The translations under genes and the position numbers were made by a program. From contig OZ024743.1 in the NCBI GenBank assembly GCA_964016885.1, forward strand, positions 141,360,001-141,424,000: a stretch of DNA of 64,000 nucleotides. The letters run 5' to 3'. Below are positions 1-64,000 of this stretch, one piece after another. Position 1 is the stretch's first letter. Every line of letters begins with the position of its first letter. A model generated the notes under the pieces. That model saw only the letters and a program-made list of their open reading frames with translations, did not search any database and was not told the DNA's origin. The stretch is from Eledone cirrhosa. Lineage: Eukaryota.

Positions 1-649
1 GTGCTTGGTGCTGGGTGTTTGGTGCTTGGTGCTTGGTGTTTGGTGCTTGGTGCTTGTTGCTTGGTGTTTGGTCCTTGGTGCTTGGTGCTTGGGTTTTGGT
101 GTTTGGTGCTTGCTGTTTGGTGCTTGCTCTTTGGTGCTTGGTGCTTGGTGATTCGTGTTTGGTGATTGGTGCTTGGGATTTGGTGTTTGGTGCTTGGTGT
201 TTGGTGCTTGGTGCTTGCTGTTTGGTGTTTGGTGTTTGGTTTTGGTGCTTGGTGTTTGATGTTTGGTGTTTGGTGCTTGGTGCTTGGTGTTTGGTGCTTG
301 GTGCCTGGTGCTTGTTGTTTGGTGTTTGGTGCTTAGTGCTTGGTGTTTGGTGTTTGGTGCTTGGTGGCTGGTGCTTGGTGCTTGGTGTTTCGTGCTTGGG
401 GCTTGGTGCTTGGTGTTTGGTGTTTGGTGCTTGGTGTTTGGTGTTTGGTACTTGGTGCTTGGTGCTTGGTGCTTGGTGTTTGGTGCTTGGTGTTTGATGC
501 TGCATGCTTGATGTTTGGTGATGTTTGGTGTTTGGTGCTTGGTACTTGGTGCTTGGTGTTTGGTGTTTGGTGCTTGGTGCTTGGTGTTTGGTGCTTGGTG
601 TTTGGTGTTTGGTGTTTGATGCTTGGTGTTTGCTGCTTGGTGCTTGGTG

Positions 650-3600
650 CTTGGTGTTTTGTGTTTGGTGCTTGGTACTTGGTGATTAGTGTTTGGTGCT
701 TGGTGCTTGCGGTTTGGTGTTTGGTGCTTGGGGTTTGGTGTTTGGTGCTTGGTGCTTGCTGCTTGGTGCTTGGTGTTTGGTGCTTGGTGCTTGGTGTTTG
801 GTGTTTGGTGCTTGGGGTTTGGTGTTTGGTGCTTGGTGCTTGGAGTTTGGTGCTTGGTGCTTGGTGTTTGGAGTTTGGTGCTTGGTGCTTGGTGCCTGGT
901 GCTTGGTGTTTGGTGTTTGGTGCTTAGTGGTTGGTGTTTGGTGTTTGGTGCTTGGTGCTTGGTGGCTGGTGTTTGGTGCTTGGTGTTTGGAGTTTGGTGT
1001 TTGGTGCTTGGTGCCTGGTGTTTCGTGCTTGGTGCTTGGTGCTTGGTGTCTGGTGTTTGGTGCTTGGTGTTTGGTGTTTGGTACTTGGTGCTTGGTGCTT
1101 GGTGCTTGGTGTTTGGTGCATGGTGTTTGATGCTGCGTGCTTGGTGTTTGGTGTTTGGTGCTTGGTGCTTGGTGTTTGGTATTTGGAGCTTGGTGCCTGG
1201 TGCTTGTTGTTTGGTGTTTTGTGCTTGGTGCTTGGTGTTTGGTGTTTGGCGTTTGGTGCTTGGTGCTTGGTATCTGGTTTTTGGTGCTTGATGTTTGGTG
1301 TTTGGTGCTTGGTGCTTGGTGCTTGGTGTTTGGTGTTTGGTGCTTGGTGCTTGGTGTTTGGTGCTTGGTGTTTGGTGTTTCGTGTTTGATGCTTGGTGTT
1401 TGATGCTTGGTGCTTGGTACTTGGTGTTTTGTGTTTGGTGCTTGGTGCTTGGTGCCTGCTGCTTGGTGCTTGGTGCTTGTTGTTTGGTGCTTGGTGCTTG
1501 GTGATTAGTGTTTGGTGCTTGGTGCTTGGTGCTTGGTGTTTGGTGCTTGGTGCTTGGTGTTTGGTGCTTGGTGCTTGGTGTTTGGTGTTTGGCGTTTGCT
1601 GTTTGCTGTTTGGTGTTTGGTGTTTGCTGTTTGGTGTTTGCTGTTTGGTGTTTGGTGTTTGGTGCTTGCTGTTTGGTGCTTGGTGCTTGGTGTTTGGTGT
1701 TTGGTGTTTGGTGCTTGGTGCTTGGTGTTTGGTGCTTGGTGCTTGGTGCTGGGTGTTTGGTGCTTGGTGCTTGGTGTTTGGTGCTTGGTGCTTGGTGCCT
1801 GGTGTTTGGTACTTGGTGCTTGGTGCTTGGTGCTTGGTGCTTGCTGTTTGGTGTTTGGTGTTTGGTTCTTGGTGCTTGGTGTTTGGTGTTTGGTGTTTGG
1901 TGCTTGGTGCTTGGTGCTTGGTGTTTGGTGCTTGGTGCTTGGTGATTAGTGTTTGGTGATTGGTGCTTGGGGTTTGGTGTTTGGTGCTTGGTGTTTGGTG
2001 CTTGGTGCTTGCTGTTTGGTGTTTGGTGTTTGGTTCTTGGTGCTTGGTGTTTGGTGTTTGGTGTTTGGTGCTTGGTGCTTGGTGCTTGGTGTTTGGTGCT
2101 TGGTGCTTGGTGCTTGGTGTTTGGTGCTGCGTGCTTGGTGTTTGGTGTTTGGTGCTTGGTGCCTGGGGCTTGTTGTTTGGTGTTTGGTGCTTAGTGCTTG
2201 GTGTTTGGTGTTTGGTGCTTGGTGCTTGGTGGCTGGTGCTTGGTGCTTGGTGTTTGGAGTTTGGTGCTTGGTGCTTGGTGCCTGGTGTTTCGTGCTTGGT
2301 GCTTGGTGCTTGGTGTTTGGTGTTTGGTGTTTGGTGTTTGGTGTTTGGTACTTGGTGCTTGGTGCTTGGTGTTTGGTGCTTGGTGTTTGGTGATTGGTGC
2401 TTGGTGCTTGGTGCTTTGTGTTAGGTGTTTGGTCCTTGGTGCTTGTTGTTTGGTGTTTTGTGCTTGGTGCTTGGCGTTTGGTGTTTGGCGCTAGGGGCTT
2501 GGTGCTTGATGCTTGGTGTTTGGTGCTTGGTGCTTGCTGTTTGGTGTTTGGTGCTTGGTGCGTGGGACTTAGTGTTTGGTGTTTGGTGTTTGGTGTTTGG
2601 TGCTTGGTGTTTGGTGCTTGGTGCTTGGTGTTTGGTGTTTGGTGCTTAGTGCTTGGGGCTTGGTGTTTGGTGCTTGGTGTTTGGTGTTTGGTGCTTGGTG
2701 CTTGGTGTTTGGCGCTTGGTGCTTGGTGCTTGGTGTTTGGTGCTTGGTGCTTGGTGCTTGGTGCTTGGTGATTAGTGTTTGGTGCTTGGTGCTTGGTGCC
2801 TGGTGCTTGGTGCTTGGTGCTTGTTGTTTGGTGCTTGGTGTTTGGTGCTTGGTGTTTGGTGCTTGGTGCTTGGTGTTTGGTGTTTGGTGCTTGGTGCTTG
2901 GGGCTTGGTCTTTGGTGCTTAGTGTTTGGTGCTTGGTGTTTGGTGCTTGGTGCTTGGTGCTTGGTGTTTGGTGTTTGGTGTTTGGTGCTTGGTGTTTGGT
3001 GCTTGGTGCTTGGTGCTGGGTGGTTGGTGTTTGGTGTTTGGTGCTTGGTGCTTCGTGCTTATTGTTTGGTGCTTGGTGCTTGGTGCTTGGTGCTTGGTCT
3101 TTGGTGCTTGGTGTTTGGTGTTTGGTACTTGGTGCCTGGTGTTTGGCGCTTGGTGCTTGGTGCTTGGTGTTTGGTGCTTGGTGTTTGGTGCTTGGTGATT
3201 AGTGTTTGGTGCTTTGTGCTTGGTGCCTGGTGCTTGGTGCTTGGTGCTTGATGTTTGGTGCTTGGTGCTTGGTGATTATTGTTTGGTGCTTGGTGCTTTG
3301 GGTTTGGTGTTTGGTGCTTGGGGTTTGGTGTTTGGTGCTTGGTGCTTGGTGTTTGGTGCTCGGTGCTTGGTGTTTGGTGCTTGGTGCTTTGTGTTTGGTG
3401 CTTGGTGTTTGGTGCTTGGTGCTTGGTGCTTGGTTCTTGGTGTTAGGTGTTTGGTGCTTGGTGATTGGTGTTTGATGTTAGGTTCTTGGTGCTTGGTGTT
3501 TGGTGCTTGCTGCTTGGTGCTTGGTGTTTTGTGTTTGGAGTTTGGTGCTTGGTGTTTGGTGCTTCGGTCTTGGTGTTTGGTGTTTGGTGCTTGGTGCCTG

Positions 3601-6600
3601 GGGCTTGTTGTTTGGTGTTTGGTGCTTAGTGCTTGGTGTTTGGTGTTTGGTGCTTGGTGCTTGGTGGCTGGTGCTTGGTGCTTGGTGTTTGCAGTTTGTG
3701 CTTGGTGCTTGGTGCCTGGTGTTTCGTGCTTGGTGCTTGGTGCTTGGTGTTTGGTGTTTGGTGCTTGGTGTTTGGTGTTTGGTACTTGGTGCTTGGTGCT
3801 TGGTGTTTGGTGCTTGGTGTTTGGTGCTTGGTGCTTGGTGCTTGGTGCTTGGTGTCAGGTGTTTGGTGCTTGGTGCTTGGTGTTTGATGTTTGGTCCTTG
3901 GTGCTTGTTGTTTGGTGTTTGGTGCTTCGTGCTTGGTGTTTGGTGTTTGGTGCTTGCTGCTTGCTGCTTGGTGTTTGGTGCTTGGTGATTGGTGCTTGGT
4001 GTTTTGTTCTTGGTGCTGGTGTTTGGTGTTTGCTGCTAGGGGCTTGGTGCTTGATGCTTGGTGTTTGGTGCTTGGTGCTTGGTGTTTGGTGTTTGGTGTT
4101 TGGTGCTTGGTGTTTGGTGCTTGGTGTTTGGTGCTTGGTGCTTGGTGTTTGGTGTTTGGTGCTTGGTGCTTGGGGCTTGGTCTTTGGTGCTTAGTGTTTG
4201 GTGCTTGGTGTTTGGTGCTTGGTGCTTGGTGCTTGGTGTTTGGTGTTTGGTGTTTGGTGCTTGGTGTTTGGTGCTTGTTGCTTGGTGCTGGGTGGTTGGT
4301 GTTTCGTGTTTGGTGCTTGGTGCTTGGTGCTTATTGTTTGGTGCTTGGTGCTTGGTGCTTGGTCTTTGGTGCTTGGTGTTTGGTGTTTGGTGCTTGGTGC
4401 CTTGTGTTTGGCGCTTGGTGCTTGGTGCTTGGTGTTTGCTGCTTGGTGTTTGGTGCTTGGTGATTAGTGTTTGGTGCTTGGTGCTTGGTGCCTGGTGCTT
4501 GGTGCTTGGTGCTTGATGTTTGGTGCTTGGTGATTAGTGTTTGGTGCTTGGTGCTTTGGGTTTGGTGTTTGGTGCTTGGGGTTTGGTGTTTGGTGCTTGG
4601 TGCTTGGTGTTTGGTGCTTGGTGCTTGGTGTTTGGTGCTTGGTGCTTTGTGTTTGGTGCTTGGTGTTTGGTGCTTGGTGCTTGGTGCTTCGGTCTTGGTG
4701 TTTGGTGTTTGGTGCTTGGTGCTTGGTGTTTGGTGTTTGGTGATTGGTGCTTGGTGTTTGGTGCTTGGTGCTTGGTGCTTGGTGCTTGGTGTTAGGCGTT
4801 TGGTGCTTGGTGCTTGGTGTTTGATGTTTGGTCCACTGTGCTTGGTGTTTGGTATTTTGTACTTGGTGCTTTGTGTTTGGTGTTTGGTGCTTGGTGCTTG
4901 GTGTTTGGTGTTTGGTGCTTGCTGCTTGCTGCTTGGTGTTTGGTGCTAGGGGCTTGGTGCTTGGTGTTTCGTGTTTGGTGCTTGGTGCTTGGTGTTTGGT
5001 GTTTGGTGCTTGGTGCGTGGGACTTGGTCTTTGGTGCTTGGTGTTTGGTGCTTGGTGTTTGGTGCTTGGTGCCGGGTGCTTGGTGTTTGGTGTTTGGTGC
5101 TTGGTGTTTGGTGCTTGTTGTTTGGTGCTTGGTGTTCGGTGCTTGGTGCTTGGTGCTTGGTGCTTGGTGTTTGGTGTTTGGTGCTTGGTGATTGGTGTTT
5201 GATGTTTGGTCCTTGGTGCTTGGTGTTTGGTGTTGTGTGTTTGGTGATTGGTGCTTGGTGTTTGGTGCTTGGTTCTTGGTGCTTGGTGTTTGGCGTTTGC
5301 TGTTTGCTGTTTGGTGGTTGGTGTTTGCTGTTTGGTGTTTGCTGTTTGGTGTTTGGTGCTTGGTGCTTGCGGTTTGGTGTTTGGTGCTTGGGGTTTGGTG
5401 TTTGGTGCTTGGTGCTTGCTGCTTGGTGCTTGGTGTTTGGTGCTTGGTGCTTGGTGTTTGGTGTTTGGTGCTTGGGGTTTGGTGTTTGGTGCTTGGTGCA
5501 TGGACTTTGGTGCTTGGTGCTTGGTGTTTGGAGTTTGGTGCTTGGTGCTTGGTGCCTGGTGCTTGTTGTTTGGTGTTTGGTGCTTAGTGGTTGGTGTTTG
5601 GTGTTTGGTGCTTGGTGCTTGGTGGCTGGTGTTTGGTGCTTGGTGTTTGGAGTTTGGTGTTTGGTGCTTGGTGCCTGGTGTTTCGTGTTTGGTGCCTGGT
5701 GCTTGTTGTTTGGTGTTTTGTGCTTGGTGCTTGGTGTTTGGTGTTTGGCGTTTGGTGCTTGGTGCTTGGTATCTGGTTTTTGGTGCTTGATGTTTGGTGT
5801 TTGGTGCTTGGTGCTTGGTGCTTGGTGTTTGGTGTTTGGTGCTTGGTGCTTGGTGTTTGGTGCTTGGTGTTTGGTGTTTCGTGTTTGATGCTTGGTGTTT
5901 GCTGCTTGGTGCTTGGTGCTTGGTGTTTTGTGTTTGGTGCTTGGTGCTTGGTGCCTGCTGCTTGGTGCTTGGTGCTTGTTGTTTGGTGCTTGGTGCTTGG
6001 TGATTAGTGTTTGGTGCTTGGTGCTTGGTGCTTGGTGTTTGGTGCTTGGTGCTTGGTGTTTGGTGCTTGGTGCTTGGTGTTTGGTGTTTGGCGTTTGCTG
6101 TTTGCTGTTTGGTGTTTGGTGTTTGCTGTTTGGTGTTTGCTGTTTGGTGTCTGGTGTTTGGTGCTTGCTGTTTGGTGCTTGGTGCTTGGTGTTTGGTGTT
6201 TGGTGTTTGGTGCTTGGTGCTTGGTGTTTGGTGCTTGGTGCTTGGTGCTGGGTGTTTGGTGCTTGGTGCTTGGTGTTTGGTGCTTGGTGCTTGGTGCCTG
6301 GTGTTTGGTCCTTGGTGCTTGGTGCTTGGTGCTTGGTGCTTGCTGTTTGGTGTTTGGTTCTTGGTGCTTGGTGTTTGGTGTTTGGTGTTTGGTGCTTGGT
6401 GCTTGGTGCTTGGTGTTTGGTGCTTGGTGCTTGGTGATTAGTGTTTGGTGATTGGTGCTTGGGGTTTGGTGTTTGGTGCTTGGTGTTTGGTGCTTGGTGC
6501 TTGCTGTTTGGTGTTTGGTGTTTGGTTCTTGGTGCTTGGTGTTTGGTGTTTGGTGTTTGGTGCTTGGTGCTTGGTGCTTGGTGTTTGGTGCTTGGTGCTT

Positions 6601-9600
6601 GGTGCTTGGTGTTTGGTGCTGCGTGCTTGGTGTTTGGTGTTTGGTGCTTGGTGCCTGGGGCTTGTTGTTTGGTGTTTGGTGCTTAGTGCTTGGTGTTTGG
6701 TGTTTGGTGCTTGGTGCTTGGTGGCTGGTGCTTGGTGCTTGGTGTTTGGAGTTTGGTGCTTGGTGCTTGGTGCCTGGTGTTTCGTGCTTGGTGCTTGGTG
6801 CTTGGTGTTTGGTGTTTGGTGTTTGGTGTTTGGTGTTTGGTACTTGGTGCTTGGTGCTTGGTGTTTGGTGCTTGGTGTTTGGTGATTGGTGCTTGGTGCT
6901 TGGTGCTTGGTGCTTGGTGTTAGGTGTTTGGTCCTTGGTCCTTGGTGCTTGTTGTTTGGTGTTTTGTGCTTGGTGCTTGGCGTTTGGTGTTTGGCGCTAG
7001 GGGCTTGGTGCTTGATGCTTGGTGTTTGGTGCTTGGTGCTTGCTGTTTGGTGTTTGGTGCTTGGTGCGTGGGACTTAGTGTTTGGTGTTTGGTGTTTGGT
7101 GTTTGGTGCTTGGTGTTTGGTGCTTGGTGCTTGGTGTTTGGTGTTTGGTGCTTAGTGCTTGGGGCTTGGTGTTTGGTGCTTGGTGTTTGGTGTTTGGTGC
7201 TTGGTGCTTTGTGTTTGGCGCTTGGTGCTTGGTGCTTGGTGTTTGGTGCTTGGTGCTTGGTGCTTGGTGCTTGGTGATTAGTGTTTGGTGCTTGGTGCTT
7301 GGTGCCTGGTGCTTGGTGCTTGGTGCTTGTTGTTTGGTGCTTGGTGTTTGGTGCTTGGTGTTTGGTGCTTGGTGCTTGGTGTTTGGTGTTTGGTGCTTGG
7401 TGCTTGGGGCTTGGTCTTTGGTGCTTAGTGTTTGGTGCTTGGTGTTTGGTGCTTGGTGCTTGGTGCTTGGTGTTTGGTGTTTGGTGTTTGGTGCTTGGTG
7501 TTTGGTGCTTGGTGCTTGGTGCTGGGTGGTTGGTGTTTGGTGTTTGGTGCTTGGTGCTTCGTGCTTATTGTTTGGTGCTTGGTGCTTGGTGCTTGGTGCT
7601 TGGTCTTTGGTGCTTGGTGTTTGGTGTTTGGTACTTGGTGCCTGGTGTTTGGCGCTTGGTGCTTGGTGCTTGGTGTTTGGTGCTTGGTGTTTGGTGCTTG
7701 GTGATTAGTGTTTGGTGCTTGGTGCTTGGTGCCTGGTGCTTGGTGCTTGGTGCTTGATGTTTGGTGCTTGGTGCTTGGTGATTATTGTTTGGTGCTTGGT
7801 GCTTTGAGTTTGGTGTTTGGTGCTTGGGGTTTGGTGTTTGGTGCTTGGTGCTTGGTGTTTGGTGCTTGGTGCTTGGTGTTTGGTGCTTGGTGCTTTGTGT
7901 TTGGTGCTTGGTGTTTGGTGCTTGGTGCTTGGTGCTTGGTTCTTGGTGTTAGGTGTTTGGTGCTTGGTGATTGGTGTTTGATGTTAGGTTCTTGGTGCTT
8001 GGTGTTTGGTGCTTGCTGCTTGGTGCTTGGTGTTTTGTGTTTGGAGTTTGGTGCTTGGTGTTTGGTGCTTCGGTCTTGGTGTTTGGTGTTTGGTGCTTGG
8101 TGCCTGGGGCTTGTTGTTTGGTGTTTGGTGCTTAGTGCTTGGTGTTTGGTGTTTGGTGCTTGGTGCTTGGTGGCTGGTGCTTGGTGCTTGGTGTTTGCAG
8201 TTTGTGCTTGGTGCTTGGTGCCTGGTGTTTCGTGCTTGGTGCTTGGTGCTTGGTGTTTGGTGTTTGGTGCTTGGTGTTTGGTGTTTGGTACTTGGTGCTT
8301 GGTGCTTGGTGTTTGGTGCTTGGTGTTTGGTGCTTGGTGCTTGGTGCTTGGTGCTTGGTGTCAGGTGTTTGGTGCTTGGTGCTTGGTGTTTGATGTTTGG
8401 TCCTTGGTGCTTGTTGTTTGGTGTTTGGTGCTTCGTGCTTGGTGTTTGGTGTTTGGTGCTTGCTGCTTGCTGCTTGGTGTTTGGTGCTTGGTGATTGGTG
8501 CTTGGTGTTTTGTGCTTGGTGCTTGGTGTTTGGTGTTTGCTGCTAGGGGCTTGGTGCTTGATGCTTGGTGTTTGGTGCTTGGTGCTTGCTGTTTGGTGTT
8601 TGGTGCTTGGTGCGTGGGACTTAGTGTTTGGTGTTTGGTGCTTGGTGTTTGGTGCTTGGTGTTTGGTGCTTGGTGCTTGGTGTTTGGTGTTTGGTGCTTG
8701 GTGCTTGGGGCTTGGTCTTTGGTGCTTAGTGTTTGGTGCTTGGTGTTTGGTGCTTGGTGCTTGGTGCTTGGTGTTTGGTGTTTGGTGTTTGGTGCTTGGT
8801 GTTTGGCGCTTGTTGCTTGGTGCTGGGTGGTTGGTGTTTGGTGTTTGGTGCTTGGTGCTTGGTGCTTATTGTTTGGTGCTTGGTGCTTGGTGCTTGGTGC
8901 TTGGTCTTTGGTGCTTGGTGTTTGGTGTTTGGTGCTTGGTGCCTGGTGTTTGGCGCTTGGTGCTTGGTGCTTGGTGTTTGCTGCTTGGTGTTTGGTGCTT
9001 GGTGATTAGTGTTTGGTGCTTGGTGCTTGGTGCCTGGTGCTTGGTGCTTGGTGCTTGATGTTTGGTGCTTGGTGATTAGTGTTTGGTGCTTGGTGCTTTG
9101 GGTTTGGTGTTTGGTGCTTGGGGTTTGGTGTTTGGTGCTTGGTGCTTGGTGTTTGGTGCTTGGTGCTTGGTGTTTGGTGCTTGGTGCTTTGTGTTTGGTG
9201 CTTGGTGTTTGGTGCTTGGTGCTTGGTGCTTCGGTCTTGGTGTTTGGTGTTTGGTGCTTGGTGCTTGGTGTTTGGTGTTTGGTGCCTGGTGCTTGGTGTT
9301 CGGTGCTTGGTGTTTGGTGTTTGGTGATTGGTGCTTGGTGTTTGGTGCTTGGTGCTTGGTGCTTGGTGCTTGGTGTTAGGCGTTTGGTGCTTGGTGCTTG
9401 GTGTTTGATGTTTGGTCCATTGTGCTTGGTGTTTGGTATTTTGTGCTTGGTGCTTGGTGTTTGGTGTTTGGTGCTTGGTGCTTGGTGTTTGGTGTTTGGT
9501 GCTTGCTGCTTGCTGCTTGGTGTTTGGTGCTAGGGGCTTGGTGCTTGGTGTTTCTTGTTTGGTGCTTGGTGCTTGGTGTTTGGTGTTTGGTGCTTGGTGC

Positions 9601-11700
9601 GTGGGACTTGGTCTTTGGTGCTTGGTGCTTGGTGCTTGGTGTTTGGTGCTTGGTGCCGGGTGCTTGGTGTTTGGTGTTTGGTGCTTGGTGTTTGGTGCTT
9701 GTTGTTTGGTGCTTGGTGTTCGGTGCTTGGTGCTTGGTGCTTGGTGCTTGGTGTTTGGTGTTTGGTGCTTGGTGATTGGTGTTTGATGTTTGGTCCTTGG
9801 TGCTTGGTGTTTGGTGTTGTGTGTTTGGTGATTGGTGCTTGGTGTTTGGTGCTTGGTTCTTGGTGCTTGGTGTTTGGCGTTTGCTGTTTGCTGTTTGGTG
9901 GTTGGTGTTTGCTGTTTGGTGTTTGCTGTTTGGTGTTTGGTGCTTGGTGCTTGCGGTTTGGTGTTTGGTGCTTGGGGTTTGGTGTTTGGTGCTTGGTGCT
10001 TGCTGCTTGGTGCTTGGTGTTTGGTGCTTGGTGCTTGGTGTTTGGTGTTTGGTGCTTGGGGTTTGGTGTTTGGTGCTTGGTGCATGGAGTTTGGTGCTTG
10101 GTGCTTGGTGTTTGGAGTTTGGTGCTTGGTGCTTGGTGCCTGGTGCTTGTTGTTTGGTGTTTGGTGCTTAGTGGTTGGTGTTTGGTGTTTGGTGCTTGGT
10201 GCTTGGTGGCTGGTGTTTGGTGCTTGGTGTTTGGAGTTTGGTGTTTGGTGCTTGGTGCCTGGTGTTTCGTGCTTGGTGCTTGGTGCTTGGTGTCTGGTGT
10301 TTGGTGCTTGGTGTTTGGTGTTTGGTACTTGGTGCTTGGTGCTTGGTGCTTGGTGTTTGGTGCTTGGTGTTTGATGCTGCGTGCTTGGTGTTTGGTGTTT
10401 GGTGCTTGGTGCTTGGTGTTTGGTATTTGGAGCTTGGTGCCTGGTGCTTGTTGTTTGGTGTTTTGTGCTTGGTGCTTGGTGTTTGGTGTTTGGCGTTTGG
10501 TGCTTGGTGCTTGGTATCTGGTTTTTGGTGCTTGATGTTTGGTGTTTGGTGCTTGGTGCTTGGTGCTTGGTGTTTGGTGTTTGGTGCTTGGTGCTTGGTG
10601 TTTGGTGCTTGGTGTTTGGTGTTTCGTGTTTGATGCTTGGTGTTTGCTGCTTGGTGCTTGGTGCTTGGTGTTTTGTGTTTGGTGCTTGGTGCTTGGTGCC
10701 TGCTGCTTGGTGCTTGGTGCTTGTTGTTTGGTGCTTGGTGCTTGGTGATTAGTGTTTGGTGCTTGGTGCTTGGTGGTTGGTGTTTGGTGCTTGGTGCTTG
10801 GTGTTTGGTGCTTGGTGTTTGGCGTTTGCTGTTTGCTGTTTGGTGTTTGGTGTTTGCTGTTTGGTGTTTGCTGTTTGGTGTTTGGTGTTTGGTGTTTGGT
10901 GTTTGGTGCTTGCTGTTTGGTGCTTGGTGCTTGGTGTTTGGTGTTTGGTGTTTGGTGCTTGGTGCTTGGTGTTTGGTGCTTGGTGCTTGGTGCTGGGTGT
11001 TTGGTGCTTGGTGCTTGGTGTTTGGTGCTTGGTGCTTGGTGCCTGGTGTTTGGTCCTTGGTGCTTGGTGCTTGGTGCTTGGTGCTTGCTGTTTGGTGTTT
11101 GGTGTTTGGTTCTTGGTGCTTGGTGTTTGGTGTTTGGTGTTTGGTGCTTGGTGCTTGGTGCTTGGTGTTTGGTGCTTGGTGCTTGGTGATTAGTGTTTGG
11201 TGATTGGTGCTTGGGGTTTGGTGTTTGGTGCTTGGTGTTTGGTGCTTGGTGCTTGCTGTTTGGTGTTTGGTGTTTGGTTCTTGGTGCTTGGTGTTTGGTG
11301 TTTGGTGTTTGGTGCTTGGTGCTTGGTGCTTGGTGTTTGCTGCTTGGTGCTTGGTGCTTGGTGTTTGGTGCTGCGTGCTTGGTGTTTGGTGTTTGGTGCT
11401 TGGTGCCTGGGGCTTGTTGTTTGGTGTTTGGTGCTTAGTGCTTGGTGTTTGGTGTTTGGTGCTTGGTGCTTGGTGGCTGGTGCTTGGTGCTTGGTGTTTG
11501 GAGTTTGGTGCTTGGTGCTTGGTGCCTGGTGTTTCGTGCTTGGTGCTTGGTGCTTGGTGTTTGGTGTTTGGTGTTTGGTGTTTGGTGTTTGGTACTTGGT
11601 GCTTGGTGCTTGGTGTTTGGTGCTTGGTGTTTGGTGATTGGTGCTTGGTGCTTGGTGCTTGGTGCTTGGTGTTAGGTGTTTGGTCCTTGGTCCTTGGTGC
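650..11700 (+). repeat. Higher-order repeat, left family, unit ~4.5-4.75 kb (about 2.4 copies)
   Basis: Landmark pairs: 1508/6007 (4499), 1949/6441 (4492), 2775/7281 and 3202/7708 (4506), 4467/9009 (4542), GCCGGG 5071/9655 (4584), 6007/10752 (4745). The order of rare variants is the same, and copies differ mainly by whole-heptamer indels. Confidence 0.85.
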
Positions 11701-14700
11701 TTGGTGTTTGGTGTTTGGTGCTTGGTGCTTGGTGTTTGGTGCTTGGTGTTTGGTGTTTCGTGTTTGATGCTTGGTGTTTGCTGCTTGGTGCTTGGTGCTT
11801 GGTGTTTTGTGTTTGGTGCTTGGTGCTTGGTGCCTGCTGCTTGGTGCTTGGTGCTTGTTGTTTGGTGCTTGGTGCTTGGTGATTAGTGTTTGGTGCTTGG
11901 TGCTTGGTGCTTGGTGTTTGGTGCTTGGTGCTTGGTGTTTGGTGCTTGGTGCTTGGTGTTTGGTGTTTGGCGTTTGCTGTTTGCTGTTTGGTGTTTGGTG
12001 TTTGCTGTTTGGTGTTTGCTGTTTGGTGTTTGGTGTTTGGTGCTTGCTGTTTGGTGCTTGGTGCTTGGTGTTTGGTGTTTGGTGTTTGGTGCTTGGTGCT
12101 TGGTGTTTGGTGCTTGGTGCTTGGTGCTGGGTGTTTGGTGCTTGGTGCTTGGTGTTTGGTGCTTGGTGCTTGGTGCCTGGTGTTTGGTCCTTGGTGCTTG
12201 GTGCTTGGTGCTTGGTGCTTTCTGTTTGGTGTTTGGTTCTTGGTGCTTGGTGTTTGGTGTTTGGTGTTTGGTGCTTGGTGCTTGGTGCTTGGTGTTTGGT
12301 GCTTGGTGCTTGGTGATTAGTGTTTGGTGATTGGTGCTTGGGGTTTGGTGTTTGGTGCTTGGTGTTTGGTGCTTGGTGCTTGCTGTTTGGTGTTTGGTGT
12401 TTGGTTCTTGGTGCTTGGTGTTTGGTGTTTGGTGTTTGGTGCTTGGTGCTTGGTGCTTGGTGTTTGGTGCTTGGTGCTTGGTGCTTGGTGTTTGGTGCTG
12501 CGTGCTTGGTGTTTGGTGTTTGGTGCTTGGTGCCTGGGGCTTGTTGTTTGGTGTTTGGTGCTTAGTGCTTGGTGTTTGGTGTTTGGTGCTTGGTGCTTGG
12601 TGGCTGGTGCTTGGTGCTTGGTGTTTGGAGTTTGGTGCTTGGTGCTTGGTGCCTGGTGTTTCGTGCTTGGTGCTTGGTGCTTGGTGTTTGGTGTTTGGTG
12701 TTTGGTGTTTGGTGTTTGGTACTTGGTGCTTGGTGCTTGGTGTTTGGTGCTTGGTGTTTGGTGATTGGTGCTTGGTGCTTGGTGCTTGGTGCTTGGTGTT
12801 AGGTGTTTGGTCCTTGGTCCTTGGTGCTTGTTGTTTGGTGTTTTGTGCTTGGTGCTTGGCGTTTGGTGTTTGGCGCTAGGGGCTTGGTGCTTGATGCTTG
12901 GTGTTTGGTGCTTGGTGCTTGCTGTTTGGTGTTTGGTGCTTGGTGCGTGGGACTTAGTGTTTGGTGTTTGGTGTTTGGTGTTTGGTGCTTGGTGTTTGGT
13001 GCTTGGTGCTTGGTGTTTGGTGTTTGGTGCTTAGTGCTTGGGGCTTGGTGTTTGGTGCTTGGTGTTTGGTGTTTGGTGCTTGGTGCTTTGTGTTTGGCGC
13101 TTGGTGCTTGGTGCTTGGTGTTTGGTGCTTGGTGCTTGGTGCTTGGTGCTTGGTGATTAGTGTTTGGTGCTTGGTGCTTGGTGCCTGGTGCTTGGTGCTT
13201 GGTGCTTGTTGTTTGGTGCTTGGTGTTTGGTGCTTGGTGTTTGGTGCTTGGTGCTTGGTGTTTGGTGTTTGGTGCTTGGTGCTTGGGGCTTGGTCTTTGG
13301 TGCTTAGTGTTTGGTGCTTGGTGTTTGGTGCTTGGTGCTTGGTGCTTGGTGTTTGGTGTTTGGTGTTTGGTGCTTGGTGTTTGGTGCTTGGTGCTTGGTG
13401 CTGGGTGGTTGGTGTTTGGTGTTTGGTGCTTGGTGCTTCGTGCTTATTGTTTGGTGCTTGGTGCTTGGTGCTTGGTGCTTGGTCTTTGGTGCTTGGTGTT
13501 TGGTGTTTGGTACTTGGTGCCTGGTGTTTGGCGCTTGGTGCTTGGTGCTTGGTGTTTGGTGCTTGGTGTTTGGTGCTTGGTGATTAGTGTTTGGTGCTTG
13601 GTGCTTGGTGCCTGGTGCTTGGTGCTTGGTGCTTGATGTTTGGTGCTTGGTGCTTGGTGATTATTGTTTGGTGCTTGGTGCTTTGGGTTTGGTGTTTGGT
13701 GCTTGGGGTTTGGTGTTTGGTGCTTGGTGCTTGGTGTTTGGTGCTTGGTGCTTGGTGTTTGGTGCTTGGTGCTTTGTGTTTGGTGCTTGGTGTTTGGTGC
13801 TTGGTGCTTGGTGCTTGGTTCTTGGTGTTAGGTGTTTGGTGCTTGGTGATTGGTGTTTGATGTTAGGTTCTTGGTGCTTGGTGTTTGGTGCTTGCTGCTT
13901 GGTGCTTGGTGTTTTGTGTTTGGAGTTTGGTGCTTGGTGTTTGGTGCTTCGGTCTTGGTGTTTGGTGTTTGGTGCTTGGTGCCTGGGGCTTGTTGTTTGG
14001 TGTTTGGTGCTTAGTGCTTGGTGTTTGGTGTTTGGTGCTTGGTGCTTGGTGGCTGGTGCTTGGTGCTTGGTGTTTGCAGTTTGTGCTTGGTGCTTGGTGC
14101 CTGGTGTTTCGTGCTTGGTGCTTGGTGCTTGGTGTTTGGTGTTTGGTGCTTGGTGTTTGGTGTTTGGTACTTGGTGCTTGGTGCTTGGTGTTTGGTGCTT
14201 GGTGTTTGGTGCTTGGTGCTTGGTGCTTGGTGCTTGGTGTCAGGTGTTTGGTGCTTGGTGCTTGGTGTTTGATGTTTGGTCCTTGGTGCTTGTTGTTTGG
14301 TGTTTGGTGCTTCGTGCTTGGTGTTTGGTGTTTGGTGCTTGCTGCTTGCTGCTTGGTGTTTGGTGCTTGGTGATTGGTGCTTGGTGTTTTGTGCTTGGTG
14401 CTTGGTGTTTGGTGTTTGCTGCTAGGGGCTTGGTGCTTGATGCTTGGTGTTTGGTGCTTGGTGCTTGCTGTTTGGTGTTTGGTGCTTGGTGCGTGGGACT
14501 TAGTGTTTGGTGTTTGGTGCTTGGTGTTTGGTGCTTGGTGTTTGGTGCTTGGTGCTTGGTGTTTGGTGTTTGGTGCTTGGTGCTTGGGGCTTGGTCTTTG
14601 GTGCTTAGTGTTTGGTGCTTGGTGTTTGGTGCTTGGTGCTTGGTGCTTGGTGTTTGGTGTTTGGTGTTTGGTGCTTGGTGTTTGGCGCTTGTTGCTTGGT

Positions 14701-17585
14701 GCTGGGTGGTTGGTGTTTGGTGTTTGGTGCTTGGTGCTTGGTGCTTATTGTTTGGTGCTTGGTGCTTGGTGCTTGGTGCTTGGTCTTTGGTGCTTGGTGT
14801 TTGGTGTTTGGTGCTTGGTGCCTGGTGTTTGGCGCTTGGTGCTTGGTGCTTGGTGTTTGCTGCTTGGTGTTTGGTGCTTGGTGATTAGTGTTTGGTGCTT
14901 GGTGCTTGGTGCCTGGTGCTTGGTGCTTGGTGCTTGATGTTTGGTGCTTGGTGATTAGTGTTTGGTGCTTGGTGCTTTGGGTTTGGTGTTTGGTGCTTGG
15001 GGTTTGGTGTTTGGTGCTTGGTGCTTGGTGTTTGGTGCTTGGTGCTTGGTGTTTGGTGCTTGGTGCTTTGTGTTTGGTGCTTGGTGTTTGGTGTTTGGTG
15101 CTTGGTGCTTGGTGCTTCGGTCTTGGTGTTTGGTGTTTGGTGCTTGATGCTTGGTGTTTGGTGTTTGGTGCCTGGTGCTTGGTGTTCGGTGCTTGGTGTT
15201 TGGTGTTTGGTGATTGGTGCTTGGTGTTTGGTGCTTGGTGCTTGGTGCTTGGTGCTTGGTGTTAGGCGTTTGGTGCTTGGTGCTTGGTGTTTGATGTTTG
15301 GTCCATTGTGCTTGGTGTTTGGTATTTTGTGCTTGGTGCTTGGTGTTTGGTGTTTGGTGCTTGGTGCTTGGTGTTTGGTGTTTGGTGCTTGCTGCTTGCT
15401 GCTTGGTGTTTGGTGCTAGGGGCTTGGTGCTTGGTGTTTCGTGTTTGGTGCTTGGTGCTTGGTGTTTGGTGTTTGGTGCTTGGTGCGTGGGACTTGGTCT
15501 TTGGTGCTTGGTGCTTGGTGCTTGGTGTTTGGTGCTTGGTGCCGGGTGCTTGGTGTTTGGTGTTTGGTGCTTGGTGTTTGGTGCTTGTTGTTTGGTGCTT
15601 GGTGTTCGGTGCTTGGTGCTTGGTGCTTGGTGCTTGGTGTTTGGTGTTTGGTGCTTGGTGATTGGTGTTTGATGTTTGGTCCTTGGTGCTTGGTGTTTGG
15701 TGTTGTGTGTTTGGTGATTGGTGCTTGGTGTTTGGTGCTTGGTTCTTGGTGCTTGGTGTTTGGCGTTTGCTGTTTGCTGTTTGGTGGTTGGTGTTTGCTG
15801 TTTGGTGTTTGCTGTTTGGTGTTTGGTGCTTGGTGCTTGCGGTTTGGTGTTTGGTGCTTGGGGTTTGGTGTTTGGTGCTTGGTGCTTGCTGCTTGGTGCT
15901 TGGTGTTTGGTGCTTGGTGCTTGGTGTTTGGTGTTTGGTGCTTGGGGTTTGGTGTTTGGTGCTTGGTGCATGGAGTTTGGTGCTTGGTGCTTGGTGTTTG
16001 GAGTTTGGTGCTTGGTGCTTGGTGCCTGGTGCTTGTTGTTTGGTGTTTGGTGCTTAGTGGTTGGTGTTTGGTGTTTGGTGCTTGGTGCTTGGTGGCTGGT
16101 GTTTGGTGCTTGGTGTTTGGAGTTTGGTGTTTGGTGCTTGGTGCCTGGTGTTTCGTGCTTGGTGCTTGGTGCTTGGTGTCTGGTGTTTGGTGCTTGGTGT
16201 TTGGTGTTTGGTACTTGGTGCTTGGTGCTTGGTGCTTGGTGTTTGGTGCTTGGTGTTTGATGCTGCGTGCTTGGTGTTTGGTGTTTGGTGCTTGGTGCTT
16301 GGTGTTTGGTATTTGGAGCTTGGTGCCTGGTGCTTGTTGTTTGGTGTTTTGTGCTTGGTGCTTGGTGTTTGGTGTTTGGCGTTTGGTGCTTGGTGCTTGG
16401 TATCTGGTTTTTGGTGCTTGATGTTTGGTGTTTGGTGCTTGGTGCTTGGTGCTTGGTGTTTGGTGTTTGGTGCTTGGTGCTTGGTGTTTGGTGCTTGGTG
16501 TTTGGTGTTTCGTGTTTGATGCTTGGTGTTTGCTGCTTGGTGCTTGGTGCTTGGTGTTTTGTGTTTGGTGCTTGGTGCTTGGTGCCTGCTGCTTGGTGCT
16601 TGGTGCTTGTTGTTTGGTGCTTGGTGCTTGGTGATTAGTGTTTGGTGCTTGGTGCTTGGTGGTTGGTGTTTGGTGCTTGGTGCTTGGTGTTTGGTGCTTG
16701 GTGCTTGGTGTTTGGTGTTTGGCGTTTGCTGTTTGCTGTTTGGTGTTTGGTGTTTGCTGTTTGGTGTTTGCTGTTTGGTGTTTGGTGTTTGGTGCTTGCT
16801 GTTTGGTGCTTGGTGCTTGGTGTTTGGTGTTTGGTGTTTGGTGCTTGGTGCTTGGTGTTTGGTGCTTGGTGCTTGGTGCTGGGTGTTTGGTGCTTGGTGC
16901 TTGGTGTTTGGTGCTTGGTGCTTGGTGCCTGGTGTTTGGTCCTTGGTGCTTGGTGCTTGGTGCTTGGTGCTTGCTGTTTGGTGTTTGGTGTTTGGTTCTT
17001 GGTGCTTGGTGTTTGGTGTTTGGTGTTTGGTGCTTGGTGCTTGGTGCTTGGTGTTTGGTGCTTGGTGCTTGGTGATTAGTGTTTGGTGATTGGTGCTTGG
17101 GGTTTGGTGTTTGGTGCTTGGTGTTTGGTGCTTGGTGCTTGCTGTTTGGTGTTTGGTGTTTGGTTCTTGGTGCTTGGTGTTTGGTGTTTGGTGTTTGGTG
17201 CTTGGTGCTTGGTGCTTGGTGTTTGCTGCTTGGTGCTTGGTGCTTGGTGTTTGGTGCTGCGTGCTTGGTGTTTGGTGTTTGGTGCTTGGTGCCTGGGGCT
17301 TGTTGTTTGGTGTTTGGTGCTTAGTGCTTGGTGTTTGGTGTTTGGTGCTTGGTGCTTGGTGGCTGGTGCTTGGTGCTTGGTGTTTGGAGTTTGGTGCTTG
17401 GTGCTTGGTGCCTGGTGTTTCGTGCTTGGTGCTTGGTGCTTGGTGTTTGGTGTTTGGTGTTTGGTGTTTGGTGTTTGGTACTTGGTGCTTGGTGCTTGGT
17501 GTTTGGTGCTTGGTGTTTGGTGATTGGTGCTTGGTGCTTGGTGCTTGGTGCTTGGTGTTAGGTGTTTGGTCCTTGGTCCTTGGTG
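5820..17585 (+). repeat. Near-identical tandem duplication, period 5879/5886 bp (copies ~5820-11698 and ~11699-17585)
   Basis: Offsets 6007/11886, 6441/12320, 7281/13160, 7708/13587 and 9009/14888 all equal 5879 (840x7-1). After one extra heptamer near 15090, offsets 9555/15441, 10752/16638 and 11193/17079 equal 5886. The junction is just after TTGGTCCTTGGTCC at ~11695. Confidence 0.92.
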
Positions 17586-20450
17586 CTTGTTGTTTGGTGT
17601 TTTGTGCTTGGTGCTTGGCGTTTGGTGTTTGGCGCTAGGGGCTTGGTGCTTGATGCTTGGTGTTTGGTGCTTGGTGCTTGCTGTTTGGTGTTTGGTGCTT
17701 GGTGCGTGGGACTTAGTGTTTGGTGTTTGGTGTTTGGTGCTTGGTGTTTGGTGCTTGGTGCTTGGTGTTTGGTGTTTGGTGCTTAGTGCTTGGGGCTTGG
17801 TGTTTGGTGCTTGGTGTTTGGTGTTTGGTGATTGGTGCTTGGTGTTTGGTGCTTGGTGCTTGGTGCTTGGTGCTTGGTGTTAGGCGTTTGGTGCTTGGTG
17901 CTTGGTGTTTGATGTTTGGTCCATTGTGCTTGGTGTTTGGTATTTTGTGCTTGGTGCTTGGTGTTTGGTGTTTGGTGCTTGGTGCTTGGTGTTTGGTGTT
18001 TGGTGCTTGCTGCTTGCTGCTTGGTGTTTGGTGCTAGGGGCTTGGTGCTTGGTGTTTCGTGTTTGGTGCTTGGTGCTTGGTGTTTGGTGTTTGGTGCTTG
18101 GTGCGTGGGACTTGGTCTTTGGTGCTTGGTGCTTGGTGCTTGGTGTTTGGTGCTTGGTGCCGGGTGCTTGGTGTTTGGTGTTTGGTGCTTGGTGTTTGGT
18201 GCTTGTTGTTTGGTGCTTGGTGTTCGGTGCTTGGTGCTTGGTGCTTGGTGCTTGGTGTTTGGTGTTTGGTGCTTGGTGATTGGTGTTTGATGTTTGGTCC
18301 TTGGTGCTTGGTGTTTGGTGTTGTGTGTTTGGTGATTGGTGCTTGGTGTTTGGTGCTTGGTTCTTGGTGCTTGGTGTTTGGCGTTTGCTGTTTGCTGTTT
18401 GGTGGTTGGTGTTTGCTGTTTGGTGTTTGCTGTTTGGTGTTTGGTGCTTGGTGCTTGCGGTTTGGTGTTTGGTGCTTGGGGTTTGGTGTTTGGTGCTTGG
18501 TGCTTGCTGCTTGGTGCTTGGTGTTTGGTGCTTGGTGCTTGGTGTTTGGTGTTTGGTGCTTGGGGTTTGGTGTTTGGTGCTTGGTGCATGGAGTTTGGTG
18601 CTTGGTGCTTGGTGTTTGGAGTTTGGTGCTTGGTGCTTGGTGCCTGGTGCTTGTTGTTTGGTGTTTGGTGCTTAGTGGTTGGTGTTTGGTGTTTGGTGCT
18701 TGGTGCTTGGTGGCTGGTGTTTGGTGCTTGGTGTTTGGAGTTTGGTGTTTGGTGCTTGGTGCCTGGTGTTTCGTGCTTGGTGCTTGGTGCTTGGTGTCTG
18801 GTGTTTGGTGCTTGGTGTTTGGTGTTTGGTACTTGGTGCTTGGTGCTTGGTGCTTGGTGTTTGGTGCTTGGTGTTTGATGCTGCGTGCTTGGTGTTTGGT
18901 GTTTGGTGCTTGGTGCTTGGTGTTTGGTATTTGGAGCTTGGTGCCTGGTGCTTGTTGTTTGGTGTTTTGTGCTTGGTGCTTGGTGTTTGGTGTTTGGCGT
19001 TTGGTGCTTGGTGCTTGGTATCTGGTTTTTGGTGCTTGATGTTTGGTGTTTGGTGCTTGGTGCTTGGTGCTTGGTGTTTGGTGTTTGGTGCTTGGTGCTT
19101 GGTGTTTGGTGCTTGGTGTTTCGTGTTTCGTGTTTGATGCTTGGTGTTTGCTGCTTGGTGCTTGGTGCTTGGTGTTTTGTGTTTGGTGCTTGGTGCTTGG
19201 TGCCTGCTGCTTGGTGCTTGGTGCTTGTTGTTTGGTGCTTGGTGCTTGGTGATTAGTGTTTGGTGCTTGGTGCTTGGTGGTTGGTGTTTGGTGCTTGGTG
19301 CTTGGTGTTTGGTGCTTGGTGCTTGGTGTTTGGTGTTTGGCGTTTGCTGTTTGCTGTTTGGTGTTTGGTGTTTGCTGTTTGGTGTTTGCTGTTTGGTGTT
19401 TGGTGTTTGGTGCTTGCTGTTTGGTGCTTGGTGCTTGGTGTTTGGTGTTTGGTGTTTGGTGCTTGGTGCTTGGTGTTTGGTGCTTGGTGCTTGGTGCTGG
19501 GTGTTTGGTGCTTGGTGCTTGGTGTTTGGTGCTTGGTGCTTGGTGCCTGGTGTTTGGTCCTTGGTGCTTGGTGCTTGGTGCTTGGTGCTTGCTGTTTGGT
19601 GTTTGGTGTTTGGTTCTTGGTGCTTGGTGTTTGGTGTTTGGTGTTTGGTGCTTGGTGCTTGGTGCTTGGTGTTTGGTGCTTGGTGCTTGGTGATTAGTGT
19701 TTGGTGATTGGTGCTTGGGGTTTGGTGTTTGGTGCTTGGTGTTTGGTGCTTGGTGCTTGCTGTTTGGTGTTTGGTGTTTGGTTCTTGGTGCTTGGTGTTT
19801 GGTGTTTGGTGTTTGGTGCTTGGTGCTTGGTGCTTGGTGTTTGCTGCTTGGTGCTTGGTGCTTGGTGTTTGGTGCTGCGTGCTTGGTGTTTGGTGTTTGG
19901 TGCTTGGTGCCTGGGGCTTGTTGTTTGGTGTTTGGTGCTTAGTGCTTGGTGTTTGGTGTTTGGTGCTTGGTGCTTGGTGGCTGGTGCTTGGTGCTTGGTG
20001 TTTGGAGTTTGGTGCTTGGTGCTTGGTGCCTGGTGTTTCGTGCTTGGTGCTTGGTGCTTGGTGTTTGGTGTTTGGTGTTTGGTGTTTGGTGTTTGGTACT
20101 TGGTGCTTGGTGCTTGGTGTTTGGTGCTTGGTGTTTGGTGATTGGTGCTTGGTGCTTGGTGCTTGGTGCTTGGTGTTAGGTGTTTGGTCCTTGGTCCTTG
20201 GTGCTTGTTGTTTGGTGTTTTGTGCTTGGTGCTTGGCGTTTGGTGTTTGGCGCTAGGGGCTTGGTGCTTGATGCTTGGTGTTTGGTGCTTGGTGCTTGCT
20301 GTTTGGTGTTTGGTGCTTGGTGCGTGGGACTTAGTGTTTGGTGTTTGGTGTTTGGTGCTTGGTGTTTGGTGCTTGGTGCTTGGTGTTTGGTGTTTGGTGC
20401 TTAGTGCTTGGGGCTTGGTGTTTGGTGCTTGGTGTTTGGTGTTTGGTGCT
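15210..20450 (+). repeat. Near-identical tandem duplication, period 2618 bp (374 heptamers)
   Basis: Offsets 15284/17902, 15441/18059, GCCGGG 15541/18159, 16638/19256, 17079/19697 and 17562/20180 all equal 2618. The junction is near 17825. Confidence 0.92.
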
Positions 20451-20929
20451 TGGTGCTTTGTGTTTGGCGCTTGGTGCTTGGTGCTTGGTGTTTGGTGCTT
20501 GGTGCTTGGTGCTTGGTGCTTGGTGATTAGTGTTTGGTGCTTGGTGCTTGGTGCCTGGTGCTTGGTGCTTGGTGCTTGTTGTTTGGTGCTTGGTGTTTGG
20601 TGCTTGGTGTTTGGTGCTTGGTGCTTGGTGTTTGGTGTTTGGTGCTTGGTGCTTGGGGCTTGGTCTTTGGTGCTTAGTGTTTGGTGCTTGGTGTTTGGTG
20701 CTTGGTGTTTGGTGCTTGGTGCTTGGTGCTTGGTGCTTGGTGTCAGGTGTTTGGTGCTTGGTGCTTGGTGTTTGATGTTTGGTCCTTGGTGCTTGTTGTT
20801 TGGTGTTTGGTGCTTCGTGCTTGGTGTTTGGTGTTTGGTGCTTGCTGCTTGCTGCTTGGTGTTTGGTGCTTGGTGATTGGTGCTTGGTGTTTTGTGCTTG
20901 GTGCTTGGTGTTTGGTGTTTGGTGCTTAG

Positions 20930-23400
20930 TGCTTGGTGCTTGGTGTTTGGTGTTTGGTGTTTGGTGCTTGGTGTTTGGTGCTTGGTGCTTGGTGCTGGGT
21001 GGTTGGTGTTTGGTGTTTGGTGCTTGGTGCTTCGTGCTTATTGTTTGGTGCTTGGTGCTTGGTGCTTGGTGCTTGGTCTTTGGTGCTTGGTGTTTGGTGT
21101 TTGGTACTTGGTGCCTGGTGTTTGGCGCTTGGTGCTTGGTGCTTGGTGTTTGGTGCTTGGTGTTTGGTGCTTGGTGATTAGTGTTTGGTGCTTGGTGCTT
21201 GGTGCCTGGTGCTTGGTGCTTGGTGCTTGATGTTTGGTGCTTGGTGCTTGGTGATTATTGTTTGGTGCTTGGTGCTTTGGGTTTGGTGTTTGGTGCTTGG
21301 GGTTTGGTGTTTGGTGCTTGGTGCTTGGTGTTTGGTGCTTGGTGCTTGGTGTTTGGTGCTTGGTGCTTTGTGTTTGGTGCTTGGTGTTTGGTGCTTGGTG
21401 CTTGGTGCTTGGTTCTTGGTGTTAGGTGTTTGGTGCTTGGTGATTGGTGTTTGATGTTAGGTTCTTGGTGCTTGGTGTTTGGTGCTTGCTGCTTGGTGCT
21501 TGGTGTTTTGTGTTTGGAGTTTGGTGCTTGGTGTTTGGTGCTTCGGTCTTGGTGTTTGGTGTTTGGTGCTTGGTGCCTGGGGCTTGTTGTTTGGTGTTTG
21601 GTGCTTAGTGCTTGGTGTTTGGTGTTTGGTGCTTGGTGGCTGGTGCTTGGTGCTTGGTGTTTGCAGTTTGTGCTTGGTGCTTGGTGCCTGGTGTTTCGTG
21701 CTTGGTGCTTGGTGCTTGGTGTTTGGTGTTTGGTGCTTGGTGTTTGGTGTTTGGTACTTGGTGCTTGGTGCTTGGTGTTTGGTGCTTGGTGTTTGGTGCT
21801 TGGTGCTTGGTGCTTGGTGCTTGGTGTCAGGTGTTTGGTGCTTGGTGCTTGGTGTTTGATGTTTGGTCCTTGGTGCTTGTTGTTTGGTGTTTGGTGCTTC
21901 GTGCTTGGTGTTTGGTGTTTGGTGCTTGCTGCTTGCTGCTTGGTGTTTGGTGCTTGGTGATTGGTGCTTGGTGTTTTGTGCTTGGTGCTTGGTGTTTGGT
22001 GTTTGCTGCTAGGGGCTTGGTGCTTGATGCTTGGTGTTTGGTGCTTGGTGCTTGCTGTTTGGTGTTTGGTGCTTGGTGCGTGGGACTTAGTGTTTGGTGT
22101 TTGGTGCTTGGTGTTTGGTGCTTGGTGTTTGGTGCTTGGTGCTTGGTGTTTGGTGTTTGGTGCTTGGTGCTTGGGGCTTGGTCTTTGGTGCTTAGTGTTT
22201 GGTGCTTCGTGTTTGGTGCTTGGTGCTTGGTGCTTGGTGTTTGGTGTTTGGTGCTTGGTGCTTGGTGTTTGGTGCTTGTTGCTTGGTGCTGGGTGGTTGG
22301 TGTTTGGTGTTTGGTGCTTGGAGCTTGGTGCTTATTGTTTGGTGCTTGGTGCTTGGTGCTTCGTGCTTGGTCTTTGGTGCTTGGTGTTTGGTGTTTGGTG
22401 CTTAGTGCCTGGTGTTTGGCGCTTGGTGCTTGGTGCTTGGTGTTTGCTGCTTGGTGTTTGGTGCTTGGTGATTAGTGTTTGGTGCTTGGTGCTTGGTGCC
22501 TGGTGCTTGGTGCTTGGTGCTTGATGTTTGGTGCTTGGTGATTAGTGTTTGGTGCTTGGTGCTTTGGGTTTGGTGTTTGGTGCTTGGGCTTTGGTGTTTG
22601 GTGCTTGGTGCTTGGTGTTTGGTGCTTGGTGCTTGGTGTTTGGTGCTTGGTGCTTTGTGTTTGGTGCTTGGTGTTTGGTGCTTGGTGCTTGGTGCTTCGG
22701 TCTTGGTGTTTGGTGTTTGGTGCTTGGTGCTTGGTGTTTGGTGTTTGGTGCCTGGTGCTTGGTGTTCGGTGCTTGGTGTTTGGTGTTTGGTGATTGGTGC
22801 TTGGTGTTTGGTGCTTGGTGCTTGGTGCTTGGTGCTTGGTGTTAGGCGTTTGGTGCTTGGTGCTTGGTGTTTGATGTTTGGTCCATTGTGCTTGGTGTTT
22901 GGTATTTTGTGCTTGGTGCTTGGTGTTTGGTGTTTGGTGCTTGGTGCTTGGTGTTTGGTGTTTGGTGCTTGCTGCTTGCTGCTTGGTGTTTGGTGCTAGG
23001 GGCTTGGTGCTTGGTGTTTCGTGTTTGGTGCTTGGTGCTTGGTGTTTGGTGTTTGGTGCTTGGTGCGTGGGACTTGGTCTTTGGTGCTTGGTGTTTGGTG
23101 CTTGGTGTTTGGTGCTTGGTGCCGGGTGCTTGGTGTTTGGTGTTTGGTGCTTGGTGTTTGGTGCTTGTTGTTTGGTGCTTGGTGTTCGGTGCTTGGTGCT
23201 TGGTGCTTGGTGCTTGGTCTTTGGTGTTTGGTGCTTGGTGATTGGTCTTTGATGTTTGGTCCTTGGTGCTTGGTCTTTGGTGTTGTGTGCTTGCTGATTG
23301 GTGCTTGGTGTTTGGTGCTTGGTTCTTGGTGCTTGGTGTTTGGCGTTTGCTGTTTGCTGTTTGGTGGTTGGTGTTTGCTGTTTGGTGTTTGCTGTTTGGT
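20930..23400 (+). repeat. Further, more diverged partial copy of the left-family higher-order repeat
   Basis: Carries the left-family markers GATTATTG (~21253), TTGCAGT-TTGTGC (21661), GTCAGG (~21826), CCATTGTG (~22883) and GCCGGG (23121) in the same order as 13360-15800, plus private substitutions at 22200-22410 and 23215-23295. Confidence 0.85.
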
Positions 23401-24469
23401 GCTTGCTGTTTGGTGCTTGGTGCTTGGTGTTTGGTGTTTGGTGCTTGGTGTTTGGTGCTTGGTGCTTGGTGCTGGGTGTTTGGTGCTTGGTGCTTGGTGT
23501 TTGGTGCTTGGTGCTTGGTGCTTGGTGTTTGGTCCTTGGTGCTTGGTGCTTGGTCTTTGGTGCTTGGGTGTTGGTCTTTGGTGCTTGGTGCTTGGTGTTT
23601 GGTGCTTGGTGCTTGGTGCTTGGTGTTTGGTGCTTGCTGCTTGGTGCTTGGTGTTTGGTGCTTGGTGCTTGGTGATTAGTGTTTGGTGATTGGTGCTTGG
23701 GGTTTGGTGTTTAGGGCTTGGTGTTTGGTGCTTGGTGCTTGCTGTTTGGTGTTTGGTGCTGGGTGTTAGGTGCTTGGTGCTTGGTGTTTGGTGCTTGGTG
23801 CTTGGTGCTTGGTGCTTGGTGTTTGGTGCTTGGTGCTTGGTACTTGGTGCTTGCTGTTTGGTGTTTGGTGTTTGGTTCTTGGTGCTTGGTGTTTGGTGTT
23901 TGGTGTTTGGTGCTTGGTGCTTGGTGCTTGGTGTTTGGTGCTTGGGGTTTGGTGTTTGGTGCTTGGTGTTTGGTGCTTGGTGCTTGCTGTTTGGTGTTTG
24001 GTGTTTGGTTCTTGGTGTTTGGTGTTTGGTATTTGGTGTTTGGTGCTTGGTGCTTGGTGCTTGGTGTTTGGTGCTTGGTGCTTGGTGCTTGGTGTTTTGT
24101 GTTTGGTGCTTGGTACTTGGTGATTAGTGTTTGGTGCTTGGTGCTTGCGGTTTGGTGTTTGGTGCTTGGGGTTTGGTGTTTGGTGCTTGGTGCTTGCTGC
24201 TTGGTGCTTGGTGTTTGGTGCTTGGTGCTTGGTGTTTGGTGTTTGGTGCTTGGGGTTTGGTGTTTGGTGCTTGGTGCTTGGAGTTTGGTGCTTGGTGCTT
24301 GGTGTTTGGAGTTTGGTGTTTGGTGCTTGGTGCCTGGTGTTTCGTGCTTGGTGCTTGGTGCTTGGTGTCTGGTGTTTGGTGCTTGGTGCTTGGTGTTTGG
24401 TGTTTGGTGCTTGGGGTTTGGTGTTTGGTGCTTGGTGCTTGGAGTTTGGTGCTTGGTGCTTGGTGATTA

Positions 24470-27400
24470 GTGTTTGGTGCTTGGTGCATTGGGTTTGGTG
24501 TTTGGTGCTTGGGGTTTGGTGTTTGGTGCTTGGTGCTTGGTGTTTGGTGCTTGGTGCTTGGTGTTTGGTGCTTGGTGCTTTGTGTTTGGTGCTTGGTGTT
24601 TGGTGCTTGGTGCTTGGTGCTTGGTTCTTGGTGTTAGGTGTTTGGTGCTTGGTGATTGGTGTTTGATGTTAGGTTCTTGGTGCTTGGTGTTTGGTGTTTG
24701 GTGCTTGGTGCTTGGTGTTTGGTGCTTGCTGCTTGGTGCTTGGTGTTTTGTGTTTGCAGTTTGGTGCTTGGTGTTTGGTGCTTCGGTCTTGGTGTTTGGT
24801 GTTTGGTGCTTGGTGCCTGGGGCTTGTTGTTTGGTGTTTGGTGCTTAGTGCTTGGTGTTTGGTGTTTGGTGCTTGGTGCTTGGTGGCTGGTGCTTGGTGC
24901 TTGGTGTTTGCAGTTTGGTGCTTGGTGCTTGGTGCCTGGTGTTTCGTGCTTGGTGCTTGGTGCTTGGTGTTTGGTGTTTGGTGGTTGGTGTTTGGTGTTT
25001 GGTACTTGGTGCTTGGTGCTTGGTGTTTGGTGCTTGGTGTTTGGTGCTTGGTGCTTGGTGCTTGGTGCTTGGTGTTTGATGTTTGGTCCTTGGTGCTTGT
25101 TGTTTGGTGTTTGGTGCTTCGTGCTTGGTGTTTGGTGTTTGGTGCTTGCTGCTTGCTGCTTGGTGTTTGGTGCTTGGTGATTGGTGCTTGGTGTTTTGTG
25201 CTTGGTGCTTGGTGTTTGGTGTTTGCTGCTAGGGGCTTGGTGCTTGATGCTTGGTGTGTGGTGCTTGGTGCTTGCTGTTTGGTGTTTGGTGCTTGGTGCG
25301 TGGGACTTAGTGTTTGGTGTTTGGTGCTTTGTGTTTGGTGCTTGGTGTTTGGTGCTTGGTGCTTGGTGTTTGGTGTTTGGTGCTTGGTGCTTGGGGCTTG
25401 GTCTTTGGTGCTTAGTGTTTGGTGCTTGGTGTTTGGTGCTTGGTGCTTGGTGCCTGGTGTTTGGTGTTTGGTGTTTGGTGCTTGGTGTTTGGTGCTTGGT
25501 GCTTGGTGCTGGGTGGTTGGTGTTTGGTGTTTGGTGCTTGGTGCTTGGTGCTTATTGTTTGGTGCTTGGTGCTTGGTGCTTGGTGCTTGGTCTTTGGTGC
25601 TTGGTGTTTGGTGTTTGGTGCTTGGTGCCTGGTGTTTGGCGCTTGGTGCTTGGTGCTTGGTGTTTGGTGCTTGCTGTTTGGTGCTTGGTGATTAGTGTTT
25701 GGTGCTTGGTGCTTGGTGCCTGGTGCTTGGTGCTTGGTGCTTGATGTTTGGTGCTTGGTGCTTGGTGATTAGTGTTTGGTGCTTGGTGCTTGGTGTTTGG
25801 TGCTTGGTGCTTGGTGTTTGGTGCTTGGTGCTTTGTGTTTGGTGCTTGGTGTTTGGTGCTTGGTGCTTGGTGCTTGGTGCTTGGTGCTTGGTGTTAGGTG
25901 TTTGGTGCTTGATGATTGGTGTTTGATGTTAGGTTCTTGGTGATTGGTGTTTGGTGTTTGGTGCTTGGTGCTTGGTGTTTGGTGTTTGGTGCTTGCTGCT
26001 TGGTGCTTGGTGTTTTGTGTTTGGATTTTGGTGCTTGGTGTTTGGTGCTTCGGTCTTGGTGTTTGGTGTTTGGTGCTTGGTGCTTGGTGTTTGGTGTTTG
26101 GTGCCTGGTGCTTGGTGTTCGGTGCTTGGTGTTTGGTGTTTGGTGATTGGTGCTTGTTGTTTGGTGCTTGGTGCTTGGTGCTTGGTGCTTGGTGTTAGGC
26201 GTTTGGTCCTTGGTGCTTGGTGTTTGTTGTTTGGTCCATTGTGCTTGGTGTTTGGTATTTTGTGCTTGGTGCTTGGTGTTTGGTGCTTGGTGCTTGGTGT
26301 TTGGTGCTTGGTGCTTGGTGCCTGGTGTTTGGTCCGTGGTGCTTGGTGCTTGGTGCTTGGTGCTTGCTGTTTGGTGTTTGGTGTTTGGTTCTTGGTGCTT
26401 GGTGTTTGGTGTTTGGTGTTTGGTGCTTGGTGCTTGGTGCTTGGTGTTTGGTGCTTGGTGCTTGGTGATTAGTGTTTGGTGATTGGTGCTTGGGGTTTGG
26501 TGTTTGGTGCTTGGTGTTTGGTGCTTGGTGCTTGCTGTTTGGTGTTTGGTTCTTGGTGCTTGGTGTTTGGTGTTTCGTGTTTGGTGCTTGGTGCTTGGTG
26601 CTTGGTGTTTGGTGCTTGGTGCTTGGTGCTTGGTGTTTGGTGCTGCGTGCTTGGTGTTTGGTGCTTGGTGTTTGGTGCTTGGTGCTTGGTGCTTGGTGCT
26701 TGGTGTTTGGTGATTGGTGCTTGGTGCTTGGTGCTTGGTGCTTGGTGTTAGGTGTTTGGTCCTTGGTGCTTGTTGTTTGGTGTTTTGTGCTTGGTGCTTG
26801 GCGTTTGGTGTTTGGTGCTAGGGGCTTGGTGCTTGATGCTTGGTGTTTGGTGCTTGGTGCTTGCTGTTTGGTGTTTGGTGCTTGGTGCCTGGGGCTTGTT
26901 GTTTGGTGTTTGGTGCTTAGTGCTTGGTGTTTGGTGTATGGTGCTTGGTGCTTGGTGGCTGGTGCTTGGTGCTTGGTGTTTGGAGTTTGGTGCTTGGTGC
27001 TTGGTGCCTGGTGTTTCGTGCTTGGTGATTGGTGCTTGGTGTTTGGTGTTTGGTGTTTGGTGTTTGGTGTTTGGTACTTGGTGCTTGGTGCTTGGTTTTT
27101 GGTGCTTGGTGTTTGGTGATTGGTGCTTGGTGCTTGGTGCTTGGTGCTTGGTGTTAGGTGTTTGGTCCTTGGTGCTTGTTGTTTGGTGTTTTGTGCTTGG
27201 TGCTTGGCGTTTGGTGTTTGGTGCTAGGGGCTTGGTGCTTGATGCTTGGTGTTTGGTGCTTGGTGCTTGCTGTTTGGTGTTTGGTGCTTGGTGCGTGGGA
27301 CTTAGTGTTTGGTGTTTGGTGCTTGGTGTTTGGTGCTTGGTGTTTGGTGCTTGGTGCTTGGTGTTTGGTGTTTGGTGCTTAGTGCTTGGGGCTTGGTGTT

Positions 27401-29650
27401 TGGTGCTTGGTGTTTGGTGTTTGGTGCTTGGTGCTTGGTGTTTGGCGCTTGGTGCTTGGTGCTTGGTGTTTGGTGCTTGGTGCTTGGTGCTTGGTGCTTG
27501 GTCATTAGTGTTTGGTGCTTGGTGCTTGGTGCCTGGTGCTTGGTGCTTGGTGCTTGTTGTTTGGTGCTTGGTGTTTGGTGCTTGGTGCTTGGTGCTGGGT
27601 GGTTGGTGTTTGGTGTTTGGTGCTTGGTGCTTGGTGCTTATTGTTTGGTGCTTGGTGCTTGGTGCTTGGTGCTTGGTCTTTGGTGCTTGGTGTTTGGTGT
27701 TTGGTACTTGGGGCCTGGTGTTTGGCGCTTGGTGCCTGGTGCTTGGTGTTTGGTGCTTGGTGTTTGGTGCTTGGTGATTAGTGTTTGGTGCTTGGAGCTT
27801 GGTGCCTGGTGCTTGGTGCTTGGTGCTTGATGTTTGGTGCTTGGTGCTTGGTGATTAGTGTTTGGTGCTTGGTGCTTTGGGTTTGGTGTTTGGTGCTTGG
27901 GGTTTGGTGTTTGGTGCTTGGTGCTTGGTGTTTGGTGCTTGGTGCTTGGTGTTTGGTGCTTGGTGCTTTGTGTTTGGTGCTTGGTGTTTGGTGCTTGGTG
28001 CTTGGTGCTTGGTTCTTGGTGTTAGGTGTTTGGTGCTTGGTGATTGGTGTTTGATGTTAGGTTCTTGGTGCTTGGTGTTTGGTGTTTGGTGCTTGGTGCT
28101 TGGTGTTTGGTGTTTGGTGCTTGCTGCTTGGTGCTTGGTGTTTTGTGTTTGCAGTTTGGTGCTTGGTGTTTGGTGCTTCGGTCTTGGTGTTTGGTGTTTG
28201 GTGCTTGGTGCCTGGGGCTTGTTGTTTGGTGTTTGGTGCTTAGTGCTTGGTGTTTGGTGTTTGGTGCTTGGTGCTTGGTGGCTGGTGCTTGGTGCTTGGT
28301 GTTTGCAGTTTGGTGCTTGGTGCTTGGTGCCTGGTGTTTCGTGCTTGGTGCTTGGTGCTTGGTGTTTGGTGTTTGGTGCTTGGTGTTTGGTGTTTGGTAC
28401 TTGGTGCTTGGTGCTTGGTGTTTGGTGCGTGGTGTTTGGTGCTTGGTGCTTGGTGCTTGGTGCTTGGTGTTTGATGTTTGGTCCTTGGTGCTTGTTGTTT
28501 GGTGTTTGGTGCTTCGTGCTTGGTGTTTGGCGTTTGGTGCTTGCTGCTTGCTGCTTGGTGTTTGGTGCTTGGTGATTGGTGCTTGGTGTTTTGTGCTTGG
28601 TGCTTGGTGTTTGGTGTTTGCTGCTAGGGGCTTGGTGCTTGATGCTTGGTGTGTGGTGCTTGGTGCTTGCTGTTTGGTGTTTGGTGCTTGGTGCGTGGGA
28701 CTTAGTGTTTGGTGTTTGGTGCTTGGTGTTTGGTGCTTGGTGTTTGGTGCTTGGTGCTTGGTGTTTGGTGTTTGGTGCTTGGTGCTTGGGGCTTGGTCTT
28801 TGGTGCTTAGTGTTTGGTGCTTGGTGTTTGGTGCTTGGTGCTTGGTGCCTGGTGTTTGGTGTTTGGTGTTTGGTGCTTGGTGTTTGGTGCTTGGTGCTTG
28901 GTGCTGGGTGGTTGGTGTTTGGTGTTTGGTGCTTGGTGCTTGGTGCTTATTGTTTGGTGCCTGGTGCTTGGTGCTTGGTGCTTGGTCTTTGGTGCTTGGT
29001 GTTTGGTGTTTGGTGCTTGGTGCCTGGTGTTTGGCGCTTGGTGCTTGGTGCTTGGTGTTTGGTGCTTGGTGTTTGGTGCTTGGTGATTAGTGTTTGGTGC
29101 TTGGTGCTTGGTGCCTGGTGCTTGGTGCTTGGTGCTTGATGTTTGGTGCTTGGTGCTTGGTGATTAGTGTTTGCTGCTTGGTGCTTGGTGTTTGGTGCTT
29201 GGTGCTTGGTGTTTGGTGCTTGGTGCTTTGTGTTTGGTGCTTGGTGTTTGGTGCTTGGTGCTTGGTGCTTGGTGCTTGGTGCTTGGTGTTAGGTGTTTGG
29301 TGCTTGATGATTGGTGTTTGGTGTTTGGTGCTTGGTGCTTGGTGTTTGGTGTTTGGTGCTTGCTGCTTGGTGCTTGGTGTTTTGTGTTTGGATTTTGGTG
29401 CTTGGTGTTTGGTGCTTCGGTCTTGGTGTTTGGTGTTTGGTGCTTGGTGCTTGGTGTTTGGTGTTTGGTGCCTGGTGCTTGGTGTTCGGTGCTTGGTGTT
29501 TGGTGTTTGGTGATTGGTGCTTGTTGTTTGGTGCTTGGTGCTTGGTGCTTGGTGCTTGGTGTTAGGCGTTTGGTCCTTGGTGCTTGGTGTTTGTTGTTTG
29601 GTCCATTGTGCTTGGTGTTTGGTATTTTGTGCTTGGTGCTTGGTGTTTGG
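24470..29650 (+). repeat. Duplicated ~1.8-kb block with 3395-bp offset (~24470-26290 vs ~27860-29650)
   Basis: Offsets 24852/28247, 25181/28576, 25419/28814 and 25699/29094 equal 3395 (485x7). After a 4-unit indel, 26147/29514 and 26217/29584 equal 3367. Shared rare variants include GGATTTTGG (~26023/~29390) and TGATGATTGG (~25910/~29305). Confidence 0.88.
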
Positions 29651-29949
29651 TGTTTGGTGCTTGGTGCTTGGTGTTTGGTGTTTGGTGCTTGCTGCTTGCT
29701 GCTTGGTGTTTGGTGCTAGGGGCTTGGTGCTTGGTGTTTCGTGTTTGGTGCTTGGTGCTTGGTGTTTGGTGTTTGGTGCTTGGTGCGTGGGACTTGGTGT
29801 TTGGTGCTTGGTGTTTGGTGCTTGGTGTTTGGTGCTTGGTGCCTGGTGCTTGGTGTTTGGTGTTTGGTGCTTGGTGTTTGGTGCTTGTTGTTTGGTGCTT
29901 GGTGTTCGGTGCTTGGTGCTTGGTGCTTGGTGCTTGGTGTTTGGTGTTG

Positions 29950-32900
29950 TGTGCTTGGTGCTTGGTGTTTGGCGTTTGCTGTTTGCTGTTTGGTGGTTGG
30001 TGTTTGCTGTTTGGTGTTTGCTGTTTGGTGTTTGGTGTTTGGTGCTTGCTGTTTGGTGCTTGGTGCTTGGTGTTTGGTGTTTGGTGCTTGGTGTTTGGTG
30101 CTTGGTGCTTGGTGCTGGGTGTTTGGTGCTTGGTGCTTGGTGTTTGGTGCTTGGTGCTTGGTGCTTGGTGTTTGGTCCTTGGTGCTTGGTGCTTGGTCTT
30201 TGGTGCTTGGGTTTTGGTGTTTGGTGCTTGGTGCTTGGTGTTTGGTGCTTGGTGCTTGGTGCTTGGTGTTTGGTGATTGCTGCTTGGTGCTTGGTGTTTG
30301 GTGCTTGGTGCTTGGTGATTAGTGTTTGGTGATTGGTGCTTGGGGTTTGGTGTTTGGGGCTTGGTGTTTGGTGCTTGGTGCTTGCTGTTTGGTGTTTGGT
30401 GTTTGGTTCTTGGTGCTTGGTGTTTGGTATTTGGTGTTTGGTGCTTGGTGCTTGGTGCTTGGTGTTTGGTGCTTGGTGCTTGGTGCCTGGTGTTTGGTGC
30501 TGCGTGCTTGGTGTTTGGTGTTTGGTGCTTGGTGCCTGGGGATTGTTGTTTGGTGTTTGGTGCTTAGTGCTTGGTGTTTGGTGTTTGGTGCTTGGTGCTT
30601 GGTGGCTGGTGCTTGGTGCTTGGTGTTTGGAGTTTGGTGCTTGGTGCTTGGTGTCTGGTGTTTCGTGCTTGGTGCTTGGTGCTTGGTGTTTGGTGTTTCG
30701 TGCTTGGTGTTTGGTGCTTGGTGTTTGGTGCTTGGTTCTTGGTGCTTGGTGTTAGGTGTTTGGTGCTTGGTGCTTGGTGTTTGATGTTTGGTCCTTGGTG
30801 CTTGTTGTTTGGTGTTTGGTGCTTGGTGCTTGGTGTTTGGTGTTTGGTGCTTGCTGCTTGCTGCTTGGTGTTTGGTGCTTGGTGATGGGTGCTTGGTGTT
30901 TTATGCTTGGTGCTTGGTGTTTGGTGTTTGGTGCTAGGGGCTTGGTGCTTGATGCTTGATGTTTGGTGCTTGGTGCGTGCTGTTTGGTGTTTGGTGCTTG
31001 GTGCGTGGGACTTAGTGTTTGGTGTTTGGTGCTTGGTGTTTTGTGCTTGGTGTTTGGTGCTTGGTGCTTGGTGTTTGGTGTTTGGTGCTTGGTGCTTGGG
31101 GCTTGGTGTTTGGTGCTTAGTGTTTGGTGCTTGGTGTTTGGTGCTTGGTGCTTGGTGCTTGGTGTTTGGTGTATGGTGTTTGGTGCTTGTTGTTTGGTGC
31201 TTGGTGCTTGGTGATTAGTGTTTGGTGATTGGTGCTTGCGGTTTGGTGTTTGGTGCTTGGGGTTTGGTGTTTGGTGCTTGGTGCTTGGTGCTTGGTCTTT
31301 GGTGCTTGGTGTTTGGTGTTTGGTGCTTGGTGCTTGGTGTTTGGTGTTTGGTGCTTGCTGCTTGCTGCTTGGTGTTTGGTGCTAGGGGCTTGGTGCTTGG
31401 TGTTTCGTGTTTGGTGCTTGGTGCTTGGTGTTTGGTGTTTGGTGCTTGGTGCGTGGGACTTGGTGTTTGGTGCTTGGTGTTTGGTGCTTGGTGTTTGGTG
31501 CTTGGTGCCTGGTGCTTGGTGTTTGGTGCTTGGTGTTTGGTGCTTGTTGTTTGGTGCTTGGTGTTCGGTGCTTGGTGCTTGGTGCTTGGTGCTTGGTGTT
31601 TGGTGTTTGGTGCTTGGTGCTTGGTGTTTGATGTTTGGTCCTTGGTGCTTGGTGTTTGGTGTTGTGTGCTTGGTGCTTGGTGCTTGGTGTTTGGTGCTTG
31701 GTGCTTGGTGCTTGGTGTTTGGCGTTTGCTGTTTGCTGTTTGGTGGTTGGTGTTTGCTGTTTGGTGTTTGCTGTTTGGTGTTTGGTGTTTGGTGCTTGCT
31801 GTTTGGTGCTTGGTGCTTGGTGTTTGGTGTTTGGTGCTTGGTGTTTGGTGCTTGGTGCTTGGTGCTGGGTGTTTGGTGCTTGGTGCTTGGTGTTTGGTGC
31901 TTGGTGCTTGGTGCTTGGTGTTTGGTCCTTGGTGCTTGGTGCTTGGTCTTTGGTGCTTGGGTTTTGGTGTTTGGTGCTTGGTGCTTGGTGTTTGGTGCTT
32001 GGTGCTTGGTGCTTGGTGTTTGGTGCTTGCTGCTTGGTGCTTGGTGTTTGGTGCTTGGTGCTTGGTGATTAGTGTTTGGTGATTGGTGCTTGGGGTTTGG
32101 TGTTTGGGGCTTGGTGTTTGGTGCTTGGTGCTTGCTGTTTGGTGTTTGGTGTTTGGTTCTTGGTGCTTGGTGTTTGGTATTTGGTGTTTGGTGCTTGGTG
32201 CTTGGTGCTTGGTGTTTGGTGCTTGGTGCTTGGTGCTTGGTGTTTGGTGCTGCGTGCTTGGTGTTTGGTGTTTGGTGCTTGGTGCCTGGGGCTTGTTGTT
32301 TGGTGTTTGGTGCTTAGTGCTTGGTGTTTGGTGTTTGGTGCTTGGTGCTTAGTGGCTGGTGCTTGGTGCTTGGTGTTTGGAGTTTGGTGCTTGGTGCTTG
32401 GTGTCTGGTGTTTCGTGCTTGGTGCTTGGTGCTTGGTGTTTGGTGTTTGGTGCTTGGTGTTTGGTGCTTGGTGTTTGGTGCTTGGTTCTTGGTGCTTGGT
32501 GTTAGGTGTTTGGTGCTTGGTGCTTGGTGTTTGATGTTTGGTCCTTGGTGCTTGTTGTTTGGTGTTTGGTGCTTGGTGCTTGGTGTTTGGTGTTTGGTGC
32601 TTGCTGCTTGCTGCTTGGTGTTTGGTGCTTGGTGATTGGTGCTTGGTGTTTTATGCTTGGTGCTTGGTGTTTGGTGTTTGGTGCTAGGGACTTGGTGCTT
32701 GATGTTTGGTGCTTGGTGCTTGCTGTTTGGTGTTTGGTGCTTGGTGCGTGGGACTTAGTGTTTGGTGTTTGGTGCTTGGTGTTTTGTGCTTGGTGTTTGG
32801 TGCTTGGTGCTTGGTGTTTGGTGTTTGGTGCTTGGTGCTTGGGGCTTGGTGTTTGGTGCTTAGTGTTTGGTGCTTGGTGTTTGGTGCTTGGTGCTTGGTG

Positions 32901-33060
32901 CTTGGTGTTTGGTGTTTGGTGTATGGTGTTTGGTGCTTGTTGTTTGGTGCTTGGTGCTTGGTGATTAGTGTTTGGTGCTTGGTGCTTGCGGTTTGGTGTT
33001 TGGTGCTTGGGGTTTGGTGTTTGGTGCTTGGTGCTTGGTGCTTGGTCTTTGGTGCTTGGT
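29950..33060 (+). repeat. Duplication with 1750-bp period (250 heptamers)
   Basis: GGCGTTTGCT at 29971/31721 and ORF-track pairs 30322/32072, 30571/32321 and 30756/32506 all have offset 1750. The rare TTATGC variant is shared (30901/32651). Confidence 0.88.
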
Positions 33061-36000
33061 GTTTGGTGTTTGGTGCTTGGTGCTTGGTGTTTGGCGCTTG
33101 GTGCTTGGTGCTTGGTGTTTGGTGCTTGGTGCTTGGTGCTTGGTGATTAGTGTTTGGTGCTTGGTGCTTGGTGCCTGGTGCTTGGTGCTTGGTGCTTGTT
33201 GTTTGGTGCTTGGTGCTTGGTGATTAGTGTTTGGTGCTTGGTGCTTGGGGTTTGGTGTTTGGTGCTTGGGGTTTGGTGTTTGGTGCTTGGTGCATGGTGT
33301 TTGGTGCTTGGTGCTTGGTGTTTGGTGCTTGGTGCTTTGTGTTTGGTGCTTGGTGTTTGGTGCTTGGTGCTTGGTGCTTGGTGCTTGGTGTTAGGTGTTT
33401 GGTGCTTGGTGATTGGTGTTTGATGTTAGGTTCTTGGTGCTTGGTGTTTGGTGTTTGGTGCTTGCTGCTAGGTGCTTGGTGTTTTGTGTTTGGAGTTTGG
33501 TGCTTGGTGTTTGGTGCTTGGTGCTTGGTGTTTGGTGTTTGGTGCCTGGTGCTTGGTGTTTGGTGCTTGGTGTTTGGTGTTTGGTGATTGGTGCTTGGTG
33601 TTTGGTGCTTGGTGCATGGTGCTTGGTGCTTGGTGTTAGGCGTTTGGTGCTTGGTGCTTGGTGTTTGATGTTTGGTCCTTGGTGCTTGGTGTTTGGTATT
33701 TGGTGCTTGGTGCTTGGTGTTTGGTGTTTGGTGCTTGCTGCTTGCTGCTTGGTGTTTGGTGCTAGGGGCTTGGTGCTTGGTCTTTGATGTTTGGTCCTTG
33801 GTGCTTGGTGTTTGGTATTTGGTGCTTGGTGCTTGGTGTTTGGTGTTTGGTGCTTGCTGCTTGCTGCTTGGAGTTTGGTGCTAGGGGCTTGGTGTTTGGT
33901 GCTTGCTGTTTGGTGCTTGGTGTTTGGTGCTTGGTGCCTGGTGCTTGGTGTTTGGTGTTTGGTGCTTGGTGTTTGGTGCTTGGTGTTTGGTACTTGGTGT
34001 TCGGTGCTTGGTGCTTGGTGCTTGGTGTTTGGTGTTTGGTGCTTGGTGCTTGGTGCTTGGTGTTTGATGTTTGGTCCTTGGTGCTTGGTGTTTGGTGTTG
34101 TGTGCTTGGTGCTTGGTGCTTGGTGTTTGGTGCTTGGTGCTTGGTGCTTGGTGTTTGGCGTTTGCTGTTTGCTGTTTGGTGTTTGGTGTTTGCTGTTTGG
34201 TGTTTGCTGTTTGGTGTTTGTTGTTTGGTGTTTGGCGCTTGGTGCTTGGTGTTTGGTGTTTGGTGCATGGTGCTTGGTGCTTGGTATCTGGTGTTTGGTG
34301 CTTGATGTTTGGTGTTTGGTGCTTGGTGTTTGGTGCTTGGTGCTTGGTGCTTGGTGTTTGGTCCTTGGTGCTTGGTGCTTGGTGTTTGGTGCTTGGGTTT
34401 TGGTGTTTGGTGCTTGGTGCTTGGTGTTTGGTGCTTGGTGCTTGGTGCTTGGTGCTTGGTGTTTGGTGCTTGCTGCTTGGTGCTTGGTGTTTGGTGCTTG
34501 GTGCTTGGTGATTAGTGTTTGGTGATTGGTGCTTGGGGTTTGGTGTTTGGGGCTTGGTGTTTGGTGCTTGGTGCTTGCTGTTTGGTGTTTGGTGTTTGGT
34601 TCTTGGTGCTTGGTGTTTGGTGTTTGGTGTTTGGTGCTTGGTGCTTGGTGCTTGGTGTTTGGTGCTTGGTGCTTGGTGCTTGGTGTTTGGTGCTGCGTGC
34701 TTGGTGTTTGGTGTTTGGTGCTTGGTGCCTGGGGCTTGTTGTTTGGTGTTTGGTGCTTAGTGCTTGGTGTTTGGTGTTTGGTGCTTGGTGCTTGGTGGCT
34801 GGTGCTTGGTGCTTGGTGTTTGGAGTTTGGTGCTTGGTGCTTGGTATCTGGTGTTTCGTGCTTGGTGCTTGGTGCTTGGTGTTTGGTGTTTGGTGCTTGG
34901 TGTTTGGTGCTTGGTGTTTGGTGCTTGGTTCTTGGTGCTTGATGTTAGGTGTTTGGTGCTTGGTGCTTGGTGTTTGATGTTTGGTCCTTGGTGCTTGTTG
35001 TTTGGTGTTTGGTGCTTCGTGCTTGGTGTTTGGTGTTTGGTGCTTGCTGCTTGCTGCTTGGTGTTTGGTGCTTGGTGATTGGTGCTTGGTGTTTTATGCT
35101 TGGTGCTTGGTGTTTGGTGTTTGGTGCTAGGGACTTGGTGCTTGATGCTTGATGTTTGGTGCTTGGTGCTTGCTGTTTGGTGTTTGGTGCTTGGTGCGTG
35201 GGACTTAGTGTTTGGTGTTTGGTGCTTGGTGTTTTGTGCTTGGTGTTTGGTGCTTGGTGCTTGGTGTTTGGTGTTTGGTGCTTGGTGCTTGGGGCTTGGT
35301 GTTTGGTGCTTAGTGTTTGGTGCTTGGTGTTTGGTGCTTGGTGCTTGGTGCTTGGTGTTTGGTGTATGGTGTTTGGTGCTTGTTGTTTGGTGCTTGGTGC
35401 TTGGTGATTAGTGTTTGGTGCTTGGTGCTTGCGGTTTGGTGTTTGGTGCTTGGGGTTTGGTGTTTGGTGCTTGGTGCTTGGTGCTTGGTCTTTGGTGCTT
35501 GGTGTTTGGTGTTTGGTGCTTGGTGCTTGGTGTTTGGCGCTTGGTGCTTGGTGCTTGGTGTTTGGTGCTTGGTGCTTGGTGCTTGGTGATTAGTGTTTGG
35601 TGCTTGGTGCTTGGTGCCTGGTGCTTGGTGCTTGGTGCTTGTTGTTTGGTGCTTGGTGCTTGGTGATTAGTGTTTGGTGCTTGGTGCTTGGGGTTTGGTG
35701 TTTGGTGCTTGGGGTTTGGTGTTTGGTGCTTGGTGCATGGTGTTTGGTGCTTGGTGCTTGGTGTTTGGTGCTTGGTGCTTTGTGTTTGGTGCTTGGTGTT
35801 TGGTGCTTGGTGCTTGGTGCTTGGTGCTTGGTGTTAGGTGTTTGGTGCTTGGTGATTGGTGTTTGATGTTAGGTTCTTGGTGCTTGGTGTTTGGTGTTTG
35901 GTGCTTGGTGCTTGGTGTTTGGTGTTTGGTGCTTGCTGCTTGGTGCTTGGTGTTTTGTGTTTGGAGTTTGGTGCTTGGTGTTTGGTGCTTGGTGCTTGGT

Positions 36001-37300
36001 GATTGGTGTTTGGTGCCTGGTGCTTGGTGTTTGGTGCTTGGTGTTTGGTGTTTGGTGTTTGGTGCCTGGTGCTTGGTGATTGTTGCTTGGTGTTTGGTGC
36101 TTGGTGCATGGTGCTTGGTGCTTGGTGTTAGGCGTTTGGTGCTTGGTGCTTGGTGTTTGATGTTTGGTCCTTGGTGCTTGGTGTTTGGTATTTGGTGCTT
36201 GGTGCTTGGTGTTTGGTGTTTGGTGCTTGCTGCTTGCTGCTTGGTGTTTGGTGCTAGGGGCTTGGTGCTTGTTGTTTGATGTTTGGTCCTTGGTGCTTGG
36301 TGTTTGGTATTTGGTGCTTGGTGCTTGGTGTTTGGTGTTTGGTGCTTGCTGCTTGCTGCTTGGTGTTTGGTGCTAGGGGCTTGGTGTTTGGTGCTTGGTG
36401 TTTGGTGCTTGGTGTTTGGTGCTTGGTGCCTGGTGCTTGGTGTTTGGTGTTTGGTGCTTGGTGTTTGGTGCTTGGTGTTTGGTACTTGGTGTTCGGTGCT
36501 TGGTGCTTGGTGCTTGGTGTTTGGTGTTTGGTGCTTGGTGCTTGGTGCTTGGTGTTTGATGTTTGGTCCTTGGTGCTTGGTGTTTGGTGTTGTGTGCTTG
36601 GTGCTTGGTGCTTGGTGTTTGGTGCTTGGTGCTTGGTGCTTGGTGTTTGGCGTTTGCTGTTTGCTGTTTGGTGTTTGGTGTTTGCTGTTTGGTGTTTGCT
36701 GTTTGGTGTTTGGTGTTTGGTGCTTGCTGTTTGGTGCTTGGTGCTTGGTGTTTGGTGTTTGGTGCTTGGTGTTTGGTGCTTGGTGCTTGGTGCTGGGTGT
36801 TTGGTGCTTGGTGCTTGGTGTTTGGTGTTTGGTGCTTGGTGCTTGGTGCTTGGTGTTTGGTCCTTGGTGCTTGGTGCTTGGTGTTTGGTGCTTGGGTTTT
36901 GGTGTTTGGTGCTTGGTGCTTGGTGTTTGGTGCTTGGTGCTTGGTGCTTGGTGCTTGGTGTTTGGTGCTTGCTGCTTGGTGCTTGGTGTTTGGTGCTTGG
37001 TGCTTGGTGATTAGTGTTTGGTGATTGGTGCTTGGGGTTTGGTGTTTGGGGCTTGGTGTTTGGTGCTTGGTGCTTGCTGTTTGGTGTTTGGTGTTTGGTT
37101 CTTGGTGCTTGGTGTTTGGTGTTTGGTGTTTGGTGCTTGGTGCTTGGTGCTTGGTGTTTGGTGCTTGGTGCTTGGTGCTTGGTGTTTGGTGCTGCGGGCT
37201 TGGTGTTTGGTGTTTGGTGCTTGGTGCCTGGTGCTTGTTGTTTGGTGTTTGGTGCTTAGTGCTTGGTGTTTGGTGTTTGGTGCTTGGTGCTTGGTGGCTG
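31900..37300 (+). repeat. Higher-order repeat, period ~2.44-2.50 kb (about 2.2 copies)
   Basis: 32072/34515, 32968/35411 and 33154/35597 = 2443 (349x7); 33784/36276 = 2492; 34515/37014 = 2499. GCTAGGGAC is shared (~32683/~35126). Confidence 0.88.
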
Positions 37301-40300
37301 GTGTTTGGTGCTTGGTGTTTGGAGTTCGGTGCTTGGTGCTTGGTGCCTGGTGTTTCGTGCTTGGTGCTTGGTGCTTGGTGTTTGGTGTTTGGTGCTTGGT
37401 GTTTGGTGTTTGGTACTTGGTGCTTGGTGCTTGGTGCTTGGTGTTTGGTGCTTGGTGTTTGATGCTGCGTGCTTGGTGTTTGGTGTTTGGTGCTTGGTGC
37501 TTGGTGTTTGGTGTTTGGAGCTTGGTGCCTGGTGCTTGTTGTTTGGTGTTTGGCGCTTGGTGCTTGGTGTTTGGTGTTTGGTGCATGGTGCTTGGTGCTT
37601 GGTATCTGGTGTTTGGTGCTTGATGTTTGGTGTTTGGTGCTTGGTGTTTGGTGTTTGGTGCTTGGTGCTTGGTGTTTGGTGCTTGGTGTTTGGTGTTTGG
37701 TGTTTGATGCTTGGTGTTTGCTGCTTGGTGCTTGGTGCTTGGTGTTTTGTGTTTGGTGTTTGATGCTGCGTGCTTGGTGTTTGGTGTTTGGTGCGTGGTG
37801 CTTGGTGTTTGGTGTTTGGAGCTTGGTGCCTGGTGCTTGATGTTTGGTGTTTGGTGCTTGGTGTTTGGTGTTTGGTGCTTGGTGCTTGGTGTTTGGTGCT
37901 TGGTGTTTGGTGTTTGGTGATTGATGCTTGGTGTTTGCTGCTTGCTGCTTGCTGCTTGGTGTTTGGTGCTAGGGGCTTGGTGCTTGGTGCTTGGTGTCTG
38001 GTGCTTGGTGCTTGGTGCCTGGTGCTTGGTGCTTGGTGCTTGTTGTTTGGTGCTTGGTGCTTGGTGATTAGTGTTTGGTGCTTGGTGCTTGCGGTTTGGT
38101 GTTTGGTGCTTGGGGTTTGGCGTTTGGTGCTTGGTGCTTGGTGTTTGGTGCTTGGTGCTTGGTGCTTGGTGTTTGGTGCTTGGTGTTTGGTGCTTGGTGC
38201 TTGGTGTTTGGTGTTTGGCGTTTGCTGTTTGCTGTTTGGTGTTTGGTGTTTGCTGTTTGGTGTTTGCTGTTTGGTTTTTGGTGTTTGGTGCTTGCTGTTT
38301 GGTGCTTGGTGCTTGGTGTTTGGTGTTCGGTGCTTGGTGCTTGGTGCTTGGTGTTTGGTGCTTGGTGCTTGGTGCTGGGTGTTTGGTGCTTGGTGCTTGG
38401 TGTTTGGTGCTTGGTGCTTGGTGCTTGGTGTTTGGTGCTTGGTGCATGGTGCTTGGTCTTTGGTGCTTGGTTTGTGGTGTTTGGTGCTTGGTGCTTGGTG
38501 TTTGGTGCTTGGTTCTTGGTGCTTGGTGCTTGGTGATTGGTGATTGCTGCTTGGTGCTTGGTGTTTGGTGCTTGGTGCTTGGTGATTAGTGTTTGGTGAT
38601 TGGTGCTTGGGGTTTGCTGTTTGGTGCTTGGTGTTTGGTGCTTGGTGCTTGCTGTTTGGTGTTTGGTGTTTGGTTCTTGGTGCTTGGTGTTTGGTGTTTG
38701 GTGTTTGGTGCTTGGTGCTTGGTGCTTGGTGTTTGGTGCTTGTTGCTTGGTGCTTGGTGTTTGGTGCTGCGTGCTTGGTGTTTGGTGTTTGGTGCTTGGT
38801 GCCTGGTGCTTGTTGTTTGGTGCTTAGTGCTTGGTGTTTGGTGTTTGGTGCTTGGTGCTTGGTGGCTGGTGCTTGGTGCTTGGTGTTTGGAGTTTGGTGC
38901 TTGGTGCTCGGTGCCTGGTGTTTCGTGCTTGGTGCTTGGTGCTTGGTGTTTGGTGTTTGGTGCTTGGTGTTTGGTGTTTGGTACTTGGTGCTTGGTGCTT
39001 GGTGTTTGGTGCTTGGTGTTTGATGCTGCGTGCTTGGCGTTTGGTGTTTGGTGCTTGGTGCTTGGTGTTTGGTGTTTGGAGCTTGGTGCCTGCTGCTTGT
39101 TGTTTGGTGTTTGGTGCTTGGTGCTTGGTGCTTGGTATCTGGTGTTTGGTGCTTGATGTTTGGTGTTTGGTGCTTGGTGCTTGGTGCTTGGTGTTTGGTG
39201 TTTGGTGCTTGGTGCTTGGTGTTTGGTGCTTGGTGTTTGGTGTTTGGTGTTTGATGCTTGGTGTTTGCTGCTTGGTGCTTGGTGCTTGGTGTTTTGTGTT
39301 TGGTGCTTGGTGCTTGTTGTTTGGTGCTTGGTGCTTGGTGATTAGTGTTTGGTGCTTGGTGCTTGCGGTTTGATGTTTGGTGCTTGGGGTTTGGTGTTTG
39401 GTGCTTGGTGCTTGGTGTTTGGTGCTTGGTGCTTGGTGCTTGGTGTTTGGTGCTTGGTGCTTGGTGTCTGGTGCTTGGTGCTTGGTGTTTGGTGCTTGGT
39501 GTTTGGTGTTTGGTGCTTGGTGCTTGGTGCTTGGTGTTAGGTGTTTGGTGCTTGGTGCTTGGTGTTTGATGTTTGGTCCTTGGTGCTTGGTGTTTGGTGT
39601 TTGGTGCTTGCTGCTTGCTGTTTGGTGTTTGGTGCTTGGTAATTGGTGCTTGGTGTTTGTGCTTGGTGCTTGGTGTTTGGTGTTTGGTGCTAGGGGCTTG
39701 GTGCTTGGTGCTTGGTGTTTGGTGCTTGGTGCTTGCTGTTTGGTGCTTGGTGTTTGGTGATTGGTGTTTGGGGCTTGGTGTTCGGTGCTTGGTGCTTGGT
39801 GCTTGGGGCTTGGTGTTTGGTGTTTGGTGCTTGGTGCTTGGTGTTTGATGTTGGGTCCTTGGTGCTTGGTGTTTGGTGTTTGGTGTTTGGTGTTTGGTGT
39901 TTGGTGCTTGGTGCTTGGTGTTTGGTGTTTGGTGCTTGGTGCTTGGGGCTTGGTGTTTGGTGCTTGGTGCTTGGTGTTTGGTGCTTCTGCTTGGGGCTTG
40001 GTAGTTGGTGCTTGGTGCTTGGTGCCTGGTGTTTGGTGTTTCGTGTTTGGTGCTTGGTGTATGGTGCTTGGTGCTTGGTGCTGGGTGGTTGGTGTTTGGT
40101 GCTTGGTGCTTGGTGTTTGGTGCTTGGTGCTTGGTGCTTGTTGTTTGGTGCTTGGTGCTTGGTGCTTGGTCTTTGGTGCATGGTGTTTGGTGTTTGGCGC
40201 TTGGTGCTTGGTGCTTCGTGATTGGTGCTTGGTGCTTGGTGTTTGGTGCTTGGTGCTTGGTGATTAGTGTTTGTTGCTTGGTGCTTGGGGTTTGGTGGTT

Positions 40301-43300
40301 GGTGCTTGGTGCTTGGTGTTTGGTGTTTGGTGTTTGGTGTTTGGTGTTTGTGGAATGGTGTTTGGTTTTTCGTATTTGGTTTTTGCTGTTTGGTGTTTGG
40401 TGTTTGCTGTTTGGTGTTTGGTGTTTGGTGTTTGGTGCTTGGTGCTTGGTGCTTGGTGTTTGGCGTTTGGTGCTTGGTGCTTGGTGTTTGGTGCTTTGTG
40501 CTTGGTGTTTGGTGTTTGGTGCTTGGTGCCTGGTGCTTGTTGTATGGTGTTTGGTGCTTGGTGCTTGGTGTTTGGTGTTTGCTGCTTGGTGTCTGGTGTT
40601 TGGTGCTTGGTGTTTGGTGTTTGGTGCTTGGTGCTTGGTGCTTGGTGTTTGGTGTTTGGTGCTTGGTATTTGGTGTTTGGTGTTTGATGCTTGGTGTGTG
40701 GTGCTTGGTGCTTGGTGTTTTGTGTTTGGTGCTTGGTGCTTGGTGACTGGTGCTTGGTGCTTGGTGCTTGTTGTTTGGTGCTTGGTTCTTGGTGATTAGT
40801 GTTTGGTGCTTGGTGCTTGGTGTTTGGTGCTTGGTGTTTGGTGCTTGGTGCCTGGTGCTTGGTGTTTGGTGTTTGATGCTTGGTGTTTGGTGTTTGGTGT
40901 TTGGTGCTTGGTATTTGGTGTTTGGTGTTTGATGCTTGGTGTGTGGTGCTTGGTGCTTGGTGTTTTGTGTTTGGTGCTTGGTGCTTGGTGACTGGTGCTT
41001 GGTGCTTGGTGCTTGTTGTTTGGTGCTTGGTTCTTGGTGATTAGTGTTTGGTGCTTGGTGCTTGGTGTTTGGTGCTTGGTGTTTGGTGCTTGGTGCCTGG
41101 TGCTTGGTGTTTGGTGTTTGATGCTTGGTGTTTGGTGTTTGGTGTTTGGTACTTGGTGTTCGGTGCTTGGTGCTTGGTGCTTGGTGCTTGGTGTTTGGTG
41201 TTTGGTGCTTGGTGCTTGGTGTTTGATGTTTGGTCCTTGGTGCTTGGTGTTTGGTGTTGTGTGCTTGGTGCTTGGTGGTTGGTGTTTGGTGCTTGGTGCT
41301 TGGTGCTTGGTGTTTGGTGCTTGGTGTTTGATGCTGCGTGCTTGGTGTTTGGTGTTTGGTGCTTGGTGCTTGGTGTTTGGTGTTTGGAGCTTGGTGCCTG
41401 GTGCTTGTTGTTTGGTGTTTGGTGCTTGGTGCTTGGTGTTTGGTGTTTGGTGCTTGGTGTTTGGCACTTGGTGCTTGGTGTTTGGTGTTTGGTGCTTGGG
41501 GTTTGGTGTTTGGTGCTTGGGGTTTGGTGTTTGGTGCTTGGTGCATGGTGTTTGGTGCTTGGTGCTTGGTGTTTGGTGCTTGGTGCTTTGTGTTTGGTGC
41601 TTGGTGTTTGGTGCTTGGTGCTTGGTGCTTGGTGCTTGGTGTTAGGTGTTTGGTGCTTGGTGATTGGTGTTTGATGTTAGGTTCTTGGTGCTTGGTGTTT
41701 GGTGTTTGGTGCTTGGTGCTTGGTGTTTGGTGTTTGGTGCTTGCTGCTTGGTGCTTGGTGTTTGGTGCTTGGTGCTTGGTGTTTGGTGTTTGGTGCCTGG
41801 TGCTTGGTGTTTGGTGCTTGGTGTTTGGTGTTTGGTGATTGGTGCTTGGTGCTTGGTGTTTGGTGCTTGGTGCATGGTGCTTGGTGCTTGGTGTTAGGCG
41901 TTTGGTGCTTGGTGCTTGGTGTTTGATGTTTGGTCCTTGGTGCTTGGTGTTTGGTATTTGGTGCTTGGTGCTTGGTGTTTGGTGTTTGGTGCTTGCTGCT
42001 TGCTGCTTGGTGTTTGGTGCTAGGGGCTTGGTGCTTGGTGTTTGATGTTTGGTCCTTGGTGCTTGGTGTTTGGTATTTGGTGCTTGGTGCTTGGTGTTTG
42101 GTGTTTGGTGCTTGCTGCTTGCTGCTTGGTGTTTGGTGCTAGGGGCTTGGTGTTTGGTGCTTGGTGTTTGGTGCTTGGTGTTTGGTGCTTGGTGCCTGGT
42201 GATTGGTGTTTGGTGTTTGGTGCTTGGTGTTTGGTGCTTGGTGTTTTGTACTTGGTGTTCGGTGCTTGGTGCTTGGTGCTTGGTGTTTGGTGTTTGGTGC
42301 TTGGTGCTTGGTGCTTGGTGTTTGATGTTTGGTCCTTGGTGCTTGGTGTTTGGTGTTGTGTGCTTGGTGCTTGGTGCTTGGTGTTTGGTGCTTGGTGCTT
42401 GGTGCTTGGTGTTTGGCGTTTGCTGTTTGCTGTTTGGTGTTTGGTGTTTGCTGTTTGGTGTTTGCTGTTTGGTGTTTGGTGTTTGGTGCTTGCTGTTTGG
42501 TGCTTGGTGCTTGGTGTTTGGTGTTTGGTGCTTAGTGTTTGGTGCTTGGTGCTTGGTGCTGGGTGTTTGGTGCTTGGTGCTTGGTGTTTGGTGCTTGGTG
42601 CTTGGTGCTTGGTGTTTGGTCCTTGGTGCTTGGTGCTTGGTGTTTGGTGCTTGGGTTTTGGTGTTTGGTGCTTGGTGCTTGGTGTTTGGTGCTTGGTGCT
42701 TGGTGCTTGGTGCTTGGTGTTTGGTGCTTGCTGCTTGGTGCTTGGTGTTTGGTGCTTGGTGCTTGGTGATTAGTGTTTGGTGATTGGTGCTTGGGGTTTG
42801 GTGTTTGGGGCTTGGTGTTTGGTGCTTGGTGCTTTCTGTTTGGTGTTTGGTGTTTGGTTCTTGGTGCTTGGTGTTTGGTGTTTGGTGTTTGGTGCTTGGT
42901 GCTTGGTGCTTGGTGTTTGGTGCTTGGTGCTTGGTGCTTGGTGTTTGGTGCTGCGGGCTTGGTGTTTGGTGTTTGGTGCTTGGTGCCTGGTGCTTGTTGT
43001 TTGGTGTTTGGTGCTTAGTGCTTGGTGTTTGGTGTTTGGTGCTTGGTGCTTGGTGGCTGGTGTTTGGTGCTTGGTGTTTGGAGTTCGGTGCTTGGTGCTT
43101 GGTGCCTGGTGTTTCGTGCTTGGTGCTTGGTGCTTGGTGTTTGGTGTTTGGTGCTTGGTGTTTGGTGTTTGGTACTTGGTGCTTGGTGCTTGGTGCTTGG
43201 TGTTTGGTGCTTGGTGTTTGATGCTGCGTGCTTGGTGTTTGGTGTTTGGTGCTTGGTGCTTGGTGTTTGGTGTTTGGAGCTTGGTGCCTGGTGCTTGTTG

Positions 43301-46050
43301 TTTGGTGTTTTGCGCTTGGTGCTTGGTGTTTGGTGTTTGGTGCATGGTGCTTGGTGCTTGGTATCTGGTGTTTGCTGCTTGATGTTTGGTGTTTGGTGCT
43401 TGGTGTTTGGTGTTTGGTGCTTGGTGCTTGGTGTTTGGTGCTTGGTGTTTGGTGTTTGGTGTTTGATGCTTGGTGTTTGCTGCTTGGTGCTTGGTGCTTG
43501 GTGTTTTGTGTTTGGTGTTTGATGCTGCGTGCTTGGTGTTTGGTGTTTGGTGCGTGGTGCTTGGTGTTTGGTGTTTGGAGCTTGGTGCCTGGTGCTTGTT
43601 GTTTGGTGTTTGGCGCTTGGTGCTTGGTGTTTGGTGTTTGGTGCTTTGTGCTTGGTGCTTGGTATCTGGTGTTTGTTGCTTGATGTTTGGTGTTTGGTGC
43701 CTGGTGTTTGGTGTTTGGTGCTTGGTGCTTGGTGTTTGGTGCTTGGTGTTTGGTGTTTGGTGATTGATGCTTGGTGTTTGCTGCTTGCTGCTTGCTGCTT
43801 GGTGTTTGGTGCTAGGGGCTTGGTGCTTGGTGCTTGGTGTTTGGTGCTTGGTGCTTGGTGCCTGGTGCTTGGTGCTTGGTGCTTGTTGTTTGGTGCTTGG
43901 TGCTTGGTGATTAGTGTTTGGTGCTTGGTGCTTGCGGTTTGGTGTTTGGTGCTTGGGGTTTGGTGTTTGGTGCTTGGTGCTTGGTGTTTGGTGCTTGGTG
44001 CTTGGTGCTTGGTGTTTGGTGCTTGGTGTTTGGTGCTTGGTGCTTGGTGTTTGGTGTTTGGCGTTTGCTGTTTGCTGTTTGGTGTTTGGTGTTTGCTGTT
44101 TGGTGTTTGCTGTTTGGTTTTTGGTGTTTGGTGCTTGCTGTTTGGTGCTTGGTGCTTGGTGTTTGGTGTTCGGTGCTTGGTGCTTGGTGCTTGGTGTTTG
44201 GTGCTTGGTGCTGGGTGTTTGGTGCTTGGTGCTTGGTGTTTGGTGCTTGGTGCTTGGTGCTTGGTGTTTGGTCCTTGGTGCATGGTGCTTGGTCTTTGGT
44301 GCTTGGGTTGTGGTGTTTGGTGCTTGGTGCTTGGTGTTTGGTGCTTGGTTCTTGGTGCTTGGTGCTTGGTGTTTGGTGATTGCTGCTTGGTGCTTGGTGT
44401 TTGGTGCTTGGTGCTTGGTGATTAGTGTTTGGTGATTGGTGCTTGGGGTTTGCTGTTTGGTGCTTGGTGTTTGGTGCTTGGTGCTTGCTGTTTGGTGTTT
44501 GGTGCTTGGTTCTTGGTGCTTGGTGTTTGGTGTTTGGTGTTTGGTGCTTGGTGCTTGGTGCTTGGTGTTTGGTGCTTGGTGCCTGGTGCTTGTTGTTTGG
44601 TGCTTAGTGCTTGGTGTTTGGTGTTTGGTGCTTGGTGCTTGGTGGCTGGTGCTTGGTGCTTGGTGTTTGGAGTTTGGTGCTTGGTGCTCGGTGCCTGGTG
44701 TTTCGTGCTTGGTGCTTGGTGCTTGGTGTTTGGTGTTTGGTGCTTGGTGTTTGGTGTTTGGTACTTGGTGCTTGGTGCCTGGTGTTTGGTGCTTGGTGTT
44801 TGATGCTGTGTGCTTGGTGTTTGGTGTTTGGTGCTTGGTGCTTGGTGTTTGGTGTTTGGAGCTTGGTGCCTGCTGCTTGTTGTTTGGTGTTTGGTGCTTG
44901 GTGCTTGGTGCTTGGTATCTGGTGTTTGGTGCTTGATGTTTGGTGTTTGGTGCTTGGTGCTTGGTGCTTGGTGTTTGGTGTTTGGTGCTTGGTGCTTGGT
45001 GTTTGGTGCTTGGTGTTTGGTGTTTGGTGTTTGATGCTTGGTGTTTGCTGCTTGGTGCTTGGTGCTTGGTGTTTTGTGTTTGGTGTTTGGTGCTTGTTGT
45101 TTGGTGCTTGGTGCTTGGTGATTAGTGTTTGGTGCTTGGTGCTTGCGGTTTGATGTTTGGTGCTTGGGGTTTGGTGTTTGGTGCTTGGTGCTTGGTGTTT
45201 GGTGCTTGGTGCTTGGTGCTTGGTGTTTGGTGCTTGGTGCTTGGTGTCTGGTGCTTGGTGCTTGGTGTTTGGTGCTTGGTGTTTGGTGTTTGGTGCTTGG
45301 TGCTTGGTGCTTGGTGTTAGGTGTTTGGTGCTTGGTGCTTGGTGTTTGATGTTTGGTCCTTGGTGCATGGTGTTTGGTGTTTGTTGCTTGGTGCTTGGTG
45401 TTTGGTGTTTGGTGCTTGCTGCTTGCTGCTTGGTGTTTGGTGCTTGGTGATTGGTGCTTGGTGTTTTGTGCTTGGTGCTTGGTGTTTGGTGTTTGGTGCT
45501 AGGGGCTTGGTGCTTGGTGCTTGGTGTTTGGTGCTTGGTGCTTGCTGTTTGGTGCTTGGTGTTTGGTGCTTGGTGTTTGGGGCTTGGTGTTCGGTGCTTG
45601 GTGCTTGGTGCTTGGGGCGTGGTGTTTGGTGTTTGGTGCTTGGTGCTTGGTGTTTGATGTTGGGTCCTTGGTGCTTGGTGTTTGGTGTTTGGTGTTTGGT
45701 GTTTGGTGTTTGGTGCTTGGTGCTTGGTGTTTGGTGTTTGGTGCTTGGTGCTTGGGGCTTGGTGTTTGGTGCTTGGTGCTTGGTGTTTGGTGCTTCTGCT
45801 TGGGGCTTGGTAGTTGGTGCTTGGTGCTTGGTGCCTGGTGTTTGGTGTTTCGTGTTTGGTGCTTGGTGTATGGTGCTTGGTGCTTGGTGCTGGGTGGTTG
45901 GTGTTTGGTGCTTGGTGCTTGGTGTTTGGTGCTTGGTGCTTGGTGCTTGTTGTTTGGTGCTTGGTGCTTGGTGCTTCGTGATTGGTGCTTGGTGCTTGGT
46001 GTTTGGTGCTTGGTGCTTGGTGATTAGTGTTTGTTGCTTGGTGCTTGGTG
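35700..46050 (+). repeat. Higher-order repeat, period ~5.76-5.84 kb
   Basis: 36276/42042 = 5766, 37014/42773 = 5759, 38071/43914 = 5843, 38589/44425 = 5836, 39345/45125 = 5780, 40267/46027 = 5760. Shared rare variants are GCTGCGGGC (37191/42950), GGAGTTCGG (37321/43080) and GCTCGG (~38906/~44686). Confidence 0.88.
40575..41140 (+). repeat. Small tandem duplication, 245 bp (35 heptamers)
   Basis: GGTGACTGG at ~40742/~40987, GGTGTGTGG at ~40693/~40938, ORF starts 40750/40995 and 40803/41048. Confidence 0.85.
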
Positions 46051-46755
46051 TTTGATGTTTGGTCCTTGGTGCTTGGTGTTTGGTGTTTGTTGCTTGGTGC
46101 TTGGTGTTTGGTGTTTGGTGCTTGCTGCTTGCTGCTTGGTGTTTGGTGCTTGGTGATTGGTGCTTGGTGTTTTGTGCTTGGTGCTTGGTGTTTGGTGTTT
46201 GGTGCTAGGGGCTTGGTGCTTGGTGCTTGGTGTTTGGTGCTTGGTGCTTGCTGTTTGGTGCTTGGTGTTTGGTGCTTGGTGTTTGGGGCTTGGTGTTCGG
46301 TGCTTGGTGCTTGGTGCTTGGGGCTTGGTGTTTGGTGTTTGGTGCTTGGTGCTTGGTGTTTGATGTTGGGTCCTTGGTGCTTGGTGTTTGGTGTTTGGTG
46401 TTTGGTGTTTGGTGTTTGGTGCTTGGTGCTTGGTGTTTGGTGTTTGGTGCTTGGTGCTTGGGGCTTGGTGTTTGGTGCTTGGTGCTTGGTGTTTGGTGCT
46501 TCTGCTTGGGGCTTGGTAGTTGGTGCTTGGTGCTTGGTGCCTGGTGTTTGGTGTTTCGTGTTTGGTGCTTGGTGTATGGGGCTTGGTGCTTGGTGCTGGG
46601 TGGTTGGTGTTTGGTGCTTGGTGCTTGGTGTTTGGTGCTTGGTGCTTGGTGCTTGTTGTTTGGTGCTTGGTGCTTGGTGCTTCGTGATTGGTGCTTGGTG
46701 CTTGGTGTTTGGTGCTTGGTGCTTGGTGATTAGTGTTTGTTGCTTGGTGCTTGGG
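45335..46755 (+). repeat. Tandem duplication, 706 bp (101x7-1)
   Basis: 45451/46157, 45521/46227 and 46027/46733 = 706. Each copy has one 6-bp unit TTCTGC followed two units later by TTGGTAG. Confidence 0.9.
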
Positions 46756-49700
46756 GTTTGGTGGTTGGTGCTTGGTGCTTGGTGTTTGGTGTTTGGTGTT
46801 TGGTGTTTGGTGTTTGCTGTATGGTGTTTGCTGTTTCGTATTTGGTTTTTGCTGTTTGGTGTTTGGTGTTTGCTGTTTGGTGTTTGGTGTTTGGTGTTTG
46901 GTGCTTGGTGCTTGGTGCTTGGTGTTTGGCGTTTGGTGCTTGGTGCTTGGTGTTTGGTGCTTCGTGCTTGGTGTTTGGTGTTTGGTGCTTGGTGGCTGGT
47001 GCTTGTTGTATGGTGCTTGGTGCTTGGTGATTAGTGTTTGGTGCTTGGTGCTTGGTGTTTGGTGCTTGGTGTTTGGTGCTTGGTGCCTGGTGCTTGGTGT
47101 TTGGTGTTTGATGCTTGGTGTTTGGTGTTTGGTGTTTGGTACTTGGTGTTCGGTGCTTGGTGCTTGGTGCTTGGTGCTTGGTGTTTGGTGTTTGGTGCTT
47201 GGTGCTTGGTGTTTGATGTTTGGTCCTTGGTGCTTGGTGTTTGGTGTTGTGTGCTTGGTGCTTGGTGGTTGGTGTTTGGTGCTTGGTGCTTGGTGCTTGG
47301 TGTTTGGTGCTTGGTGTTTGATGGTGCGTCCTTGGTGTTTGGTGTTTGGTGCTTGGTGCTTGGTGTTTGGTGTTTGGAGCTTGGTGCCTGGTGCTTGTTG
47401 TTTGGTGTTTGGCGCTTGGTGCTTGGTGTTTGGTGTTTGGTGCTTGGTGCTTGGTGCTTGGTATCTGGTGTTTGGTGCTTGATGTTTGGTGTTTGGTGCT
47501 TGGTGTTTGGTGTTTGGTGCTTGGTGCTTGGTGTTTGGTGCTTGGTGTTTGGTGTTTGGTGTTTGATGCTTGGTGTTTGCTGCTTGGTGCTTGGTGCTTG
47601 GTGTTTTGTGTTTGGTGTTTGATGCTGCGTGCTCGGTGTTTGGTGTTTGGTGCTTGGTGCTTGGTGTTTGGTGTTTGGAGCTTGGTGCCTGGTGCTTGTT
47701 GTTTGGTGTTTGGCGCTTGGTGCTTGGTGTTTGGTGTTTGGTGCTTGGTGCTTGGTGCTTGGTATCTGGTGTTAGGTGCTTGATGTTTGGTGTTTGGTGC
47801 TTGGTGTTTGGTGTTTGGTGCATGGTGCTTGGTGTTTGGTGCTTGGTGTTTGGTGTTTGGTGTTTGATGCTTGGTGTTTGCTGCTGGCTGCTTGCAGCTT
47901 GGTGTTTGGTGCTAGGGGCTTGGTGCTTGGTGCTTGGTGTTTGGTGCTTGGTGCTTGGTGCCTGGTGCTTGGTGCTTGGTGCTTGTTGTTTGGTGCTTGG
48001 TGCTTGGTGATTAGTGTTTGGTGCTTGGTGCTTGCGGTTTGGTGTTTGGTGCTTGGGGTTTGGTGTTTGGTGCTTGGTGCTTGGTGTTTGGTGCTTGGTG
48101 CTTGGTGCTTGGTGTTTGGTGCTTGGTGCTTGGTGTTTGGTGCTTGGTGCTTGGTGTTTGGTGTTTGATGCTTGGTGTTTGCTGCTGGCTGCTTGCTGCT
48201 TGGTGTTTGGTGCTAGGGGCTTGGTGCTTGGTGCTTGGTGTTTGGTGCTTGGTGCTTGGTGCCTGGTGCTTGGTGCTTGGTGCTTGTTGTTTGGTGCTTG
48301 GTGCTTGGTGATTAGTGTTTGGTGCTTGGTGCTTGCGGTTTGGTGTTTGGTGCTTGGGGTTTGGTGTTTGGTGCTTGGTGCTTGTTGTTTGGTGCTTGGT
48401 GCTTGGTGCTTGGTGTTTGGTGCTTGGTGCTTGGTGTTTGGTGCTTGGTGCTTGGTGTTTGGTGTTTGGCGTTTGCTGTTTGCTGTTTGGTGTTTGGTGT
48501 TTGCTGTTTGGTGCTTGGTGCTTGGTGTTTGGTGTTTGGTGTTTGGTACTTGGTGCTTGGTGTTTGGTGCTTGGTGCTTGGTGCTGGGTGTTTGGTGCTT
48601 GGTGCTTGGTGTTTGGTGCTTGGTGCTTGGTGCTTGGTGTTTGGTCCTTGGTGCTTGGTGCTTGGTCTTTGGTGCTTGTGTTTTGGTGTTTGGTGCTTGG
48701 TGCTTGGTGTTTGGTGCTTGGTTCTTGGTGCTTGGTGCTTGGTGTTTGTTGATTGCTGCTTGGTGCTTGGTGTTTGGTGCTTGGTGCTTGGTGACTAGTG
48801 TTTGGTGATTGGTGCTTGGGGTTTGCTGTTTGGTGCTTGGTGTTTGGTGCTTGGTGCTTGCTGTTTGGTGTTTGGTGTTTGGTACTTGGTGCTTGGTGTT
48901 TGGTGTTTGGTGTTTGGTGCTTGGTGCTTGGTGTTTGGTGCTTGGTGCTTGGTGCTTGGTGTTTGGTGCTGCGTGCTTGGTGTTTGGTGTTTGGTGCTTG
49001 GTGCCTGGTGCTTGTTGTTTGGTGCTTAGTGCTTGGTGTTTGGTGTTTGGTGCTTGGTGCTTGGTGGCTGGTGCTTGGTGCTTGGTGTTTGGAGTTTGGT
49101 GCTTGGTGCTTGGTGCCTGGTGTTTCGTGCTTGGTGCTTGGTGTTTGGTGTTTGGTGCTTGGTGTTTGGTGTTTGGTACTTGGTGCTTGGTGCTTGGTGC
49201 TTGGTGTTTGGTGCTTGGTGCTTGGTGCTTGGGGCTTGGTGTTTGGTGTTTGGTGCTTGGTGCTTGGTGTTTGATGTTGGGTCCTTGGTGCTTGGTGTTT
49301 GGTGTTTGGTGTTTGGTGTTTGGTGTTTGGTGCTTGGTGCTTGGTGTTTGGTGTTTGGTGCTTGGTGCTTGGGGCTTGGTGTTTGGTGCTTGGTGCTTGG
49401 TGTTTGGTGCTTGGTGCTTGGTGCTTGTTGTTTGGTGCTTGGTGCTTGGTGCTTCGTGATTGGTGCTTGGTGCTTGGTGTTTGGTGCTTGGTGCTTGGTG
49501 ATTAGTGTTTGTTGCTTGGTGCTTGGGGTTTGGTGGTTGGTGCTTGGTGCTTGGTGTTTGGTGTTTGGTGTTTGGTGTTTGGTGTTTGCTGTATGGTGTT
49601 TGCTGTTTCGTATTTGGTTTTTGCTGTTTGGTGTTTGGTGTTTGCTGTTTGGTGTTTGGTGTTTGGTGTTTGGTGCTTGGTGCTTGGTGCTTGGTGTTTG

Positions 49701-51510
49701 GCGTTTGGTGCTTGGTGCTTGGTGTTTGGTGCTTCGTGCTTGGTGTTTGGTGTTTGGTGCTTGGTGGCTGGTGCTTGTTGTATGGTGCTTGGTGCTTGGT
49801 GATTAGTGTTTGGTGCTTGGTGCTTGGTGTTTGGTGCTTGGTGTTTGGTGCTTGGTGCCTGGTGCTTGGTGTTTGGTGTTTGATGCTTGGTGTTTGGTGT
49901 TTGGTGTTTGGTACTTGGTGTTCGGTGTTTGGTGTTTGGTGCTTGGTGCTTGGTGTTTGATGTTTGGTCCTTGGTGCTTGGTGTTTGGTGTTGTGTGCTT
50001 GGTGCTTGGTGGTTGGTGTTTGGTGCTTGGTGCTTGGTGCTTGGTGTTTGGTGCTTGGTGTTTGATGCTGCGTCCTTGGTGTTTGGTGTTTGGTGCTTGG
50101 TGCTTGGTGTTTGGTGTTTGGAGCTTGGTGCCTGGTGCTTGTTGTTTGGTGTTTGGCGCTTGGTGCTTGGTGTTTGGTGTTTGGTGCTTGGTGCTTGGTG
50201 CTTGGTATCTGGTGTTTGGTGCTTGATGTTTGGTGTTTGGTGCTTGGTGTTTGGTGTTTGGTGCTTGGTGCTTGGTGTTTGGTGCTTGGTGTTTGGTGTT
50301 TGGTGTTTGATGCTTGGTGTTTGGTCCTTGGTGCTTGGTGCTTGGTGTTTTGTGTTTGGTGTTTGATGCTGCGTGCTTGGTGTTTGGTGTTTGGTGCTTG
50401 GTGCTTGGTGTTTGGTGTTTGGAGCTTGGTGCCTGGTGCTTGTTGTTTGGTGTTTGGTGCTTGGTGCTTGGTGTTTGGTGTTTGGTGCTTGGTGCTTGGT
50501 GCTTGGTATCTGGTGTTAGGTGCTTGATGTTTGGTGTTTGGTGCTTGGTGTTTGGTGTTTGGTGCATGGTGCTTGGTGTTTGGTGCTTGGTGTTTGGTGT
50601 TTGGTGTTTGATGCCTGGTGTTTGCTGCTGGCTGCTTGCTGCTTGGTGTTTGGTGCTAGGGGCTTGGTGCTTGGTGCTTGGTGTTTGGTGCTTGGTGCTT
50701 GGTGCCTGGTGCTTGGTGCTTGGTGCTTGTTGTTTGGTGCTTGGTGCTTGGTGATTAGTGTTTGGTGCTTGGTGCTTGCGGTTTGGTGTTTGGTGCTTGG
50801 GGTTTGGTGTTTGGTGCTTGGTGCTTGGTGTTTGGTGCTTGGTGCTTGGTGCTTGGTGTTTGGTGCTTGGTGCTTGGTGTTTGGTGCTTGGTGCTTGGTG
50901 TTTGGTGTTTGATGCTTGGTGTTTGCTGCTGGCTGCTTGCTGCTTGGTGTTTGGTGCTAGGGGCTTGGTGCTTGGTGCTTGGTGTTTGGTGCTTGGTGCT
51001 TGGTGCCTGGTGCTTGGTGCTTGGTGCTTGTTGTTTGGTGCTTGGTGCTTGGTGATTAGTGTTTGGTGCTTGGTGCTTGCGGTTTGGTGTTTGGTGCTTG
51101 GGGTTTGGTGTTTGGTGCTTGGTGCTTGCTGTTTGGTGCTTGGTGCTTGGTGCTTGGTGTTTGGTGCTTGGTGCTTGGTGTTTGGTGCTTGGTGCTTGGT
51201 GTTTGGTGTTTGGCGTTTGCTGTTTGCTGTTTGGTGTTTGGTGTTTGCTGTTTGGTGCTTGGTGCTTGGTGTTTGGTGTTTGGTGTTTGGTACTTGGTGC
51301 TTGGTGTTTGGTGCTTGGTGCTTGGTGCTGGGTGTTTGGTGCTTGGTGCTTGGTGTTTGGTGCTTGGTGCTTGGTGCTTGGTGTTTGGTCCTTGGTGCTT
51401 GGTGCTTGGTCTTTGGTGCTTGTGTTTTGGTGTTTGGTGCTTGGTGCTTGGTGTTTGGTGCTTGGTTCTTGGTGCTTGGTGCTTGGTGTTTGTTGATTGC
51501 TGCTTGGTGC
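46700..51510 (+). repeat. Higher-order repeat, period ~2.74-2.77 kb, each copy containing a 301-bp tandem duplication
   Basis: 46733/49505 = 2772; 47570/50314, 48014/50758 and 48315/51059 = 2744. Internal pairs 48014/48315 and 50758/51059 = 301 (43x7), marked by GCTGCTGGCTGC. Confidence 0.88.
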
Positions 51511-54500
51511 CTGGTGTTTCGTGCTTGGTGCTTGGTGTTTGGTGTTTGGTGCTTGGTGTTTGGTGTTTGGTACTTGGTGCTTGGTGCTTGGTGCTTGGTG
51601 TTTGGTGCTTGGTGTTTGATGCTGCGTGCTTGGTGTTTGGTGTTTGGTGCTTGCTGCTTGGTGTTTGGTGTTTGGAGCTTGGTGCCTGCTGCTTGTTGTT
51701 TGGTGTTTGGTGCTTGGTGCTTGGTGCTTGGTGTTTGGTGTTTGGTGCTTGGTGCTTGGTGTTTGGTGCTTGGTGTTTGGTGTTTTGTGTTTGGTGCTTG
51801 GTGCTTGGTGCCTGGTGCTTGTTGCTTGGTGCTTGTTGATTGGTGCTTGGTGCTTGGTGATTAGTGTTTGGTGCTTGGTGCGTGCGGTTTGATGTTTGGT
51901 GCTTGGGGTTTGGTGTTTGGTGCTTGGTGCTTGGTGTTTGGTGCTTGGTGCTTGGTGCTTGGTGCTTGGTGCTTGGTGTTTGGTGCTTGGTGTTTGGTGC
52001 TTGGTGCTTGGTGCTTGGTGCTTGGTGTTAGGTGTTTGGTGCTTGGTGCTTGGTGTTTGATGTTTGGTCCTTGGTGCTTGGTGTTTGGTGTTTGTTGCTT
52101 GGTGCTTGGTGTTTGGTGTTTGGTGCTTGCTGCTTGCTGCTTGGTGTTTGGTGCTTGGTGATTGGTGCTTGGTGTTTTGTGCTTGCTGTTTGGTGTTTGG
52201 TGCTTGGTGCGTGGGACTTAGTGTTTGGTATTTGGTGCTTGGTGTTTGGTGCTTGGTGTTTGGTGCTTGGTGTTTGGGGCTTGGTGTTCGGTGCTTGGTG
52301 CTTGGTGCTTGGGGCTTGGTGTTTGGTGTTTGGTGCTTGGTGCTTGGTGTTTGATGTTGGGTCCTTGGTGCTTGGTGTTTGGTGTTTGGTGCTTGGTGTT
52401 TGGTGTTTGGTGCTTGGTGCTTGGTGTTTGGTGTTTGGTGCTTGGTGCATGGGGCTTGGTGTTTGGTGCTTGGTGCTTGGTGTTTGGTGCTTCTGCTTGG
52501 GGCTTGGTAGTTGGTGCTTGGTGCCTGGTGTTTGGTGTTTGGTGTTTGGTGCTTGGTGTATGGTGCTTGGTGCTTGGTGCTGGGTGGTTGGTGTTTGGTG
52601 CTTGGTGCTTGGTGTTTGGTGCTTGGTGCTTGGTGCTTGTTGTTTGGTGCTTGGTGCTTGGTGCTTGGTCTTTGGTGCATGGTGTTTGGTGTTTGGCGCT
52701 TGGTGCTTGGTGCTTCGTGATTGGTGCTTGGGGTTTGGTGGTTGGTGCTTGGTGCTTGGTGTTTGGTGTTTGGTGTTTGGTGTTTGGTGTTTGCTGTTTG
52801 GTGTCTGCTTTTTGGTGTTTGGTGTTTGCTGTATGGTGTTTGCTGTTTCGTATTTGGTTTTTGCTGTTTGGTGTTTGGTGTTTGCTGTTTGGTGTTTGGT
52901 GTTTGGTGTTTGGTGCTTGGTGCTTGGTGCTTGGTGTTTGGCGTTTGGTGCTTGGTGCTTGGTGTTTGGTGCTTGGTGCTTGGTGTTTGGTGTTTGGTGC
53001 TTGGTGCCTGGTGCTTGTTGTATGGTGTTTGGTGCTTGGTGCTTGGTGTTTGGTGTTTGCTGCTTGGTGTCTGGTGTTTGGTGCTTGGTGTTTGGTGTTT
53101 GGTGCTTGGTGCTTGGTTTTTGGTGTTTGGTGCTTGGTGCTTGGTGTTTGGTGTTTGGTGCTGGGTGCATGGAGTTTGGTGCTTGGTGCTTAGTGCTTGG
53201 TGTTTGGTGTTTGGTGCTTGGTATTTGGTGTTTGGTGTTTGATGCTTGGTGTGTGGTGCTTGGTGCTTGGTGTTTTGTGTTTGGTGCTTGGTGCTTGGTG
53301 ACTGGTGCTGGGTGCTTGGTGCCTGTTGTTTGGTGCTTGGTGCTTGGTGATTAGTGTTTGGTGCTTGGTGCTTGGTGTTTGGTGCTTGGTGTTTGGTGCT
53401 TGGTGCCTGGTGCTTGGTGTTTGGTGTTTGATGCTTGGTGTTTGGTGTTTGGTGTTTGGTACTTGGTGTTCGGTGCTTGGTGCTTGGTGCTTGGTGCTTG
53501 GTGTTTGGTGTTTGGTGCTTGGTGCTTGGTGTTTGATGTTTGGTCCTTGGTGCTTGGTGTTTGGTGTTGTGTGCTTGGCGCTTGGTGGTTGGTGTTTGGT
53601 GCTTGGTGCTTGGTGCTTGGTGTTTGGCGTTTCCTGTTTGCTGTTTGGTGTTAGGTGTTTGCTGTTTGGTGTTTGCTGTTTGGTGTTTGGTGTTTGGTGC
53701 TTGCTGTTTGGTGCTTGGTGCTTGGTGTATGGTGTTTGATGCTTGGTGTTTGGTGCTTGGTGCTTGGTGCTGGGTGTTTGGTGCTTGGTGCTTGGTGCTT
53801 GGTGATTGGTGCTTGGTGTTTGGTCCTTGGTGCTTGGTGCATGGTCTTTGGTGCTTGGGTTTTGATGTTTGGTGCTTGGTGCTTGGTGTTTGGCGCTTGG
53901 TGCTTGGTGCTTGGTGCTTGGTGTTTGGTGCTTGCTGCTTGGTGCTTGGTGTTTGGTGCTTGGTGCTTGGTGAGTAGTGTTTGGTGATTGGTGCTTGGGG
54001 TTTTGTGTTTGGGGCTTGGTGTTTGGTGCTTAGTGCTTGCTGTTTGGTGTTTGGTGTTTGGTTCTTGGTGCTTGGTGTTTGGTGTTTGGTGTTTGGTGCT
54101 TGGTGCTTGGTGCTTGGTGTTTGGTGCTTGGTGCTTGGTGCTTGGTGTTTGGTGCTGCGTGCTTGGTGTTTGGTGTTTGGTGCTTGGTGCCTGGTGCTTG
54201 TTGTTTGGTACTTGGTGCTTGGTGCTTGGTGCTTGGTGTTTGGTGCTTGGTGTTTGATGCTGCCTGCTTGGTGTTTGGTGTTTGGTGCTTGGTGCTTGGT
54301 GGCTGGTGTTTGGTGCTTGGTGTTTGGAGTTTGGTGCTTGGTGCTTGGTGCCTGGTGTTTCGTGCTTGGTGCTTGGTGCTTGGTGTTTGGTGTTTGGTGC
54401 TTGGTGTTTGGTGTTTGGTACTTGGTGCTTGGTGCTTGGTGCTTGGTGTTTGGTGCTTGGTGTTTGATGCTGCCTGCTTGGTGTTTGGTGTTTGGCGCTT

Positions 54501-57500
54501 GGTGCTTGGTGTTTGGTGTTTGGTGCTTGGTGCTTGGTGCTTGGTATCTGGTGTTTGGTGCTTGATGTTTGGTGTTTGGTGCTTGGTGTTTTGTGTTTGG
54601 TGATTGGTGCTTGGTGCCTGGTGCTTGGTGCTTGGTGCTTGTTGTTTGGTGCTTGGTGCTTGGTGATTAGTGTTTGGTGCTTGGTGCTTGCGGTTTGGTG
54701 TTTGGTGCTTGGGGTTTGGTGCTTGGTGCTTGGTGCTTGGTGTTTGGTGCTTGGTGCTTGGTGTTTGGTGCTTGGTGCTTGGTGTTTGGTGTTTGGCGTT
54801 TGCTGTTTGCTGTTTGCTGTTTGGTGCTTGCTGTTTGGTGCTTGGTGCTTGGTGTTCGGTGTTTGGTGTTTTGTGCTTGGTGCTTGGTGTTTGGTGCTTG
54901 GTGCTTGGTGCTGTGTGTTTGGTGCTTGGTGCTTGGTGTTTGGTGCTTGGTGCTTGGTGCTTGGTGTTTGCTCCTTGGTGCTTGGTGCTTGGTCTTTGGT
55001 GCTTGGGTTTTGGTGTTTGGTGCATGGTGCTTGGTGTTTGGTGCTTGGTTCTTGGTGCTTGGTGCTTGGTGTTTGGTGATTGCTGCTTGGTGCTTGGTGT
55101 TTGGTGCTTGGTGCTTGGTGATTAGTGTTTGGTGATTGGTGCTTGGGGTTTGCTGTTTGGTGCTTGGTGTTTGGTGCTTGGTGCTTGCTGTTTGGTGTTT
55201 GGTGTTTGGTTCTTGGTGCTTGGTGTTTGGTGTTTGGTGTCTGGTGCTTGGTGCTTGGTGCTTGGTGTTTGGTGCTTGGTGCTTGGTGCTTGGTGTTTGG
55301 TGCTGCGTGCTTGGTGTTTGGTGCTTGGTGCTTGGTGATTAGTGTTTGGTGCTTTGTGTTTGGTGCTTGGTGTTTGGTGCTTGGTGCTTGGTGCTTAGTG
55401 CTTGGTGTTAGGTGTTTGGTGCTTGGTGATTGGTGTTTGATGTTAGGTTCTTGGTGCTTGGTGTTTGGTGTTTGGTGCTTGGTGCTTGGTGTTTGGTGTT
55501 TGGTGCTTGGTGCTTGGTGCTTGGTGCTTGGTGTTAGGTGTTTGGTGCTTGGTGCTTGGTGTTTGGTGCTTGGTGCTTTGTGTTTGGTGCTTGGTGTTTG
55601 GTGCTTGGTGCTTGGTGCTTGGTGCTTGGTGTTAGGTGTTTGGTGTTTGGTGATTGGTGTTTGATGTTAGGTTCTTGGTGCTTGGTGTTTGGTGTTTGGT
55701 GCTTGGTGCTTGGTGTTTGGTGTTTGGTGCTTGGTGCTTGGTGCTTGGTGCTTGGTGTTTGGTGTTTGGTGTTTGATGCTTGGTGTTTGCTGCTTGGTGC
55801 TTGGTGCTTGGTGTTTTGTGTTTGGTGTTTGATGCTGCGTGCTTGGTGTTTGGTGTTTGGTGCTTGGTGCTTGGTGTTTGGTGTTTGGAGCTTGGTGCCT
55901 GGTGCTTGTTGTTTGGTGTTTGGCGCTTGGTGCTTGGTGTTTGGTGTTTGGTGCTTGGTGCTTGGTGCTTGGTATCTGGTGTTAGGTGCTTGATGTTTGG
56001 TGTTTGGTGCTTAGTGTTTGGTGTTTGGTGCATGGTGCTTGGTGTTTGGTGCTTGGTGTTTGGTGTTTGGTGTTTGATGCTTGGTGTTTGCTGCTGGCTG
56101 CTTGCTGCTTGGTGTTTGGTGCTAGGGGCTTGGTGCTTGGTGCTTGGTGTTTGGTGCTTGGTGCTTGGTGCCTGGTGCTTGGTGCTTGGTGCTTGTTGTT
56201 TGGTGCTTGGTGCTTGGTGATTAGTGTTTGGTGCTTGGTGCTTGAGGTTTGGTGTTTGGTGCTTGGGGTTTGGTGTTTGGTGCTTGGTGCTTGGTGTTTG
56301 GTGCTTGGTGCTTGGTGCTTGGTGTTTGGTGCTTGGTGCTTGGTGTTTGGTGCTTGGTGCTTGGTGTTTGGTGTTTGGCGTTTGCTGTTTGCTGTTTTGT
56401 GCTTGGTGCTTGGGGTTTGGTGTTTGGTGCTTGGTGCTTGGTGTTTGGTGCTTGGTGCTTGGTGCTGGGTGTTTGGTGCTTGGTGCTTGGTGTTTGGTGC
56501 TTGGTGCTTGGTGCTTGGTGTTTGGTCCTTGGTGCTTGGTGCTTGGTCTTTGGTGCTTGGGGTTTGGTGTTTGGAGCTTGGTGCTTGGTGTTTGGTGCTT
56601 GGTTCTTGGTGCTTGGTGCTTGGTGTTTGGTGATTGCTGCTTGGTGCTTGGTGTTTGGTGCTTGGTGCTTGGTGACTAGTGTTTGGTTATTGGGGCTTGG
56701 GGTTTGCTGTTTGGTGCTTGGTGTTTGGTGCTTGGTGCTTGCTGTTTGGTGTTTGTTGTTTGGTTCTTGGTGCTTGGTGTTTGGTGTTTGGTGTTTGGTG
56801 CTTGGTGCTTGGTGTTTGGTGCTTGGTGCTTGGTGCTTGGTGTTTGGTGCGGCATGCTTGGTGTTTGGTGTTTGGTGCTTGGTGCCTGGTGCTTGTTGTT
56901 TGGTGCTTAGTGCTTGGTGTTTGGTGTTTGGTGCTTGGTGCTTGGTGGCTGGTGCTTGGTGCTTGGTGTTTGGAGTTTGGTGCTTGGTGCTTGGTGCCTG
57001 GTGTTTCGTGCTTGGTGCTTGGTGCTTGGTGTTTGGTGTTTGGTGCTTGGTGTTTGGTGTTTGGTACTTGGTGCTTGGTGCTTGGTGCTTGGTGTTTGGT
57101 GCTTGTTGTTTGATGCTGCGTGCTTGGTGTTTGGTGTTTGGTGCTTGGTGCTTGGTGTTTGGTGTTTGGAGCTTGGTGCCTGCTTTTTGTTGTTTGGTGT
57201 TTGGTGCTTGGTGCTTGGTGCTTGGTATCTGGTGTTTGGTGCTTGATGTCTGGTGTTTGGTGCTTGGTGCTTGGTGCTTGGTGTTTGGTGTTTGGTGCTT
57301 GGTGCTTGGTGTTTGGTGCTTGGTGTTTTGTGTTTGGTGCTTGGTGCTTGGTGCCTGGTGCTTGGTGCTTGGTGCTTGTTGTTTGGTGCTTGGTGCTTGG
57401 TGATTAGTGTTTGGTGCTTGGTGCTTGCGGTTTGATGTTTGGTGCTTGGGGTTTGGTGTTTGGTGCTTGGTGCTTGGTGTTTGGTGCTTGGTGCTTGGTG

Positions 57501-57789
57501 CTTGGTGCTTGGTGCTTGGTGTTTGGTGCTTGGTGCTTGGTGTTTGGTGCTTGGTGTTTGGTGCTTGGTGCTTGGTGCTTGGTGTTAGGTGTTTGGTGCT
57601 TGGTGCTTGGTGTTTGATGTTTGGTCCTTGGTGCTTGGTGTTTGGTGTTTGTTGCTTGGTGCTTGGTGTTTGGTGTTTGGTGCTTGCTGCTTGCTGCTTG
57701 GTGTTTGGTGCTTGGTGATTGGTGCTTGGTGTTTTGTGCTTGGTGCTTGGTGTTTGGTGTTTGGTGCTAGGGGCTTGGTGCTTGGTGCT

Positions 57790-60700
57790 TGGTGTTTGGT
57801 GCTTGGTGCTTGGTGTTTGGTGCTTGGTGCTTGGTGTCTGGTGCTTGGTGCTTGGTGTTTGGTGCTTGGTGTTTGGTGTTTGGTGCTTGGTGCTTGGTGC
57901 TTGGTGTTAGGTGTTTGGTGCTTGGTGCTTGGTGTTTGATGTTTGGTCCTTGGTGCATGGTGTTTGGTGTTTGTTGCTTGGTGCTTGGTGTTTGGTGTTT
58001 GGTGCTTGCTGCTTGCTGCTTGGTGTTTGGTGCTTGGTGATTGGTGCTTGGTGTTTTGTGCTTGGTGCTTGGTGTTTGGTGTTTGGTGCTAGGGGCTTGG
58101 TGCTTGGTGCTTGGTGTTTGGTGCTTGGTGCTTGCTGTTTGGTGCTTGGTGTTTGGTGCTTGGTGTTTGGGGCTTGGTGTTCGGTGCTTGGTGCTTGGTG
58201 CTTGGGGCTTGGTGTTTGGTGTTTGGTGCTTGGTGCTTGGTGTTTGATGTTGGGTCCTTGGTGCTTGGTGTTTGGTGTTTGGTGTTTGGTGTTTGGTGTT
58301 TGGTGCTTGGTGCTTGGTGTTTGGTGTTTGGTGCTTGGTGCTTGGGGCTTGGTGTTTGGTGCTTGGTGCTTGGTGTTTGGTGCTTCTGCTTGGGGCTTGG
58401 TAGTTGGTGCTTGGTGCTTGGTGCCTGGTGTTTGGTGTTTCGTGTTTGGTGCTTGGTGTATGGTGCTTGGTGCTTGGTGCTGGGTGGTTGGTGTTTGGTG
58501 CTTGGTGCTTGGTGTTTGGTGCTTGGTGCTTGGTGCTTGTTGTTTGGTGCTTGGTGCTTGGTGCTTCGTGATTGGTGCTTGGTGCTTGGTGTTTGGTGCT
58601 TGGTGCTTGGTGATTAGTGTTTGTTGCTTGGTGCTTGGTGTTTGATGTTTGGTCCTTGGTGCTTGGTGTTTGGTGTTTGTTGCTTGGTGCTTGGTGTTTG
58701 GTGTTTGGTGCTTGCTGCTTGCTGCTTGGTGTTTGGTGCTTGGTGATTGGTGCTTGGTGTTTTGTGCTTGGTGCTTGGTGTTTGGTGTTTGGTGCTAGGG
58801 GCTTGGTGCTTGGTGCTTGGTGTTTGGTGCTTGGTGCTTGCTGTTTGGTGCTTGGTGTTTGGTGCTTGGTGTTTGGGGCTTGGTGTTCGGTGCTTGGTGC
58901 TTGGTGCTTGGGGCTTGGTGTTTGGTGTTTGGTGCTTGGTGCTTGGTGTTTGATGTTGGGTCCTTGGTGCTTGGTGTTTGGTGTTTGGTGTTTGGTGTTT
59001 GGTGTTTGGTGCTTGGTGCTTGGTGTTTGGTGTTTGGTGCTTGGTGCTTGGGGCTTGGTGTTTGGTGCTTGGTGCTTGGTGTTTGGTGCTTCTGCTTGGG
59101 GCTTGGTAGTTGGTGCTTGGTGCTTGGTGCCTGGTGTTTGGTGTTTCGTGTTTGGTGCTTGGTGTATGGGGCTTGGTGCTTGGTGCTGGGTGGTTGGTGT
59201 TTGGTGCTTGGTGCTTGGTGTTTGGTGCTTGGTGCTTGGTGCTTGTTGTTTGGTGCTTGGTGCTTGGTGCTTCGTGATTGGTGCTTGGTGCTTGGTGTTT
59301 GGTGCTTGGTGCTTGGTGATTAGTGTTTGTTGCTTGGTGCTTGGGGTTTGGTGGTTGGTGCTTGGTGCTTGGTGTTTGGTGTTTGGTGTTTGGTGTTTGG
59401 TGTTTGCTGTATGGTGTTTGCTGTTTCGTATTTGGTTTTTGCTGTTTGGTGTTTGGTGTTTGCTGTTTGGTGTTTGGTGTTTGGTGTTTGGTGCTTGGTG
59501 CTTGGTGCTTGGTGTTTGGCGTTTGGTGCTTGGTGCTTGGTGTTTGGTGCTTCGTGCTTGGTGTTTGGTGTTTGGTGCTTGGTGGCTGGTGCTTGTTGTA
59601 TGGTGCTTGGTGCTTGGTGATTAGTGTTTGGTGCTTGGTGCTTGGTGTTTGGTGCTTGGTGTTTGGTGCTTGGTGCCTGGTGCTTGGTGTTTGGTGTTTG
59701 ATGCTTGGTGTTTGGTGTTTGGTGTTTGGTACTTGGTGTTCGGTGCTTGGTGCTTGGTGCTTGGTGCTTGGTGTTTGGTGTTTGGTGCTTGGTGCTTGGT
59801 GTTTGATGTTTGGTCCTTGGTGCTTGGTGTTTGGTGTTGTGTGCTTGGTGCTTGGTGGTTGGTGTTTGGTGCTTGGTGCTTGGTGCTTGGTGTTTGGTGC
59901 TTGGTGTTTGATGGTGCGTCCTTGGTGTTTGGTGTTTGGTGCTTGGTGCCTGGTGCTTGTTGTTTGGTGTTTGGCGCTTGGTGCTTGGTGTTTGGTGTTT
60001 GGTGCTTGGTGCTTGGTGCTTGGTATCTGGTGTTTGGTGCTTGATGTTTGGTGTTTGGTGCTTGGTGTTTGGTGTTTGGTGCTTGGTGCTTGGTGTTTGG
60101 TGCTTGGTGTTTGGTGTTTGGTGTTTGATGCTTGGTGTTTGCTGCTTGGTGCTTGGTGCTTGGTGTTTTGTGTTTGGTGTTTGATGCTGCGTGCTTGGTG
60201 TTTGGTGTTTGGTGCTTGGTGCTTGGTGTTTGGTGTTTGGAGCTTGGTGCCTGGTGCTTGTTGTTTGGTGTTTGGCGCTTGGTGCTTGGTGTTTGGTGTT
60301 TGGTGCTTGGTGCTTGGTGCTTGGTATCTGGTGTTAGGTGCTTGATGTTTGGTGTTTGGTGCTTGGTGTTTGGTGTTTGGTGCATGGTGCTTGGTGTTTG
60401 GTGCTTGGTGTTTGGTGTTTGGTGTTTGATGCTTGGTGTTTGCTGCTGGCTGCTTGCAGCTTGGTGTTTGGTGCTAGGGGCTTGGTGCTTGGTGCTTGGT
60501 GTTTGGTGCTTGGTGCTTGGTGCCTGGTGCTTGGTGCTTGGTGCTTGTTGTTTGGTGCTTGGTGCTTGGTGATTAGTGTTTGGTGCTTGGTGCTTGCGGT
60601 TTGGTGTTTGGTGCTTGGGGTTTGGTGTTTGGTGCTTGGTGCTTGGTGTTTGGTGCTTGGTGCTTGGTGCTTGGTGTTTGGTGCTTGGTGCTTGGTGTTT

Positions 60701-63700
60701 GGTGCTTGGTGCTTGGTGTTTGGTGTTTGATGCTTGGTGTTTGCTGCTGGCTGCTTGCTGCTTGGTGTTTGGTGCTAGGGGCTTGGTGCTTGGTGCTTGG
60801 TGTTTGGTGCTTGGTGCTTGGTGCCTGGTGCTTGGTGCTTGGTGCTTGTTGTTTGGTGCTTGGTGCTTGGTGATTAGTGTTTGGTGCTTGGTGCTTGCGG
60901 TTTGGTGTTTGGTGCTTGGGGTTTGGTGTTTGGTGCTTGGTGCTTGTTGTTTGGTGCTTGGTGCTTGGTGCTTGGTGTTTGGTGCTTGGTGCTTGGTGTT
61001 TGGTGCTTGGTGCTTGGTGTTTGGTGTTTGGCGTTTGCTGTTTGCTGTTTGGTGTTTGGTGTTTGCTGTTTGGTGCTTGGTGCTTGGTGTTTGGTGTTTG
61101 GTGTTTGGTACTTGGTGCTTGGTGTTTGGTGCTTGGTGCTTGGTGCTGGGTGTTTGGTGCTTGGTGCTTGGTGTTTGGTGCTTGGTGCTTGGTGCTTGGT
61201 GTTTGGTCCTTGGTGCTTGGTGCTTGGTCTTTGGTGCTTGTGTTTTGGTGTTTGGTGCTTGGTGCTTGGTGTTTGGTGCTTGGTTCTTGGTGCTTGGTGC
61301 TTGGTGTTTGTTGATTGCTGCTTGGTGCTTGGTGTTTGGTGCTTGGTGCTTGGTGACTAGTGTTTGGTGATTGGTGCTTGGGGTTTGCTGTTTGGTGCTT
61401 GGTGTTTGGTGCTTGGTGCTTGCTGTTTGGTGTTTGGTGTTTGGTTCTTGGTGCTTGGTGTTTGGTGTTTGGTGTTTGGTGCTTGGTGCTTGGTGTTTGG
61501 TGCTTGGTGCTTGGTGCTTGGTGTTTGGTGCTGCGTGCTTGGTGTTTGGTGTTTGGTGCTTGGTGCCTGGTGCTTGTTGTTTGGTGCTTAGTGCTTGGTG
61601 TTTGGTGTTTGGTGCTTGGTGCTTGGTGGCTGGTGCTTGGTGCTTGGTGTTTGGAGTTTGGTGCTTGGTGCTTGGTGCTTGGTGCCTGGTGTTTCGTGCT
61701 TGGTGCTTGGTGTTTGGTGTTTGGTGCTTGGTGTTTGGTGTTTGGTACTTGGTGCTTGGTGCTTGGTGCTTGGTGTTTGGTGCTTGGTGCTTGGTGCTTG
61801 GGGCTTGGTGTTTGGTGTTTGGTGCTTGGTGCTTGGTGTTTGATGTTGGGTCCTTGGTGCTTGGTGTTTGGTGTTTGGTGTTTGGTGTTTGGTGTTTGGT
61901 GCTTGGTGCTTGGTGTTTGGTGTTTGGTGCTTGGTGCTTGGGGCTTGGTGTTTGGTGCTTGGTGCTTGGTGTTTGGTGCTTGGTGCTTGGTGCTTGTTGT
62001 TTGGTGCTTGGTGCTTCGTGATTGGTGCTTGGTGCTTGGTGTTTGGTGCTTGGTGCTTGGTGATTAGTGTTTGTTGCTTGGTGCTTGGGGTTTGGTGGTT
62101 GGTGCTTGGTGCTTGGTGTTTGGTGTTTGGTGTTTGGTGTTTGGTGTTTGCTGTATGGTGTTTGCTGTTTCGTATTTGGTTTTTGCTGTTTGGTGTTTGG
62201 TGTTTGCTGTTTGGTGTTTGGTGTTTGGTGTTTGGTGCTTGGTGCTTGGTGCTTGGTGTTTGGCGTTTGGTGCTTGGTGCTTGGTGTTTGGTGCTTCGTG
62301 CTTGGTGTTTGGTGTTTGGTGCTTGGTGGCTGGTGCTTGTTGTATGGTGCTTGGTGCTTGGTGATTAGTGTTTGGTGCTTGGTGCTTGGTGTTTGGTGCT
62401 TGGTGTTTGGTGCTTGGTGTTTGGTGTTTGGTGTTTGGTACTTGGTGTTCGGTGTTTGGTGTTTGGTGCTTGGTGCTTGGTGTTTGATGTTTGGTCCTTG
62501 GTGCTTGGTGTTTGGTGTTGTGTGCTTGGTGCTTGGTGGTTGGTGTTTCGTGCTTGGTGCTTGGTGCTTGGTGTTTGGTGCTTGGTGTTTGATGCTGCGT
62601 CCTTGGTGTTTGGTGTTTGGTGCTTGGTGCTTGGTGTTTGGTGTTTGGAGCTTGGTGCCTGGTGCTTGTTGTTTGGTGTTTGGTGCTTGGTGCTTGGTGT
62701 TTGGTGTTTGGTGCTTGGTGCTTGGTGCTTGGTATCTGGTGTTAGGTGCTTGATGTTTGGTGTTTGGTGCTTGGTGTTTGGTGTTTGGTGCATGGTGCTT
62801 GGTGTTTGGTGCTTGGTGTTTGGTGTTTGGTGTTTGATGCTTGGTGTTTGCTGCTGGCTGCTTGCTGCTTGGTGTTTGGTGCTAGGGGCTTGGTGCTTGG
62901 TGCTTGGTGTTTGGTGCTTGGTGCTTGGTGCCTGGTGCTTGGTGCTTGGTGCTTGTTGTTTGGTGCTTGGTGCTTGGTGATTAGTGTTTGGTGCTTGGTG
63001 CTTGCGGTTTGGTGTTTGGTGCTTGGGGTTTGGTGTTTGGTGCTTGGTGCTTGGTGTTTGGTGCTTGGTGCTTGGTGCTTGGTGTTTGGTGCTTGGTGCT
63101 TGGTGTTTGGTGCTTGGTGCTTGGTGTTTGGTGTTTGATGCTTGGTGTTTGCTGCTGGCTGCTTGCTGCTTGGTGTTTGGTGCTAGGGGCTTGGTGCTTG
63201 GTGCTTGGTGTTTGGTGCTTGGTGCTTGGTGCCTGGTGCTTGGTGCTTGGTGCTTGTTGTTTGGTGCTTGGTGCTTGGTGATTAGTGTTTGGTGCTTGGT
63301 GCTTGCGGTTTGGTGTTTGGTGCTTGGGGTTTGGTGTTTGGTGCTTGGTGCTTGTTGTTTGGTGCTTGGTGCTTGGTGCTTGGTGTTTGGTGCTTGGTGC
63401 TTGGTGTTTGGTGCTTGGTGCTTGGTGTTTGGTGTTTGGCGTTTGCTGTTTGCTGTTTGGTGTTTGGTGTTTGCTGTTTGGTGGTTGGTGCTTGGTGTTT
63501 GGTGTTTGGTGTTTGGTACTTGGTGCTTGGTGTTTGGTGCTTGGTGCTTGGTGCTGGGTGTTTGGTGCTTGGTGCTTGGTGTTTGGTGCTTGGTGCTTGG
63601 TGCTTGGTGTTTGGTCCTTGGTGCTTGGTGCTTGGTCTTTGGTGCTTGTGTTTTGGTGTTTGGTGCTTGGTGCTTGGTGTTTGGTGCTTGGTTCTTGGTG

Positions 63701-64000
63701 CTTGGTGCTTGGTGTTTGTTGATTGCTGCTTGGTGCCTGGTGTTTCGTGCTTGGTGCTTGGTGTTTGGTGTTTGGTGCTTGGTGTTTGGTGTTTGGTACT
63801 TGGTGCTTGGTGCTTGGTGCTTGGTGTTTGGTGCTTGGTGTTTGATGCTGCGTGCTTGGTGTTTGGTGTTTGGTGCTTGCTGCTTGGTGTTTGGTGTTTG
63901 GAGCTTGGTGCCTGCTGCTTGTTGTTTGGTGTTTGGTGCTTGGTGCTTGGTGCTTGGTGTTTGGTGTTTGGTGCTTGGTGCTTGGTGTTTGGTGCTTGGT
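57790..64000 (+). repeat. Second copy of block ~45200-51775 (offset 12590, then 12562, then 12226)
   Basis: TTGGTGTCTG 45241/57831, 46027/58617, 46733/59323 and 47038/59628 = 12590; 48014/60576, 48798/61360 and 49505/62067 = 12562; 50520/62746 and 51059/63285 = 12226. It includes the 706-bp and 301-bp duplications and the rare variants GATGGTGCGTCC, CTTGCAGC and GACTAG. Confidence 0.92.

What the first reader, a model, noticed from the sequence alone, without database searches (positions are those of the whole stretch)
1..64000. A 7-bp satellite carrying a nested higher-order repeat hierarchy from ~0.1 to ~12.6 kb: candidate centromeric-type array
Seen: the array looks like low-complexity sequence but is built from duplications at 12 or more scales (119, 245, 301, 706, 1750, 2443-2499, 2618, 2744-2772, 3395, ~4500-4745, 5759-5886 and 12590 bp), with small ones nested inside large ones. 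Established: multi-kb HORs with recent near-identical expansions are typical of centromeric satellites such as primate alpha satellite (171 bp) and Arabidopsis CEN178, which have long monomers. Heptamer satellites are known (Drosophila virilis ACAAACT family) but are usually described as simple homogeneous runs. Inference: this may be an undescribed TTGGTGY satellite family whose evolving unit is the kb-scale HOR rather than the 7-mer, and it may be centromeric. I do not recognise the motif and cannot name the organism.
Basis: partly seen in the sequence, partly recalled or inferred. Interest (0 to 1): 0.75.

Follow-up and report, generated by a model that had tools for sequence, protein, structure and literature searches.

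The report
Octopus single-locus 7-bp megabase satellite
This window is part of a 14.6-million-base block of a seven-letter repeat on one giant chromosome of what is very likely the curled octopus; its nested spacings are real but likely record many one-off duplications rather than a fixed higher-order unit, and it is likely non-centromeric heterochromatin, because a different repeat shared by all four giant chromosomes lies 62 million bases away.

Summary
Observation confirmed: the window is pure TTGGTGY (9,129 of 9,145 units are 7 bp) and all 12 claimed offsets exist (344 duplicated segments, 0 after shuffling). They are not a regimented HOR: periods change every ~10 kb and no long duplication exceeds 2.6 copies in 250 kb. 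The genome's mitochondrial COX1 equals an Eledone cirrhosa record. The window lies in a 14.60-Mb block on C4 (128.82-143.42 Mb) holding about 96% of the family; the only other array seen is a 71-kb island inside a 25-bp satellite on C2. Nesting continues upward: the window has a 99.7% paralogue ~370-390 kb away, and one inversion junction recurs in 9 copies. Between window and paralogue there is about one whole-unit gain or loss per three substitutions. The centromere idea is disfavoured: a 25-27-bp satellite occurs mid-chromosome on all four giant chromosomes, on C4 62 Mb away; CENP-A is untested. It behaves like human HSat2/3 nested tandem repeats. No published description found. This scan already noted the same block and its amplified junction in other windows.

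The parts
1..64000 (+). Uninterrupted TTGGTGY heptamer satellite, one orientation; 64 kb of a 14.60-Mb block (G000:C4:128,822,858-143,422,346)
   Evidence: no Rfam match
693..15087 (+). Fragmented ~4.5-4.75 kb and ~5.88 kb duplications (2429-4078 to 6935-8585, offset 4506; 5815-9208 to 11694-15087, offset 5879, 3 differences in 3,394 bases)
15193..20442 (+). Complete 2,618-bp tandem duplication, 1 base differs in 2,632
24712..29317 (+). Duplication at offset 3,395 (1,211 bases aligned, 7 differences)
29955..32684 (+). Duplication at offset 1,750 (980 bases aligned, 6 differences)
31992..37402 (+). Pieces duplicated at offsets 2,443-2,499
36087..45366 (+). Pieces duplicated at offsets 5,759-5,780
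40642..41145 (+). Exact 245-bp tandem duplication; not tandem in the paralogue ~370 kb away
41909..42146 (+). Exact 119-bp tandem duplication; also tandem in the paralogue, so older than that large duplication
45206..61678 (+). ~12.6-kb duplication (45206-47359 to 57796-59949, offset 12,590; 47381-49116 to 59943-61678, offset 12,562) carrying the 706-bp and 301-bp duplications
45332..46750 (+). 706-bp tandem duplication (second copy of the pair at 57922-59340); one copy only in the paralogue
47185..51510 (+). Duplication at offset 2,744 carrying 301-bp tandem pairs (47850-48465, 50622-51209; also 60412-61027, 62820-63435)

Best explanation
The window is part of a 14.6-Mb, essentially single-locus block of a 7-bp satellite on one giant chromosome of an octopus (very likely Eledone cirrhosa), and its nested offsets likely record serial one-off duplications in likely non-centromeric heterochromatin. 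Shown: every unit matches its neighbours, gains and losses keep the 7-bp register, duplicated blocks range from 1 unit to about 13 kb in the window, about 370-390 kb next door and megabases across the block, and no period persists. Inferred mechanism: because any unit can pair with any other, mis-paired sister or homologue exchange, slippage and break-induced copying can start anywhere in register; each event copies a block together with the older duplications inside it, which yields the nested pattern without any selected higher-order unit. Rare point mutations are the marks that make the history visible. One old inversion junction was copied along with the largest duplications, and microhomology let 71 kb of the repeat enter a different satellite on C2. 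Inferred role: passive interstitial heterochromatin, like human HSat2/3 in build.
For: All offsets are two-copy; in 250 kb of one orientation 70 segments of at least 150 units were found, the 60 longest have at most 2.62 copies, and the commonest spacing changes in almost every 10-kb bin. Window against its paralogue at C4 141.73-141.81 Mb: 7,814 of 9,141 units aligned, 186 base differences in 54,690 bases (0.34%), 63 whole-unit gaps, 12 of them over 50 units, and only 2 units changed in length. Frame-breaking insertions are very rare genome-wide: 7 and 17 matches for two insertion probes against 416,462 perfect five-unit strings. 9 copies of one junction with the same flanks, 2 of 9 flipped; three junctions of the opposite kind are seamless and all different. 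Confinement: 27.5 +/- 1.2 matches per kb in 43 samples times 14.60 Mb gives about 401,000 of 416,462; rare probes fall in the block 7 of 7, 17 of 17, 9 of 9 and 100 of 100 listed out of 104. Edges are abrupt and the flanks sampled hold no satellite. A 25-27-bp satellite lies mid-chromosome on C1, C2, C3 and C4, on C4 at about 205.6-206.4 Mb.
Against: No chromatin, Hi-C or cytological data were seen, so neither heterochromatin nor absence of CENP-A is shown. The block is far larger than the 25-bp array on C4 (about 1 Mb) and showed no interruption over 120 bases in 752 kb read, both features scored as centromere-like in the atlas paper, which also reports genomes with different centromeric families on different chromosomes. 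The C2 island puts the repeat inside the rival candidate. The probes for the 25-bp family show where it is, not that it is centromeric or single-site. Gap counts come from one optimal alignment among internal paralogues and are approximate; gaps are whole units by construction of that alignment. No read-level check of the assembly was obtained.
Confidence: 0.74

Rival explanations
1. The block is the active centromere of C4, a chromosome-specific satellite centromere built from a 7-bp unit.
For: Largest array seen on C4, free of insertions in 752 kb read, rich in very recent duplications; interior position (0.34-0.38 of the chromosome); octopod C-bands are mostly centromeric (PMC6160780); families confined to different chromosomes occur in polytypic genomes.
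Against: About 96% of the family is on one chromosome. C4 carries, 62 Mb away, the 25-bp family found on all four giant chromosomes, beside an AT-rich repeat and a 196-227-bp repeat that are also beside the 25-bp arrays of C2 or C3. The same C-banding paper reports interstitial bands too.
Confidence: 0.1
2. The block is a silenced former centromere or a fusion scar of one of the ancestral chromosomes joined into giant C4, and expanded after losing that role.
For: The karyotype is bimodal: four sequences of 379-443 Mb, three of 94-135 Mb, the next ones 44-61 Mb; Eledone is reported to have extra karyotype changes (PMC12682272, passage). The 7-bp repeat touches the candidate centromeric 25-bp satellite on C2.
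Against: No telomeric hexamer tract, no 25-bp array and no decayed repeat layer at either edge in the stretches read; the array is young and pure, not eroded. Synteny of the flanks was not tested.
Confidence: 0.1
3. Much of the nesting is an assembly product (duplicated haplotypes or mis-joined reads in low-complexity DNA).
For: Some tandem duplications are perfect or nearly so (5,587 bp and 2,792 bp at 100% unit identity upstream of the window; 2,618 bp with 1 difference in it). No read-level check was obtained; the best sequencing runs (0.73-0.81 of sampled words) may be the source sample.
Against: Duplications span a continuum of divergence (88-100% unit identity); older ones are shared between distant paralogues while younger ones are private; no N gap in any array stretch read, including four strand switches read in context; the junction copies have diverged from each other.
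Confidence: 0.06

Closest known systems
Human classical satellites HSat2/HSat3 with nested tandem repeats (Altemose et al., bioRxiv 10.1101/2021.07.12.452052; passages seen)
   Same: Multi-megabase arrays (13-28 Mb) grown from a very short simple repeat, chromosome-specific, with multi-kb nested repeat units and strand switches; an unrelated satellite inserted into another array is also described there (HSat1A in alpha satellite).
   Different: Different sequence (TTGGTGY, not CATTC); unit register is kept almost perfectly; no fixed kb period in the 250 kb examined; the block is 62 Mb from the candidate centromeric cluster, whereas the passages treat HSat arrays as pericentromeric.
Heterogeneous (Arabidopsis-like) versus regimented (human alpha) HORs in the Darwin Tree of Life centromere atlas (bioRxiv 10.64898/2026.09.17.752431; abstract, sections 4 and 6 read)
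   Same: Block duplications with heterogeneous spacing, attributed to unequal recombination; described as prevalent across 263 families.
   Different: Those families were chosen as centromere candidates, favoured when shared across chromosomes, mean monomer 140 bp; this one is 7 bp and nearly single-locus. Main text has no mention of octopus, cephalopod or mollusc; its supplementary tables could not be seen.
Conserved inversion sites (macro-dyads) of Tribolium madens TmSat1/TmSat2 (PMC13081366; passages seen)
   Same: A single kind of inversion junction present in many similar copies, able to fold as a long hairpin (-68 kcal/mol for 120 nt here).
   Different: Thousands of sites a few kb to 75 kb apart on all chromosomes there; 9 copies 0.1-2.9 Mb apart in one block here, with unique opposite junctions.
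Drosophila virilis heptamer satellites (named in the finding; details recalled, two searches gave no usable paper)
   Same: 7-bp unit, very large arrays.
   Different: Different motif; here two variants (C and T at the last base) are interleaved with a 28-bp ordering.

Membership tests
Regimented centromeric HOR satellite (alpha-satellite type) | A fixed multi-monomer unit repeated in many tandem copies | tested here: not met
   At most 2.62 copies among the 60 longest of 70 segments in 250 kb; period changes about every 10 kb
Centromeric satellite | Shared by many chromosomes | tested here: not met
   About 96% in one block; probes 7/7, 17/17, 9/9, 100 of 104 listed in the block; one 71-kb island on C2. 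Small arrays elsewhere are not excluded.
Centromeric satellite | Long, contiguous, homogenised array | tested here: met
   14.60 Mb; no interruption over 120 bases in 752 kb read, about 5% of the block
Centromeric satellite | CENP-A occupancy and position at the primary constriction | not testable with these tools
   No chromatin, Hi-C or FISH data
HSat2/3-like simple satellite with nested tandem repeats (works like) | Megabase array derived from a very short repeat, with kb-scale nested duplications | tested here: met
HSat2/3-like simple satellite with nested tandem repeats (works like) | Chromosome-specific array with internal strand switches | tested here: met
Human HSat2/3 (membership) | Derived from (CATTC)n | tested here: not met
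   Consensus is TTGGTGY; HSat origin
Telomeric or interstitial telomeric repeat | Made of this genome's telomere unit or lying at a chromosome end | tested here: not met
   4 of 18 contig starts read carry CCCTAA tracts; array samples at both edges hold no TTAGGG or CCCTAA; block is interior
Tribolium-type macro-dyad satellite | Dense, conserved inversion sites of both kinds throughout the arrays | tested here: not met
   9 copies of one junction in 14.6 Mb; three opposite junctions all differ, one is single-copy
Coding or structured-RNA repeat | Known RNA family or maintained reading frame | tested here: not met
   0 Rfam matches; 89-243 stops in each of six frames

The most novel reading that the evidence does not exclude
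The 14.6-Mb heptamer block is the active, or recently silenced second, centromere of a fusion-built giant octopus chromosome: a 7-bp satellite that took over or lost kinetochore function on C4 while the 25-bp family serves the other giant chromosomes, the C2 island being a trace of exchange between clustered centromeres.
Probability: 0.15. Interest if true: 0.7.

Novelty: new member of a known kind. Interest (0 to 1): 0.3.

Why it matters
No description of centromeric DNA or of this repeat in an octopus turned up in the searches made, so the block and the rival 25-bp family give two ready oligo probes to locate centromeres on unusually large octopod chromosomes. The array is also a clean record of satellite turnover: with a 7-bp unit and marked variants, events can be counted directly (about one whole-unit gain or loss per three substitutions, sizes from 7 bp to over 8 kb between two copies 0.34% apart). 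The architecture itself is of a known kind, so the surprise for a specialist is modest unless the block proves centromeric.

Tried and rejected
Fixed HOR period: rejected. Fold-back origin of the forward-to-reverse junctions: rejected; the two arms share no 140-base word in any of 3 junctions and at most 1.7% of 98-base words. Strand switches as scaffold gaps: not so in the switches read; at least four further reverse-to-forward switches implied by sample orientation (129.95-130.2, 134.94-135.05, 137.37-137.49, 140.0-140.36 Mb) did not match the junction probe and were not read. A spacer-free head-to-head junction probe found nothing. Repeated 25-bp/7-bp junction: single copy. Telomere origin: rejected. 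Single-strand structure of the plain repeat: none (z -0.04 and -1.47). The tandem-pair test was uninformative for the 168-bp and first 706-bp cases. The COX1 search of cluster representatives gave no names. Look-alikes among earlier findings by sequence were bacterial heptamer repeats sharing 3-4 of 180 words: unrelated. Origin of the C2 island within the block could not be placed. Literature: heptamer words plus 'satellite' (30 of 405 listed, none about this repeat), cephalopod centromere or satellite, Eledone, virilis heptamers. Dfam and Repbase were not available.

Full report
Observation. The window has 30,603 T, 26,319 G, 6,107 C and 971 A, with constant composition. Alignment to the cyclic consensus TTGGTGY gave 9,145 units, 9,129 of 7 bp; 72% are one of two perfect forms. 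A diagonal search found 344 duplicated segments, against 0 in one shuffle of the units. All 12 claimed offsets were found, several nearly exact: 1 difference in 2,632 bases at offset 2,618, 3 in 3,394 at 5,879, 1 in 2,154 at 12,590. There is no Rfam match and every frame has many stops.

Not a fixed higher-order repeat. With neighbouring DNA, 250 kb of one orientation gave 70 duplicated segments of at least 150 units; none of the 60 longest exceeds 2.62 copies, and the commonest spacing changes in nearly every 10-kb bin (2,966; 3,884; 4,846; 5,587; 2,792; 5,879; 2,618; 12,226; 10,959; 2,065 bp and others). The offsets are therefore a record of separate duplications. This matches the heterogeneous class of the centromere atlas (section 6 read) and the nested tandem repeats of human HSat2/3 (passages).

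Organism and place. The window is G000:C4:141,360,001-141,424,000 in a 3.0-Gb genome. Contigs C1-C4 are 443, 416, 379 and 379 Mb, the next three 94-135 Mb, and most of C8-C18 44-61 Mb; 4 of 18 starts read carry CCCTAA tracts. The mitochondrial COX1 is identical to a record named Eledone cirrhosa. The block runs from 128,822,858 to 143,422,346 (14.60 Mb), with abrupt edges and no satellite in the flanks read. All interior samples were satellite; 752 kb read showed no interruption over 120 bases.

Nearly single-locus. The genome has 416,462 perfect five-unit strings. Mean density in 43 samples is 27.5 +/- 1.2 per kb, so the block accounts for about 401,000, roughly 96%. Rare probes fell in the block 7 of 7, 17 of 17 and 9 of 9 times, and all 100 listed of 104 in a fourth; these hits are clustered paralogues, not independent draws, and small arrays elsewhere could be missed. 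The one other array seen is C2:250,860,581-250,931,515 (71 kb), set inside a 25-bp satellite; its ends use words shared by the two repeats (CCA on the left, CCAAG on the right), which suggests microhomology-guided insertion (inference).

Nesting continues upward. The window and its surroundings have a paralogue about 365-405 kb downstream. A unit-level alignment placed 7,814 of 9,141 window units there, with 186 base differences in 54,690 bases (0.34%) and 63 gaps: 17 of one unit, 3 of two, 0 of three, 7 of four, 4 of five, 20 of 6-50 and 12 over 50 units; only 2 aligned units differ in length. The count is approximate, since the alignment can choose among internal copies. The 119-bp pair is tandem in both places, while the 245-, 301-, 322- and 706-bp pairs are tandem only in the window, so small duplications arise both before and after large ones. 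Clusters of one rare variant recur at 131.25, 132.8, 135.75, 138.6, 140.37 and 140.87 Mb. A reverse-to-forward junction with a 20-bp-armed palindrome occurs 9 times between 130.4 and 142.9 Mb with homologous flanks, 2 of 9 flipped. Three forward-to-reverse junctions are seamless, all different and not fold-backs. At least four more switches are implied by sample orientation and were not read. Earlier scan notes report the same junction ten or eleven times.

Mechanism. Shown: register-keeping gains and losses at all scales, no lasting period, one amplified junction. Inferred, from established models of satellite turnover (unequal exchange, slippage, break-induced copying; the atlas invokes unequal recombination): any unit can pair with any other, so blocks of arbitrary whole-unit length are copied with their older internal duplications. 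The excess of four-unit gaps fits mis-pairing in the 28-bp register, on small numbers. Flipped junction copies fit recombination between oppositely oriented blocks; unique opposite junctions need non-homologous joins.

Centromere. The 25-27-bp satellite was found mid-chromosome on all four giant chromosomes: C1 251.2-252.0 Mb, C2 246.5-251.1, C3 162.7-167.5 and C4 205.6-206.4, about 80% alike across them. An AT-rich repeat lies beside or in it on C2, C3 and C4, and a 196-227-bp repeat near it on C2 and C4. By the atlas's criteria (section 4 read) sharing across chromosomes favours that cluster; the heptamer block scores on length and purity only and is 62 Mb from it. Against my reading: the 25-bp array on C4 is only about 1 Mb, polytypic genomes exist, octopod C-bands are mostly centromeric though some are interstitial (PMC6160780, passages), and nothing here measures CENP-A.

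Literature. No description of this repeat was found (listings only, not all hits shown). Passages were seen of the vampire squid paper (PMC12682272) and of a coleoid 3D-genome preprint (10.1101/2025.08.29.672809; no occurrence of 'centromer' or 'satellite'). The atlas's supplementary tables, which might list this species, could not be seen; Dfam and Repbase were not searched.

Verdict. Real, correctly described, an apparently unnamed satellite of a known architectural kind; likely interstitial heterochromatin built by serial duplication (0.74). Interest 0.3; 0.7 if it proves to be an active or silenced second centromere (0.15).

Noticed in passing
G000 C1 251.2-252.0, C2 246.5-251.1, C3 162.7-167.5, C4 205.6-206.4 Mb (L040, L104-L114, L148, L149, L155-L158, L160, L194, L201, L202): A 25-27-bp satellite with two unit types at a mid-chromosome site on all four giant chromosomes; a better centromere candidate than the heptamer. 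One probe hit also on scaffold C1499.
   Followed up: partly
G000:C2:250,860,581-250,931,515 (L040, L108-L111): 71-kb island of the heptamer inside the 25-bp array, both ends at short words shared by the two repeats.
   Followed up: yes
L183 (C4 212.22 Mb) and L203 (C2 245.0 Mb): Related 196-bp and 227-bp tandem repeats (77% alike) near the 25-bp arrays on two chromosomes.
   Followed up: partly
L107 (C2 250.7), L193 (C4 205.45), L197 (C3 168.5 Mb): Related AT-rich repeat beside or inside the 25-bp arrays on three chromosomes (70-96% alike).
   Followed up: partly
L150, L151, L153, L182 (C4 206.5-211.5 Mb); L118, L122, L123 (C2 252-259 Mb): Many different satellites (37, 27, 55, 99, 70 and 16 bp) cluster next to the 25-bp arrays.
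   Followed up: no
L165:489-561 and 1962-2037 (C4 128.82 Mb): Two tRNA-Arg(TCG)-like genes within 2.4 kb of the left edge of the block, and a further tRNA-like fragment about 150 bases from the edge.
   Followed up: no
L022 (start of C2) and L151 (C4 207.2 Mb): Repeats built from ACC/AAC triplets (CCAACA), one base shorter than the heptamer CCAAACA; a possible microsatellite origin of the unit, untested.
   Followed up: no
G000:C4:141,270,960-141,282,150 and 141,351,215-141,356,810: Perfect two-copy tandem duplications of 5,587 and 2,792 bp upstream of the window; very recent events or assembly duplications.
   Followed up: partly
G000 C1-C18 lengths: Strongly bimodal karyotype: four sequences of 379-443 Mb hold over half of the genome.
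   Followed up: no
G000:C2 345.14, 115.16-115.18, 206.20, 163.79 Mb: Nuclear copies of mitochondrial COX1, one nearly full length.
   Followed up: no
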